Source: Guillardia theta CCMP2712
Taxonomy: Eukaryota; Protista; Cryptophyta
NCBI RefSeq assembly: GCF_000315625.1
Contig: NW_005434592.1
Location: 73,447-137,446 of the forward strand
Direction of reading: 5' to 3'
DNA: 64,000 bases
Shown: positions 1 to 64,000 of the stretch, piece after piece
Layout of the letters: the number at the start of each line of letters is the position of its first letter
How positions within the stretch are numbered: position 1 is the first letter of the stretch
The notes under the pieces: model-generated
What the model was told of the DNA's origin: nothing
Seen by the model: the letters and a program-made list of their open reading frames with translations, nothing else
Database searches by the model: none
Program-made: the position numbers and the translations under genes

Positions 1-1925
1 TGCTCCAGTCCTCCACGTTTCCCGACAGCGACAATATCATCTACTTCTCCCTTCGAGCCAACACGCCGCTCGTATCGGCCCTGCATGTCACACTCAGTGG
101 GCTGACGGGTACGGGCACACCAGACAACAACAACTTGCCGATCACGCTATACAACAGCACATTCAAAATGACGTCTGCTATCTGGACGCAAAAATCTGGG
201 AAACTTGACATGACGATCGACACCGTCACTGGTCTCGACGGCGAGCTCTTCCTCTCCTTCACGTTGAAAAATCCTTCCACGACTCAGGCTGCCGTTGATG
301 TCACGGTAGGATGCATCGACTGCGTGACCTGCGTCGACTGTTCTCAGTCGCCCGTCAGCCTGCAGGGCTCCGTCAACGGCTCGATCCTGGGCGTGCAAGT
401 CCCCAAGACTGACTGCGAGCGGAGGAACGGCTCAGCATGGTTCGGCCCCGACTGCTCTCTGCCGTGCTACGGAGTCGTCCAGGTCCCCCCAGGCGGTCAG
501 GCATGGTGCGAATGTCCTGCCGGCTCTTTCGGCGAAAGTTGCCAAACTCAAGTGGTAGCGGACAAGAATCTCTCGGTAGCCCCGCAGCTCGTGCAGCCGA
601 GCTCAGAGCCGGTACCTGTCAAAGGAGCGGACGGGGATGGGGTGGAGCTTCCTCCCGGAGCCCTCACCTCCTCCATCGTCGTCTCAGTGCAAGTGTACAA
701 GACGGATCCTCCGATCCCCAAGGACCAGAGTGACCTCAAGCCCGTGGGGAAGGTGATGGAGCTGAAGCCCGACGGAGTGACCTTCGCTCAGCCCGTCACC
801 ATCGCCACTGCCATCACCCAGGAAGTCATCGACACGGCGAAAAAAGAAGGAAAGGTGCTGGAGATGCGCTTCCTGGATCGGGACAGCGGCAAGTGGGTGA
901 GCACAGGAGGGGAGGTGAAGTATGACCGCGGAGCTCCGTTCCTGCTCACCAAGAGCTATCACTTCTCTCTGTGGGCAGCGATGAGCGGCAACCCTCCCCC
1001 GACCACAGCGACCAACGCGAGCGAGACGACGGCGATGGCGACAACTGCTGTGCCCTCTACCACCGTCACTCCCGCCAAGTCGTCGGACAAGGTCGGTCTC
1101 ATCGTAGGGTTGGTGGTGGGGCTTTCTTCCCTGCTGTTGATCTCAGTGGCGGTCGGGTACACTGTAGCAACCGTCAAGTCTCGGAACAAACTCTACATGG
1201 CCGGAGCAGAGACGAGGACCGAGGAAGGGGATCAGGTCCGGGAGTTCGTCGCTGGCGCCTCTTCCTCCATGGTTGTGGTGCAAGCTTCGCTTGCTCGAGC
1301 TCTTCCACCTCTGGATGAACCAGGTGCTCCTCTCATGTTTCGCAGTACTCTACGTGACGTGGCTCCGTCGCAAGGACCCTCAGCTCCTGTGGACGCCCCC
1401 ACGCCTCCTTCTCCTCGACCTCCCGCCCCCCCCGACTCGGAGCCTTCCAGTCAAGACGTCCTGCCGGCGGCAGGAATCCCAAGCCAGTCTCGAACTCCGA
1501 GCCCTCCTGTGGAGCCTACTTCCAAATTGGAGCTTCCTCTACAGATCTCGTCGATCGGGCAGCTTGTGTTCGACGACAATGTCCTTCAGGCCAGGAGCCC
1601 CAAGGAGACGCTGGTCAAGAGGCGGACCTCCTCCCGCGCCTCCTCCCGCGGCAGCTTGCCGCTGCTATCAGCCATCGAGCGAGGAGAAGGGGCGGCAAGG
1701 AGGACTGAGTCCCCCAAGGCCTTTGTGCCCCAGAGCTCCTTACAGAGGGAGAACAGTCAGCCAGAAGCAGGAGCCGCGAGTCCCATTGACGTTAACGGGA
1801 TGTTTTCTGGAATGTTCGCTTACCTACAATCTGAGGGTGAGGGTAAGGGGAAGGAGGAGGAGCAGGAGGAGGAGCAGGAAGAGGAGGAGGAGGCGCAGAC
1901 ATCGCATCATTCCATCATCCTCTAA
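1..1925 (+). CDS. 3' part of a large type-I membrane surface protein (EGF-like, ZU5-like domain with HFS motif, S/T stalk, TM, Pro/Ser-rich tail); 5' end lies outside the window
   Basis: Frame is open from nt 3 to the TAA at 1923-1925. Contains Cys-rich WFGPDCSLPC...CECPAGSFGESC, ZU5-like GVELPPGAL...ELKPDGVTFAQPVTI, YHFSLW, and TM VGLIVGLVVGLSSLLLISVAVGY. Nt 1-~1050 is near-identical to the reverse complement of ~33529-34576. Confidence 0.85.
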   Translation, partial: LQSSTFPDSDNIIYFSLRANTPLVSALHVTLSGLTGTGTPDNNNLPITLYNSTFKMTSAIWTQKSGKLDMTIDTVTGLDGELFLSFTLKNPSTTQAAVDVTVGCIDCVTCVDCSQSPVSLQGSVNGSILGVQVPKTDCERRNGSAWFGPDCSLPCYGVVQVPPGGQAWCECPAGSFGESCQTQVVADKNLSVAPQLVQPSSEPVPVKGADGDGVELPPGALTSSIVVSVQVYKTDPPIPKDQSDLKPVGKVMELKPDGVTFAQPVTIATAITQEVIDTAKKEGKVLEMRFLDRDSGKWVSTGGEVKYDRGAPFLLTKSYHFSLWAAMSGNPPPTTATNASETTAMATTAVPSTTVTPAKSSDKVGLIVGLVVGLSSLLLISVAVGYTVATVKSRNKLYMAGAETRTEEGDQVREFVAGASSSMVVVQASLARALPPLDEPGAPLMFRSTLRDVAPSQGPSAPVDAPTPPSPRPPAPPDSEPSSQDVLPAAGIPSQSRTPSPPVEPTSKLELPLQISSIGQLVFDDNVLQARSPKETLVKRRTSSRASSRGSLPLLSAIERGEGAARRTESPKAFVPQSSLQRENSQPEAGAASPIDVNGMFSGMFAYLQSEGEGKGKEEEQEEEQEEEEEAQTSHHSIIL

Positions 1926-2401
1926 AGGAATTCAAGTCGACTGCAGCAGCCTCTGGTTTATTCTTGTACATGAGAGGGCGTTATAGATCCTGATGTTTTA
2001 AGTTTAATTTTACTTGATACAATGAAAGCATGCAAACCGAAGCTTGTTCACCCCAGACAACAAGAAGCAAAGATGAGAGGACAGCAAGACAGAAGCGAGA
2101 GAGCAGCCAGAAAGGGAGGACGTGAGAGCAATCTGGTTCATACAGATAGCCATAAGTTCTTTCCCTCTCTCACAACATCAGATCCTCACCCATAATTATC
2201 TCAGCTCTGTCGCAATATCGAACTCCATCCCTCCGCAATCTCAAGACACAACACTAAAACACAAAAGACGACATCATCAAATCTGCTCTGTGGTCTAATC
2301 CACATAGATACCACACAAACATACTGAATGTTTACCTCTGATCACCTTAATTGCCATCATTTCTCATCACCATCATAATCTTCAGTTTGTTTTCGCATGT
2401 T

Positions 2402-2508
2402 TGCGCTTTCGCGCTTCAAAAATTTGGTTTTGGTCATAGCCTGGCGCCACCACGGAAATCTTTAGTAAAAGGCGAAAGATTTGTACGGCATGACGGCACC
2501 AGTGACTT
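2402..2508 (-). ncRNA. U5: U5 spliceosomal snRNA, copy 1
   Basis: Minus strand reads AAATCTTTCGCCTTTTACTAAAGATTTCCGTGG (invariant U5 loop I and its stem). Outer stem CTGGTGCCGTCA/TGGTGGCGCCAG, Sm site AATTTTTG, 3' hairpin GCGC-GAAA-GCGC. Ends are estimated. Confidence 0.95.
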
Positions 2509-2557
2509 GCTAATCCCCATCCCCGCTCCTGCCCATCCCTGCTTCCCCTCCTATTAC

Positions 2558-2576
2558 CCTGCCCCCGATGGCGGGC
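2558..2576 (-). promoter_or_regulatory. Putative snRNA upstream element (PSE/USE-like) of U5 copy 1
   Basis: GCCCGCCATCGGGGGCAGG starts 68 nt upstream of the inferred U5 5' end; the same 19-mer sits at -68/-69 in the other two copies. Confidence 0.75.
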
Positions 2577-2689
2577 TGCGTACCCTCGACTTCCCTATGC
2601 GCTTCCCGACACACCTTGCTCCCGCGCTCGCCCCCGTCTCCTGCTGTCCATCCGCCTTGCTGCTTCGACGTCAGTCTTCGACGTTAGAC

Positions 2690-3427
2690 TAGCATGACAG
2701 GAGGATGATTTGCCGGCCAGTCTGCTGTTGTTTGCCTATCTGATCGCCAATGAAGCCAACAAGGGCTGAGTGGGGTGCCAGGTAGAGCTCTGTGCTGATT
2801 CGTGACAGATCAAGGAGTGGCGTGTTCCCCTGCAAACCCTGCAGTATCGAGATCTGATCTTTCTGCTGTCAAGTAACGAGGAGACTAATCGGTTTGGAAC
2901 TTGAACGGTTAGAAGCCCACTTCAGACTATCGAACCACATCGTTGATGCTATGAGGGACCCCCTCCTCTTTCATCTATGTGCTCTGAACTACTTATCTCA
3001 GCTAACAACTTGAAGTTTCTTGCATCTTGAAATCATTGCTGTCGGTTACTGTAGGGGGTGTTTACCAACCAGCTCACACTATGTACTGAGTGCGGCTGAA
3101 ACTCAACCCGCTAGTGTTCTCCCCTCTTCTTCTTCTAAACTCTTCTTTCGTATTACCTGTGCTGTTTGGGCCCATTCAATCATCCCCAACGCTCCTTGTG
3201 TCTTCTCCATGTCGTCATATCCTCCACTTGTCTTCAGATATCATCGAAGGATCGAGAGCATGGAGGCATGCGTCGTCAAGCAGCACTCAGCTGATTATGC
3301 GGGGCCAGGCATCTCCAGACTTGCTGTGCTCTTCCGTTGGCATGATACGACCAGGATCGGCTCTGCGGCCTTCACGCCATCGCTCGCGTCCTTGAGTGCG
3401 TGGGGGGAACGTGGGGTGAGATAACAT
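2690..3427 (-). CDS. Possible spliced hypothetical protein gene
   Basis: Protein-like minus-strand stretches (GGYDDMEKTQGALGMIEWAQTAQ; DQISILQGLQGNTPLLDLSRISTELYLAPHSALVGF) with plausible splice sites; no recognisable domain. Confidence 0.25.
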
Positions 3428-3943
3428 GGCATTTTTATCTTTTACTCAAGTGGAATTAACGAACAACAGCAAGCTAGGTAGGGAAATAGAGAAAACAAAT
3501 CCGCCTCAACGAGATATAGGAACAATAGAAGAGGCAGCGACAAAAAAATTTGTGGAAGTTAAAATTCATCTCATTTCACCCCACCCTGTCGAATCTCCAC
3601 ACAGAAAACAGTGAAAAGGACGGGTAGTCCACGCTTTTGCTGTTGTCGGGTGATCCAAGATAGGGCAGGGCAGAAGAGAAGGAGAAGGGGGAGGGCGAAT
3701 GAGTGAGCTGCTGAGCAGCAGAGCTTGAGATGGCAGTGGATGAGCCGCGAATCATGTCAGACAGGCAGCAAGAAGCCTGAGATCCTATCTAGCCATGGTT
3801 ACGAGACACGAGCCCGACAGGAAAAAATGAACCAGTAGATCTTCGATAGCTCTGGATAGATTTGGCGAGGTGGGTTTACAATAGTGGGATCAGCTGCTTT
3901 AGTCTATTTCACACGCCTGAATGATCTTCCTGCAGGAGGCAGG

Positions 3944-6900
3944 ATGCAAGCGCTTCATGGCTTCACGCATTCCGCAGCAGCAGAACCGGGGAGCATGGCG
4001 ATGGAGGAGGAGGAAGTCGAAGAAATGATAGGTGAAAACGAATCTTTGATCAGAATCAAGGCCTTCATCTTCGCGCATGTTATTTGTGTATTGGCATCTT
4101 TCTTCCTACTCTTTAGTGAGATTGGATTCGGGGCATCAGTCTTCAAAGGGCTGATCGGAGGGTATGCGTACAGCACTGCAGCTGCTGCAGTTGGCTTTGC
4201 CGTGTTCGTGGTAATGTACGTCTTTGACTTGAACAGCTCAAGTAACGCGGAAAGATCAAAATGCTGCGATCAGCATGCTTTCCTTGCGGTCAAGAACCTG
4301 CTCATGATGATTGTGCTCGCGTCCGTGCTCATCAGCGCAGTCCTGTCGTTCAAGACCCAACCTCAAGCCCCGTTGCTCACATACGTTGTCGTTGGATCAT
4401 TGTACTTTACCCTCATTCGTCTGCGATTCTTTGGTGAGCCTGCTGATGTGCACGCATGCCAGACACTTGCCTGCACCTGTGCCCTGCCCCTCATGCCCGA
4501 CCTCTTTTGCCTGCGCTGCCTGTGACTTGCAGCTGCGTTGCAGGATCCATGGATGTCATCCTGTTCTTGAACATCCTCTCGAGCATGCTTGTGGCAGCAG
4601 GCGTCATCGGCATTGCCGTCTCTCTCATCTGGTCGGGGATCAACAACTTCTGGTGGGGAAGGGAGACCCAGTTGACGTTCCGGGCAAGGTTGCGAGTCTG
4701 TGTGAAGGAGCAGAGGAGTCAGTACTGCTCTGACTACGGCTTCACCGGGTATCAGTGTCAAGCTGGTTGTACCGAGGATGTTGCTGCTTCTGCTTGCGAT
4801 CCGAGCAAGGCAGAGTGCCTTGCTGCTTTCCTCCTGTGGGCGTCTACATACCTCATATCCGTCTTCATCGTCTTCATTGGCCTCGCCTTCTTCTTGTTTT
4901 CCAGCACGCTCCTCAAGAACCAGAGCAGACAGAAAGTCTTTGGCAAGAGAGCCAAGATGTTTCTCTACACCCTCGGGTTTTTCATCTTCTTGCTGTGGGT
5001 TGCAACCTCCGTCACCTGCGCCTCCATGCAAGTCTCGAGCATCGTCTTCTCTTTTGCCGTCATCGGCATTGCTATGCTCGTTGGGATCGTGGTGGGTGTG
5101 ATCGGGCCAGATGAGATCACTGGCAAGATGACGGCAAACAATGCCTTGAAGGTGATGTGACATGTTCTCGATGGATTTCCTCTCAGTAGTCTCAGTCTCA
5201 TTTCTCCAAATCTTCCATGGCATCATTTTGCTTCCCCAAAATCCTCGCTTCCGCGTCCTTTCTGACTTGTTTCATGTTTTCGCTGTCTTGTGCGGATCGC
5301 AGAGCTTCAGGAGGATGGTAAGAGTTGGCTACTTGCATCGCCATGGGCGCTGAGAACCTTTCAGGCGGCGAGCGACGGAGGGAAAGGGTTTGCAATCCTC
5401 GTGCTTTCTCCCGTCATTCCTTTGTTCCTGATGCTTTCCGTGGTCAATCAAGCCGTAAGGCGAGTCTTCTTCCATCAGGACCCGGCAGCATCAGGGGGAG
5501 GGGCGGGAGCAGCTCTAGGCTTCCCGTCCTCCCTCTTCACAGACAGGTATCGCGCTTTCCTCTTGAAGGCGAGCAAGTGGAACTGGACTGTGATCCTCTC
5601 GTGGGTCACCAAGTGGAGCCTTGCCTACTTCGTGCTGCAGGTAGGGGCAGGAATCTGCGTCACCCTCTTCCTGGCATGGCTCAACATCAAGCTGGCGGGG
5701 CTGAACGTTTTCCTCATCTCCTTCCTCATCCTCGTCATCGGCCTATTTCTCTTCGCCATCCCGGTTGTCCCCGGTGTCCCGGCCTACGTCGCTTGCGGCG
5801 TCCTGATAGCTTCTGCTGGGGAGAGACAGTTCAACTCGTTCGCTCTCGCCTGCCTCCTCGCCATCTTCGTGGCAGCTCTCTGCAAGCAGCTCGCATGCGT
5901 GCTGCAGCAGAAAGTGTTCGGGGAGATGATGGGGAAAAGCGTCAAGATCCGATCAATGGTTGGCATCAACAGCGAGACTATCAAGGCCATCAAGGTCATC
6001 TTGGCGAAGAAAGGGATGTCCGTGGGCAAAGTGATGCTCCTCGTTGGAGGACCGGTGGGCAACTCCTCTTATTCGACCTTGCTCCTGCTCCTGCTCCCTC
6101 CGGGCTCCTCCTCTTGCCTCTCCTGCCTCTGGTGCCTGCTGCCTCCTCCTGCCTCTGCTGTCTCCTGCCTCTTCCTCCTCCCCCTTGTTTTCCTCTTCGG
6201 CGCTAACCACGCCGATACGAGCAGGACTGGCCGACCAGTGTCTTGACAGGCATCCTTCACTGCTCAGTTGTGGAGATGCAGATCGGAACCCTTCCAATCA
6301 TCGTCCCTATCGCATTTACCGTCATGACTGGAGCTGGCATGTACAAGGCAGCAGCAGATCCCAATGGGATCTGGCCATCGCTCAATACCATCTTCCTCCT
6401 CCTCGCCTCCATCGGGCTGATGGGGACGGGAGTCGGGTTCATGCTGTACCTCGCCGACTTCATTGATGCACACCGGGAGGAGATTGAATCGATTCCCGAC
6501 GAGGAGGACGTGAAGGAGTACGACACGCAGATGCAGGAGGTCAAGGATCAAATCGCTCGGCTGTCGCAATGGGAAAGGCTATCGATCATGTCACGCCTCT
6601 CCTGCTATGGCTCCTCCTGATACCCTCTACAGGTCCAAGTCTATCCTCCTCATTTCTGCTGTCCTTGGCATCGTCAGCTTCTGGATTTTCAGCATTGACA
6701 GCAGCGGCTGCTTTGAGGTCCTTCTGCCTTCCTTCCCTCCTCTCTCCCCGCCTCTTCCCCATCTTTTCTTCTCTCCTCCCTTCACCAGAATCTTCTACGT
6801 CCTCCTTCCCCACGTGTCCTCCCCAGTCCCCATCACCACTCCTCTCTTTCCCTCCATCTCCATCTCCATCTCCTCGTCCTCTTACGAGCTTCACCTTGTT

Positions 6901-7552
6901 AGAGCGTAGCCCTCGTGACTGACATCACTAACCCTTCCGTCCCTCCGCTCTACGGGTGCTGCATCCTCCCCCCTACAACCTCCCTTCATTGAATCTTCCG
7001 CAGTAACGTCTACCGGGTCGTCAAGTCCCCGCTGGGCTGGATTGCCCTCGGGATCCAAGTAGTCTCCTTCCTCCTCCTGCTCCTCCACGGCAGCCTTGTC
7101 AAACATCAGGTGCCGACCCTCACCCCTTCCATCCCTCTCCTCCTCCCTTGCCCTGTGTTGCCAGCGACGTCACTGGGGCTACCCTGTAGGTCAAGACGCT
7201 CTCAACCTTGGGGGCGGCGGAGGACAAGCCTGAGGGCAATGGGGGCCCTGCCCTGCCCATGCAATGGGAAGCCGCGCTAGCCTCGGCCAACCACTCCAGC
7301 ACGATGCAAATGTCCATGACATCTCAGTCTGCGAATGGCCATGGAGCCGGCGGGGGCGGTAGCAGTCAGCCACTGGTCGTCAGCTCCCCAGTTGTGCTCG
7401 GAGGCCCTCACGGTCAGCCTCTCCTCAGCTTCCACAACCCGCCGGGGGCCCTTGGCGGGGGTCTGCTGCCTCATTCAGTCTCGCTTCCTCTCCCTCCTCC
7501 GACAGCCTCTAGCGCCTCCCAGCCTCCGCGACAAGGAAGCACGCTAGTCTGA
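3944..7552 (+). CDS. Multi-exon polytopic membrane protein with a VTT/DedA (SNARE-associated)-like region
   Basis: Successive hydrophobic ORFs joined by short introns. FLFAIPVVPGVPAYVACG motif. Removing intron 6055-6224 gives GGP-DWPTSVLTGIL. Both gene ends are approximate. Confidence 0.6.
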
Positions 7553-7910
7553 AGCCTTCGGGGGCCTTGCGGCCGGCAGTTTGCTCTTTCGTATTGAAGT
7601 TTTGTAATAAGTTACACGCCACAGTGCCATGATCGGAGTTCAAGTATGGACTGTGACGGTCACTCACTGTCAACTCCGGCCCGGCCCTCAAACAACCAGT
7701 GCCAGTGATCGGACCGAAAAGCCTGTCACGGGGCATGATGTCGGATTTTGAATCATCAGTGAGAGGAGAGCCTCGGAGTTCGTTTGGAGAGTAGCGGGCC
7801 GCCGGCCGCCGGGCCGGCGGAGGCTTGCACTGCAATCAATGTCGCCGGACACTGCCGCAGCGACTGAGTCACCGTGGGCCGACTCGTTACTACGGTACCG
7901 GGTCAAACAC

Positions 7911-7947
7911 TTTACTCAAAGTTAAGTTAAAAATCAGTACGAGGACA
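7911..7947 (+). repeat. Dispersed 37-bp element, copy A
   Basis: TTTACTCAAAGTTAAGTTAAAAATCAGTACGAGGACA; 35/37 match to 51502-51538. Confidence 0.8.
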
Positions 7948-8358
7948 ATCAGGAGAGTCGAGGAGGCTTGTCATTTCAGTGTCATGTACGGTAATTCGAG
8001 TCCCTGGTTAATTCCAGTACGCCGGGGCCTGGACCACCAACATTCGCGGAAGCCTTGTGCAGTACCCCTGAAATTTTACTCCCACCCTCTGTGAATGGAG
8101 TAGTACCCCCTCATTCAAATCACTTTTTGGTAAAGATCGGTGGTCATAGTCTTTCAATTTTACACCCCTACCCCATACAATCGTCACCCACCCCACCTTG
8201 GAATTAGGCACAGACGGGAATGGCTTGCTATTTCCGGCAACGCTGGTGAGGACGGATGGTCGAGGGTTGATCGCAGAGGGACGTCATCGGAAGAGAAGAG
8301 AGAGAAGAGAGAAGGTGTACACTTGTCTGCTCGAGTCTGAGATCCTGTACTCCCCATC

Positions 8359-9761
8359 ATGGTTGAAGATTCGAGGAACAGGAAGGGTTTGAAAGCAGCT
8401 CTCAGCGCTGCCGTCCTGTTGCTGGTGGTTGCGAGCGCAGCATGGCTCCATAGAAGAGATGTCGGGGCCTCCACCTCTCTCTTGCTGAGCAGGGACTATC
8501 CAGGAGGAGACTTGCTGTTCTCGTCAAGCGCGCAACCGACAGGCTCATATGGTCAGTTAGCCGAGCGGCTGCAGCATATCAGCCCTACACTCAAGTATGC
8601 CATCATCCGACATATCTACCCGGAACAGGACGCCAAGGATCTTGAGAGCTACTTCCGGCAGGGAGACATGCAAGCAGAGATCCCCATGGTCCCCCAGCAA
8701 AGAGCGGAGGTTCCTCTAAAAGAGGTAGCTATCCAGCAAGGAGCAGAGGTTCCTCTGAAAGAGGTAGCTATCCCCGTCAAGGAGGTAGCGGTGCCATTGG
8801 AAGAGGTTGAAATGCCCGTGAGCATGTACAAAGGAGAAAGGGCCTCGTTCCAGCAGCCACTCACAGAGGCTCCTCGTGCCAAGACAGTGAATTACCTTCC
8901 TGCGGCTCGCGTCACCAACTTTCCTCAGCAGGGAGGAGTCAACCTTGACTTCGTGATGCCCAAGGCAGCGCAGAGGCAGAGTGTCTTGAGGAGGTACGTC
9001 GTCGAGAGAGCCCCGCAGAGGAACGTCGAGGTCCACATGCAGGAGGTGGCGCAGCCCCGGCTTCCTGTCCGAGAAATCATCATCCGAGAGGTGTCGTTGC
9101 TTGATGTTGCGTTGTTCGCGCGTGCTGATCGGAGCCTTTCAGCACTCGAGGAAGAAGGACGACACTGAAAGGAAGCTCCGGTGATGACCGATGCTCATGT
9201 TTCATCCTCCTAGACTCCGTCTTGATGCCCTGAGAACTCGCACAACACCCTTATCATTGACTCTTCTCACATGGTTGTTGTCGCAGGGTGCTTCAGGGTG
9301 AGATCAATAACGAGCGAGTGGTGGAGGTGAGTTGCGGTAGCCCGGAGCCGCTGCCCTGATCCGATGTGCAGCAAATCCACTACAAGTCGCTGTATGACTA
9401 CATCACGTCCATCGTTAGGAGCATCCGCGTCCTCTCTCGGCCGTCTCCTCCTCTCATCCCTGTCTTCGATCGCCGCCCCCTCGACGCTGCTAAGGGCATC
9501 ATCCGCCGTGTCAGGATCATCCAGAGGGCTGAACCATATCCCTCCACCCCTCCACCCTCTCCTCCTCCTCTTCCTCCCCCTCCCCCTCCCCCTCCCCCTC
9601 CTGTCAACCCTCAACCTTACGAGCCTCCTCCTCCTCCGCCACTTCCCCCTCCTCCGCCCCCGCCCCCTCCTCCTCCACCACCACCTCCACCTCCTGCTCA
9701 AATGGTTGAGCCCTCGAAGCCGGATTTTACAGGAAGGTTCCCTGACCCGGTAGGCGATTGA
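8359..9761 (+). CDS. Hypothetical protein with N-terminal anchor/signal, AEVPLKEVAI repeats and polyproline C-terminal region (spliced)
   Basis: 269-aa ORF with hydrophobic ALSAAVLLLVVASAAWL; downstream exon 9366-9761 is Pro-rich. Confidence 0.6.
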
Positions 9762-10329
9762 AGGAGGCTAAAGGTTGAGCTGATTGGGAGCAGGTACCAG
9801 GCCACAAGCTAGATGGGACCTGGAGGAGCACGAGTGACGGTGAGGTCGGAGCGTCAGGTGCAAGGGATAGTGACCATGTTGCAGGTCAAGATCTTCCTTC
9901 CAACCCCAACTTCATCGCGGCGGCTTCCGGAGCGTATTAAAGCTATGTCATAAGGTCTAACAGGAGAAATGTTTTTGTTGATGTCTATTATACGAGATAA
10001 TGTTAAGGAGGACTTCAAACTTGTTGGGAATAACAGAAAGAGTGGGAGTGAGGGGGAGGTGCGGGAGGGAAAGCGGGAAAGAGGTAGGGAGAGGTGCAAT
10101 AGGCTGGTAAGAAAGAAGAAATCGTGGAAAGTCTTGATCTTTGTGACGAGTTCATGGGACAAGAAAGTTGTCCATTATCCTGTACTGCTCATCACGAGAT
10201 GCCAGAATGCGTCGCCCTGCAGCTCAAAAACATCATACGATTATAATCGTTATCAATATCATCCTCCTCCTCATCATCGCCATCATCACCACAATCGTCT
10301 CTGTCATTCTCTCTACCGCCACGATTTCA

Positions 10330-12525
10330 TTACCTGCTTCCGATTGTCGTGGTGCAAAAAGCCTCAGGCAGGGCCCGACATTTTCCCCCGTCCCAGCGTA
10401 GGGGATTTTCACCTGCCGCATCGGTGAAGGTGAGTTCGCTGTAGGATGAGAAGGGGATAGCAGAGGAGAGAGATAGAGAGCAGGGATCTCCAGGCTCGTC
10501 AGACTTACCCAACTGTCCTTAGCCTCGTTCCACCTCTCCCCAGGGTAAAGTTTGCGGAGGGACAGGATCTGTACCTCCTCAGCTGATGCAAGCTGATCGA
10601 GGGGGCTCTCACCTGCTCCTTGACCTGCATGTCCTCCCAGCTCGCTGACGGCCACTGGATTGCCTTGACGACCTCGTCTGAATCTTGTTTGCAGTGAAAG
10701 AGGACCTTGTTCGTCTTAGCAGCATCTCCTCCTTTCCTCCGTTCCTCCCCACCTCATTCCCCCGCAAGTACAGTGACGCCTCTGAAGGAAGCCAGGCCTC
10801 GACATCTTGCACCGACAAGATCTGGAAACAGAACAAGGGAGGGAGGGAGGAGGGAGGAAGGGAGGGAGGAGGGAGGGAGGAGGGAGGGAGGGAGGGAGGA
10901 GAGGAGGAGGGAGGAGGTACGAGGGAGGAAGAGAATCAATGGGGAAGATCTTCGAAATCTCCTCTGGATTGTTCAAACCTTGATGGGGTTTGTTGTGAGG
11001 ATGTCACCAGTTTGCAAATCTACCGAGCAGATGGCCTGCTCATCGCATTAGAGCAGATCGACGCATCCTCCTGGTGTCCTCTGCCTGAGCATGCCATGAG
11101 TCGGGGTACGTCTCCGTCGTCCTCTCCTTCCCTGCAGCCGCGAGCTGACTGGTCTGGTGCTTCCAGACCTGCTGCCTGCCGCCGGCATGTCAGTCGTCAG
11201 ATTCAGCATTCTTCCACAAGAGAACACGCACACCTGTTGAAAGTCATCGTGATCGAGGCCCCCTCCATCATCCATCTGACAAGGAACTCTCTCAAGCTCC
11301 CGCTAGCCTTCACCGGCTCCGCCCCGACGTGCACGGCTGCCCCGACAACGTTCGGGCATACCTCCTCCACCTGCGACACTCTCAGCCAGCCCAGGCAACT
11401 GCCACAAGCAGTCCCGACCACACTCATGATAGCTTCCGTTCCTCCTCCTCCGCAGCAGCTTCTTCCTACTAGGTATTCCCTCAGTGACGCGCTGCATTCG
11501 CTGCAAGAAAAACCCGTCAGCACCGTCAGCACTGCGAACAGCGTCAAGAACCTTGAAGAGACCAGGCTATGATGTCTACAACGAGATCCGATCTCGTCGC
11601 ATTCCCTCTTCTTCACCAGAGACAGCAGTCTGTCCAAGAGATCTGCCGGTCGTGTCAGAACCATTCAGTACGCTCCACCTTGCTTTGCCTTTCTTGGTTG
11701 ATTCCAATGTCGGCGTTTCTCCTGCCATGGCACGATCAACAAGAGATTGGACATCAGCAACGTTACCGATCATCGCGACTGCATTGAGGACAGAGCAAGG
11801 GCCGCACGAAGATGTTCCAAGCTGACCGATACGTCAGTGGAAGACACAACACCAGACCTGTCGGTGTGTGCACCTGATAGTTCGAGATCTGTTGACTCCT
11901 GAAGAGCACGAATCAGTCAAGACGTCAATGTGAACATCTTTCATGCTGCATACTTCGCCTCGTCTACAGTCCAATATCCAACCTTCGCATCTCCGAGCAT
12001 GGGCTCCCCACACTGAACTCCCAGTCAAAGGTCGAGCAGGCTAGCCGAACGCCGTCAGGTTGGTTCTCGTACCTTGCCGCAGAAAGCTGCATAGGGCGAG
12101 CACTCTCCATAGCAGCACGGACACCTGAAGGCTCATCCGTTCACAATCTCAACTCGCACACTCCCAACCTGATGATTCGGGCCGGGAGGACCTGCGAGCG
12201 TTTGAATTCAGCACTGAGAGCGCCCTAGGAGCAAGACAGAGCATGGAGAGCTCACCATCCTGACAGACGATGGTTCTTCTTCTCCTCTCATCGACCCCCT
12301 CAACACAGAACCTGGCCCTCGCGCGCTCCACGGAAGGAACAATCTTCGCAATCCTGCCATGCCCTGGCACCTGAACATAGCCTCCTCATTCTTCCCCGAC
12401 CAGACTGCCTGAGGTGACAGGAAGCTTGAGGCTGGGCATGGCGAGATGAGACACAAGGTGAAGCAGAGCGATGCGGCCAGCGCTCGATCTTGTCGCCCCT
12501 TCCTCCCACACCCTCCCACCAACAT
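10330..12525 (-). CDS. Multi-exon hypothetical protein with a signal peptide and ASSF motif (possible complex-plastid targeting)
   Basis: N-terminus ALAASLCFTLCLISPCPASSFLSP; several minus-strand exon-like ORFs; 3' end uncertain. Confidence 0.4.
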
Positions 12526-14350
12526 GGCGGCTACTGCATGTATCGGGCAGGGCAAGCGCAGGGGGTACCGGCCCGGCTTCTCAGTGTCTGCCGGCCCGGG
12601 GCTTGACTCCCCGGACCGACTTTGCACCCGGCCGTCGCACCCGGGCCGGTGCACGGGCTTCGGTGTCTGCCGAACTCCGAGCCGCGAACTCGTGCAGAGG
12701 TGCCCTGTGTGTGGTAAAGAAGACGTCACGGCCCATCAATTCTCAACTTTTATGAATCTATCTCACCCACCCACACTTTTTCAATATTGGAATGGTGTGG
12801 AGCAGGGGTACATGTTTATCGCCCCCTTTCCCTTATACGTGCTTGGTCAAATGTGGTCAAAGTTGTAGCAAAATCTGGGTGATATGGAGTGTTTTCGACT
12901 CTCAATTTGTTGAAAAATTGTTGTTTCTATTTGTATAACCTCGAAGATTACTCTTTTCAACAAAAAATCCTTTCTTTACCACAGAGAAACCTGTCACTAT
13001 TGCAGGGTACAGATAGAACATTCGCATACCACCTACCAGGTCATCAAGATACAAATCCTGGTATATGTACCGGTAGTGATAATCTTTCTCAGGACCCTAC
13101 CCTACTCATGACTTATCTTTGGGTTTATGAGTCGCACGAGAGAAGTTGAGTTGTGGGGTGCAGACGGTGCAGGTTGTACAACTTTTTAGTTTAGTCCTTG
13201 GAAGAAAGGGGGAGTCGGATAGGGTAGGGTGGGGTCAATCACGAGTTTAATGGCATGATTTCACTGTAGTACCGGCGATTGAACAGGAAAAATAACCGGT
13301 GGTTTGTAAACCCTACCCACTCTTCATCAAATACCAATCAACTACACCGGTTCATATCCTTTTGTGCCCCTCTGATGACAGGACCCTTATTTCTTACTTG
13401 GAAAGCTCTCACTGGTAGGGTCCATCACCCCCACCCACTGATGGTTGCTACAAGGCGTGGGTCATCACCACATGTCAGTTTCGAATTCGAAAATGAGTTC
13501 CCCCACCCTACCCCTGGCTTCAGTTTTGATCCCTACCCCGTACCATCCATCAAGACTACCCACCCTCAAATCACCTGAGCGGGACCCAAGGTTAGACTCT
13601 CACAAGTAAAGACAGTACGGCCCTCCTTGCATATTCTCTAAGTCGATCATTATAGTAAAATTGGTTAGCATACCACATATCAGCCCGAAAGTACCCCATC
13701 CACACGTCCATCAATCAACTCTGCAGGGTGGTATATTGTCAGATATCTCTTATGTTCGCTGCAGTTAATATGGCAGTATCTCTTATCCCAGCAATCAAAG
13801 TACCCCCACCCCTTACCCCTGAAAATCAATTTCTTCAACCCCCAATGATAGACAGTAAATTAACCCTACCCTTGATTTTTCTCCTTCTCACTACCCACCC
13901 GTCTTTGGTTTGCCAAGGATCCCTCTACCCCAGGATTTAATATTCCCCAGCCTTTGTGCCGCCTGGTGCCGAGGTACCCCACCACCCCATTCTGCACACC
14001 GGACTCAGGAGAGCACCCCTCCCTTGTATGTATACTACCCTACCCCACATTTGGCACTTATACCCCTCCCGCTCTCACAGCCCCTCAGGAATCTGTCCGT
14101 CCTTCCTGTTGTGCTTCGCTACCTTGCTCTTCCTCTGCTTGCCCATTGTCGCTGGAACAAGTCTCTCCTTGCTGTCTCGTTCATATCAGCAGACTCTTTC
14201 ATCCGGTAGCTCCAACGAGCTCCTCTTTGAAGGGTTTGAGTCTAGCCTCCCCCTGAAACTCCTTCGCGCCTGCATTACCGCCGTTGTCATTTAGCACAGG
14301 ACTCACGCTGTACATTTTGCAATCTTTCTTGTTACCACAAGCCTTGAAGG

Positions 14351-15121
14351 ATGTCTTTTTGCAAGAGCCAAGTCGATGTTGAAATGGAAGATGTATCCGC
14401 CCCCCCCGGACCTGTTAGCCAGGCATCAATTCAAATGAGTGCTACGCAGGAGCATCAAGGCAGAACCGGGTTGGAGCATACTTTCCCTATCGAGCAACAC
14501 GGCATCTGCATGAGGGGACTGGTTCAGGCGATGAAGCTCGATGCCCAAAAGCAGGAGCAACTTGTCGAGGTCATCGCCTGTGTTCTGGATTGCACTGTTG
14601 CACGGAACGATTCGAATGGAAGGAAGTCGGACCTGGTGGCTTTCGAAGGAAGTCATGCTCCCATCGCAGCCTCTGCATATGTCCGGCGCATCAACAGATA
14701 TGGTGGGTGCAGCCCGTGCTGCTTTGCTGTGGGTTTAATGTACCTCGAACGGTTGAAGAGGAGGAACCACAGTGTATGTTTGAACTCCTGCAACTTCCAG
14801 AGGCTGTACCTGGTGGCAGTGATGACTGCTGCGAAGTTCTTGGACGACTTCTACTACTCCAACAAGCACTGGGCTGAGGTTGGTGGGATCAGCCTGCAGG
14901 AGCTGAACTGCCTCGAGCTCGAGTTTCTGTTCCGGATGGGGTTCGGCCTGAACATCACCCGCGAGGATTACGAGTCTTACTTCACGATGCTCGTTGGTAA
15001 TGGAAGCCCGGCCGCACAGGGTCAGGCAGCAAATGCTCAGGGAAAGAAGGAGGATGGGATGGGCCACAAGGCCCTTTCATGGTGCGATGTGACCAATGCG
15101 ATCACAAGCATGGCCCACTGA
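14351..15121 (+). CDS. Cyclin, PHO80-like / cyclin P(U) family
   Basis: YVRRINRYGGCSPCCFAVGLMYLERL...NFQRLYLVAVMTAAKFLDDFYYSNKHWAEVGGISLQELNCLELEFL is the typical cyclin P/U box. Confidence 0.92.
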   Translation: MSFCKSQVDVEMEDVSAPPGPVSQASIQMSATQEHQGRTGLEHTFPIEQHGICMRGLVQAMKLDAQKQEQLVEVIACVLDCTVARNDSNGRKSDLVAFEGSHAPIAASAYVRRINRYGGCSPCCFAVGLMYLERLKRRNHSVCLNSCNFQRLYLVAVMTAAKFLDDFYYSNKHWAEVGGISLQELNCLELEFLFRMGFGLNITREDYESYFTMLVGNGSPAAQGQAANAQGKKEDGMGHKALSWCDVTNAITSMAH

Positions 15122-15443
15122 AAAGTTGGGCTTGTGAGCACAGCAACGAATGGATCAGACGAACAAATGACCCCAAGGGAATGTTCAACTAAGAGGACCT
15201 CTAACACAGTCTTCTACCTCTGTCACATTACCACAAATTGTACTCGACACTCGACACTTGTCCACCATGATCTTGAAGTGGTAAAGACTTACCACTCTCA
15301 ACCCTCTTCAGCTTCGTAGCCTTCATAATGTATTCTTTTCTTTTTTTTAAGGTTAGGTCATCAATGTATTTCAAAAAGTCAATAAAAAGTTTCATTACTC
15401 ATGAAGATGTCGGGATCTACTCGTCAGTGAACAATTGTGCGTT

Positions 15444-17094
15444 TTAATTTACATCGTCTTGATTCTGGATCAGCATTCGGGCATCATCATCGCAGTTGTG
15501 ACTTGTGTCCACACAGCCTTGGTCGTCTTGCAAGGTGACTTGAGCACTTTCTATATCCAAAGACCGATGAGGTTCCCCACGAGCGTGGTAAATGAATAGT
15601 CCCACTACCGTAGACACGAAGGAAACATAATACCAGGAAGAAGGATTTTCCTGCAACCCACGTTTCACTTCTTGGCGAGCAGGAGGGGAGGCAGCGGCAT
15701 ACCTTGAGGACTGAAACTCCGAAGGCCACTGCCCAGAAGTCGGACGTGAGGATGGAAATGTTGAGGAACGCTGCTCCGGTTCGTAGAAGGACCTGCGAGA
15801 AGTTTAAATTGATTGAAAGATAACAGACAACAGAGTGCAGGACTGGGACAAATATTTGACAGCATCAAGCGTGGGACGGCGACAAGCATTCGGCCATGTT
15901 TGCCATATTTGTGAAGTGAACATGATTTGACATGCAAGGCAGAAGGGCAAGCATATCACCTGGGGTACGATCGTATAAATGGAACAGAGGCAGAAAACGA
16001 AGGCAAAGATTAATCCCACGTCTATTCCACTCCACTGCAGTGAAGGTCATCGGATCTTGAGGGCGTTAACTTGTGATGGAAGAGTTACCGAATAGTTTGC
16101 AATTTCTTCTCTTTCAAGAGCAAGAACTTGTACCGAAGAAACCAAAGCTCCGAGCACCTTCGACAGCAGCATGAGGTAAGAAACCAGATGCAACCAAGGT
16201 ATTACCCCAATGATTGCTACAACAAGCTGCCATCCATACCGGCAGACGAGCTCTTCCTGAATGTTCATCGCGTCAGAGAGACAACTTCTTGCCCCGCCAC
16301 AAAGACCTGCAAGACGTTGGACACACCATACAAGGAAGCGGCGATGATGGTGAGAGAATCCCCCAGTATGACGGAGCCATTCCCTGCTCCTGCCTCCTCA
16401 GCCTTGCTGAAGTCGATGAGGACGAGGGTGAAGAGTCCTCCGAGGGCAAAGGCAACTCCTATGCCGTGAGTGATGGTGTACCGGGAGCCTGCCAGCCCGT
16501 CAGTCCACGTTGCATTCACTTCACATGACAACCAAGGTTGAGGTACGAGAGGAGCATTACGGTCGGGATGGTGAAGCAATCCAACAGAGTGATGCTGCAT
16601 ACAAGCATGAGTGAGATGAGATGAGAACACAGATCTGCGATGACCTGATAATGGATGTATATTGGTATGCTTTCACTATCAGATAGTTGGCCTCAACATC
16701 CGCCTGATCAAGTTTGTCAAGATGAAGCTTTGCGAAGCAGGCTCCCAATACCAAGACAAGGATGGCGAACTTGATCATGGTTGACTTGTCGTGTTTCCAT
16801 GACAGGTCATGATGATGCCGTCCTTTCAGAAGATACCAGGAGCCATAAGCCACCGCAAGGAATGCATAGTTGAGGCAACTCATGAACATCGGTGCTTCGA
16901 AACCTCTGCAACGAATGAGAAGTAGTGATGTAAGAAAAGTGTACTTCAATCAAGTAGATAGTAGAATAGAAGCAATCAAAATCACGTATTCACCTGTGAA
17001 CCAGCAGCGCCGATGTCACGCTCGTCCCAACCAGGAGCAGCGACACGAACTGTCCAGTCAGGACTGCCAGGGCCGGTCGAGCGCACGGCACCAT
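15444..17094 (-). CDS. SLC35F1/F2-like EamA/DMT transporter (multi-exon)
   Basis: Exon motifs GQFVSLLLVGT, ADVEANYLIVKAYQYTSI, GDSLTIIAASLYGVSNVLQ; terminal TM WYYVSFVSTVVGLFIY. Confidence 0.85.
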
Positions 17095-17481
17095 AACCAC
17101 AAATCGTGGAGTTGTGGGCAGCGATTTCTTGCTCACTACGTAGACCACAATCGCAGTTGCTACTGTCTGTATCCAATATGACTATGCACAATCACTTGAG
17201 GGCTGCCTGGCCCAAGCCTCTACCTCATTTTTCAAGTACCGTCATGTCGTACAGGGGTACCATCATCGTCGCATCGTCGTCGCGTCGTCTTCTCTATGCA
17301 TGTGCTCCCCTCTGTCCATCTTCCTCTCACTCGATCTCTGACCTCCTCCTCCTCCTCCTCCTCCTCCCCCCACTACATGCGTCTGCTGCATCATGCCATA
17401 GCGCAATGCTTGTCCCTCGTCCCCACTTTGTCCCTTTTGCTAGAATAGTTGAGTGATATTTTTTGCCCCCACAAACGCGAT

Positions 17482-18322
17482 CATGGTCGGGCGTCCCTGT
17501 GTAGCCTTACCCCCTCCCTCTCCTCCTCCTCCTCCTCCTTGCTTGCTTGCTTGCTTGCTTGCAACTCTCCTTTCTCTAACTTCCCCTTCCCCTACCTCTC
17601 TTGTGATCCTCGCATCTTCACGCTCGCTTCCCTCCCTTGCTGCGGCATCAGTTACTTTATTCGTCTCTCCGTGTGTTTTCACCTAGCGGTTCCTTTCTCT
17701 TACCGTGATCTCTCACTTCCCTGCCTCCTCATCACTCATTCTCAATGAGTTTCGCATCTTCTCCTTGTCGTGTGCTGCTGCTGTTGGCATCACGACCAAC
17801 AACTTCGCTCATTCCTCTTTCAGTCGATGCAGGCGCTGAGGAGAAGTTTGCAGTCTGCCATCGCGAGGAGATTTTTGTCTTCAAATGCAAGATTATCTTC
17901 GTTCCCCCGCCGCGTCTACTGATCCACCCTCCTTTCCAGGATCCTTCCCTTCCATCCGTTCCTGAGATCAAGGCAACGGCAGAGCAGATCAGAGCGAGCG
18001 AGAGCATGACAGGTGGAGGAAAGGGACCAGAGTGCCGGGGCTGACGAGTTCCATACAGGCATGCAGGATGTGCGACAAGAAGTGAACCGTGTGATGGCGA
18101 ACCCAGGTGTGCGCAAGGGTCAAGAGACTAGCTGACTGCGACTGTTGCCAGAGATCAACGGTTGCCCGGTGCCTCTGGATTTCTCGTCAGGCGGGAAGAC
18201 GAAAGGATACAGCAGGAAGGTTGTGAATGCGCTAAGGTCGATGTCAAGACTGTGATTGACTTTTCTTGCAGTTTGCCGAAAACTGGGATCAAATAGTCAA
18301 GAATTCAAAGAAGGAGAGATAA
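17482..18322 (+). CDS. Small multi-exon hypothetical protein
   Basis: GT-AG splicing joins DPSLPSVPEIKATAEQIRASESMT/GMQDVRQEVNRVMANP/EINGCPVPLDFSSGGKTKGYSRK/FAENWDQIVKNSKKER*. Start is uncertain. Confidence 0.5.
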
Positions 18323-18546
18323 AGCGCTCGAGGAGTTGCTGCTTTGCTGTACTGTGTTATAATTGCTGGGAGGTACGTGGGAACTTAAGAAGAGGGGAGA
18401 AAGAAGTTGCAGAATCCAAAGTCTGGTCGTGAGTGTGCTTGTATGGGTTGAACCCAGGTTCCCAATCAGAGGAATTCCCGTCGAGCCGATGGGGAGCTGT
18501 AGTCGTGAGGTCCCAAGGTCAAAGTGGGAGGAGCATGCGGCTCGTC

Positions 18547-20223
18547 CTATCGCTTCTTCTGCTGGGCCTCGTAGTGCTTCCTCCACCCGAAGTAGAATCC
18601 CCCGATGGTGTTGATGATCAGACCTACAGCCTGCATATTCTCCACCTGCATCGTTGTCAGGTTGCAGGGGGGAGGGGGGAAAGTGGGAAGGACTGACGTG
18701 GAAATGAAAGCATTGGGGGGGGGGGAGGGGGGTTGCTGGGGATCAGGCAAGGAGACTCGGGGAGGATTGAGAGAGTATAGATGAGACTAAAGGAGTGAAG
18801 GAGGATAGAATTGAGGATAGAAGGAATTAGAGACGTTTGTGAGTCCGAGGGGAGCCTGAACTGGCTGACCTTAGTTCCGAAGAAAATTATACCCAAGGAG
18901 CTTGACAGAGCCATCTTCATCTGCCCAACCACCTGCTCTTGGGGTGAGAAGGAGCTAACAGAGACGGTCATACCGTAGTCGTGAGGGCCGAGCTGTACTT
19001 GGTGCAGAGGTACTGAGAGAAGCCTGTTGGAGGGAGGAGTGAGCTCGCGGCAGGTAAGGCTGTTCCAACTCACCAAGAGTCGAGCCTGCTGCCGATGATC
19101 CTACAAGTGCGAGCCAGAACCAGTAGCTGCCCCACTTTGGGAACGATACGATCCTGTCTGCGAATGGGAAAGAGCATAGTAAGACATTGACGGGTCAAGG
19201 CTGAGTTGTACCAAGATCCCCCGAAGCGATGATATAAACTGTCAAGATGGGTATGGGAACGATGCTGTTTGCAACCAGAATCTCGTCCGACGATGATCCG
19301 AGCTGATTGCAGAATTTCTTGACGAGGGTGAGGTAGAGCGCGTTAAGGCAGCAGGAAGCCAGGGCCCAGGCGTAGCTCAGCGGCGCGAACTCGAGGTCGT
19401 GCAGTGCTGCGATGACAGCTCCTCCTGCTATCATGGCCACCGCGAACTGAATCTGCAAGGAGGAGTACTGCTTAAGGACCAGCGCCTCCATCACCAGCGT
19501 CACCATCGACGTCAGACGTTTGAGTGCGTTGTACATGGGGACATTGAGGCCTTCCAAGCTCGACACAGCAACGAAGGTGTTGATGGTGGACACAAGGGAT
19601 AGCGGCCACAGTCTGCGTATGATGCCGACGACGTTCCTGGAGGACTTCCTGGTGAGGATCTCTGCCGACATTAGCGCACACCGCTCCAACAGCATCATGA
19701 ATGGTAAGAACTTGAAGCTGAAGCCCGAGACCACCTGCTTGGTAAGGATGGTTGCAGCCACTGAGACGAAGCCATAGAGCAGCGCTGCGAGCAGCGGGAT
19801 CGCAAACTCGAAAGCGCTGGGGAGTGCTTCCTGCCATGGCACCCACGATTCAAACGAGAGGAGTAAGGGAATGACAAAAAATGCTCTTTGATGGAATGTG
19901 AAGGATGGTGTCACAACAGACTAGTAGCAACTACAATGTTGCTGCAGTGCACATACAAGAGTATCTTCCTATCCTGCTCTTGCTCTTGCTCCAACCTCCG
20001 CTCATCCCTCCTGTGATTGTTAGTTCCTCCCCACTTTCATGGTTGCCTCCTGCCTGGTCGAACTTTCATCCTAACCATAGCCACTCCCCTTCTCTTGTGT
20101 CAGGTTTCCCTCCTCCTCCCTCCCTCTCCTTCTCCTCCCTCTCTCCTCCTCCCTCCCTTCCCTGACCCTGCCCCCCCCTCCTCTACTGGGCATGACTCGC
20201 CTGACCTTCAGCTTTGGCGCCAT
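18547..20223 (-). CDS. Nucleotide-sugar transporter (SLC35D/TPT superfamily), multi-exon
   Basis: LNVPMYNALKRLT, AALHDLEF, YAWALASCCLNALYLTLVKK, VVGQMK, and terminal GLIINTIGGFYFGWRK...KKR*. Confidence 0.85.
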
Positions 20224-20733
20224 GGTTGATTCCGAGCTGGGGTGGGGTTCAACCCAGTCATATTTGGGGTGGTGAAATAGAAAAGGGGGGTAGTGGAGTC
20301 TGCCCGATCGGCGAGGGGAAGTTCGATGGCAGGGAGAAGGAGAGAGAGGAAGGATGGAGAGGAAGGAGGGAGAGAAAGGAGAGAGGGAGGATGGAGAGGA
20401 AGGAGGAAGAGGAAGGAGGAAGAGGAAGCAAAGATGTGGAGTTTGAGGAAAGGATGACACAGGCAAGAAGACGTGGTGCGGGCATTGAACAGCGGGAAGG
20501 GAGCGCTGTAAGCCTCGGAAATGTCAAGTTGAGCTCGAGCGACCTGCCGTTGTGTTGCAGAGTGTATTCAACTCCTGAAACAGCTGAACGCGCAGCTGCA
20601 GGGCAGAAACACAGAGAAAGCGCAAGGGCAGAGGGTGTCATACCAACAACACGGGTGTGAAGAACCCGAGCTGCTGGTTCCCATAGCAGTGTTCCAGTAG
20701 AGTATTGTGATGTATTAATTGAAACAATATTCC

Positions 20734-21525
20734 TCACTCCGTCTTCTGCTTTGCTCCGGGCGTCTCTTCATCTTCAACCTCCTCGATGCAGCAGCAACAG
20801 AGGAGACTGACCAGGTAATCAAACAGCAAGATGCAGGCGTACGCCATGGACGAATACATAGCAACCCTCCCGTGCTCAGTGTTCAATGCATTCATGGAGA
20901 TCCAGTTGGAGAGGTTGTTCGAAGGTCTCTCTACTGGTTTACACAGCAGCCATTTGATCGTCAAGCCATACCATATGAGCAAACAGACTGATACCAACCC
21001 TGGGAACAGTAAGAACATCCTGTTGCAAAGCCAGTCAGCCCCCCTGGACAAGTTGGTATTGAATGACAACCTGGGACTCCCGACATTCGCCCAGATCGAG
21101 TATGACAAGCAAAAATTTACAAAGCCCGTGGCTCCCATCCAAAAGATGAAGTTCCTCGTCGGGTCCCCGATATCCTCACCATCAAACCTTGGGAATGCGC
21201 AGAAGCTGCTTCCGCGGTTGCAGCTGTTGCAGCAGCAATCTGTACACTGAGATTCAAGTCAAACGACAGCATGATGAAGTATTTCCTCTGCTATCTCTCA
21301 CGCTGCCGACTCTCCATACTTCACATGCTCACAAACACTCACCGTGGCGAATTTAAACAGCCAGTACGCGATCATAATGAGCGCTACAGACCCGAGCGTG
21401 ATGCCGACATTCACCATCGCATAGTAGAAGTTGACAATGAAGTCTCTCCAGGAACCATCCTCCTCCTCCTCCCCCTCTTCCTCCTCCTCCTCCTCCTCCT
21501 TACGCTTGCTATCCTCCCCTGTCAT
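20734..21525 (-). CDS. Cys-rich multi-pass membrane protein, hypothetical
   Basis: Exon 1 has an acidic N-terminus and TM ending FKFAT|gtgagt. Exon 2 has CTDCCCNSC, three hydrophobic segments, CCCC and an acidic tail. Confidence 0.55.
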
Positions 21526-22044
21526 GGCTCTGCTTCCCAAGTGACCTCTGGTTCAAGCCCGCTCCAGAGCTTCACCAGGGCCCATCTCGTCACCAGTTCA
21601 CTAGGTAGAAAAACTACTGCGATAGTTTCTGTCTTTACAAAAGTAATATGTGATACCGTGAGGCGAGCTCGTGGGGGTAGTTTTTGAATCTTTTCACGGC
21701 TGCCCTGCCATGGCGGGAAGAACGGGGGCCAGACGAGAGTATGTGAGGGGCCGGCGGCGGAAGAAGATGGCGGGAGCGCAGGGATCAGCACTCGATGCAT
21801 CAATATGAGCTGCTGTGTGCATATGAGAGGGAAAGGAATGAGAGACCTGGCTGTCCTCGCGCTGACCGTCTTGCTCCTCCCTTCACCCTCCATCCCCTCC
21901 ACAGAGGTAAGATGGTAACTTGACGCTACATAGCATCGATGACCCCTTCCATCAGCATCCTCGGAGGGTCTCTGTCCCGGGGCAAGATCCTTGCTGCATC
22001 AGGGCACATAGGCTCATCATCCCCCTTCGTGGGGGTCTCGCGAG

Positions 22045-23660
22045 CATGACCACGGACACGGAGAGGATGGTATGGGACCAGGACATGGAGCGGTTTGCAG
22101 CGCAGGTGTGACTTGCATGCCATAGCCTGTGTTGTAGTTGACCAGTGTTGCTTCTCCCGCAGATGTCAACGACACCAGTCAGGATGATGGGCTCAACTCC
22201 GACAGCCCGATACCCCTCAACGCCCTACACGCAGGTACGAGAGGGGATCTAGTGCCCAGCCGCTGACTCTCGACCTTCCTTTAGCAGCCTTCTCTGCAAG
22301 CAGAAGCGGAGATGCTGTTCCGTCATGCCTTCTTCCTGACTCATTACAGGTTGAACTATCAACACGCAAGACAGGTTCAGTACATGATGTCGTTTTGGCT
22401 AGTGACCGTTGTCCCACTATGTAGCTCCTGGAGAGAGTGCTGCGGTTGAATCCCAACCACGTTCCTGCTCTCTCAACCTACGGCTTCCTACTCTACCTCG
22501 CCTACAATGATTACGATCAGGCTGAAGGTGAAGTGAGCTTGTCTTGCACCGTCTCTTACCCTCCGCTCTATTGTTCCCCTTGACTCTCCCCGAAGAAACA
22601 TTTCGGAGGGCCTTGATGATCGAGCCCGAGCATCTCCTTTCGAGGCTTCAGCTGGACGTGGTGAGTGGTATCCACTTTGTGTCGTGCTTGCGTGATGGGA
22701 AGGGATAAGGTCCGATGCTTGAAACGAGCTTCCTCCTTCTCGTCCTCTTCCTCCGTTACTGCTGGGACCTCCTCCTCTATTCCCATGCCAACAGGAATGG
22801 ACCCTTATCGAGGCATGAGTGCAGCATACCCTCCCATGATGAACTCGATACCTCTCACTCCCAGCTATCCTCCTCCTCTACCCGGCAACCCGCCAGCCCC
22901 TCCTTACGACTACTCGGGCATGAAGCAAACCCCGCAGCAGAGCATGATGTTTCAACACCCCGCAAACTTCCCCCGCGGCTTTCCTTCTGCAGCTCAGAGC
23001 ACACCGACTCTTGCCCAGCAGCCTCTCGAGCTGCGTCAGCAGCCTCCAGACGAGGCGAGATACGAGCAGCAGCTTCCTCCAAGCTCGCAGATGGCGCAGG
23101 AGGAGCGATACCCGAAGCTTTCTTCTCGAAAGTCTGGCTACACGGATGACGAGGAAAGCATGGCGGCTGTTCCCCAGCAGGTGGTGGTGAGCTCTCCGGC
23201 TGCGTCTGCCCTGAAGCCTCAGAAGCCTCAGGCATCCGGCGGGTATGAAGCGCAGAGGGCAAAGGAGGAAAGTTCGGCTCCCCCTTCCTCCCGAGCTCAG
23301 CCCCAGCTGGTTGAAAAGGAGGAGGAGGAGGAGGAGGAGGAAGAGGCGGACGAAGGAGAGTTTGTGCCTCCTCCACCAGGGGATCAGCCGGAGGATTGCC
23401 CAGCTACCCTTCAAGAGAGAGTCAAGTCGTCGAAATGGAACATCAGGGCATACGGACTACAGGCATGAAGCTGCTCTGCTTCCTCGTCTCTTGACTCTCC
23501 CTTCCTCTTCCTGCTCTCTCTCTCTCCATCTGCTCTCAGCTGACATGCCGTGACAGGAGCTAGCATACAATCTCTACACCTCAAGACAACAGTCAGCCCC
23601 TCTCCCCCTCTCTGCTCTTGTTCTTCCTCATCCTCGTCCTCGTCCTCGTCCTCGTCCTCA

Positions 23661-23748
<88 letters not shown>

Positions 23749-23749
23749 T

Positions 23750-23790
<41 letters not shown>

Positions 23791-24686
23791 TGTCCTTGTC
23801 CTCGTCCTTGTCCTCGTCCTTATCCTGGTTCTGGTCCTGGTCCTGACTCTCACTCACAGGGGCAAGGCTATCGCAGGCAGCGAGTGGGAAGAAACGTCAT
23901 CCCTCATTCAAGGGGGGCTCGCCGACATCAACGTCAACGTGCAGGAGAGGTCGCTTGAGGCAGCTCGGGTCTTCCTTGAAACTGCTCCTCCTGAAGTCTC
24001 TTGCTCTAGAGCCCTCCAGCCCCAGCTGACCTCGACCTGCAGGCCTGTCAGCAATTCTCCTCAGCCTCAGCTGAGCAGGTGGTCAAGAAGGGCTTCGCCT
24101 CTCCCAAGACTTCTGCCAAGACGCAGCAGCTTGTCCTCAAGATGATCGAAGCCGATTGCTCCTCCTCCGTGATTCCTGTGCTCGTGTAAGGCCTGCGTCC
24201 TCTTCCTCCCTCCCACCCTTCCTTCACCCTCTCCCTCCTTCCCTTCCCCCCCTCCCTCCTGTCTTTATCCTCCTCCTCTCTCGTTGGCTCTTCCAGCTTG
24301 CTTTCTCTTGCCTGCAAGACCTCGGATCTCTTCCCCTGCGTTCTTCTTCTCCTTCTGCTCAGTGCCAGCGAGTGATTCAATACCTCCAGCACCTGCATGA
24401 CCTGGAAGCATGCGAAGACAGCAGCAGCGTGTGTTGAGACTGCTCTCAAGGCCCTGGAGCTCTTTGGAGCTGAGGTAGACAATGGGAAGGAGGGAGGATG
24501 GAAGGGAGGGGGGCGGAGGAAGGAGGCAGGGAGGAAGGAGGCAGGTGACGGTGGAGCAAGGGTGTTGAAAAGCTCTTGGTGTCCAGGTGATCAATGCAAG
24601 AAATTGTCTTCTCCCGGCTTGCGTGGAGATCTTCGACAGCAACGTTCCTCAGGTTTCTTTCTCCTCTCGATATTATTCTCGTTCTT

Positions 24687-24718
<32 letters not shown>

Positions 24719-24914
24719 TTGTTTTTCGTTGTCCTCGACTGCAACACTTCTTGTCGTCCTTACGGGCTTCAGGTTCGAAGTCTGGCACTTCCTCTCGCTG
24801 TTGCTCTCGTTCAGCATCTGGTAAAGCTCTACCTCCTCTCACCCCTTCCCTCTCTCCTCCTTTCCTTGCCCCCTCCTCCTGCCACTTTTCTTCCTCCTGC
24901 CTTCCCTTGCTCAC

Positions 24915-24965
<51 letters not shown>

Positions 24966-27281
24966 CGCTCTCCCTCGCTCTCCGACTCTCCTCAACTTCT
25001 CCTTGTCTTCCTTGACTCTTTCACTCGTCCTCACTCTCGTGCTCAGGGCCCTGGCATCCGCACTTCCTTCGGGCGTCTCCGGGGGGTTCAGGTAGCGCAG
25101 CGTCTGCCCCCTGCTGTGCTGGTGAGCCTGTCTGCAGGCCAAGGAACTGGATGCTGCGCTTGCCAACGTCCCAGCTGGTCGTCCTCGACCGAGGAGGGCA
25201 ACCCGGAGCACCAAGGGGAAGCTTGCTTCCAGCTCGAAGCCAGCTGGAAAGAGAGGGGACTTGAAGGGGCACACGAAGCAGCGCCAGGAGCTGGAGGAGG
25301 CGATGGAAGACGGGGAGGAGGAGGAGGAGGAGGTAGAGGTAGAGGTCGATCTACTCACGAAGCTGGGGAAGAGCTGGGCGACACAGGTGCCGGCGGAGCA
25401 GAGACAGTCTCTCCATCCTCTCAACGTGTCGCCAGGTCCTCAAGGTTGCCAAGTGGCAGGAGAAGCTGGAGTTTCTCGAGAAGATCCCTGCCCTCTGCCA
25501 GCCCTCAGGTGCAGGAAGCTTCCGCCTCGTCCCCGGGGACTTTTCGGAGGTGAACAAAAGATGCTGTGGAGAGTCGGAGGATGGCGGGGTGGTGGTAGTG
25601 CAGCTGGGTAAGGCTGCCAACAGGTCGTCAAGAGTTTACGGGTCTTGACGGGGGACTCCATGGTCCTGGTCGTGTCAGCCGCCGTCAAGGGTCTTGGTGG
25701 GCCCATGCTAGCAGAGGTTGGGGGATGAGCTGAGAAATATCTCTCAGGCCTGCTGGGGTCCGGGCTGAAGGAGGAGTTTGCGGGCTCGTGTAAGGTTTGA
25801 CCCCTCGAGCTGATGGGAGGAAGGACTGAGACGATGAGAAGATGCTGTGCCCTCTGATGCTGGACAAGCTCAAGGACAAGGTGAGGGGAGGGAGGAGAGA
25901 GAGGGAGGAAGAGGGAGGGAAGGAGAGGGAGTGGGGAGGGAAGGAAGGAGGGGGGAGGGAAGGGGAGGAGAAATTGTGTCGGGGACGCCAGGGGGTTGGC
26001 TGGGAGAGCGAGACAAGCTGACGTGCTTGTAGAATCGAGGAGTGGTGGAAGCAGTTCATGTCACCCTGGATCAGTGGTTGCAGCGATGCTTCACGGTATG
26101 GAGATTTTCTTCCTCGTCTTGCTTCTATTCCTCCTATTCGTCCTCCTATTCCTCCTACGATTCCTCTTCTTCACCTCGTCATCCACTTCGTCCTCCTCCT
26201 CCTCATCCACATCGTCCTCCTCCTCCTCCTCCTCCTCCTCCTCCTCCTCTCCTCATGCTCGTGTACAGTTCGATGATGTGGTTGACCCGATCTCAAACGC
26301 CCTCAGCAAAGGATCGACGCCCAAGGTGACCGCACAATCTCTTCCTCCTCCTTCACCTTCACCTCAGCCTACTGCTCGTCTCACCCCGTCCTACCTGCAG
26401 GTCAGGATGGAGACTCTAAAGTGGATAGGAAGGGGACTGCGTGCAAACAAGTCAAACAAAAGTAACACACATCCAGTACCTACTTGGTTTCCCCCTCCCC
26501 CCTTCTTTCCCTTCTCTTCCTCTTGCTCCTCCTCCTCCTCCTCACATCTTGGTATCCCTTGCTCATCTAAAGTTCTTCGTTTTGCTGCAGGATCAAAAGC
26601 AGGGGGCATCGGTCTCCCCTCTTCCCTCTGTGAACCTGTAGTAGGATCCATGAACAATGGATAAACCATATCCCCCCCCCCCCCCCCTTCCCTCCTCCTC
26701 CTCCTCCTCCCCCCCCCCCCTCCTCTGTTCTTTCTCTCCTTTTTCCCCCTTCCCTTCCCTCCTTTCTGCCTCAACCTCTCTGTCCCTTTTTCCTCTTCTG
26801 CCATGCTTCTCTCCTCCACTCTTCTCCTCCCCCTCACTTTCCTCCAGTGTGCTTGAAGTTCGCGACGCTGCGTTCGAGGCTACGACTGCGCTCATGGGAC
26901 TCGCTGGATCATCACTGGTGAGAGGCAGAGGAGGCGGAGGGTGTACAGAGGGGAACAAGGGAAGGGAGGAGAAGGGAGGAGATTGGTAGATGGGAGGAAG
27001 GAGATGTGAACAGGAGAAGGTGGTGGAGACAGCATAGAAGAGAGGAGTAGAGGCTCTGAATCAGATATGAAAGAAGACGAGGGGGATAAGAGTATCTGGA
27101 TCCAAGGTTTGTGAGCAGTGGTATTGGATGTAACGGAGGAAGACGGTGGTGGAGGAGATGGAAGAGGAGGAGGAGGGGAGAGGCTGACAAGGACTGTTGT
27201 GGGCAGGTGCTGAACCTTGCTGAGGAGCTGCAAGTCGACCCGAAGAGAAGAAAGAAGCTCATGAGCATGGGATCCGGCTAG
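22045..27281 (+). CDS. XMAP215/Dis1-type TOG-domain protein (two TOG domains after a long Pro/Gln-rich N-terminus)
   Basis: Exon motifs LQERVKSSKWNIR, GLADINVNVQERSL, KWQEKLEFLE, GDSMVLVVSAAV, LDKLKDK/NRGVVEA, TPK/VRMETLKW, EVRDAAFEA match TOG HEAT-loop signatures. Start is uncertain. Confidence 0.8.
23623..23845 (+). repeat. Intronic (TCCTCG)n microsatellite
   Basis: Long hexamer run grading into TCCTTG and TCCTGG units. Confidence 0.95.
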
Positions 27282-27434
27282 GGGGCATCAAGGTGGGGAG
27301 CGTGTCAATACACTCTTAACAAACCGTCAGCAGACTCTCAGCTAATTCTCGAACAAGTCCTTTATGTGTGCCGATCCCAGCGACCTTGTTCCTACTCGGT
27401 ACCTGTCAGCCCCCGTCGTCCTCAACAGCTCTCT

Positions 27435-28783
27435 TCATGCTTCCAACCCTCGCTCCATCAGGCGCAGCTGGACTTCGTTGACTCTCTCCCGTGCTATGCT
27501 GGGATCTGCGCTGCCTTCACCTCCTCCCTCCTCCCTCCTCCCTCCTCTGCGTCCTGCTCACCGCGGGGCTCCTTGGGGGCGATAGAGACGTAGATCCTCC
27601 CCTCCTCGTCAGCTGAGACATCGTACACGCGTGCAGGGCCGCATCTGAGGGCAGGAGGGGAGCGGGAGGGGATCAGAGCTTGACAACAAGGGGAGCGAGA
27701 GGGTAGACTTGCTGTATCCTCCGGGAGAGGGAGAGGGAGAGGGAGGGAGAGGGGAGAGGGGAGAGGGAGAGGGAGGGAGAGGGAGAGGGAGAGGGAGAGG
27801 GAGGGAGAGGGAGAGGGAGAGGGAGAGGGAGGGAGGGAGGGAGGAAGGGAGAGGGAGAGGGACAGAGGAAGAGGAGCTACTCACCTGGACCTCGGCTCTG
27901 AGAGACATGACCCGGTGGCAAGGTCGAAGATGAAGGAGTGCGCGGGGCATGACAGGAAGGGCCCTGGGAGGGGCGAAGCGTTCAGGTCGCGGAGAATGCC
28001 ATCGCTGCCATACCTGCAGGTGGGTTGAGCGCGCATGCCGAGATATCCGGGAAGTCCTTGTGAGGAGCATTCATGCGATGCCGGAGGAGATATTTTTGCC
28101 ACCTCGATGTCTCCTTCGGACAAGGCAGCTCGAGCATGCGGGCAGCTCCGTTGGATGGCAAACATGCTACCTTGACGGTTCCTGTACACAACAATGCTCT
28201 CCCCTGGAGGAGAACCCCATCGTCAGAGACGGCACGAGGGCATAGCAAGGCAGGTGGAGATGGGGAGCACGGACCTGCCCATGTTCGCCTCCTTGCCTCT
28301 CCACTCGATTCCAAGTCGCTCGTCACTCCCGAGAGCGTCAGTGACCCCTGCGTGTGGGGCTGAAAGTCCTGCGCGTCCACTTCGAAATAGCAGATGCCGT
28401 CAACCGTATGGCCTGTTCAACGAGTTGAGGCTCAAGATGTAGAGGAGGAGAGGACGGGGGTTAACAGCAGGACAAAGTGCCCAAGGCCTCTGTAGCATTC
28501 CTGGCGCGGTTCATCCCAACAAATAATTCTAATCTTCACCATACACTTCGCATCGCACATGGTGGTGTTCAGGCAGTCATCATGGTATCGCACAGACCAT
28601 CATGGTGGTGTTCAGGCAGTCATCATAGTATCGCACAGACCATCATGGTGGTGTTCAGGCAGTCATCATGGTATCGTACAGACATCATCATGGAGGATCG
28701 GGGAGACATGTCAGCATGCCATCCCAGTTACCTCTCGCGGGCTCGAAGTCGCTCGCCATTCCCACTGCCTCCTTCCCCTCCAT
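27435..28783 (-). CDS. Rieske [2Fe-2S] domain protein (multi-exon)
   Basis: FAIQRSCPHARAALSEGDIE (CxH) and LSCPAHSFIFDLATGSC (CxxH), followed by RVYDVSADEEGRIYV. The 5' exons are uncertain. Confidence 0.8.
27723..27860 (+). repeat. Intronic (GGGAGA)n polypurine tract
   Basis: Pure-purine hexamer run inside an intron of the Rieske gene. Confidence 0.9.
28558..28692 (+). repeat. 43-bp minisatellite, about 3 copies
   Basis: Unit CATCATGGTGGTGTTCAGGCAGTCATCATGGTATCGCACAGAC. Confidence 0.9.
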
Positions 28784-29580
28784 TTCGCCCTTCCCTCCCT
28801 CCTCCCAGTGCTTCCGAGTTGTCGGCACGGTGGGCCCGGGCCCCGGGTCCCGGATGGACCAAGAACTTTTACGACTACCCACCCCTGACTCGTCCCCAAA
28901 TTCTTCCGTACCCCACCCCACATCCCGTTGAGAGCAACTTTGTAAGACCACCCCTCATTTCGACGATCACTGCCCCTAGTAATCCTTTCTTACGCGGGTT
29001 CAAAACCTATCTCTATATTTCAAATAATAGAGGCAAGATTATTCAAACTTGCTTTATGAATAATACACAACCCCTTCCAGCTCCGGATACATGAGGGGTG
29101 GTAGCCACTCCCTCTGATCAAGCACGATTCGTACCTTTTACCACCCCCTGTTTGCAAGGAGATTTCCCCCCCTCTTCACCCCACCCACCCCACCATTGCC
29201 TCCAACAATGACCTCCACAACCCACCTATCCTAGCCATACCCTACCCCCCTTTATAATATAATTCCTTCACCACCCCCTAGGCAATTTCCGTACTCAAAG
29301 AATAGTCGGAAACAGGGGTGAGACATTTTCAGGTGGGTACCTACATCCGCCTCTACCATACTGTTCGATAGGAAAATAGGGGGTAGATCGAATGAACTCG
29401 AGTACCCCTACCCTATCGGTCTGACCCCTACCCTACTCACAAAGATTTTTTGTCAGTACCCCCCAACATTCCGGTGTCTGTTCGTCGCCGCCATGGTAAA
29501 AAGGCTTCTGTGATTGCGAACAATCTCTGTGAACATGGCACAAGCATGTCACTCATTCCACTGTCAGTGATGAAAATTAT

Positions 29581-29667
29581 CATTTCTTGAATGTGTCTTC
29601 ATTCATTCATTTCGTTGAATGTGTTTTCATTCATTCATTTTCTTGAATGTGTCTTCATTCATTCATT
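29581..29667 (+). repeat. ~28-bp tandem repeat, 3 copies
   Basis: Unit approximately CATTTTCTTGAATGTGTCTTCATTCATT. Confidence 0.85.
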
Positions 29668-30095
29668 CCGATCTCCGTCTTGTGCAGTGCGGGTTTGTTG
29701 ATGGTTTGCTTGCAAGTATCTCTATGTCATCCCCTCGCTTCCCATCCCATCGGATGGTAGCGATAGTGCAGCTCCATGTGCAACATATTTTTTTTTATGA
29801 ATGAATCTTGTTGTGTAAACCTGATTTCAACAAACGAATCAACCTTGTCGTCGTCTTCGATCATTCAGTTATGGAGCACTAAGCACAAACTCTTTTAACC
29901 CGAAAACATGCTGGAGTTGATGGTATAATTATCAGGTGTTCTTGCCCCCACTTACAGGAATTGAGGTGATACTTTCGATGTCCTTGCTTTGCATTTATTG
30001 ATAGTCTTTACAGGCTGTTGCATGCGCATCATCTGATGCCTCCACTGCTGCCGCCAGTGCCTCCACCAGTGCCCACACCACCACCTTGTCTCAGG

Positions 30096-31300
30096 TGTGA
30101 AGCTGATACATGACGAGGCTGGAGATCATATCAATCTAACTCCGCTCGTTGATCAGCCGCCAGCTGACTTTGCTTGGCAACGTGGCTACTCCTGGTATCC
30201 TGACACTCCTGGAGCCTACCCTGCAAGCAAGATGACCTGGTCAGAGCGACGTCATCAGGAGAGTTGCTGGCTGCTAATCGTGTTGTTTGCTTTCTAGGTA
30301 CTACAATTCCGGTGGTCTCTACGATCAGATGCATGCTTCTTCGGATGCGTCCACTGTCGCAGCAGGTAGGAGGAGGATGCAGAGAGGGTGTCGGGGCCTT
30401 AGTTTCATTCAACAGGCTCCCTGTCGCAGGCTCACACCACCACCCTGGCCAACCCCAACTCGGTCTGAAACTTGAGCTCTCGGGAGTTGCTGACGTCATG
30501 CAACCCAGGCTGACTTTGTCTGGCAACGGGGGTACGGATGGTACCCTGACACCCCCGGTGCCTACCCGGCGTCCAAGTGGACCTGGTGAGCAGGCTCGTG
30601 GAAGTTTCTGTTGGACCTGCTCAATGGGTGTGCAGGTACTACAACTCCGGTGGTCTCTACGATCAGTCCCACCAGCTCGGAGCCGTGCCCGTGGGTGAGT
30701 CGCCATGAAGTCGTAGGTCATGAGCTGATGTTTGGTCCACCAGATTCCAAGGACGTGAGCTGTGTCAAGCAGGTTCGAATTGATGTCAATGTCTGACCTG
30801 TTCTGAAAGCCTTTTGTTTCCTGTGTCTTGCTTGGATGAGCAGAACAAGCCCACTCCTGCGTCTCCCGGTTAGAGAACTGACAGAACGAAATGTTCACAG
30901 TTTGTTGCCATGCTGATCCTTGTGATGGCCGTATCGATCATGTCACTGCCCGACTTGTCCATGTCTTCAATGTCTGCATTCGTGAAGTTCTGACTGGTCT
31001 TGTTCCACCAGGACACCTTCTTCTCTGCGGCCATGCCTTCATCCTTGGTGCTGCTGAGGCAACGGTTGAGGTGACTTTCCTCTGCTTCATGCCGCCATCG
31101 ACTCATAGAGTTCGCAGGCCATCAAGACCGGAGACGTCTCCAAGTGGGAGGAGAACTTCAAGGGCGCCTCGAATGCGGCGGCCAATGCTGTCAGCCCTGT
31201 CGGCGGGTACATCATGTCCGAGCACCTCGTCAAGGTGATCCCTTTTGTGGTGTGATGGTTGTCCTCTGATGCGCATGCTCCAGACGAACTAGATGCTGGT
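30096..31300 (+). CDS. Multi-exon hypothetical protein with a duplicated Trp/Tyr-rich 36-aa motif
   Basis: Two copies of ADFxWQRGYxWYPDTPGAYPASKxTW/YYNSGGLYDQ, each split by an intron at the same position. Gene ends are unclear. Confidence 0.55.
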
Positions 31301-31487
31301 CGATGTGTGAGGACATCCAGTCTTGCAGGATTGTGAAGAGCAGAATCAGCTGGTTCATACCCTTTCTTTCCTTGCGTTGCTAGTACGAATAAATCAACAA
31401 TCCCTCGAGTCGTCATGGCTGCATCATACAAGAGATGATGATCGTGCTGACCTCACGATCTACAGCTCAAGAACGCAATCAGTTACT

Positions 31488-31575
31488 TCGTGGATTGCTA
31501 CGGAAATCAACATCCATTGTGGATTGCTACGGAATTCAACATACACTGCGGATTGCTACGGAAAGCAACCTACAT
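31488..31575 (+). repeat. 29-bp tandem repeat, 3 copies
   Basis: Core GGATTGCTACGGAA recurs with a 29-nt period. Confidence 0.85.
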
Positions 31576-31697
31576 GTATTCATCGTACGGGAACATAACA
31601 TGCCGCATCGTGTGACATGCGATCAGGTGTCATATCCCACATGTAGACCACAAGATCCTCTTTGCACTGAATCGCCATCGCTCCACAATGTAGTAAT

Positions 31698-31716
31698 GCC
31701 CGCCATCGGGGGCAGG
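31698..31716 (+). promoter_or_regulatory. Putative snRNA upstream element of U5 copy 2
   Basis: GCCCGCCATCGGGGGCAGG at -68. Confidence 0.75.
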
Positions 31717-31765
31717 GTAATAGGAGGGGAAGCAGGGATGGGCAGGAGCGGGGATGAGGATCGGC

Positions 31766-31872
31766 AAGTCACTGGTGCCGTCATGCCGTACAAATCTTTC
31801 GCCTTTTACTAAAGATTTCCGTGGTGGCGCCAGGCTATGACCAAAACCAAATTTTTGAAGCGCGAAAGCGCA
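31766..31872 (+). ncRNA. U5: U5 spliceosomal snRNA, copy 2
   Basis: Loop I GCCTTTTAC at 31801-31809 within the canonical stem; Sm site AATTTTTG; 3' hairpin GCGCGAAAGCGC. Confidence 0.95.
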
Positions 31873-31922
31873 AACATGCGAAAACAAACTGAAGATTATG
31901 AAGGTGCTGAACGGATGATGAC

Positions 31923-31954
<32 letters not shown>

Positions 31955-32180
31955 GATGTGAGGTTAATTCTTATCAGTTGAAAGAAAACTTTCACCCGGC
32001 ACGTTCTGGTGTTGTGTACAAGTTGTTGGTCATGGTGCCGGCTAGTACATGACAAGCGAGTCTTGAGTTGCTGCTTATTCTGTTCCAAGGTATAGTACAG
32101 TGAGCGAGAGAGTAATATACAACATGACATGACGAAGGCTGGGCGTTGCAGAGCACACAATCAGTGATCAGCAAAGGCGG

Positions 32181-35100
32181 CTAGATGGCAACTTCTTGAA
32201 CCGTCTCTCCTTCCTTGTGCTTCTTCTTCTCCCTCTTCTTGTGGCCGTACGCCTTGCGGAGAGAGTTGGACCTCGCTTCGAGCAGCTGCGGAGAGAACTC
32301 AGCGCTGGACAGGCTTGTGACTTCGTCCGAAACTTCGATAGAGGAAGGACGTTCAGCAAGGAGGAGGCGTCGGGAGCTTCGATTCGATAGTCTCCTCCCT
32401 GTCTCCAGCACATGCTTTCTGTGCTCGCTCTTGAGGAATGATTCCATCCAGGCGTCTGAGTCTCTCCTCGACCTCTCTGCCGCCTTCTTGTCCTCTGTCA
32501 CGATCATCTCGTGAAGCTCCTCCGCCCTCTTGCTTTGCCGCTCCTCCGCTCTTCTCCGATTCTTCCCTTGTCCTGCTGTCTTCTCTCTCTCAACGAACCT
32601 GCTATCCCCTGCAGTCCTCGCTCCCTGCTCTCCTCCTCTCGCCTCTCCTGTATGTGACCTTGGCATATCCCCTGCAGTCCTCGCTCCCTGCCCTCCTCCT
32701 CTCGCCTCTCCTGTATGTGACCTTGGCATATCCCCTGCAGTCCTCGCTCCCTGCCCTCCTCCTCTCGCCTCTCCTGTATGTGACCTTGGCATATCCCCTG
32801 CAGTCCTCGCTCCCTGCCCTCCTCCTCTCGCCTCTTCTGCATGTGATCTGGGGATATCACGGACTGCATCATTTTCTTGTTTGGTAGGAGCGTTGCCTGC
32901 TGCTCTTGCCTCTCCTTGGAATGATTCTTCTGCCCCACTTGGTGCTGGTCGGGCAGTTCTGTTCATTTGGTCTTTGAGTTCCCGCGAGAAAGATTCGAAC
33001 TCATCCATGTCCTGAGCGGTCAGGCTGGTGATCGAAGTCTTGATGGAGGCCTTCAGGCTCTCTTCAAGCATGCTTCTCTTCAGTTTCTTCACGTGCTCTA
33101 TCGTCCCTCGCCTGCTTCGCCTGCCCTTGGCTGCTGCCTCCACCTCCATCTCCTTCTCTTTCTTCTCCGACAACTTGATCTCTGTCGGCGCAACCACTTT
33201 TGTCTCCTCCTGTTCTTGCACATCCTGGTATACAAGTTCTGCCGACGCTGCTGCGTCTGGAGCTGCCTCCGCAGTTGAAGGTGACCCTTCCTGCTGCTGA
33301 GGCATTACAGACTCGAAGTACTCCTCAGCGTCTCTCGTCGGACTTGGTACGTTCTGAACTTGCTGAGGCTCCTTGGACGTCTTCTTGCCGTGCCTTGACA
33401 CGGTGTAGTACCATCCCGTTATCGATAAGGCTAGAACCGACGTGACACCGGCGGCGATCCCAATGAACAAGACAACGTTGACGGAGCGAGTCTTCTCGGG
33501 GGGCATGGTGGTAGAGGGAAGGACGACGGCAGTTGTCGCCATCGCCGTCGTCTCGCTCGCGTTGGTCGCTGTGGTCGGGGGAGGGTTGCCGCTCATCGCT
33601 GCCCACAGAGAGAAGTGATAGCTCTTGGTGAGCAGGAACGGAGCTCCGCCGACATACGCCACCTCCCCTCCTGTGCTCATCCACTTGCCGCTGCCCCGAT
33701 CCAGGAAGCGCATCTCCAGCACCTTTCCTTCTTTTTTCGCCGTGTCGATGACTTCCTGGGTGATGGCAGTGGCGATGGTGACGGGCTGAGCGAAGGTCAC
33801 TCCGTCGGGCTTCAGCTCCATCACCTTCCCCACGGGCTTGAGGTCACTCTGTTCCTTGGGGATCGGAGGATCCGCCTTGTACACTTGCACTGAGACGACG
33901 ATGGAGGAGGTGAGGGCTCCGGGAGGAAGCTCCACCCCGTCACCGTCTGCTCCTTTGACAGGTACCGGCTCTGAGCTCGGCTGCACGAGCTGCGGGGCTA
34001 CCGAGAGATTCTTGTCCGCTACCACTTGAGTTTGGCAACTTTCGCCGAAAGAGCCGGCAGGACATTCGCACCATGCCTGACCGCCTGGGGGGACCTGGAC
34101 GACTCCGTAGCACGGCAGAGAGCAGTTGGGGCCGAACCATGCTGAGCCGTTCCTCCGCTCGCAGTCAGTCTTGGGGACTTGCACGCCCAGGATCGAGCCG
34201 TTGACGGAGCCCTGCAGGCTGACGGGCGACTGAGAGCAGTCGACGCAGGTCACGCAGTCGATGCATCCTACCGTGACATCAACGGCAGCCTGAGTCGTGG
34301 AAGGATTTTTCAACGTGAAGGAGAGGAAGAGCTCGCCGTCGAGACCAGTGACGGTGTCGATCGTCATGTCAAGTTTCCCAGATTTTTGCGTCCAGATAGC
34401 AGACGTCATTTTGAATGTGCTGTTGTATAGCGTGATCAGCAAGTTGTTGTTGTCTGGTGTGCCCGTACCCGTCAGCCCACTGAGTGTGACATGCAGGGCC
34501 GATACGAGCGGCGTGTTGGCTCGAAGGGAGAAGTAGATGATATTGTCGCTTTCGGGAAACGTGGAGGACTGGAGCAGTTTGACGTACTCGAACTTAGGAA
34601 AGATGCAGGAAGACGGGCCCTGAGGCTTCTGCTCGCAGGTGAAGGCAGGAGAGCTGGAGAAACGACAGAGAGCTGTTGCCTCTACCTTGCAGCTGCTCGA
34701 GCATCCGTCTCCGTCCAACACGTTCCCGTCATCACAGTCCTCGGTCGGCAACTTCAACCCGTCTCCGCATACTCGCGGGCATTCGGCGTTTGCAAGATCG
34801 AGAGGAGAGGAGGCGACGGCTCCTTCTCCGACGACGTTGATGGCCGACACTTTGAGGGTAAAGTTCTGGGTGGTAGAGTCGAAGAGCTGGGGGTAGTCCT
34901 GTCTCGTGATCAACACGCTTGTCTGCAATGTTGAGATGACAAACTCTTGATTGACCACCAAGACGACGCGAAAGCTGGAGATGAGTTGACGGTTTGCTGT
35001 CCCATCGCCAGTATTAGATGGGATCGTCCAGGTGAAGTTGAGGGTGTTGAGGTCGAAGCGAGAGACGGTGAGAGACTGAGGGACCGTCGGGGTAGTCAAG

Positions 35101-38100
35101 GCGAGGAACTTGAAGCCAGAGGAGTCGAGCGATGGGCTGCACGTCTCGCCGAACAGGTTGACTCCGATGGCATCATAATGGTACACTTGTCCTTGCTCAA
35201 GGTTATCGAGCCTCACGCTTTGCACTGCAGAGCAGTTGCTGCTGACTGTCTTGGTAACGACAGAGCCTTTCTCCGGTTTGAGGCTGACCCGATAGGAGAC
35301 AGTCTTGCTCGTCGCGTTCTGTTGGCAAGCAAGGATTGTTCTCGGATCCTTTCTCCAGCTGATCTCTACCGCCAGCGACCCTGCGTAATTGTACCACACC
35401 TGGACCGGACAGCGAGTTCTTCCCATGACGATCACTCGCACGCGACTATCCAACTTGAGAGAGTTGCTAAGGCTCGCATCATACAAGCTGGCGGTTATCA
35501 GCAGGTCGAACTCGATCGAAGAACCTTCGTCGGGCTCTGAGTTTGATATCCGGAAGGACAAGTACCCTGCGGCATGGTCAGGTTGAGGCTCTTGAGGACA
35601 GGGAGGACTGGCAGACCTGATTGATTGATCTTGGGAGCCAGGGAGAAGCTCGGATCGATACTGCCTGACACTGTGAAGGTGGTCACTTGAAGGAAGTCCT
35701 GCCATTAGGGTGAGAAGCGAACATTCCGACAACTGCCACGTCAGCACCTGTGTGCATGAAGGGTCTCCTGCAAGGTTCAAGTCCTGGACGTAGACAACTC
35801 GACGGTCGCTGATGGCATCGAAGGCGAAGGCAAGCTGATGGACCATGAGGTTGATCTCTTGCACGCTTGACTGCAGCACGAGAGATCAGTCAAGGCCAAG
35901 GAAAGCGGAGGCCCAGCGCTTACCGTCACGTTCAGCTTCAGCTCGGGGAAGGCGACGGGACCGAAGATGGTCAAGACATGAGAAGCGAGACTGAAGGGGC
36001 TCAGAGCAGACGTCGACGTGTCAGGAACATTCAGCTGAATTCCCTTCGACACTTGCGCGAGCTGTCCTAATTGGCTGACAACCACGACAGCCTTGCTGTT
36101 GGGCGCGCGGTAGTAGTCTGCGGTAGCCAGCAGACTGGCAAGGGCATGAGCGGGGAAGCTGACGGTGAGCGAGGAATTTGGCAGGATGTCGCAGTTGAAG
36201 GAGAAGAAGATCCTGAAGACCGTCGCGCGGCAGAACAACATGGTCACCTGCGAGAGTTGATCGATCGTGAAGTTGGCTCGGAAAATCTTGAGCGGGTCAT
36301 AACCACCGGGGATACCGATGACGGTGATTCCTGGCTTGCTGACGAGAGCTTCCGCCAACGGCAGGTGTAAAGCTGCATAGCTCGCCTGGACCACAAGCGT
36401 CGCCCTGAGCTTGAGAGGAGGAGAGTCCTGCTCTTGGTCGGGGTTGATCAACGACAAGTTGAGAAAGTAAGTCTCACTCGCATACATGTCCATGTGCGCG
36501 ATGACAATCAGCTCATCGCTCAAGGTACGATTCAGCACAGCAAACTCCGACGAGACATTGTAGAGTGCTGGAAGTCCCACCAGCCCACGCAGAGTCATCG
36601 TTGATCCCATAGCAAAGTCGATGTTGCAGGAGATGCTGAACACGAGCTTGTTCTCCTTCATCACCAGCGGGTTCGTCTGGATGCCCGCGAGCAGGTCAAA
36701 CCCTGCTCGCACCAGCTTCCCGACGAGAGACCCTCCTGCCACTCCAAACACAGAGACAGAACGCGACGAGAACTCGCTAGTCACCTTCAACCCGGTCACG
36801 ATCGGATCAAGGTAGCACGTGACCGACACTGCAGCTGCATTGCTCTCTTTCGCTCCGTTGACCAGCACGACCGTCACGTTCAGGTCGTCGCCAGCTGGCA
36901 AAGTCTGCAGAAAGTTGCTGAGCACCAGGCTCCCTCCCACCAGGCGGCTCGAGTTGATCAGGCTGGCCGGAGACTGTCTGACGCTCACGACGCCCTGCTG
37001 CTGGTCGAACATGCTCATCCCGGTGATGGTGCAGCTTGCCTGCTTGGGCGTCTCGAAGTTGAAGCGAAGGGACAAACTCACGTTGTTGAGCTGACCGACG
37101 ATCGGGTTGTCTTGGTAGACGAGAGCGTTGGTGATCGTCGCACGGTAAGTCACGAAGGGGCTGCTGCCATTGATGACGCCGAAGAGGGTCGAGCGATCCA
37201 TCAGCATCGCCCTCGTCTCACTCTCAGAGTCGAAGACTCCCAGCTCCTCCACCAGCTTGACCTGCAACGGCCTGTCCGCCTGCTCGCAGTCGCCGTTGAT
37301 GACGCGGAACGACACATTGAAGGCGGAGACGTTCGAACCCGAGAGCGTCAGCACTAGAGTATTATCGCTGATGCTCGTGAAGGAGTCGAGCAGCGTTGGC
37401 ACACACGAGGGAGCTGGGGTGATGAGCAGCCGCGAGTCCTTGGTGATGGCGAACCTGGAGACGACGTGCAGGGAGATCACGTTGGGCGAGCTGGTGAAGG
37501 GAATCGTCTGCGAGATCGTCGCCTCCTGTATCTCCGGCATCACTGTCAAGAATGGCTTCCGCCCGCCCGGGACCAGGAAAAGGTCCTGCTGGGTCCCAGC
37601 TATGGTGGTCACTTCTGACCAAGAGTCGTACAGCCCGCACTCCACCATGAGGCGGGCGGGAAAGTCAGACGGGGAGGACAGGGGGGTCTGACTGTTTCTG
37701 ATGCTCAAGAGGAGGACATAAGGAGGTTGGTTGTCACCTCCCAGGAACTTGAAGGAGGAGTTGGAGCTGATGCTGACAACCTGCCATGCAGACGACAGCG
37801 ACGCGGCCTGCGAGACTTGCTGTGCAGGCCAGTTTGCAAGGAAGAGTTGAGACCCGACGGTGAGTGCGACGTTGAGGGTGAGGCTGAGAGTGAGCTGGTT
37901 GGATGAGCCGACGAAGGGAGAGGATTGCTGGAAGCTCCAAGAGGAGATGCGAGGACGAACAATCTTGAGGGGTAACGAGCCTCCCTCAATGCCGAACCGA
38001 GAGGAAGGCTGCTGAAGCAGCGACACCGAACTCAAGCTCGCGTCCCATACGCCGCTCTCGATGAACCCGCTCAGCGTGGGGCTGACGGCTACCTGCTCGC

Positions 38101-41100
38101 TCCCTCCGTTTCTCACTGTCACATCCAGCATGACGACGAAGCTGCTCCGGTCGCTCGTCGCCTCCACCACTATGAAACACCCGCTCGCAGAGGTAGAGGT
38201 CACCCTGAAAGCAGCAGCATTCACAGTCGCGTCGACATCCGCCATGCCGCACAAGCCGCTGAGAGTCAAGCGAGAGCCTTGGACGAGGAAGGTGTTGGTC
38301 TTCACAGAGACCGTGAGAGTGTTGGAGGCGTCGGTGAGAGGAGAGCTCTGATAGATAGACGCGTTGACGATGACAGGAGCCCATGTGTCAAGAGGATCCT
38401 GCAACGAGATCCCGTAGGGGTTGGAAGCAGCCACCGGGGTGAAGTTGAAGGCCAGGGCGAAGTTGTTGCTCTTCGAGCTTGTGATGTCCATGGAGACGTG
38501 GGGGGCTCGAAGGACGTAGGACGGGTTCCTGACGTCGACGAGGAGATAGTAGTTGACGTTTGCCTTCATCGCGTCAGAGGCCTCCATCGCAAACTCAAGG
38601 TAATCTTCGCCTGTCGTCACGTTGCGGAACGTCTGCACCCTGCCGTCTTGAGAGGTGAAGTTGAGAGACCCGCTGGTGAGAGGCGACTGCAGCAGAGGCG
38701 AGCGAAGCCTGAACTTGAGCCCATCGCTCCCTCTGAGCTCGACATTGAAAGCAAACTTGAGGTTCAGACGGTTCAGCGAGCCCACCAGTGGGTTCACTGA
38801 TGACACCGTCGGTGATACAACCTTCGGGGCGACAAGCAAGCAGATGCGGCCGCTCGTGTCGGTCTCGGTCGTCATGCGAGTCTTTGACAAGAGAGAGATC
38901 CTGTCTCCGACTCCGACTCCTCCCTCGACCGACACGTTGCATCCCTCTAGCCGCTGACCTTGGCTGTTCATGACGGGAACCCACACACGGATGCTCGTGT
39001 TGACTGCGATGAGGTCCAACACCTTGACGGTGAAGCCATCGGCCACCTGCTTCACCTCAATCGCGCTGTCAAGGTTGCTGTAAGCTGGTGCCTTCGCTTC
39101 ATTGTAGACGTAGAGCTGGTCGGGAATGCCTGTGATGTAGAGGTAAGAACGGTTCGTCATATCCACGTCCACTCTCATCTCCATCGAGATCGTATTTTGC
39201 ATGAACGAGACTGATCTCGAGTGCTGGATGTGGGCGAAGAGGATCTTTGGGACATGAACCTTGAACGGGTTGGAGGCGTCCTTCACACCTCCGATGGCTT
39301 GGGAGCTCAACGTGACCCCTTGCGATGGCAGAGAATAACGATTCCCACTCACCACGAGCCTTCCCTGGACGAGAAAACTCGATGGAGCCCGTTCGACCAC
39401 CGGGTTTGTGAGCTCGAAAGCGACGAGAGCCTCGTACTGATCGAAGCTCGAGTTGGCAACCAGCAGGAGCTCGCCAGTACGAAGAATCACGGCTCTGCCT
39501 CCGAAAGTTACTTTTGACGCGGACAAAGTCTGGTCAGGCTGAGCTGATGCAAACTGGATTTGCTTCTGCTGGCACACGGCTGCTGTGGAATAGACGACAT
39601 TCTGCTGATCATTCGAAGCGGCGGAGCTCAACAGTCTCCTTCTGCTGCTGCTGGGAGCGGGGGTCGTCCAATCTGTGATGGTCTCTAACGCCTGCATTGT
39701 TGTCGACGAAGAGCTGCTGTCCAAGGGTGTGGAGGAGGAACTTGACAGGAACGCTTTGGAAGTAGGAAAGGAATTTGTTTGGAATGGTGCTGGTGTCGAC
39801 GACGAGCTGCTAAAGGCAGGTGTAGACGACGAGCTGCTAAAGGCAGGTGTAGACGATGAGCTGCTAAAGGCAGGTGTCGACGATGAGCTGCTCCAAGTAG
39901 ACGTCGACAACGAGCGGTCCTCTATGGGAGTAGACGATGGGCTTGAAAGCTCGGCCGAGGCTGCAGAAGTAGGAGCACTCGTTTCGATCTTGAAGGGTGT
40001 CGAAGAGGAACTGCTGTCAATGATCTTGGTCGAGAATGAGCTGGTTTCCACGGTTGTAGGTGCTGATGTCGAGCTAGTCTCTGATGCTGCTGAAGTCGAC
40101 GAGGTGCCAAACGTAGACTCAATGTTTTGCTGAGGCAAGGGAGTCGAAGTGAACCCTTCTTCTGCCCTCACTGTTGTAGTGACTTCTCCTCCCACTCCCA
40201 GCGGCGATGTAGAGGTTGCTGCTGGGCTTGTCTGAGCCTCTTGCTGCAATGATGGAGTCGAAGTAAATTGCTCTTCTTCGACTGTTGTGGTGACACTTCC
40301 CTCTGCAGCAGCATACGTGGATGAGGCTGCTGGGGTAGACTGAGCCTCCTGTGGCAGCAACTCAGTCGAAGAATACCCCAGCTGAGAGAAGCTTGTCGTT
40401 GATGTAATGCCTTCTGATTCTGCAGGGGTAGAAGATGAGCTTGACATATAGACACCCTTGGTTGAAAATGAAGCGCTTTGCAACTGCTCGACTGGCGTGC
40501 TGGTAACGGACAGAGCATAATCACTGGTGGAAACGCCTTCAGATTGACCACCTGTTGTCAAAGAAATGGTGCTTTCCGAATTCCCACCAGCGTATGTTGA
40601 GGCAAGGGTAGTGGGCGTCGGCGCGATGAGTACTCCGGTAGTCGAGGTGACCGTTTGCAAAGTTGTCGTCGGAAACAAAGTTGTTGTCGAAGTCAAAAAC
40701 GTCGAAGTCGAAGTCGAAGAAGTCGTTGGAGGAGTCGGAGACGTCGTTGGAGGAGTCGGAGTCGGAGCAGGAGTTGAAGATTCTGTTGATGACGTCGTGT
40801 CTGCTTGAGTTGTGGTTGATGATGTCGGTTCAAGTGGTGTTGTCGTCGTCAACGATGTCGTTGCATATGAATAACAAGAATCGATATAATCCCAGATGGC
40901 GCTGAATCCAGTGAGTGTAAAAATGGATCCAGTGTCAAAATGCACATTGGGTCGTAGAACAATCGAAACTCTGTTGCTGATGTTTGCCAGTGCACTCGAT
41001 TGACGAATAGAAGCAAAGATCAACGAAGGAATGACAGTCTTCCCTGGGACAGAGCCGTTCAGAACACCCAGGACATCTGCATAGATGACAGTGAGGTGCA

Positions 41101-41515
41101 CGTTCACTGCATTGAGGCTAAGAGTCAATGCACTGCTGCCCTGATTTGTGAAATTCTGGTTTTTGACTGAGAATGAAATCTGATATGCTGTTGCTTGAGA
41201 TTGGATGATTTCAGTGTTCGAAAACAACAAGCAGGAAGATGCATTCCAGGAGCTTGTCAGCGAAAGCTGCGGACTTGAAACTGCAGGTACACTTTCTCCA
41301 ACAGCATATTCGAAGTCAGTTAAAGCACAAATAGAAAAGTTTGATCGTGCTTCAACATTCTGTGCGACTGTTAGAGAGAGAATCAAGACATTTTGACCAT
41401 TCGCGATAGGGTTAGTCTGACGAATGGACGCTGCTGATATTGAAAACCCAGACCCATTTGCTGACAAAACAAAACAAGAAAGGATCGAAAGCCAGCATTG
41501 CATGCGAGCTTCCAT
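32181..41515 (-). CDS. Giant (~3,050 aa) type-I surface glycoprotein: signal peptide, ~11 beta-rich repeats, mucin-like block, FN3-like domains, Cys-rich CGDG/CDDGN repeat, EGF-like, ZU5-like/HFS, TM, charged tail
   Basis: The 1934-aa and 1232-aa ORFs join in frame across GT-AG intron 35871-35923. Two further introns (35699-35747, 49 nt; 35567-35616, 50 nt) together keep the frame. Signal [70 protein letters not shown]. Confidence 0.88.
32603..32858 (-). repeat. Coding 63-bp tandem repeat, 4 copies, in the cytoplasmic tail
   Basis: Encodes (GDMPRSHTGEARGGGQGARTA)n. Confidence 0.92.
33529..34576 (-). repeat. Inverted near-identical duplicate of 1-~1050
   Basis: Direct sequence comparison; the shadow ORFs are duplicated too. 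Similarity probably continues beyond the window's left edge. Confidence 0.95.
39793..39892 (-). repeat. Coding 27-bp repeat (SSSSSTPAF), about 4 copies, in the mucin-like block
   Basis: Unit TGT(C/A)GACGA(C/T)GAGCTGCTAAAGGCAGG on the plus strand. Confidence 0.85.
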
Positions 41516-42250
41516 TCTTGCTGTGATCCCTTTAGAACAATCCGAAGAAAGAACATTCAGCATTTCTACTGAGACGGACAAGCAACATGGAAGATGTTTG
41601 CATCATATTCATCCCGTAGTTCAATCAACCATGAGGACAAGCATGACAAGAAATGCTCGCTGTCTGTCAGACCTTCCCCCATTCCGAGCAACCTGCTCTT
41701 TGCCGCCCACCTCTCCCAGGGTTTCTTTCCTCAGAGTCTTCCCGGTAGGAACCAGGCCAACGAGACTGGAGCAGGTCGGAGGCCTCTGACTTCCTCGAGG
41801 GGTGGAGGAGGAGGGAAGCAGCCTCTCCCTAGCTCTCTCTGCTCATCGACTAGCGACGTTTCCCGCTCCCATTCATCATGGCCTTATCCACCTGGCATAA
41901 CCCACCCTACCCACCCCCCGAAGTTGCACCCGTACAAGCTATCTTATCCCTACCCCTCCTGTCTCACTCTGAGCCCTATGAAGTGGTACCACCGGTGATC
42001 GAACGATTTACTTCGAAGAATCACACTACCCCACCCATCACCCTATCCTATGTCAAGTCACGTACAGGACTTTAGACCTCCGGGGGTCTAATCAACCCCC
42101 CATGTACCGTCTGTCCTCTTTCTACCCCTACTGCCCCCTATAAACTACCACCCTTGGTATCACCCTCCCCGGGCCCTGTCATCATACCCCACCCTACCCT
42201 AATATATTGACATCTGGACTAGGGGAATGAGGATGAGGTTAAGAGGTTAA

Positions 42251-42631
42251 GGCCCGTTTCCCGCCGGCTCCCAGATTCCAGATTCCAGATTTTTTCATAC
42301 AAATATAAGTCAATTTCTTTTTTTCTCCTCCAAATGTTTTGGAGAACTCAACTATAAGTCATTTTAATTTGAGAATGAAACGATGCGGTTGACTTTCCCA
42401 GATTTTGCTTTTCGAATGGGCAGGCACTATATGGAAATATACTATTAGCTCAATCGAGAAAAATTGTTAGAAGGTAGGGAGGGTACGCTTGGAGCATCAA
42501 ATATGAACAGGCAGTGGACCCACCCCCTGTCAGTATGTATTGAAAGCACCGGTGAATATTTCGGGGTAAATTTCAAATCACTTTGAATAAAGTCAAAAAT
42601 CTGGAATCTGGGAGCCGGCGGGAAACGGGCC
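42251..42631. mobile_element. MITE, Tourist/PIF-Harbinger-like (381 bp)
   Basis: 34-bp perfect TIR GGCCCGTTTCCCGCCGGCTCCCAGATTCCAGATT; TAA TSD at 42248-42250 and 42632-42634; AT-rich non-coding interior. Confidence 0.9.
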
Positions 42632-43994
42632 TAAGAGGTCACTGATCGGATCTTGAAGTTCAAGTTGCCAGTCGGTGCCCGGCGGTGTCGGCCCGGGCGC
42701 CGCCCCGGGGGCCGGCCCGCGACTCGGCGACGGACTCCGCGGTGACCGGCGGCGGCGTGCCGCGGTCACCGTCCGCCGGGACTCAGTACGGTGGAGTGAG
42801 TCCGGACGGCGGTCCGGTCCGGGCCCCAGCCTGTGAGCCCGGAGTCCGATAGCCGTCACCGCGTGACGCGGCGGCACTGCGGCACTATGACGTGATCGGA
42901 CGCCGGGTCACCGGTTCCCGGGCCCCGGGCCCGGGGGACGGGCCGGCCCGGTGCAGTGGGTCGGACACCAGTGGCACAGTCACCGTGCCAGGCTGCCGGG
43001 GCCGTGGCACCCGGCGTCGCGGTTGCGGCGGCCGCGGCCACTGCCGCTGACGGGTCAGCGGCGTCGCCCCGGCGTGCCACGGTGATCATCCGGTGACAGG
43101 GGCCGGGGGGCATATACAGGCTCCGAGCGGGCCGGGCCTCCGGGAATCGGCGCCGGAAGTTGAAAGCGCCGGGGCGCCGGCCGGGCACCGCCAAGTTTGG
43201 AACCGCCGGTTCAAGAAGGACTTGAACCCTGTGACCGTCACCGGCGTCGGTGCCGCGGTGCGGCGCCGGGCCGCCGACTCTCGACTTGCCGCCAGCTTGC
43301 CGCATGATCCAGGCCGCGTTCAACGGTTGAACGGTTTGCCGAGTCACTGAAGTTCTGGCTTGGCAAAGAGAGTCCAATTCCTACTAGTGACTTAACTGCA
43401 ATCAACTTGGATGATACAGTTCTTGTCATCGTTGACTACCGTAGTACCGGGTGCCAAAGTTACTCAGTAGTGACAATCCTCCGTAAGACAGCTTGGAAAC
43501 CAATCGAACCCTTCACTTATCATTTCCAGTTCAACGGTTGTGACAGTCAACATCGAAGACGGTGATTCATCCCAATCTGAGGAAATCGCGGATAATAGTC
43601 ATCTCCAACTGTCTCCCCTTCTTCACAACTCCCCCTTCCCCCCCCCTCTCGTCCCCGCTCTTCCCAAGTTCATGCTCACCTCCCATTCCCATCTCTCCCT
43701 CGCGTTTTACTCCACTTCTTCATTTTTATAGTCCTCGTCCTCGTCCTCGTCCCTCTCTTCATGGACCGAGGATTCTTCGTCTTTATCCTCCTCGAACAAG
43801 GAATCCTCGACCTCGTCCTCCTCGTTCTCCTCCTCGTCCCACCTCTCCCCCCTCCTCGTCCCCCTCCTCATCCTCGTCCTCCTCGTCCTCCTCGTCCTCC
43901 CCGCCCGCCCCCCTCCCTTCTCCTCCCATCCCACAAACTCCCATCAACAAACTTGGTAATAGCCCTCCTCCCCCCACAATCCCCAGCGTAAATT

Positions 43995-44013
43995 GCCCGC
44001 CATCGGGGGCAGG
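43995..44013 (+). promoter_or_regulatory. Putative snRNA upstream element of U5 copy 3
   Basis: GCCCGCCATCGGGGGCAGG at -69, although the spacer to the gene is unrelated to that of copies 1 and 2. Confidence 0.78.
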
Positions 44014-44063
44014 CACAGGGGTAAAAGGCAGAAGGAAAAACCACAGGAGAACCGGTTTCGATT

Positions 44064-44170
44064 AAGTCACTGGTGCCGTCATGCCGTACAAATCTTTCGC
44101 CTTTTACTAAAGATTTCCGTGGTGGCGCCAGGCTATGACCAAAACCAAATTTTTGAAGCGCGAAAGCGCA
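44064..44170 (+). ncRNA. U5: U5 spliceosomal snRNA, copy 3
   Basis: Same 107-nt sequence as copies 1 and 2 (loop I, Sm site, 3' hairpin). Confidence 0.95.
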
Positions 44171-44214
44171 AACATGCGAAAACAAACTGAAGATGATGAT
44201 GGTGATGATTGAAC

Positions 44215-44258
<44 letters not shown>

Positions 44259-44565
44259 CGATGATGAGAGAGGTTGTGAGGAGAGGTGTGTGCGTTGTTG
44301 TGTGATGAACAAGTTAACAGATGTGATATGATGAGATTGGATGTTTGGAGACTTTGTTGTGTGCTGAAGATGATGGTATACTGGGGATCTTGTAGAAGGC
44401 ATACATGAGACAAGATTGTCACTGACACCTTTGATGCAGTTCTGACATGAAAAGGAGGGTCCAACATGAGAGGAGGGTGGGAAGGGTAGGAGGGAGCAGG
44501 AGGGAGCAGGAGCAGACGCAGAGGGAAGGATTCATGAGGAAGATTGATTTCATCTCAGTTAGTAT

Positions 44566-47500
44566 TTACAGCTGCAGGGGTCGAGGAAAAGCGGATGAAA
44601 CACTAGAGTCGCGACTGCAGGGCAGCGTGAGCGAACAGAGTGAAGAAACAGCTAAGGGACGAACGCGCGCGATGGCCGAAGAGGAAGGAATGAAGAAGCA
44701 GCAGGACCAGTGGCAGCGGGAGCAGGAGGAAAGGGGGTTGGGGTGGAGGAACAGGATAGGGAGGAGCAGGGGAAGGGGAGGGAGGAGTGGCATGCAGCAG
44801 CAGCAGCAGCAGCAGCAGGAAGATGAAGAGGGACTAGGAATATGATCCAGTAAAAGATTCACCTCTCCTCATCTTCACTTGTGTTTCACAACTCCTTGCA
44901 TAATGTTCGCCAACACGCCGTCATAGCTGCATCAGACATCAGAACCATCATCAAATCCTTCCTTCTTCCTCCCTTCCCTTTCTGCTTCTTCTCCTCCCAC
45001 TGCTCATTCTTCTCCCCCCTGTCCCGCTTCTCCCTCCTCCTCCTCCTCCTCCTCCTCCTCCAACCTATGTGTGCCATCGGCATTCAGGCGAGCAGGAGGG
45101 ACTTTAGCCAAAGCCCCCTGGTTGGTTGTATCCGCCTGTACCTGCAAACAAGTTGAGAAGATAGCGGAATGTGACGGAAGGGCAAGGTGGTGGAGAAGGA
45201 GAAGAAGGGGGAGGGGCGAAGGGAAGAAGGAGAAGGACACAGAGGAGGAAACGGAGGAGAAGAGAGCGAGGAGACAAGGCAACGGGCGAGAGGAGAGGAG
45301 GAGGCGGAGGTGGCGGGAGAGTCTTGTTGCTACCTTGGCCAGCACCCCTCCGTTGTTAGTGTCTGGTTGGACGTTTGCAAGTACTCCTGCTCCTCCATTT
45401 CAGACCTCCAGCCTCTCCTCTCCTCTTCTCCTTGCCTCCTGCTAGCTTGCTGTCCTCGGGCACCTGCGAAAGGACGCCTCCTGTCTGTCTGTTCAGCTCC
45501 TCGTACTAGGTTGAGCAAGGGGACGAGATACGGAGAGAAGGGAGGGAGGGAGGGAGGGAGGGAAAGAGCGGAGTGGAGGAAGAAGAGGAAGAATGAGAAG
45601 CAGGAGCAGGAGCGGGGGATTAAAAGGAGACAAGAGGAAGAAGAGCAGCGGGGGAGCAGGAGGACGAGGAGTGGGAGAGAGACGTTGGAAGAACAGCAGC
45701 AGCAGGAAGAGGAGGAGTGGGAGGAGGATTGGCAGGAGGAGGAGGAGGAGGAGGAGGAGGAGGAGGAGGAGGAGCGTGACCAGCATCCTCTGGCTTGCCC
45801 ACGGAGTCAAGGGACCAGACGCCCGGGATGAATGACTCGCTCCTCCTCCTCAGCGCCTGCGTCAGATCTCAGCCGCCTGCAGTTCCAGCCCAGCATCTCA
45901 ACCTGGTTGACCGCCGCCTGCATGTGCTTCAACCCCAGCTGTGCTCGAGCTCTTGCCTTCTGTGCGTTCTGGATCGCATCGTACTCCTTCCTGACCTGTT
46001 GACGACGCTAAGAGGAGGAGGAGGAGGAGGAGGAGGAGGAGGAAGATGATGATGACGATGATAACGACGACGATGATGATGAGAAGGAGAAAGAGGTTGA
46101 GGAGGACGTGGAACAGATGACGAGTAGTCGTAAGTTTCAGCAGTACCCATCGAGATTGAGGAGAGAGGAACTTGTAGTCTCCGTTGCGACTCTCCATGAG
46201 CTGGTCAGGCGTGTGAGGTAGACGGCGCGGCCACCTCAAGCTCTTGACTCACCCGATTGCGCTGGTGGAGAGTAAGATGAGCGCCAGTGCGCTGAATGGA
46301 ACAAGAGTCAGCAGGAAGGAGGTAAGAAAGCAGGACGGGGGAGAGGGAGAAGGGAGGGGAGTGAAGAAGAGAGGCAGGAGACAAGAGAGGAGGAGAGGGG
46401 AAGAGAAGCAGGGAGGAGGGAAGAGAGGGAGGGAGGAAGAAGGAGAAGAGAGGCAGGAGATGAGAGGGAGCAGGGATTAAGGGAGAGTATTCCAAGGGGA
46501 GAACGCCGACCCGGTCGATGTGAACCCTCTCAGGATCTTTAGCTTCTGCTCTGCGAGCACTAGGAGCTTGTCAATCGACCGACCCCTCCTCCTCCCTCCT
46601 TGTCTTACTCCTCCTCTCGCGCTCGTTCTCGCGCTCGTTCTCGCGCTCTTTCGTCTTGACGTTGCGATCGTCGGTCCTGACATGGCACATCAAACATCAT
46701 CGTCGTCATCATGAAGGTCGTCGTCATCATCACGTTGCCCTCTCCCCCATCCTGATAAATTCGATTTCTGAAGACAAAACAGACATGCAGGATGGGCAAA
46801 GTAAGATCCTCTGATCGCATCACAGCATAGAAACACCGCGCCACGTCAACAACTTCATCCACCCCCCTCACTCCTCCTCTCTCTCACTCGAGCCACTTGG
46901 AGAAGTCGCTTCCCTTGGATGCGGACGTAGGATGAGGATGGTAGCTGTCAGGATGGATCCCCGTCCCCCTCAGCGTGTGCCCGACCGGGTGGTCCTTCTG
47001 CGACAATTTCCAGATCACCAAGGCAAGAAAATACTCTCTCCTTCTCCCTTCCCTTTCCCTTCCTCCCTAACCCCACTTCCCCTACTCCTTTCCCTGCTCC
47101 TTCCCCTTCCCCTGCCCCTCCTCTTGCTCTTTGCTCTTCTGTTCCCCCTGCTGAGGCGCATAACTCACGTTCAAGAAATCGGAGTACTGCTTGTAGAACT
47201 TTTGGTCTTTCGCCTGAAAAAAGCATCGTCAGCCCTTTCCCATCTCCTTCACAGCATCGCTCCTCACACCATCCTCCCTCCCTCCCTCCCTCCCTCCCTC
47301 CCTCCCTCCCCCTTCTCGGCCACGTCTCACGAATCACCTTGAACTCTCCTCCATGCAGGTTGTGCGTACGTCCACGAGATCCCTCCTGTGCAGCTCGTGA
47401 GCATAAACACGATGGTGACTTGAGGGCACAGAGACGACAAGATCGGTGGACAATCAGCCTATTCCTGCGCAGCCATGGCTCGATTTTTTCACGTGATTCC

Positions 47501-48895
47501 ACACCATTCAGAATGAGCCATCAACATCAACGACAAACTTAACGGCATCAGAGATAAAATTCATCCCTCTCCTCCATCTCCCTTACATGATGCCTTGCAA
47601 GCGTCTGCGAGCAAGAAAAAAAACATCAAATCATCATCATCATCATCGTTCAGCAACACTTACAGTAGCCAGGGTCCGCGATGGTTTGTGGTAGAGATCG
47701 AGCCAGCTGTTGAACGCCGAAACGCCACTGGAGCAAACAAACAGACAAACAAGTCAGTCTCCCGTACAAGCTTTCAACAAGTTTCTGTCAGATCCTCTCA
47801 CCTGTTCCTCTTCCCCTTCATGGTATCGGAGCTTGTGTGCATGTCTTTCACCAACGAGTTACTTGTGTGCTCGGCCCTGTCGTGTGGTGTGCTAGTTGTT
47901 TGTGGTGTGCTAGCCTTGCTCTCTGGTAGACGTTTGGTATTCAAGTGTGGGAAGCTCTTTGTGTTTGTACGTGTCTCTTCATGTTGTTTGTTGCTGGAGG
48001 ATGATGCAGAAACTTGCGGCTCCCATTACAAGAAGCGCAGCACAGCTCCCCTACTCACCAGAGGCATCTACTCTCCTCGCCGGAACCCCTTTCTTGCCAG
48101 ATCGTTTGTGCTCGGTCTCTGCCAGCATGTTCTTGCGCGCCGGCTTCTGCTTCCCGCTGCTTCCCGCCTCTTGTTGTGTTCCCTTGGAAATGAGCTTCAG
48201 GGCAGACGATCCTCACCCTCTCTGTTCCTCCATCTCACATGTTTGCCTTCTGACGACCAAGGAACGAATCCTGCCCGATTCGTTCTCTCTGTAAACATAC
48301 TTCAACTCCGCCCTCCATTCTCCGCCCTCCCCTCGGCAGTCCGTCTCACACTCTGCTCTCTGCTCTCTGCTCTCTGCTCTCCTCTCGCCACCTCTCCTCT
48401 CCTCTCCTCTCGGTACCTCGATCACCGCCGTGCTCCGTGAAGAAGAAGCCAACACCAACGCATGCTATAATGCACAGGCCAATGGCCGTGTACCACTGAG
48501 GACGATGATACCAACGTCTCTTTCTCCTCGGTCGCGGTTGAGCTGCCATGAGCGGCGCAGCGACTTCACCATCCTCCGCATCGTCTACAAAGTCCAAGAG
48601 GAGGGTATGAGAGACATGTTCGTATGCGAGGGTCACAAGTCTTGACAGTGACACACATCATGAAGGAAATCGAGACAAGAGCAAACTCGTACACCCTCAG
48701 TCACCCCCATACTCTCCTTGCGTTCTGTCCCCTCCTCTCCTCATCACAAAGGTTTGTCTGACCATTGATTTTCATCCATTCCTGTTAGTCTACTCCCGAG
48801 TTCGTACTTCTCACGCCATTGCCATGGGGTTGCAACACAGCAAACAAGCTTACACGCGCACGCATGGATGCAGCAACGAGAGCAGGAGCGGCATG
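44566..48895 (-). CDS. Multi-exon hypothetical protein(s), probably N-terminally anchored
   Basis: Exon-like pieces between repeat-filled introns: RRWYHRPQWYTAIGLCIIACVGVGFFF (TM), GVSAFNSWLDLYHKP, AKDQKFYKQYSDFLN, RRQQVRKEYDAIQNAQKARAR, and GVL/GAL-xx-V repeats. Could be one or two genes. Confidence 0.4.
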
Positions 48896-50422
48896 ACATG
48901 TCCTCTACCTTCGTCTCTCCTTGGCATGATCCGCCCTCCTGCTGCTCCGGTGAACACCGCCATGGCAGTGGTGACGCCGACCAACCACCACCCCACCCTC
49001 TCCCCACAGCCGGACGGAAAATTCTTCATCACCCTACCCTCCTAACAATCAATATCAAAGTACCCCACCCGACTAGGGAAGGGCCCGGGCGGCTCCAGCC
49101 TGTGAGCCTCAGCCCGGGCCGGAGCCCGGGCCGGCCTCCGGGCGGCGGCGCCCGGGCCGGGCCGCACTGCACCGGCGGTCCGGCCCGGTGACGGTGACTT
49201 GTGACTCCCGTGACCGTACCGGGCTCGGCGGCACTGGCAGTCACTGAGTGGCGTGACTCGCCGCTGTACGGTACTCGGCGGCAGCCTGAGGCCAGTGATG
49301 GAGTTCCGTACTGGCTGCCTACCGGGCCGGCGGCCGGCCCGGCGTACCGATCCGATGATCCGGGGCGGTACTACGTAGTGTACCGGGCGTCCGATCCGAG
49401 CGGGGCCGGAGCGCGGCCTCGGCCGGGGCCTGAGCCGCCGGCCGGGCGCCGGCGCCGACGACGGTCCGATCACCCCCGGGGGGGGGGCCTCGGATGATCG
49501 GATCGGACTCGCCCCACCCGGCCCGGGCCGCCCCGTCACAGTACGGTACGGTACCGGGTACCGCCGGTACCGTACACTGCGCCGCACTGGCCAGCGCCGC
49601 CGGCCAGCTGGCCGGGCCGCCGGCGACCCGGGGCGCGCGGCCGCGGCCGGGTGGCGGCCAGTCACCCGGTGAACTTGTAGTCACAGTAGTACTCACGCCG
49701 TCCGGCCCGGCGGCGAACCGTGACATCCGCCGTGATTCACTACTACTACTGTGCCTGAACTCAGTGGCGACTCATCCGAGGCTGCAACCGTGCCTCGTCG
49801 GCAGCTTCGGAACTCAGACGGTTCCGAAGGCTTGAAGGCTTCGGGAGTCGTGCCAGGGCAGTGTCACGGTGTCAGTGTCGGGACTGATCATCGGATCGGA
49901 CACGTTGGGAAGCTGGATGATCCGTTTCAAGTGACAGTGCCATGATCCGATTGCCGATCGGACCCTGTGATCGGTCAGGGATCGTCAGGTCTGATGATCA
50001 GGCAGGCTAAGTTATTCAGAGTCTGAGTTGGTCGAGCCTGGGGGTGAGTGGCTCTACTGGGCTAGTTCAGTGGTCGGCCCTGACTCATTGTGAAGTCCTG
50101 ATCAGATCGCCGACCGTGCCACGGCTCCAGGCTCGTTGGCCCACCGCGGCAGCTCAGCTCTCGATCTAATGAGATCGTCATTCTGCATTGTGAATATCAG
50201 TCAACAACAATTGACTACCTACAACGAGTCTTGTTTGATGATTTTCTACTTTATTGGTAAGACTTGGCGGATTACTATCCACATTGATTCAATGAGAGTA
50301 CAATTGTTTTTTTTTTGAAAAGTTTTTGGGTCTGAGCAATGTGCTCAATCAAAACAAAGTGATACCTATTTACAAGGACCGAGCTATCTGATAACATGCG
50401 ATGAACAAGCACTGATTGTGGA

Positions 50423-50760
50423 TCAGCTGTAAGTTTGTTTTTCTTCTTGGCACGGCATGTTTAAGATGTTTTCCGCATTCAATTCAAGCGCGTCACCTGT
50501 TGCACCGATGATGATTTTCCCCGAACGTATCAAATCAATTGAAGCTGTCAGGCAAGCGAGCTGTTTTTCTTTTGGCGGTCCTTGAAAGAACACTCTTGTC
50601 GGGCGACCGACCAGGTCAGGTTCTGTCCGAATGAGGCAAGGAGTTGAAAATGCCAGAGAGGCTGTTTTTATGTTTGTGATGTAAGATTGGAAAAGATTCT
50701 TTTCACATTCATGAGCAACATTTGATGTCATCGTCGGTAAGCCAAAATCAGGAACGAGAC
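50423..50760 (-). CDS. Possible hypothetical protein exon
   Basis: 102-aa ORF of ordinary composition; no recognised motif. Confidence 0.25.
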
Positions 50761-51501
50761 CTGTACTTCAACGGGTCCCTCTTCGGATGAATTAGATAGT
50801 TCTATTGAGGTGAGGAAGCCTTGAAAAAGAGGATAAGGAAGGGGAAGGGAAGGGGAAGGGGAAGGGGAAGGGGAGGGAAAGCGGGGATCACAGGGGATCG
50901 TCGGCGGAGGAGGTCGCCGAAGGAAGAAGAGGAGGAGGACTAGAGGGGAAGGACAGGCAGGTCATCCCAAAAGTTGCGCTCGTCGTGTTTGTGCTGCTAC
51001 CAAATGACAAGATTTCGTTTGTTGTGACCTTATTCAAATTCGAAACCACACTATTTCGGTTTCGAGTCACGGCAAACCCTGCATTGACTCCTTCGTAAAA
51101 CCCTTTTGCGTCCGTCCACCCCTCCCATCCACATCTCAGTACCCCACCCACTCGGCGACTTCATGTCATGGCAGGCAAACCGTGTATAAATCACTTTTTA
51201 CAACATTTCAAACTCTCCGTGCATTTTGAGTGTCAAGTGCCCCAGAATTTAAAATTTCGGAGAGACATCAGTACTGAATTCGCAACTTGGCTCGGCCTCC
51301 GGTCGGAGCAGTAGGTTTAGCGCCGTCTGTACTACTACGTGACCAGTAAGTGTCACGTCAACCGGCGCCGGGTGGGATAGTAGTACTGTGGCACTGGCAC
51401 GGACTCATTTACGACCTTCCTAGCGGCCTCCGGTCCCATGGGTGGTATCTCCCGCGCTATCTCCGGGAATCTCCTTGTACCTCAGATTCGGGTTGACGGA
51501 G

Positions 51502-51591
51502 TTTGCTCATAGTTAAGTTAAAAATCAGTACGAGGACAGCGGACCTTTTTACTCAAAGGGAAGTTAACAATCAGTGACCTTTTTACTCAAG
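51502..51591 (+). repeat. Dispersed element, copy B, with degenerate tandem units
   Basis: Matches 7911-7947, then GACCTTTTTACTCAA occurs twice. Confidence 0.8.
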
Positions 51592-51767
51592 CTGAGAGGC
51601 CATCGAAACTGATCCGCCAGCCACCAGTGACTGAGAAAGCGCAACGCATCATCCTACAAGAGTCCATTATGGCATCAGTGCCTTGCCGCTGTCCATCGAA
51701 CTGCAATAGTATAAATTCGAACCGTACTCGCGGCATACTATGTGACGAGCGACGCGAATTTTACAAC

Positions 51768-52188
51768 TGTTGTATCCATGAGGATCCGGAACCTCGGATA
51801 CTCGTCGGATACTCTGCCGGATATTCCCTATATAGGCGGACGCATCTCGTGCGGACGGCCTCCTGAATTTCCCCCACTTGCATGCACAGTGAGTGTGGTG
51901 GTTGTGCGTAGTTTACCTCCTAGTAAACTTAGAGACTTCTATTTCCTGCTTCTCAATCTTCTTCATCCTTACTTTACTCGTGTCGTTGACAATCTCTGTG
52001 CTGTGTATACAACATTCTGGAAGCGAAGTGGTTGATTCATGACCTCGAAACAAGGCATGCAAGTGAGTGTGGTGGTTGTGCGTAGTTTACCTCCTAGTAA
52101 ACTTAGAGACTTCTATTTCCTGCTTCTCAATCTTCTTCATCCTTACTTTACTCGTGTCGTTGACAATCTCTGTGCTGTGTATACAACA
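51768..52188 (+). mobile_element. Internally deleted LTR retroelement (full 247-bp 5' LTR, PBS-like stub, truncated 3' LTR)
   Basis: TGTTGTA...TACAACA termini; 5-bp TSD ACAAC (51763-51767, 52189-52193); direct repeat ~51880-52014 vs 52055-52188; TATATA inside the LTR; TGG three nt after the 5' LTR. Confidence 0.82.
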
Positions 52189-52724
52189 ACAACCCTTGGC
52201 GCACTAAAATGGTTTCTCCTTCCTGCTCGTCACGTCTGATGAAAAAATAAGACCAGCTGTCTAGAGATATTCTAACCCTTACACTCAGGGATCAGCAGCA
52301 TGCGTACCTGTCGAGGACGCAACGGGTGACCTTATTACAAAGATCCAAAACATTTCATGCCCGCATCATGCATCTTCCTAACTTCCATTAGATCCATTGT
52401 CTCTTACAGAGAAGGCAGCTATGCCTGTCCTGTCTGCAGCCAGAACCGTCAGGTCAAGGTGTGGTGAGAGTGCCCGGCTCAAGGATCGAGTGAGAAGCGA
52501 CTCGGCCTGGGAGGGGAGTCTTTGTTAGCGCTACAACAGCTCGCTGAACAGTAAGATATACAATGGAGAGGATCAGACCCCTGAGGCAGACTCGTAAACA
52601 GTCAGGATCTAGAGGCTACCTGCTTCCTATGCTCTATCGCCAGTATCGACCTCCAGCTCTGAGTTTAATGCTCACTAGCTTAACTTGGGCAGGAGACTGA
52701 AGGTAGCTCAGGGAAACTTGAACT

Positions 52725-53359
52725 TGTCAGAGCTCATAGGAACCGAGCCCGAGTCAGACAAAGGCCTATCAGGATGAAAGGACAGTTGGCTGTCTCGTAC
52801 TCGTGTTCGAAGCTGACTTCTCCTGGATGACCCAGGATACTCTACTCCAGTGTGAAGCTGCTGAAAGGACCCCTGTGGAGGCCTTTGTTGCAGCAACCGT
52901 GTACCCGTGGGGGACTTACAAGGTAAACAGAAGGGGTGCGTCTTGTGCAGTACGACCCGTTGGAAGCAGCTTGCTGCCATGCAAGGACGGGGTTCTCTTC
53001 CCTGCGAGAGAGCATGGTATCCTCTCGAAGGTCAGAAGGGATGCTTGTCAACTTCCAAGAACAGGACACCCCTCCTTTCTGTAGCCAAGAGACGGCACCC
53101 CTGGCTCATTCCTCGAAGCTATAAAAGGATGAAACTCGTCAGAGCTAGGTGGTCCTCTTCCCCTTTCGTGTGTGTGTCACGATTGTTGAGACGTCTTTGT
53201 GTGTATCGTCTTGTCTTGTTTTGTGTGTGTGTGTGAAAGAAATAAAAGAGAGTTAGATCTCCTTCTGTTTCACCGCTTTCCCTCTTAGTAGAGAAATCCA
53301 ACGTGAGTTCTTATTGAACTGCGCTTGAAGGTCCACTCGAGAATCTTCGAGGTGTGACA
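52725..53359 (+). repeat. 5' LTR
   Basis: No difference seen from 58624-59258; contains TATAAAA and AATAAA. Confidence 0.97.
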
Positions 53360-53364
53360 TAAAT

Positions 53365-53375
53365 TGGTAGCAAGG
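53365..53375 (+). promoter_or_regulatory. Primer-binding site, tRNA-iMet-like
   Basis: TGGTAGCAAGG, 5 nt after the LTR, is complementary to a ...GCUACCA tRNA 3' end. Confidence 0.65.
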
Positions 53376-53463
53376 TTGTGATCGGTGATAGAGATCGAGT
53401 CTTCTCTCTTCCCCTCCCTTTCTCCACTGTTCTTCTGCTTCTTCCTACGCTTACGTCGCGTAG

Positions 53464-56400
53464 ATGTCCGGATACAATACTCGACTCGCAGCTCGCATGC
53501 TGGACGAGAATGCTACGGATACTTTGGAACATGACTGGCAGTCTGCTGCCGGCATTGACGACGATCTTCGTCCCGAATCGACCGAGGATCGGTCGTTCCA
53601 AAACATGTCTGCCGCGCTGCTGGAGGTTCAGCAGCGGTTGAACGCTCTCGAAGCTCCTGCTTCTTCTGAGGCGGTTCCGCCCGCCGCTCTCAAGCCTGGA
53701 CCGCCCCCCATCTCCTCGCGTGACGGTCCTCAGCTGGTCTCTCTGGCTGATCAGCAATTGCTTGCTAAGTTGCGCAATCTCCCCAAGTTGGATACTGCCC
53801 GCCAAACTAGCGCCAACAATGTCTTGACATGGGTTCAAACCATTCAGTACTCCTTTGCTGTCTATGGTATTCCCCGAGCTAATTGGGTTGTCCATACCCT
53901 CGATTTACTTGATGCTCCCGTCCGCCAACACTTCGTGGCCAAGTACCCGCCAGAGACCTTTCGCCGCATGGATTGGGACACGTTTTCGGAGGAAATTCGT
54001 GAAAAATTCCTCCCCCCCCACCTGTTGTCGAATCTCATTCATCAACTCGACAATTTGAATCAAGACCGTCAGGAATCTCTTGCTTCGTATGCTGCCCGTA
54101 CCCTGACATTAATCGAGCAACTTCAGCTTCTTCCGGATGGTAAATTATTTGCGACGTCCTCACTGGTCTGCAAACGGTTCATTAATGGTGTCCGATCGCA
54201 TATGACTGCTCTACTCTTGAATCAGTGGGTGACTCTACAGCGTTCGGATGATGTTGACTTCCGTCAGCTCAGGGAGTACGCGCTCAAGATCGACAATCAG
54301 ACCAGAACCAAAGACCATTCGACGGGAGCAGATCCCCACCGGCAGCTCTACTCCGTGCAGGTGGGCAATCGCTCCTCTACTTCCAAGGATCGCAAGAGTC
54401 GTCCTTCTGGTAAGGATTCGGCCTTCAAAGAGCGCCGTGCTGCTCGGCAGGACGCCAGGAGTGCGGGAGACTCCTCGTCCCCACACACATCGACCAATGC
54501 AATCCGTTGTTACAACTGTGGTAAACTCGGGCATCGATCTTCCGAGTGTCGTCGTACCCGCCGCAGTCAGAGTCCTGACCGTGAGCAGCCGTCTGACTCC
54601 TCCTCTCCGCCTCTGCTTGGCGCTGTTCAGACTTCCGACGACCGCAAGGCTGCTCCGTCCGTTGCAGCTAACAAGATTGCTGCTCGCTCGAAGACGCCTA
54701 AGCGCCGTCCTCAGGTGCATTTTGCTGAAGAACTGGAAGATGAAGTGCCTCTGGACGGTGACGCTCTCGAGGTACACTTGCATCCGATTGCACTCCACTC
54801 CCTTGGCTCTCAGGAGCACGGGGCGTCTTCAGGATCGCTTCTCTATCTGCCCATTGTACCACTCACCTCTCCGGTGCCAGCTGCTACTTCCGAGATCCTG
54901 GCTTTGCTTGACTCGGGTGCTGAGATCAGTGTGATCTCGCGTCAGGTTGCGCGACAGCTCCAATTGACCACACAGCGAATTCCCGCCACGCTTACCGCTC
55001 AGTTCGCTCATGGCGACGCCAAGGTCGTGCTTCGTGAAACCTGTCTCCTGCCGTTTCGCATTGCAGGCACCAATGTTGAAACGCAAGAAACGTTCTTCAT
55101 TTTGGACTCTCCAGCATCACTGCCGGCGATCTTGTCCCAACCGTTCATTGCCAAGATGAAAATGAATATCGACTTTCATTCCAAGCTCGTTACTATTCCC
55201 GCGCAGGATGGTACTGCGGGGCGTCAACGCCTTCCGCTCGCATTTCACATCCCTGGTCCTGGCTCCGCGGCTATGCGGCAAGCCCAGTGTTTGCTTTTTC
55301 CCTGGCATGCGGACTGGAACACGCTTCAGCCTCCTCCACCGGAGGATATGATGCCCTGGGTCATGGCGACCGTGTCCTCGCCTGTTTCTACCAGTTCGTT
55401 GGTCTCTCAGGTCGCCTCGTCGGCCTCGCCGCTCGCAGCTCAGGCCTTGCAGGAGCTACTCGAGGATTTTTCCGATGTTCTGGTGGACGAACTACCAATC
55501 CAGCCACCTGTCTCGCGGGGGCAGTATGACGTTGTCCTTCGGGTTCCTGATGACGTTCGTCCAATTCGTCGTCGTCCCTACCGACTTCCTGCGACGCTCC
55601 AGGAGGAGCTCGCTAAAACGATCGACTTCTTGTTGGCACGTGGCATCATCGAACGGAACAATGATGTCATGTGGCAGAGTCCCGTCATCTTTGTTCGCAA
55701 AGGTCTTTCCTCTGAAGGAGTTCCTCAATTTCGTTTTTGTATTGATTATCGAGGAGTCAACAATCACCTCCTCGACGACAGTTTTCCGCCTCCCGTCCCT
55801 ACCGAGCTCATGGAACGGATCGGGCGAGTGCTCTCGCAGCGTACTGAGTCCAGTACGGATACCCTCTACTTCAGCAAGCTGGATATGGCCTCAGGATTCT
55901 GGCAGCTAGCTCTCACTCCTGACAGTTCTCAATATACTGGGTTTGTTACTGAACAAGGATCCTACCAATTCCGCGCTCTGCCCTTTGGTCTGAAAACGGC
56001 CACAGCTGCCTTACAGAAGTTCTCACAGGGCATCCTCGCAGGTATGGCCAACGTCTTAGTCTACGTCGACGATCTCTTACTCTTTTCCATGGGTAATCCT
56101 CGTTCACACCTACAGCAGGTGCGTCTCCTACTGGAGCGCCTCCGCCACCACCAGGTCTTCGTTAAACGGAGCAAGTGTGTGTTTCTTCAGACGCAGATCA
56201 GTTTTCTCGGATATACTTTGAATGCGCATGGGATTGCACCCGAGGCTAGCAAGGTTGCTGCCATCGAAGATTTTCCGCCTCCTGCATCTGTGAAACAACT
56301 TCGCCAATTTTTAGGCCTCGCCAATTTTTATCGGCGTTTCATCAAGAATTTTGCCAACTATGCTGCACCTCTCTCAGATCTGCTGAAAACCAGTCAACGT

Positions 56401-58512
56401 CGCTTCGTGTGGACTCGGTCTGCTGAGACTGCTTTTGCCGCGCTCAAGACAGCTCTTACGCAGGCTCCAGTCTTGGCTCACTTCCGTTCTGATCGGCTGA
56501 CCATCCTGTACACAGACGCTAGCGACCTGGCCATTGGAGCCGCGCTTCATCAGATCGATGAAAACAACGAGGAACATCCCGTTGCATTCTATGGCAAGAA
56601 ACTCTCCTCCGCCGAACGCAATTACTCCACCTATGAGCGTGAGCTTCTTGCTCTCAAGGAAAGTCTCCGTCATTTTTCCTACTACTTGATTGGTCGTCGC
56701 TTTCGTGTATGTACTGATCACCACAGCTTGATCAGATTGCACACCCAGTCTGAACTCTCTCCCCGCCTGGCTCGTTGGTTGTCTACCTTCCTTCAGTACG
56801 ACATGGAGATCCACCACATCCCTGGCGAAACTAACGTCGTTGCTGATGCCCTCAGTCGGATCTCAGGCGACTCGCCTGCTCCATCGTTCGCTCCCCAATC
56901 ACCCGCTGATCTGACTCAGGCTCATGATCGCGCTATGCGCGCTGAAGACATTGCTCGGGATCTTCTTGTTGGTCTTCATACCGTTCAGATGCTTACGGAT
57001 TCCTCGTTCGTCTCCCAACTGATGCAGAACTACTCCACCTGTCCTGATTTTCAGGTTTTATACCAATTGGGCAAAGACGGTGAATTGCTTGGCCAACCGG
57101 GTTGTCGTCATTTTGAATTTTCGGATGACTTGCTCTACTATGTTGACTCTACAGGCAGGACGAGGATCTGTGTTCCTACCGCTATCCGCGCTGCTGTACT
57201 ACGCCTAGCGCATGATGATGCCGGACATGTGGGTTCTGACAAAACCTATCTCTCACTTGTTGCCAAAGTCTACTGGAATAACATGAAGCGTGACGTCGAA
57301 AATTATGTGCATTCCTGCCTCATTTGCCAGGCTGCGAAGAACTACAAACAGAAACCCATCGGTTTGCCCAAGAGTCATGACGTTCCTGCTGACAAATTTG
57401 ACGTCATCTCCGTCGATCTCCTCAGCGGCCTTCCGACTACCTCCCAAGGTCATGATTCTCTCTTCGTCATGTTGGACTCGTTCTCGCAACATGTCACGCT
57501 GGCTCCAACTCACAAGTCTGCTACGACCCAGGAACTTGTGGATTTATTTCTCCAATACTTCTATCGCACTCGTGGTCTTCCTGCTGCGATCCTTTCGGAT
57601 AATGGGCCAAATGTCTCCTCGCATTTTTGGGACACAGTATTTCAGACGCTGGGCGTTCAGGTACGCCACTCCTCCAAGTACTATCCCCAGGCTAATGGTC
57701 GCGTTGAACGGATCAATGCAACCATTCTGGATATGCTCCGCACTAAACTCGCTCAGGGTTCATCTGAATGGACAGTCCATCTTCCATTCATTGAGTTTGC
57801 TCTCAATCATGCTCCCCGTCGTGAAACAGGGTTATCTGCCTTTCAAGTGGAATACGGCAAGAATCCGCGCTCAGTTATGGACTTGACCCTTGATCAGGTC
57901 CTTCCTCAAGCCCGCACGACTGTCGACAACATACGTGCAGGTGAAAACCTTGTTCGAGATACCTTGGCCTCGATCGCCAATCGAGCAGAGACGCGTCTAC
58001 TTCCTTCTCGCCGCCCGCTTCGCTGGCAAGTTGGTGATTTGGTCTGGATCGACGCGCGTTTATTCAATCAGCAGTTTGAAATTCGCAAATTTCGAGATCG
58101 ATACATTGGTCCTTTCCCTATCACCGAGGTTTGCACCAACAACAATTATCGAGTTGATGTTCGCCAGCGCTTCCCTCGCATGGATCAAGATGTTTTTAAT
58201 GCCAAGTTCCTACGCCCCCATGTGCGCAGGAAAGATCATTTGCAACAGCCTGGGGTTTCCCAACCTGTGCCTGGATTCTACGAAGTGGCTCGCATCATCA
58301 ATCATCGTCAACGTAATGGTGCGAAGCAATATCTGGTTCGTTGGAAGGGATTTTCCTCCGCCGACGACACTTGGGAACCTGTTGCCCATCTCTCGCGTAC
58401 ACCGGCGCTCCGTCAGTTGCTTCAGCAATATGAACAGCATCGCACGCGTCAAGATGCTTCTGCTTCTTCTCATGGACAGCGGCAGCGGCAGCGTCGTGCG
58501 CCTCTCAATTAG
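53464..58512 (+). CDS. Gag-Pol polyprotein (Gag, CCHC knuckle, protease, RT, RNase H, integrase, chromodomain)
   Basis: CYNCGKLGHRSSEC; LLDSGA; LDMASGFWQ, LPFGL, YVDD; TDASD; HDDAGH...CLIC, SDNG, GRVER; GPF; YEVARII...YLVRWKGF...DTWEP. Domain order is PR-RT-RH-IN. Confidence 0.98.
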   Translation: MSGYNTRLAARMLDENATDTLEHDWQSAAGIDDDLRPESTEDRSFQNMSAALLEVQQRLNALEAPASSEAVPPAALKPGPPPISSRDGPQLVSLADQQLLAKLRNLPKLDTARQTSANNVLTWVQTIQYSFAVYGIPRANWVVHTLDLLDAPVRQHFVAKYPPETFRRMDWDTFSEEIREKFLPPHLLSNLIHQLDNLNQDRQESLASYAARTLTLIEQLQLLPDGKLFATSSLVCKRFINGVRSHMTALLLNQWVTLQRSDDVDFRQLREYALKIDNQTRTKDHSTGADPHRQLYSVQVGNRSSTSKDRKSRPSGKDSAFKERRAARQDARSAGDSSSPHTSTNAIRCYNCGKLGHRSSECRRTRRSQSPDREQPSDSSSPPLLGAVQTSDDRKAAPSVAANKIAARSKTPKRRPQVHFAEELEDEVPLDGDALEVHLHPIALHSLGSQEHGASSGSLLYLPIVPLTSPVPAATSEILALLDSGAEISVISRQVARQLQLTTQRIPATLTAQFAHGDAKVVLRETCLLPFRIAGTNVETQETFFILDSPASLPAILSQPFIAKMKMNIDFHSKLVTIPAQDGTAGRQRLPLAFHIPGPGSAAMRQAQCLLFPWHADWNTLQPPPPEDMMPWVMATVSSPVSTSSLVSQVASSASPLAAQALQELLEDFSDVLVDELPIQPPVSRGQYDVVLRVPDDVRPIRRRPYRLPATLQEELAKTIDFLLARGIIERNNDVMWQSPVIFVRKGLSSEGVPQFRFCIDYRGVNNHLLDDSFPPPVPTELMERIGRVLSQRTESSTDTLYFSKLDMASGFWQLALTPDSSQYTGFVTEQGSYQFRALPFGLKTATAALQKFSQGILAGMANVLVYVDDLLLFSMGNPRSHLQQVRLLLERLRHHQVFVKRSKCVFLQTQISFLGYTLNAHGIAPEASKVAAIEDFPPPASVKQLRQFLGLANFYRRFIKNFANYAAPLSDLLKTSQRRFVWTRSAETAFAALKTALTQAPVLAHFRSDRLTILYTDASDLAIGAALHQIDENNEEHPVAFYGKKLSSAERNYSTYERELLALKESLRHFSYYLIGRRFRVCTDHHSLIRLHTQSELSPRLARWLSTFLQYDMEIHHIPGETNVVADALSRISGDSPAPSFAPQSPADLTQAHDRAMRAEDIARDLLVGLHTVQMLTDSSFVSQLMQNYSTCPDFQVLYQLGKDGELLGQPGCRHFEFSDDLLYYVDSTGRTRICVPTAIRAAVLRLAHDDAGHVGSDKTYLSLVAKVYWNNMKRDVENYVHSCLICQAAKNYKQKPIGLPKSHDVPADKFDVISVDLLSGLPTTSQGHDSLFVMLDSFSQHVTLAPTHKSATTQELVDLFLQYFYRTRGLPAAILSDNGPNVSSHFWDTVFQTLGVQVRHSSKYYPQANGRVERINATILDMLRTKLAQGSSEWTVHLPFIEFALNHAPRRETGLSAFQVEYGKNPRSVMDLTLDQVLPQARTTVDNIRAGENLVRDTLASIANRAETRLLPSRRPLRWQVGDLVWIDARLFNQQFEIRKFRDRYIGPFPITEVCTNNNYRVDVRQRFPRMDQDVFNAKFLRPHVRRKDHLQQPGVSQPVPGFYEVARIINHRQRNGAKQYLVRWKGFSSADDTWEPVAHLSRTPALRQLLQQYEQHRTRQDASASSHGQRQRQRRAPLN

Positions 58513-58602
58513 GAATTTTACGTGCTGCGCCTGGAGCGTGTCAGAGGAAAAACAGATTTGACAAGCTGAGAAAGCGAAGTTTTTCTGAGTCCTGAGCACT
58601 CC

Positions 58603-58623
58603 AAGAAAGCGCAGAGAAGAGCG
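58603..58623 (+). promoter_or_regulatory. Polypurine tract
   Basis: AAGAAAGCGCAGAGAAGAGCG directly before the 3' LTR. Confidence 0.7.
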
Positions 58624-59258
58624 TGTCAGAGCTCATAGGAACCGAGCCCGAGTCAGACAAAGGCCTATCAGGATGAAAGGACAGTTGGCTGTCTCGTACT
58701 CGTGTTCGAAGCTGACTTCTCCTGGATGACCCAGGATACTCTACTCCAGTGTGAAGCTGCTGAAAGGACCCCTGTGGAGGCCTTTGTTGCAGCAACCGTG
58801 TACCCGTGGGGGACTTACAAGGTAAACAGAAGGGGTGCGTCTTGTGCAGTACGACCCGTTGGAAGCAGCTTGCTGCCATGCAAGGACGGGGTTCTCTTCC
58901 CTGCGAGAGAGCATGGTATCCTCTCGAAGGTCAGAAGGGATGCTTGTCAACTTCCAAGAACAGGACACCCCTCCTTTCTGTAGCCAAGAGACGGCACCCC
59001 TGGCTCATTCCTCGAAGCTATAAAAGGATGAAACTCGTCAGAGCTAGGTGGTCCTCTTCCCCTTTCGTGTGTGTGTCACGATTGTTGAGACGTCTTTGTG
59101 TGTATCGTCTTGTCTTGTTTTGTGTGTGTGTGTGAAAGAAATAAAAGAGAGTTAGATCTCCTTCTGTTTCACCGCTTTCCCTCTTAGTAGAGAAATCCAA
59201 CGTGAGTTCTTATTGAACTGCGCTTGAAGGTCCACTCGAGAATCTTCGAGGTGTGACA
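58624..59258 (+). repeat. 3' LTR
   Basis: 635 bp, TGTCA...TGACA. Confidence 0.97.
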
Positions 59259-59324
59259 GAACTCTGCCTTGATCCCCGACGGCAACTCGTCGTTGTGGTC
59301 GCCTCCTCCACCGCTGATCAAATC

Positions 59325-59960
59325 TTACATCTTCACAGCTAACAAGTTCATTTTCTGAGGCGGTCTAGTGTCGATCTGATGTCTTTCACCAAAGAAACAA
59401 TCGTTGGTGTCAAAGATGATCCCGTCGAGCAGAGTCAGGAGAACAGCTGAAAGCAACGTGGTCGCCATAAGTTCCCAGCCAAACCCTTCAGCCACCGTCG
59501 TGCTGATGTTGACAATCAACCCGAGATTCAGAAGCACAAAGGCCCATGATAGCGCAACGAGAAGCAGAAGGGTAAGGCCCATGCATCGAAACGACCTCAT
59601 GCCATCTCGCAGAAGGGATCCGACCAAGACCACAACATAAATTTGGACTAACAGCATCACTTTGTCGTCAAATTGACGATCTCCCGTAGAAAGTCTGAGA
59701 TATCTAAGCTGTTGTTGTATGACGATAAGGTCGTTGCCATTGCTCAGTTGGTCAGACATTGTAGAAATCATGACTCTCAATTGCACGCCAGAACTGTATG
59801 CAGAAAAGAGCAAGGCGCCGAGACGAGTGGGCTTGTAGGCAAACCTAAGAAGGGGCATCGTATGATATCTTATCACAGTTGTACCTACGAACAATGAAAG
59901 TAAGGCAGGGTATGCGGGAAAAGACGAAAGGAGACAGAAAAACTTAATGAGTCGATGCAA
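59325..59960 (-). CDS. Hypothetical multi-pass membrane protein
   Basis: 211-aa ORF with several hydrophobic segments; may include short in-frame introns. Confidence 0.45.
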   Translation of the reverse strand: MHRLIKFFCLLSSFPAYPALLSLFVGTTVIRYHTMPLLRFAYKPTRLGALLFSAYSSGVQLRVMISTMSDQLSNGNDLIVIQQQLRYLRLSTGDRQFDDKVMLLVQIYVVVLVGSLLRDGMRSFRCMGLTLLLLVALSWAFVLLNLGLIVNISTTVAEGFGWELMATTLLSAVLLTLLDGIIFDTNDCFFGERHQIDTRPPQKMNLLAVKM

Positions 59961-59991
59961 GTAAAATGGCGGAAAGGATGCTGGTTAGCAG

Positions 59992-60024
<33 letters not shown>

Positions 60025-60303
60025 TCAGGAGCAGGAGCAGGAGAAGGAGAAGGAGCAGGAGCAGGAGAAGGAGCAGGAGCAGGAGCAGGAGCAGGATCAG
60101 GAGCAGGAGCAGGAGAAGGAGCAGGAGCAGGAGCAGGAGCAGGATCAGGAGCAACACTGGCCAGGAGCAGGACCAGGACCAGGAGCAGGAGCAGGATCAG
60201 GAGCAACACCAGGACCAGGACCAGGACCAGGACCAGGACCAGGACCAGGACCAGGACCAGGACCAGGACCAGGAGCAACACCAGGACCAGGACCAGGACC
60301 AGG
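59992..60303 (+). repeat. Compound (CAGGAG)n/(CAGGAC)n microsatellite
   Basis: Hexamer array with variant units. Confidence 0.95.
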
Positions 60304-61556
60304 CAGAATCAGCAGCTGCTGCTCCGTAGGCTGCTGGAGCAGTCCGGATCATATTATTTTATGTATCCGATTTTCGGGATGTACCAGAGTTTATAGATGT
60401 TTATGTTGTATAATTAAATTTCCTATAAATTTTGCGCCATCCAATTATCATGTCAGTAGTCCTTCAGTCTAGCGACGGTCGGGCTCGAAAGGACCTGACC
60501 CGGTACCCTCCGACCGCACTCCTCTGGCCCACCCCCCTACCCCCTAATGACCATATCTAGCGGCTTGAGGTGACTAAGTGTGACGGGTACCTAGGACCGT
60601 CCCGGTACCTCATAGGCTTTGAGTTCGAACGTGAAAGTTGCGGAAAATGGGGGGTGGGGTGACCCCAGGCCGCTGCCAGCCTGGAAGATACTAGGTGGGT
60701 GGGGTCACTGGCATGTCAGACAAGGGGTGGGGTATTCCTGAAAGTTGACTCTTTCTATCTGGGATACCCCTGGTAGGGTCCGTTCGGGTGCCGTATCAAA
60801 GTCGAGGGGGTGGGGTAGTTATCCCTTTTCTTGTCAAACAAAATGGAGGGATGCTCATGCCATGGGTGGGGTGGTCTATTTTAAACTTTAGAGGGGTGAT
60901 TTCCATAGGTAAATTGAGGTAATCATAGGGGTACTAAAAGATTGAGGGGTAGGGAAAAGCGAACGATCCATAGAGCGTCACAGGTACAGAACCGGTTGAA
61001 GGGGGGTGGGGTAGCAGTTTCACTGCCGCCGGTCAGAATGGCGACTAGGATCGGAAGTAAAGTATAGCGACAGGGAGTGAGAGTGAAGCGAGGCATGAAA
61101 GGATAGGCAGATAGCAAGAAGAGGATGTGCTTATGGCTCGCCGTGAAAGAAGGGAGATTGTGAAGATTGGTGGAAGAAACAAATGAAAAGGATAAGAGCA
61201 AGAAACGAAGCGAGGTTCGAATAAGTTTCAGAGTCATGGGGAAGCGCAAAGTGTGGTGGGATCTGCTGAAATCGATGCCGCATGAGACAGAAAGCGATTT
61301 GGGAAAAGTTTCACTCGAGTGGATGTAACATGATTTTGACGTGAACGAGAATGAGAGGACTGGTTGAACAATTTGAAAGTGAAGAACAGCACCACCTGAG
61401 ACTTATTGCGCTTCACTCCGCGAATAGTCTAGTTACGATTTCTTGTCCGATACCTCAGTTTAATGTAACACTGTCACAAGTTCACCCTTGAACAGCAGTG
61501 TCGGAACTCACATGTGCTCATGATTTGTGCAGGCGGTTCTTTGACGGGCTCGCAGG

Positions 61557-62285
61557 ATGGCATTGGATGAGATCAGCGCTGCCGCGAAGCATGCGCTTCA
61601 TGAGTTCAATCATACGAGATCCGCGAGCATGAACAACGTGATCGGTGGGATGGAGACGATCGGGGATCTGGTGGTGGATGTTTGCGATGACCATGTTTAC
61701 TTGAGCGCGGAGTCGCTGGAGGAGCTCGAATCGTCTGGAAGGCAGAAATTCAGCGAGGTCGCTCAGTTGCCCTCGCATCTGTTCGGCATCCGAGACGTGA
61801 GGTTGAGCTCCTTGATCCTCCCTGTCCTTGCAAGCTGACGAGGATCTTGTTGTGGCAATGCAGGTACTCCGATTTCGCGAAGCTGCGGCAATGCAAGCTT
61901 CTTCAAGCACCGCGCCATGGACAGCTCTCTGGACGATCGGAACAACATCTCGAAGCAGATCTCAGCTCTGATATCGGAGCTGGAGGAGCAGAAGAAGGCA
62001 AACAGGCGCTTGCTGGTGAGGTGACCAGGGAGGAGGAGAGCGGGCAGTGAGTGGGGATGCAGGATTCCTTCGAGCTGTTGAAGAGCTCGGCTATCAACAG
62101 ATTGTTTGAGAACGAGGAGAAGGACGGAGCAGCGGAAGCGATCATCAAGTCGCAGGAGAGCCGGATCGCCGAGCTCAAGTCAGAGCTGGAGAGGTGCAGG
62201 TTGGAGGTGCAGGCAGGGAGAATTCGCATCCAGACCTTGGAAGGTGACCTTGCTCTCCTCCTCCTCCTCCTCCTCCTCCTCCTCC

Positions 62286-62323
<38 letters not shown>

Positions 62324-62336
62324 GTCGTCGTCGTCG

Positions 62337-62385
<49 letters not shown>

Positions 62386-62912
62386 TCCTTTCCCTCCCTC
62401 CCTCCCTCCCTCCCTCCCTCCCTCCCTCCCTCCCTCCCTCCCTCCCTTGATCCTCATCCTCTCTAACAACAACTCCCTCTCCTCCCTCCGCAGACTTGGT
62501 CGTGGAGGCTCAAGCGGAAATCAAGAGGAAGGAGGAAGTCAAGGGAGACAAGAAGTCTCCTAGGGCGCACGAGCACCTGTTCCCGGGCCCCGGCCATTCC
62601 CTCTCCTTTCAATTCCCCCGGGCCACTAGCCTGAGCAGGCTGGAGCAGGACGGCTGGGCGCTGGCAAATACGGCTGCCTCCCCTCCCACTTCCACCCCCC
62701 TGATGTCGGCGGAGGATCGGTGGGCGCTGGAGAGAGCTCGGCTCCTTGACGAGCTGGCGGACACGAAGCTGGCTCTTGCCAAGCTGACGGAGGACTGCAA
62801 CCTGTCTGCGCAGATGACGCCGAAAGGCTCGTCGGAGAAGTACAACGGGGCCAGCGAATCCCATCACAATGACCAACATCATGCAGAAGTATCTCACCTC
62901 TCGTTGAGCTAG
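61557..62912 (+). CDS. Multi-exon coiled-coil protein, hypothetical
   Basis: Exons ISKQISALISELEEQKKANRRLL / ESRIAELKSELERCRLEVQ / LERARLLDELADTKLALAKL joined by GT-AG introns. Ends are uncertain. Confidence 0.55.
62253..62445 (+). repeat. Intronic compound microsatellite (CCT)n(CAT)n(CGT)n(CAT)n(CCCT)n
   Basis: Directly visible. Confidence 0.92.
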
Positions 62913-63052
62913 CAGTAGCAGTAGGAGGAGAGTGAAGGTGACTGGGTGGGAACGAAACAAAATCGAGAATCTTGTACAAACAACCGGAAGTTTCAGCAGC
63001 TAACCCTCTCCCCCACAAGCACGACAGGCCTGCCAGGAGGAGGCCGCGTTGA

Positions 63053-64000
63053 TCATTCGCAATCCTCCGCCTTGAGCAGGTGAGGCTTCAGCAGCTTCAT
63101 CATCTGGAACGAGTCGAAAGGCTTGTTCCCAAACACCTTCGCCAGCCCGCTGCGATATCGAGTGAGGCAGGGAGAGATCGACGCAGAATGTGAGCAGGCA
63201 GGAGAGGCAAGGGTGTGCGAAGGAAGCGAAGAAAGAGAGGGAAGGAGAAGAGGAGTTCGGGAGGAAGGGGGGGAAGTTGTGAAAGGAAGGGAGGGAGCAG
63301 AAGGAGGCGGGGGGAGGGAGGAAGGGAAGGGGGAGGGAGGAAGTGACTTACTCGTCCGGAAGGATCTGTCTCCTGTTCTTGGGATTCTGACGATCCTTCT
63401 CCTTGATGTAGTCCCACAGCTGCTTCACGACCTGCGAGCTCGACTTCAGCTCCTTTCTACCTTCCTGCCCCGATCTCTCCCTCTCCCTCTCCCTCTCCCC
63501 TCTCTTCCTCCCCTCCCCCTCCACCTCTCCCTCCCCTCCCCTCCTCCCTCCTCCCTCCTCCCTCTCCCCTCTCCCCTCTCCCCTCTCCTTCCTCCCCCCG
63601 TCCTCCCTCTTTACCCTATCCCTGTCTCTCTGCAGAACCTCACCACCTCTGCACCATTACCTCCTCTTTCAACTCTCCCCTCCTCGTTGCGACTATCTCT
63701 CATCCTCCTTGAGTAGTACACCACTCATCTGCTTCCCTCATCGCTCTCTCCCACCTGTCCGCGCGGCAGCTCGTCTGCTCCCAGCAACGTGCCGAGGTCC
63801 TCCGACAGTCTGACAGGCTTCTGGAAGCCAGTCTGCTTGCCCGTCTTGCTCTTCTTCGGCTGTGCTGGGCTCTTTGCTGCTCCTGATGCTGTAGAGACAG
63901 TAAGAAGAGAGGAGGAAACGGACGGGAAAAGAGGAGAAGAGAGGAGAGGAGAGGGGGACACGGAAGAGGAGCGTGAGGGGTGCGGGTGAAGGCAGGAAGC
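63053..64000 (-). CDS. SWIB/MDM2-domain protein, 3' part (5' end beyond the window)
   Basis: Spliced GFQKPVRLSEDLGTLLGADELPRGQ/VVKQLWDYIKEKDRQNPKNRRQILPD/.LAKVFGNKPFDSFQMMKLLKPHL is a canonical SWIB domain. Confidence 0.9.

What the first reader, a model, noticed from the sequence alone, without database searches (positions are those of the whole stretch)
1..34576. Inverted receptor paralogs share an almost identical ectodomain but have unrelated TM and cytoplasmic tails
Seen: nt 1-~1050 matches the reverse complement of ~33529-34576 almost base for base. Identity stops abruptly in the S/T stalk (after ...AMATTAV). Beyond that point the TM helices and tails (Pro/Ser-rich with an acidic end vs charged with 21-aa repeats) cannot be aligned by eye. 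Inference: old paralogs whose ectodomains were recently homogenised or exchanged, so one sensing module is wired to two different intracellular outputs. This resembles paired-receptor or modular surface-protein families.
Basis: partly seen in the sequence, partly recalled or inferred. Interest (0 to 1): 0.8.

Follow-up and report, generated by a model that had tools for sequence, protein, structure and literature searches.

The report
Algal receptor pair with homogenised ectodomains
Two neighbouring, oppositely oriented genes of the alga Guillardia theta encode giant surface proteins whose outside parts have been copied onto each other (98% identical over about 7.7 kb), while each keeps its own ancient, unrelated inside tail, a pattern well known from paired immune receptors of vertebrates.

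Summary
The window is Guillardia theta scaffold JH993046.1. The 1,051-nt inverted match (16 mismatches) is the end of an inverted repeat of about 7.7 kb. It covers the whole ectodomain of two convergent genes: copy A (model P0001) and copy B (GUITHDRAFT_115195, 3,076 aa).

- **Identity profile:** 98.0% over 6.3 kb, introns included. It decays at both ends, through the signal-peptide region and through the stalk and TM. Promoters and cytoplasmic tails are unalignable.
- **Decisive test:** the sister genus Hanusia phi has both tail types. P0004 joins an ectodomain to an A-type tail. P0033 joins the stalk to a B-type tail (E 1e-52).
- **Close relative:** metagenome contig L002 carries an A-type tail, yet its ectodomain lies outside the A+B pair (dS 0.14 against 0.03).
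- **Conclusion:** tails group by type and ectodomains by species, so these are old paralogs with gene conversion limited to the ectodomain.

Corrections:
- The TM helices are weakly homologous.
- Copy A carries a frameshifting 25-nt duplication in the reference.
- "Sensing" and two outputs remain untested.
- Read evidence could not be obtained.

This is a new member of a known kind (merohomogenisation of paired receptors).

The parts
1..1051 (+). Window-visible end of the copy A arm of the inverted repeat. The arm continues about 6.65 kb to the left of the window, to about L001:8620.
   Evidence: 98.5% identical to the reverse complement of 33526-34576. Leftward extension shown.
1..1925 (+). 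3' part of the copy A gene (model P0001, 2,348 aa, L001:10001-17199). Stop codon at 1923-1925.
414..542 (+). Cys-rich EGF-like stretch in the shared membrane-proximal module. It is modelled with low confidence.
   Evidence: Translation. pLDDT is below 50 for model residues 132-168.
540..1000 (+). Juxtamembrane beta-sandwich with a ZU5/GAIN-like fold. An HFS motif lies at 960-968 (copy B: 33617-33609).
   Evidence: AlphaFold model: mean pLDDT 73 overall, and 10-residue block means of 70-95 for residues 181-330. Foldseek hits to ankyrin ZU5 (TM by target about 0.6, E 2e-4) and to BAI3, CD97 and CELSR1 GAIN domains. Motif coordinates.
1052..1160 (+). Copy A stalk end and TM helix (TM 1092-1160). 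This is the zone of old, residual homology to copy B.
1161..1922 (+). A-type cytoplasmic tail: Pro/Ser-rich, with an acidic end and C-terminal ...HHSIIL. Blocks conserved with Hanusia P0004 are KLYMA, ELPLxIS..G..V.D, RR..SSRGSLP.LS and the C-terminal SI[IV][IL].
   Evidence: BLASTP against the P0004 tail gives E 4e-10 and 5e-9. L002 carries the same tail type, 275 of 311 nt.
32181..41563 (-). Copy B gene, GUITHDRAFT_115195 / XP_005825629.1 (P0002, 3,076 aa). Exons 41563-35924, 35870-35748, 35698-35617 and 35566-32181.
   Evidence: The rebuilt CDS translates exactly to P0002. Name and accession. Intron 1 read directly.
33526..39811 (-). Main homogenised block of the copy B arm: repeated beta-sandwich modules, FN3-like domains, DUF4215, EGF-like stretch, ZU5/GAIN-like domain and three short introns.
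   Evidence: 98.03% identical to L001:10037-16325. The three introns total 152 nt with a single mismatch. Pfam DUF4215 scores 34 bits against a cut-off of 27; fn3 scores 20.6, below its cut-off of 25.
39812..40864 (-). Ser/Thr-rich mucin-like region of copy B. It is not homogenised and its repeat content differs from copy A (1,053 nt against 805 nt).
40865..41476 (-). 5' homogenised block of copy B (first domain). Identity falls towards the signal peptide (100% to 72%), and there is no similarity upstream of the ATG.
33405..33525 (-). Copy B stalk end and TM helix (TM 33476-33405).
32184..33404 (-). B-type cytoplasmic tail (charged). The core KGRRSRRGTIE...DMDEFESFSREL (33128-32976) is conserved with Hanusia P0033. 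The four 21-aa repeats (63-nt array, 32603-32858) lie where the P0033 alignment becomes weak.
   Evidence: BLASTP against P0033: 45% over 270 aa, E 1e-52. Alignment A2. Tandem repeat.

Best explanation
Copy A and copy B are ancient paralogs of one giant type I surface glycoprotein. The architecture is signal peptide, Ser/Thr mucin region, about 1,200 aa of repeated beta-sandwich modules, FN3-like domains, DUF4215, an EGF-like stretch, a ZU5/GAIN-like juxtamembrane domain with an HFS motif, a stalk, one TM helix and a disordered tail.

The two genes lie tail to tail, about 30 kb apart, on G. theta scaffold JH993046.1. Their A-type and B-type TM and tail modules separated before Guillardia and Hanusia diverged. 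In the G. theta lineage the DNA encoding the whole ectodomain, introns included, was overwritten between the loci by non-reciprocal recombination between the inverted copies (interlocus gene conversion). The uneven divergence suggests this happened more than once. The last event came after the split from the close relative represented by L002.

Conversion tracts die out where old divergence is too high: in the signal-peptide region and 5' flank, in the repeat-unstable mucin region, and in the stalk just before the TM helix. The tails therefore escape.

Shown: the sequence relationships. Inferred: the mechanism (conversion), and the consequence that one ectodomain is presented with two different, separately conserved cytoplasmic tails.
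For: - **Extent of the repeat:** 6.3 kb at 98.03% plus 0.6 kb at 92.5%. The three introns are near-identical, which excludes a retrocopy.
- **Tails group by type across genera:** both hits are Hanusia phi proteins. G. theta tail A matches the tail of P0004 (E 4e-10 and 5e-9). G. theta tail B matches P0033 (E 1e-52). Cross-type comparisons align only the TM helix.
- **Ectodomains group by species:**
  - Amino-acid identity over 660 residues is 95.2% for GtA-GtB, 88.2% and 87.1% for each against L002, and about 67% against Hanusia.
  - The four-taxon split (GtA,GtB)|(L002,HpA) has 92/99 support.
  - Site patterns are A=B 249, A=C 64 and B=C 40.
  - dS is 0.029 for A-B against 0.138 for A-C and 0.132 for B-C.
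  - L002 nevertheless carries the A-type TM and tail.
- **Old divergence at both edges of the tract:**
  - The 5' identity gradient runs 72, 77, 85, 90 and 100% in successive 60-nt steps, with unrelated upstream DNA.
  - At the 3' end, L002 shares with B a 6-nt GTCGTC segment and the SVNV codons that A has lost. B's stalk and TM are therefore homologous to the ancestral A-type sequence.
- **Uneven divergence:** mismatches are overdispersed along the tract (dispersion about 2, p about 0.001). This fits tracts of different ages.
- **Selection:** lineage dN/dS is about 0.5 in both copies.
Against: - The ectodomain of the Hanusia B-type gene is unknown. P0033 starts only 16 residues before the types diverge. 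The 'ectodomains by species' tree therefore rests on G. theta A and B, L002 (A-type) and Hanusia A-type only.
- No read-level confirmation of the assembly or of expression in G. theta was possible.
- The direction and number of conversion events are unresolved. dS in the A tail against L002 (0.216, 96 codons) is not clearly different from the ectodomain value of 0.138.
- Clustered differences can also come from complex mutations. One example is the A-specific cluster at window 918-927, where B, L002 and Hanusia agree.
- Copy A's frame is broken upstream in the reference, so the pair may not be a functional pair in this strain.
Confidence: 0.85

Rival explanations
1. A single recent partial duplication. 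The ectodomain-coding DNA of one gene was copied in inverted orientation and landed in frame upstream of an unrelated TM and tail sequence. This would be exon-shuffling-like tail capture with no older paralogy.
For: The drop in identity at window 1051 is sharp at first sight. The cytoplasmic tails show no similarity.
Against: The B-type stalk, TM and tail, already joined to the end of the same ectodomain (MSGNPPP.T.TNAS.T), exist in Hanusia phi. Stalk, TM and signal-peptide regions of A and B are homologous at an old level of divergence. A non-homologous breakpoint predicts no such zones.
Confidence: 0.04
2. The ancestral gene had two alternative 3' terminal exons (A and B tails) used by alternative splicing. 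On this reading the Hanusia P0004 and P0033 proteins are isoforms of one gene. G. theta then duplicated the whole gene recently, and each copy lost one tail exon.
For: Both Hanusia sequences come from a predicted proteome, and papers describe Hanusia data as transcriptomic, so linkage to separate genes is not shown. The similarity of the two stalk and TM segments would fit tandemly duplicated exons.
Against: In G. theta both tails are read continuously from the ectodomain exon without an intron. The 5' ends (signal peptide, first 250 nt) of A and B are only 72-85% identical and the promoters are unrelated. A recent whole-gene duplication with dS 0.03 cannot give that. The two Hanusia sequences already differ at 3 of the first 16 stalk residues, where G. 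theta A and B are identical.
Confidence: 0.05
3. Assembly artefact: one arm or one junction is a mis-join or an artificial duplication in the draft assembly.
For: The reference is a draft scaffold assembly. Read laying failed, so there is no read-level check.
Against: The arms differ at more than 115 positions plus indels. They sit in unique flanks without Ns in one scaffold. The A-type junction is reproduced in an independent metagenome contig (L002) and in Hanusia P0004. The B-type junction is reproduced in Hanusia P0033. Runs from 12 studies hold part of the copy B stretch, 7 runs more than half of its words.
Confidence: 0.03
4. The ectodomains are similar only because of extreme purifying selection, without any sequence exchange.
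For: None specific.
Against: Synonymous divergence is also low (dS 0.03 against 0.13-0.14 to the close relative) and the introns are near-identical. dN/dS is about 0.5, so constraint is relaxed, not extreme.
Confidence: 0.01

Closest known systems
Merohomogenisation of paired opposing leukocyte receptors (KLRC/NKG2, KLRI, KLRB, KLRA/Ly49, PIR; Fossum et al. 2011, PMC3210942)
   Same: Paralogs keep different signalling parts that are conserved across species. Post-speciation gene homogenisation is restricted to the part encoding the extracellular ligand-binding domain, so ectodomains group by species and tails by type.
   Different: Those are small vertebrate immune receptors with known opposite signalling and known ligands. 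Here the proteins are about 3,000-aa mucin/adhesin-like proteins of a unicellular cryptophyte. Ligand and tail function are unknown, and only one outgroup genus is available.
[quoted passage not shown] 2017, PMC5701461)
   Same: The extracellular region is extremely similar through repeated conversion. Constraint on the converted exons is relaxed (dN/dS is about 0.5 here). One partner can be a non-functional allele that still takes part in conversion, which parallels copy A's frameshift.
   Different: Expression in the same cells and shared binding preference were shown for the Siglecs. Nothing of that kind is known here.
Large inverted repeats (palindromes) whose arms are kept alike by arm-to-arm gene conversion, as on primate sex chromosomes (from general knowledge, not checked in a paper here)
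   Same: Inverted arms of several kb with a unique spacer (32.5 kb here). Arm-to-arm identity is higher than identity to the ortholog in a close relative.
   Different: The arms here coincide with one functional module of a gene (the ectodomain) and end inside the coding sequence. Arm identity of 98% is lower than in classical palindromes.
Adhesion-type surface proteins with an autoproteolytic juxtamembrane domain (GAIN of adhesion GPCRs; ZU5 of UNC5CL and PIDD, which cleave at HFS, from general knowledge)
   Same: The last extracellular domain has a ZU5/GAIN-like beta-sandwich fold. An HFS motif sits just before its last strand, about 28 codons upstream of the conversion boundary.
   Different: No Pfam ZU5 or GPS hit. 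The protein has a single TM helix, not seven. ZU5 domains of animals are cytoplasmic. Cleavage is untested.

Membership tests
Paired receptors with ectodomain-restricted homogenisation (merohomogenisation) | Two paralogous genes with near-identical extracellular parts | tested here: met
   98.0% nt over 6.3 kb; 95.2% aa over the last 660 ectodomain residues.
Paired receptors with ectodomain-restricted homogenisation (merohomogenisation) | Different TM and cytoplasmic parts, each conserved as its own lineage in other species | tested here: met
   The A tail matches Hanusia P0004 and L002. The B tail matches Hanusia P0033. Cross-type comparisons align only the TM helix.
Paired receptors with ectodomain-restricted homogenisation (merohomogenisation) | Ectodomains group by species, against the tail relationships (post-speciation homogenisation) | tested here: met
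   (GtA,GtB)|(L002,HpA) with 92/99 support; dS 0.029 against 0.13-0.14. Limitation: no B-type ectodomain from another species is available.
Paired receptors with ectodomain-restricted homogenisation (merohomogenisation) | Partners bind the same ligand and give different (opposing) signals in the same cell | not testable with these tools
   No ligand, signalling or expression data.
DUF4215 (PF13948) Cys-rich repeat proteins | Pfam match above the gathering score | tested here: met
   34 bits against a cut-off of 27, E 3.5e-8, copy B residues 364-398 of the 1,232-aa ORF.
Fibronectin type III domain proteins | Pfam fn3 match above the gathering score | tested here: inconclusive
   20.6 bits against a cut-off of 25. 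UniRef names copy B 'Fibronectin type-III domain-containing protein'.
ZU5 / GAIN-type autoproteolytic juxtamembrane domains | ZU5- or GAIN-like fold | tested here: met
   Foldseek against ankyrin ZU5 chains 3kbt and 3f59 (TM by target 0.59-0.64, probability 1.00). Also BAI3, BAI2, CD97 and CELSR1 GAIN domains, on a model whose 10-residue block pLDDT means are 70-95 for residues 181-330.
ZU5 / GAIN-type autoproteolytic juxtamembrane domains | Sequence-profile membership (Pfam ZU5 or GPS) | tested here: not met
   No such Pfam hit at E up to 0.1.
ZU5 / GAIN-type autoproteolytic juxtamembrane domains | Self-cleavage at the HFS (or HL/T) motif | not testable with these tools
   The HFS motif is present in A, B, L002 and Hanusia P0004. 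Cleavage needs an experiment.

The most novel reading that the evidence does not exclude
A genuine paired-receptor system in a free-living unicellular alga. Selection, not mere proximity, would keep the ligand-binding ectodomain of two genes in step by repeated conversion. Two cytoplasmic tails at least as old as the Guillardia-Hanusia split would deliver different outputs, possibly after self-cleavage of the ZU5/GAIN-like domain at HFS. The logic known from vertebrate immune receptors would then have arisen independently in a protist.
Probability: 0.2. Interest if true: 0.7.

Novelty: new member of a known kind. Interest (0 to 1): 0.42.

Why it matters
Conversion confined to the extracellular part of paralogous receptors, with the signalling tails preserved, is established for vertebrate immune receptors. 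My paper searches found no description of it for a free-living alga.

Here the pattern is unusually clean:
- An 8-kb tract matches the ectodomain almost exactly.
- Both tail types are documented in a sister genus.
- An outgroup contig dates the last exchange.

The locus gives a concrete place to ask whether such homogenisation is selected or a by-product of inverted proximity. It also points to two conserved but uncharacterised tail motifs and to a ZU5/GAIN-like juxtamembrane domain in cryptophyte surface biology. For genome annotation, it shows that the copy A model (P0001) is 5'-truncated because of a frameshift in the mucin repeats.

Tried and rejected
- **Read evidence:** I also sent none from the near-identical repeat copies at about 2341-2576 and 44064-44208. 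That dispersed repeat was therefore not searched elsewhere.
- **Tail B alone** against the 5.8-billion protein set: no hit in the 246-784 aa length range.
- **Hanusia membrane-proximal module** (P0004:440-800) used to look for a second Hanusia ectodomain: no hit.
- **Two metagenome scans**, one with tail B motifs and one with the shared module: nothing confirmed.
- **Contig look-ups** for P0004 and P0033: not on record as contigs.
- **Literature:** no paper mentions GUITHDRAFT_115195. None was found on gene conversion of surface proteins in Guillardia.
- **Rooting the ectodomain tree** with distant homologs (P0041, P0087, P0046): very long branches. Only the unrooted four-taxon split is used.
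- **Direction of conversion** (A to B or B to A) from dS in the tail against the ectodomain: not resolvable.
- **A frameshifted relationship between the two tails:** rejected, since tblastn finds no match in any frame.
- **Pseudogene-like relaxation specific to copy A:** not seen. Synonymous/non-synonymous counts are 18/27 in A against 25/40 in B.

Full report
**Source and genes**

The window lies on Guillardia theta CCMP2712 scaffold JH993046.1 (GCA_000315625.1). This was identified through the gene model P0001 and its contig. Window position 1 equals position 15275 of locus L001, which supplies 15.3 kb to the left of the window.

- **Copy A (+ strand):** it ends at window 1925. Its public model (P0001, 2,348 aa) has four exons.
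- **Copy B (- strand):** window 41563-32181. It is GUITHDRAFT_115195 / XP_005825629.1 (P0002, 3,076 aa). My rebuilt four-exon CDS reproduces P0002 exactly.
- The genes are convergent, and 32,474 nt lie between the repeat arms.

**Observation**

Window 1-1051 against the reverse complement of 33526-34576 has 16 mismatches and no gaps. This is only the end of the repeat.

- L001:10037-16325 aligns to window 39811-33526 at 98.03% (6,292 columns, 115 mismatches, 3 gaps).
- L001:8656-9231 aligns to window 41440-40865 at 92.5%.
- Between these blocks lies the Ser/Thr-rich mucin region. It is 805 nt in A and 1,053 nt in B, and the two hold different tandem arrays.
- Upstream of the start codons nothing aligns.
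- Identity rises through the signal-peptide region and first domain in 60-nt steps of 72, 77, 85, 90 and 100%.

The repeat therefore matches the ectodomain-coding part of the gene almost exactly. Its three short introns total 152 nt with a single mismatch. The copying was at the DNA level, not through mRNA.

**The 3' boundary**

After ...AMATTAV, copy A lacks 6 nt that copy B has. About 90 nt of intermediate similarity follow, then a weakly similar TM helix, and then nothing.

- BLASTP aligns the stalk and TM of A and B at 15/38 residues (E 3e-5).
- The cytoplasmic tails show no similarity as proteins or in any frame.

**Outgroups: the decisive evidence**

*L002.* This is an independent ENA metagenome contig of 6,686 nt.
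- It is 94.4% identical to A over its full length, including about 305 nt of the A-type TM and tail.
- It aligns to B (94.5%) only up to the stalk.
- Its spliced ORF is intact at 2,159 codons.
- In the shared 6.3 kb, A and B agree against L002 at 249 sites. A and L002 agree at 64 sites, and B and L002 at 40.
- For exon 4, dS is 0.029 (A-B), 0.138 (A-L002) and 0.132 (B-L002).
- In the stalk, L002 shares with B the 6-nt segment and the SVNV codons. B's stalk and TM are therefore homologous to the ancestral A-type sequence (BLASTP 32/51, E 9e-16, partly inflated by the shared residues).

*Hanusia phi.* An exhaustive profile-free search with the last 1,200 residues of copy B found two proteins that both come from Hanusia phi (EukProt EP00960). 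Hanusia is in the same family, Geminigeraceae. PMC5619915 describes it as a relative of G. theta with transcriptome data.
- P0004 (1,118 aa) has the ectodomain, about 67% identical to both G. theta copies, joined to an A-type TM and tail (E 5e-9 and 4e-10).
- P0033 (293 aa) starts with the last residues of the ectodomain (MSGNPPP.T.TNAS.T) and continues into a B-type TM and tail. It is 45% identical over 270 aa (E 1e-52), with a strongly conserved core KGRRSRRGTIE...DMDEFESFSREL.
- Cross-type comparisons align only the TM helix.

The two tail types are therefore older than the Guillardia-Hanusia split, while the G. theta ectodomains are each other's closest relatives. The four-taxon split (GtA,GtB)|(L002,HpA) has 92/99 support.

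**Mechanism**

The simplest account is old whole-gene paralogs with interlocus gene conversion between the inverted copies. It explains each of these points:
- tails that group by type and ectodomains that group by species;
- near-identical introns;
- old-level divergence at both edges of the tract;
- escape of the repeat-unstable mucin region;
- uneven divergence along the tract (dispersion about 2, p about 0.001; dS per 1,050-nt block 0.012-0.065).

Whether there was one long event plus later mutation or several events is not settled. The direction is not resolved either.

The alternatives fare as follows.
- A recent partial duplication with capture of an unrelated tail is contradicted by P0033 and by the residual homology at both ends.
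- A recent whole-gene duplication of a gene with alternative tail exons is contradicted by the old divergence at the 5' end and by the intron-less ectodomain-tail junctions.
- A misassembly is unlikely. The arms differ at more than 115 sites, and both junction types are reproduced in independent data.

**What the proteins are**

Pfam gives only DUF4215 (above its cut-off) and a sub-threshold fn3 match. The large N-terminal part has no relatives beyond the pair at the sensitivity used.

The shared 349 residues in the window were modelled from alignment A1 (mean pLDDT 73).
- They form a beta-sandwich related to the N-terminal repeat modules.
- A poorly modelled Cys-rich EGF-like stretch follows.
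- The last domain is a confident C-terminal beta-sandwich. Foldseek matches it to ankyrin ZU5 and adhesion-GPCR GAIN domains.
- An HFS motif (window 960-968) precedes its last strand, and the conversion boundary lies about 28 codons further on.

Self-cleavage remains untested. The overall build is that of a giant mucin/adhesin-like type I protein. 'Receptor' and 'sensing module' are interpretations.

**Selection**

dN/dS is about 0.5 between the copies (44 synonymous and 70 non-synonymous differences in 2,042 codons). It is similar on both lineages, with synonymous/non-synonymous counts of 18/27 in A and 25/40 in B. This relaxed constraint resembles what was reported for the converted exons of Siglec-11/16 (PMC5701461).

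**A complication**

In the reference, copy A has a perfect 25-nt tandem duplication in its 57-nt mucin repeat array (L001 about 9701-9750).
- It shifts the frame between the signal-peptide ORF (L001:8491-9957) and the main ORF.
- This is why the public model starts at an internal ATG without a signal peptide.
- It may be real, in which case copy A is recently disabled or polymorphic. It may instead be an assembly error in tandem repeats. I could not test this.

**Limits**

Assembly and expression in G. theta therefore rest on indirect evidence. Runs from 12 studies hold part of the copy B stretch, and none is on record as RNA.
- The Hanusia B-type ectodomain was not found.

**Comparison with known systems and verdict**

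The evolutionary pattern is the one named merohomogenisation for paired opposing leukocyte receptors (PMC3210942). The same pattern is documented for Siglec-11/16 (PMC5701461) and CEACAMs (PMC2832619, listed). The sequence-level criteria of that pattern are met. The functional criteria (shared ligand, different signals, co-expression) cannot be tested here.

The finding is real and well explained. It is a new member of a known kind, in an unusual organism and protein family. One note on another piece of this genome (s1-439822) describes a C-terminal module swap in related proteins, which I did not test.

Noticed in passing
L001:9694-9751 (about 5.5 kb left of window position 1): A perfect 25-nt tandem duplication inside the 57-nt mucin repeat array of copy A shifts the reading frame. 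The public model P0001 therefore starts at an internal ATG and lacks the signal peptide that is encoded upstream (ORF L001:8491-9957).
   Followed up: partly
window 2341-2576 (+), 31698-31934 (-), 44064-44208 (-): A dispersed repeat of 145-237 nt (94-99% identical), preceded by His-codon (CAT/CAC) runs. It lies 3' of both receptor genes in the same relative orientation, and a third copy lies 2.5 kb upstream of copy B. Part of it (31787-31826) tripped the reads filter, so it was not searched elsewhere.
   Followed up: no
window 52720-58918: A young full-length Ty3/gypsy chromovirus-type LTR retrotransposon. Its 300-nt LTRs are 99% identical (52720-53019 and 58619-58918). An intact 1,682-aa gag-pol ORF (53464-58512) carries protease, RT, RNase H, integrase and chromodomain.
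   Followed up: partly
window 32603-32858 (-): A 63-nt tandem array of 4.1 copies (96% matches) encodes the 21-aa repeats of tail B. It lies where the alignment to the Hanusia B-type tail (P0033) becomes weak, so it may be a recent expansion.
   Followed up: partly
window 960-968 and 33609-33617: An HFS motif before the last strand of a ZU5/GAIN-like juxtamembrane domain. It is conserved in A, B, L002 and Hanusia P0004, and is a candidate self-cleavage site.
   Followed up: partly
window 14351-15121 (+) and 19195-19914 (-): The spacer between the arms holds ordinary genes: a cyclin (PF08613, E 1e-31) and a fragment of a triose-phosphate-transporter-family protein (PF03151).
   Followed up: no
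window 59930-60339: A long array of 12-nt (and some 9-nt) units. It shares a 79% inverted match with 23710-23845.
   Followed up: no
window 918-927: A cluster of four A-specific changes within 10 nt (KYDRG in A against AYVGG in B and L002, and AYING in Hanusia). This looks like a complex mutation or a micro-conversion from an unknown donor.
   Followed up: partly

Follow-up and report, generated by a model that had tools for sequence, protein, structure and literature searches.

The U5 snRNA genes of Guillardia theta and a local duplication of a giant receptor gene

The U5 genes of the window

We analyzed a stretch of 64,000 nt of the Guillardia theta genome, hereafter the window. It contains two paralogous genes, A and B, encoding giant receptor-like type-I membrane proteins, and exactly three matches to the U5 snRNA model RF00020 above the gathering score (cmscan; 72-73 bits against 40), which we refer to as U5a, U5b and U5c (table 1). 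All three copies cover model positions 1-117, i.e., the full model. In the cmscan alignments, loop 1 matches the consensus exactly and the Sm site AAUUUUUG is found together with the terminal GC stem of the 3' stem-loop. The coding regions are identical in the three copies except at the first base, where U5c carries the variant.

The three genes lie within 42 kb in mixed orientation, with spacings of 29 kb and 12 kb. Ordinary protein genes are interspersed among them. The genome-wide RF00020 check proposed in an earlier note on this DNA returned no further copy: covariance-model and DNA searches agree that the 87.1-Mb assembly contains three U5 genes, all of them inside the window. In a published survey, three nuclear U5 genes that differ at a single position were reported for G. 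theta (PMC6461891). The U5 genes of the cell are confined to one small cluster and, since U5 is not detectable in the nucleomorph (PMC6461891), these clustered nuclear genes may serve both spliceosomes; import of a nuclear U5 into the nucleomorph compartment was proposed in the same survey.

Table 1. Coordinates of the U5 genes, their cassettes and the receptor paralogs in the window
Feature	Position	Strand	Details
Paralog A, 3' part	1-1925	+	Stop 1923-1925; ORF and homology to B
A-specific TM helix and proline/serine-rich cytoplasmic tail	1094-1925	+	Unrelated to the B tail at the DNA level
U5a cassette	2341-2576	-	PSE 2558-2576, U5 RNA 2401-2509, conserved 3' flank of ~37-60 nt
U5a RNA	2401-2509	-	cmscan RF00020
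U5b cassette	31698-31934	+	PSE 31698-31716, U5 RNA 31766-31873, conserved 3' flank
U5b RNA	31766-31873	+	cmscan RF00020
Paralog B, complete	32181-41515	-	ATG at 41515, stop 32181-32183
B-specific TM helix and cytoplasmic tail	32181-33474	-	DNA comparison with A
Duplication arm common to A and B	33475-41440	-	A coordinates -6618 to 1093 relative to window start
U5c cassette	43995-44249	+	PSE 43995-44013, U5 RNA 44063-44171, shared 3' flank
U5c RNA	44063-44171	+	cmscan RF00020

The two receptor paralogs

Paralog B encodes a signal peptide, an S/T-rich mucin-like region, a large beta-rich ectodomain, a transmembrane (TM) helix and a charged tail. Its domain matches are fn3 (weak), DUF4215 and a ZU5-like module (sub-threshold). 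Intron 1 spans positions 35871-35923 (53 nt, GT..AG), more small introns are located near 35600-35750, and the tail contains a 63-nt (21-aa) tandem repeat at 32540-32917. The coding sequence of paralog A extends ~6.7 kb upstream of the window, into locus L007, and corresponds to the annotated-model protein P0001 (2348 aa). Two other proteins, P0002 and P0003, are distant relatives.

The arrangement described in the earlier note was confirmed. Both paralogs end tail-to-tail with a convergent U5 gene, the 3' end of U5a lying 475 nt past the stop of A and that of U5b 307 nt past the stop of B, and gene B is bracketed by U5b and U5c in the same orientation (12,298 nt from start to start). The third copy, U5c, is divergent from gene B, 2.5 kb from its ATG. 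We found no receptor-like sequence 3' of U5c; the matches there consist of the shared U5 3' flank and low-complexity sequence only.

Two blocks of homology connect the loci: an inverted gene-body block of 7.7 kb, 92-98% identical, and a U5a/U5b cassette block of 237 bp, 94% identical (A 2341-2576 vs. B 31934-31698). These blocks are colinear and have equal relative orientation in both arms, and no assembly gap is found between the A and B copies. Divergence along the gene forms a mosaic. The ectodomain core (2,022 codons) is 98% identical with a dS of ~0.03, including the part of A up to ~1093 that lies inside the window, and a 5' block of 192 codons has a dS of 0.165. Both ends, i.e., the signal-peptide end on one side and the TM helix, cytoplasmic tail and 3'UTR on the other, are saturated, with identity at the random level. 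Colinear inverted blocks within one unit and tracts of heterogeneous divergence are the properties of a single inverted duplication with later gene conversion. No other duplicated genes were detected by tblastx in the 29-kb spacer or in the outer flanks. A larger ancient mirror-image duplication was also considered, and tblastx of the spacer halves and outer flanks yielded nothing.

The earlier note had described the DNA between ectodomain and U5 as unrelated in the two loci. This is correct at the DNA level (A 1094-2340 vs. B 33474-31935: no significant similarity, even at word size 7), but the stretch is not purely intergenic: it starts within the coding sequence just before the TM helix and spans the whole cytoplasmic tail. 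At this junction, identity is 100% at positions 947-1050 and then drops to near random within ~100 nt. Residual homology is visible at the protein level, with 39% identity over 38 aa in the TM region and similar signal-peptide ends. Neither tail contains a Pfam domain at E ≤ 1. Our genome search found no donor of the B tail, and the A tail has no close copy genome-wide. A proline-rich sequence on C70 aligned to the A tail (33% over 167 aa, E 6e-5); this match is weak and was taken as compositional. With near-identical ectodomains and differing TM helices and cytoplasmic tails, A and B resemble paired receptors.

Promoters and cassettes of the snRNA genes

A 19-nt PSE is located at -50 to -68 in three of the three U5 copies, and its 10-nt core is found at an equal distance, ~-59 to -68, upstream of U1, U2, U4, U5 and U6. 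The core matches the genome 11 times and its reversed control 0 times. At two PSE-bearing loci without known snRNA, an Rfam scan at E ≤ 0.1 returned nothing. What appears to be the common promoter element of all five spliceosomal snRNA gene types of this cryptophyte can be read straight from the genome. Judging from these motifs, each U5 gene is autonomous, with a predicted complete snRNA-type promoter of its own. Two metagenome scans, one with a Guillardia-type U5 41-mer and one with the PSE core plus loop 1, gave no matches to cryptophyte-type U5.

Similarity among the U5 flanks stops beyond the PSE and ~40-80 nt 3' of the gene. A GAT microsatellite comes after the conserved 3' flank of U5b. 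The 48-nt spacer from the PSE to position +1 has three differences between U5a and U5b (94% identity) and includes a GGGGATG motif that is also found upstream of U1 and U4. The spacer of U5c is unrelated, so that U5c stands apart by both its first base and its promoter-proximal spacer. Because the U5c spacer is unrelated while those of U5a and U5b are 94% identical, the U5a/U5b cassette needs a recent conversion or a constraint of its own if the duplication is old.

Other snRNA genes of this genome present the same pattern. The three tandem U1 genes have only 258-317 bp in common (98-99% identical), and their spacers are unrelated; in the two U4 genes, the common stretch is 267 bp. As a rule, snRNA copies of this genome (U1, U4) are homologous in the cassette only. 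With their clustering, near-identical cassettes and unrelated flanks, the U5 genes also form a clustered snRNA family.

The earlier note proposed that identical U5 cassettes serve as recombination substrates that copy, invert and shuffle the receptor genes, in which case the adjacency would be causal. Indeed, U5a and U5b in inverted orientation, and U5b and U5c in direct orientation, share at least 109 nt of perfect identity, an inverted U2 gene pair exists on another contig, and the A/B homology goes precisely as far as the outer boundary of the U5 promoter element. The U1 and U4 cassettes show this last coincidence at their edges as well, which indicates a conserved functional cassette rather than a breakpoint. 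Moreover, an exchange between U5a and U5b only inverts the 29-kb spacer and duplicates no receptor; one between U5b and U5c yields 12.3-kb units in tandem, which are not observed. The duplicated segment reaches 7.7 kb from U5 and neither of its ends lies within U5. Since family members also arise by local duplication, inverted copies included, where no U5 is present, and 11 other members lack U5, we consider recombination anchoring very improbable and find the claim unsupported.

The receptor family elsewhere in the genome

Family loci were identified by searching the genome with an 802-aa membrane-proximal piece. This yielded 11 other loci with 27-34% identity in the membrane-proximal module. 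In the 6 kb of 3' flank of these 11 loci, we detected neither a match to U5 or another snRNA at E ≤ 1 nor a PSE core. One family trio, on C146, was recently duplicated locally, with one copy inverted, without any U5.

These results contradict a positional coupling of U5 and this family: 11 other loci lack U5, no U5 is present outside the window and U5c has no receptor on its 3' side. Family members without U5 and a U5 without such a neighbor are the findings that the earlier note had itself equated with a single local duplication. Two U5-receptor adjacencies would far exceed chance if they were independent. However, the two adjacencies go back to a single duplicate pair, A and B, and therefore effectively count as one rather than as independent cases. 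The apparent coupling is one local duplication, i.e., ordinary genome history and no rule for the family.

A functional link might also be envisaged, in which the convergent U5 acts as a 3' terminator or insulator of the receptor gene, or both are co-regulated, and selection keeps them together. The short convergent spacing (307 and 475 nt) was retained despite complete turnover of the spacers, and Euglena, too, has a U5 gene placed convergently behind another gene (PMC2784804). Nevertheless, there is only one evolutionary event, and a co-duplicated pair simply inherits its spacing. The other family members do without U5, U5c does without such a partner, and every U5 gene has a predicted complete promoter of its own, of a type common to U1, U2, U4 and U6. 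We consider a functional link very improbable.

Evolution of the locus

The account that we favor, and consider probable, is an old local inverted duplication of a receptor gene together with its U5 gene, whose ectodomain was later homogenized and in which the adjacency is a passenger. An ancestral segment of ~9 kb would have carried a giant gene for a type-I membrane receptor with a convergent U5 gene behind it. This segment would have been duplicated once, locally and in inverted orientation, to give geneA> <U5a ... 29 kb of unique genes ... U5b> <geneB. Unconstrained DNA, i.e., the promoter/signal-peptide end, the cytoplasmic tail, the 3'UTR and the intergenic spacers, would then have diverged beyond recognition, which implies that the event is old. 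Purifying selection and short-tract gene conversion would have kept the U5 cassettes alike, as for the other multi-copy snRNAs of this genome, and later gene conversion would have homogenized the 7.7 kb coding for the ectodomain, with the tract ending just before the TM helix. Both this succession of events and the role of gene conversion in the homogenization are inferred; conversion is suggested by the heterogeneous divergence between two sequences, A and B. If so, a single duplication carried U5 along as a passenger, and no functional link underlies its adjacency to the receptor genes. The earlier suggestion of a "receptor gene + U5" duplicating unit applies to this one local inverted duplication and does not extend beyond it.

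Alternatively, a 9.3-kb receptor and U5 segment could have been duplicated recently (~2-3% divergence), and one copy could later have acquired a different TM helix, tail, 3'UTR and 5' end, either through non-homologous recombination or from an unsampled family member by exchange. The core dS (0.03) and the divergence of the neutral-looking U5a/U5b spacer (3/48 nt) are similarly low, as a recent event predicts, and homology breaks off rather abruptly at the TM junction. This scenario, however, requires at least two separate in-frame replacements, one per end, as well as a block of intermediate age (dS 0.165), and the assembly offers no source for either tail. The similarity that persists in the TM region and the signal peptide resembles the old divergence of homologous sequence, and U1 and U4 show that cassette-only identity occurs without flanking duplication. 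We therefore consider a recent duplication unlikely.

Finally, U5a and U5b could act as homology seeds for a flip-flop inversion of the 29 kb and for repeated receptor gene conversion; the identity of U5a and U5b might then be maintained by selection on the RNA. We give this variant very little credence. If it were true, receptors with the same ectodomain and different tails, an algal "paired receptor" pair, would evolve in concert, and the U5 adjacency would be mechanistically useful and no mere passenger.

Comparison with known systems

The arrangement at this locus resembles known organizations of snRNA genes. Human U1 and U2 arrays are clustered multi-copy snRNA families that evolve in concert. 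The U5 genes of G. theta similarly present near-identical coding regions, their own PSE and 3' box and physical clustering, with similarity limited to the functional cassette and diverged flanks. Unlike those families, the Guillardia cluster is loose, of mixed orientation and spread among protein genes, and forms no tandem array. Fish U2-U5 and U1-U2-U5 clusters and Drosophila U2-U5 and U4-U5 linkages are other examples of clustered snRNA families that evolve in concert (reviewed in PMC3464664).

The earlier note knew of no described case of such a linkage. This is true in a narrow sense only, as the Euglena U3-U5 linkage is a close precedent: there, U5 lies in convergent orientation behind the other gene, and the pair occurs in multiple copies whose spacers differ, which the authors attribute to duplication of the locus (PMC2784804). 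Both systems present a convergent downstream U5 in several copies and intergenic spacers that differ in length and sequence. In contrast, the partner is a 9-kb protein-coding receptor gene in G. theta and a small RNA gene in Euglena, two linked copies derive from one event here vs. twelve in Euglena, and the linkage is no property of the partner family here.

The receptor genes themselves resemble vertebrate "paired receptors", which have near-identical ectodomains with differing TM helices and cytoplasmic tails and are inverted duplicates homogenized by gene conversion. A and B have no homology to vertebrate receptors, and we found no recognizable opposing signaling motifs in their tails. Like the vertebrate pairs, they combine 98% identical ectodomains with unrelated tails and a divergence mosaic with sharp tract ends. 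The A/B pair constitutes a clean protist case in which the ectodomain was kept identical and the tails diverged.

U5 genes and their giant neighbors

Exactly three sequences of the window matched Rfam above threshold, all of them U5 spliceosomal RNA genes scoring 72-73 bits (the gathering score of the U5 model is 40). Each of these genes (U5a, U5b and U5c) contains the consensus loop 1, the Sm site and the terminal stem. The genome-wide search for U5 that the earlier note had suggested was conducted on the whole assembly (87.1 Mb, 669 contigs), and the covariance-model and DNA searches concordantly returned these same three genes only. This number agrees with a published survey, which described three U5 genes with one variable position in the host nuclear genome of G. 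theta and none in the nucleomorph (PMC6461891). The entire U5 family of the organism therefore lies inside the window, where it spans 42 kb without assembly gaps. Here the variable position is base 1, at which U5c departs from the base shared by U5a and U5b. No cryptophyte-type U5 genes were found in two metagenome scans.

As the earlier note had observed, U5a and U5b lie tail-to-tail with two giant genes encoding type-I membrane proteins (gaps of 475 nt for gene A and 307 nt for gene B), gene B is bracketed by the same-orientation genes U5b and U5c, and the DNA between ectodomain and U5 is unrelated in the two loci. Even at word size 7, comparison of these stretches gave no significant similarity. 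U5c is located 2.5 kb from the start of gene B and is divergent from it.

The two open frames of gene B are joined by a 53-nt GT..AG intron, with further small introns just downstream. Its product comprises a signal peptide, an S/T-rich mucin-like region and a very large ectodomain, followed by a transmembrane (TM) helix and a cytoplasmic tail. Domain searches, run on separate pieces with the exons unjoined, yielded only DUF4215, a weak fn3 and a sub-threshold ZU5 among Pfam matches. The ZU5 match (E 0.057, scoring 14 bits where the cut-off is 21) concerns the membrane-proximal module, which has an HFS motif at its end, and its ZU5-like reading is unconfirmed by sequence profile. Gene A, the inverted paralog of gene B, starts ~6.7 kb before the window and corresponds to database protein P0001 (2348 aa).

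Features of the window and related sites in the assembly (C, contigs; L, loci; negative positions lie upstream of the window start)
Feature	Position	Strand	Remarks
U5a	2401-2509	-	cmscan vs Rfam
U5b	31766-31873	+	cmscan vs Rfam
U5c	44063-44171	+	cmscan vs Rfam
PSE of U5a	2558-2576
PSE of U5b	31698-31716
PSE of U5c	43995-44013
PSE/core sites elsewhere	C2:80504/82219/84138; C4:1192881/1193419; C22:748369; C19 near 609839 and 614684
Further PSE copies	C60:314861-314879 (L017); C164:21536-21554 (L018)		2 mismatches each
U2 inverted repeat	C19:609465-610682 and 614017-615059		head-to-head; arms ~1.2 kb, 92-95% identical
Gene A, end	1925
Membrane-proximal module	618-990
Gene B	ATG 41515 to stop 32181	-	two long open frames
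Gene B intron	35871-35923
Gene B tail repeat	32540-32917		63-nt tandem repeat
Gene-body block	A -6618..1093; B 41440..33475		98% over 6.3 kb; 92.5% over 5' 576 bp; indels in mucin region
U5-cassette block	A 2341-2576; B 31934-31698		94% identity
C146 trio (L030, L032, L033)	C146:77761-79158, 104092-105708, 138506-139633, plus 3' flanks		two direct, one inverted
LTR retrotransposon	52720-59258		Ty3/chromovirus type
gag-pol ORF	53464-58512		1682 aa, intact
Purine-/pyrimidine-rich repeats	9550-9700, 23567-23878, 26139-26264, 43710-43932, 45631-46112, 59930-60339, 62213-62383	both	9-12-nt period

A promoter element common to snRNA genes

An identical 19-nt element is present at -50 to -68 of all three U5 genes. 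With up to two mismatches allowed, the genome has 11 occurrences of it and none of the reversed control, and the occurrences outside U5 include sites upstream of three tandem U1, two divergent U4 and one U6 gene. The U2 genes, too, are preceded at this distance by its 10-nt core, so that the core CCCGCCATCG is common to the U1, U2, U4, U5 and U6 gene types at about -59 to -68; at U6 it lies a few nucleotides closer to the gene and is accompanied by a TATA-like box near -30. Judged from sequence, this element reads as the predicted proximal sequence element (PSE) of snRNA genes in this genome, and each U5 would thus be an autonomous gene. Around two additional copies, on C60 and C164, an Rfam scan gave no match even at E<=0.1; these copies may mark unannotated PSE-driven small RNA genes, e.g. 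minor-spliceosome or other snRNAs.

Local clusters of two to three copies are the rule for snRNA genes here: U1 forms a tandem triplet, U4 a divergent pair, and U2 has one single gene in addition to two inverted genes that are separated by 5 kb and have arms of 1.2 kb. Among the three U1 copies, similarity (98-99%) is confined to 258-317 bp and the spacers of 1.4-1.6 kb are unrelated; homology of the two U4 copies is restricted to 267 bp. Multi-copy snRNA genes in this genome are thus generally identical over the cassette (promoter element, RNA and 3' flank) only. The homology between the U5a and U5b cassettes stops exactly at the outer PSE edge; we rejected this edge as a breakpoint because the U1 and U4 copies likewise share the cassette only. 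Unlike the U1, U4 and U5 copies, whose identity is confined to the cassette, the U2 pair has arms that reach ~0.9 kb beyond the genes on their upstream side.

From PSE to +1, U5a and U5b have a 48-nt spacer in which they agree at 94%, but that of U5c is unrelated, suggesting either a recent sequence exchange between U5a and U5b or a common constrained motif. A GGGGATG motif lies at about -10 to -20 of U5a and U5b, in this spacer, and likewise of U1 and U4; U5c lacks it. The distinct first base and spacer of U5c may be relevant to the published proposal that a single nuclear U5 could serve the nucleomorph.

Homology between the two receptor loci

Comparing the window, extended by 20 kb on its upstream side, with itself revealed two colinear inverted homology blocks between the A and B arms, one covering the gene body and one the U5 cassette. 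The stretch between them (1.25 kb in A, 1.54 kb in B) is the unrelated one: it begins in the coding sequence just before the TM helix and extends through this helix, all of the cytoplasmic tail and the 3'UTR. The TM regions present 39% amino-acid identity over 38 residues; the tail of A is proline/serine-rich with an acidic end, and that of B is charged with 21-aa repeats. These are encoded by about 5-6 copies of a 63-nt repeat, 95-99% identical. At the 5' side, the signal-peptide ends are recognizably similar and the DNA further upstream is unrelated. Synonymous divergence (dS) is 0.03 in the core (2,022 codons), 0.165 in the 5' block (192 codons) and saturated at both ends. No other mirrored paralogy was detected with tblastx in the outer flanks or in the 29-kb spacer, which holds ordinary genes, e.g. 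a PHO80-type cyclin.

The pattern is most simply read as an old inverted duplication that copied a single unit, receptor gene plus convergent U5, and in which the ectodomain-coding part would later have been homogenized by gene conversion, as the comparison of the two copies suggests, while the unconstrained parts would have diverged completely. Alternatively, the duplication could be recent and its ends replaced. No close copy of either tail exists elsewhere in the genome, so neither tail is a recent import from a donor; we consider this alternative improbable.

U5 and the wider receptor family

The earlier note had proposed that U5 genes are positionally coupled to this receptor family. Using the membrane-proximal module as query, we found at least 11 further family loci on 7 other contigs (27-34% identity over about 430 aa), most with the family-typical TM helix directly after the module. 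In the 6-kb 3' flanks of all 11 other loci, a permissive Rfam scan (E<=1) gave nothing but sub-threshold hairpin-like miRNA matches, with neither U5 nor any other snRNA among them, and the PSE core was absent from all of them; no receptor lies at the 3' end of U5c. Three of these loci, on C146, are recent local paralogs, one of them inverted; downstream of the conserved module they are 99% identical over 2.3 kb and 95-96% identical across 0.9 kb. They contain proline- and glycine-rich stretches, and no snRNA gene is nearby. Local and inverted duplication in this family thus occurs in the absence of U5. General coupling thus fails, and the distribution is the one that the earlier note itself equated with a single local duplication. 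Its duplicating unit of receptor plus U5 is supported for one such event, as indicated by the colinear inverted blocks, and not as a recurrent family linkage. Nothing that we found supports a role of the cassettes as recombination anchors, nor a functional coupling of receptor and U5.

Two of the three U5 genes lie within 500 nt of family 3' ends, where the expected count is about 5e-4 (about 13 loci, 87 Mb) if positions are independent. Two adjacencies treated as independent are very improbable; A and B, however, form a duplicate pair and so count as a single ancestral adjacency. Where genes are densely packed, some gene will be close to any snRNA gene, and the identity of this neighbor is a label attached post hoc. 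The order, orientation and short spacing are alike in both arms, which makes independent juxtaposition unlikely and supports co-duplication of the pair.

Other features of the window

The window also carries an LTR retrotransposon encoding protease, RT, RNase H, integrase and chromodomain. By blastn, the terminal repeats match at 100% identity along 635 nt, which gives the element the look of a very young insertion. The purine-/pyrimidine-rich repeats scattered across the window look like low-complexity microsatellite-type sequence, part of it inside acidic coding stretches.

Comparison with known systems

With ectodomains 98% identical and TM helices and cytoplasmic tails unrelated, the A/B pair resembles paired receptors in pattern only; no signaling motifs were found in the tails. 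A protein-coding partner of U5, as here, is unusual, but for U5 to hitch-hike on a segmental duplication is an ordinary mechanism. The closest described case to the receptor-U5 arrangement is Euglena gracilis, where each of 12 U3 snoRNA genes is followed by a convergent U5, with spacers varying in length and sequence, which the authors attributed to locus duplication (PMC2784804). U2-U5, U1-U2-U5 and U4-U5 linkages have been reported in fishes and Drosophila (PMC3464664).
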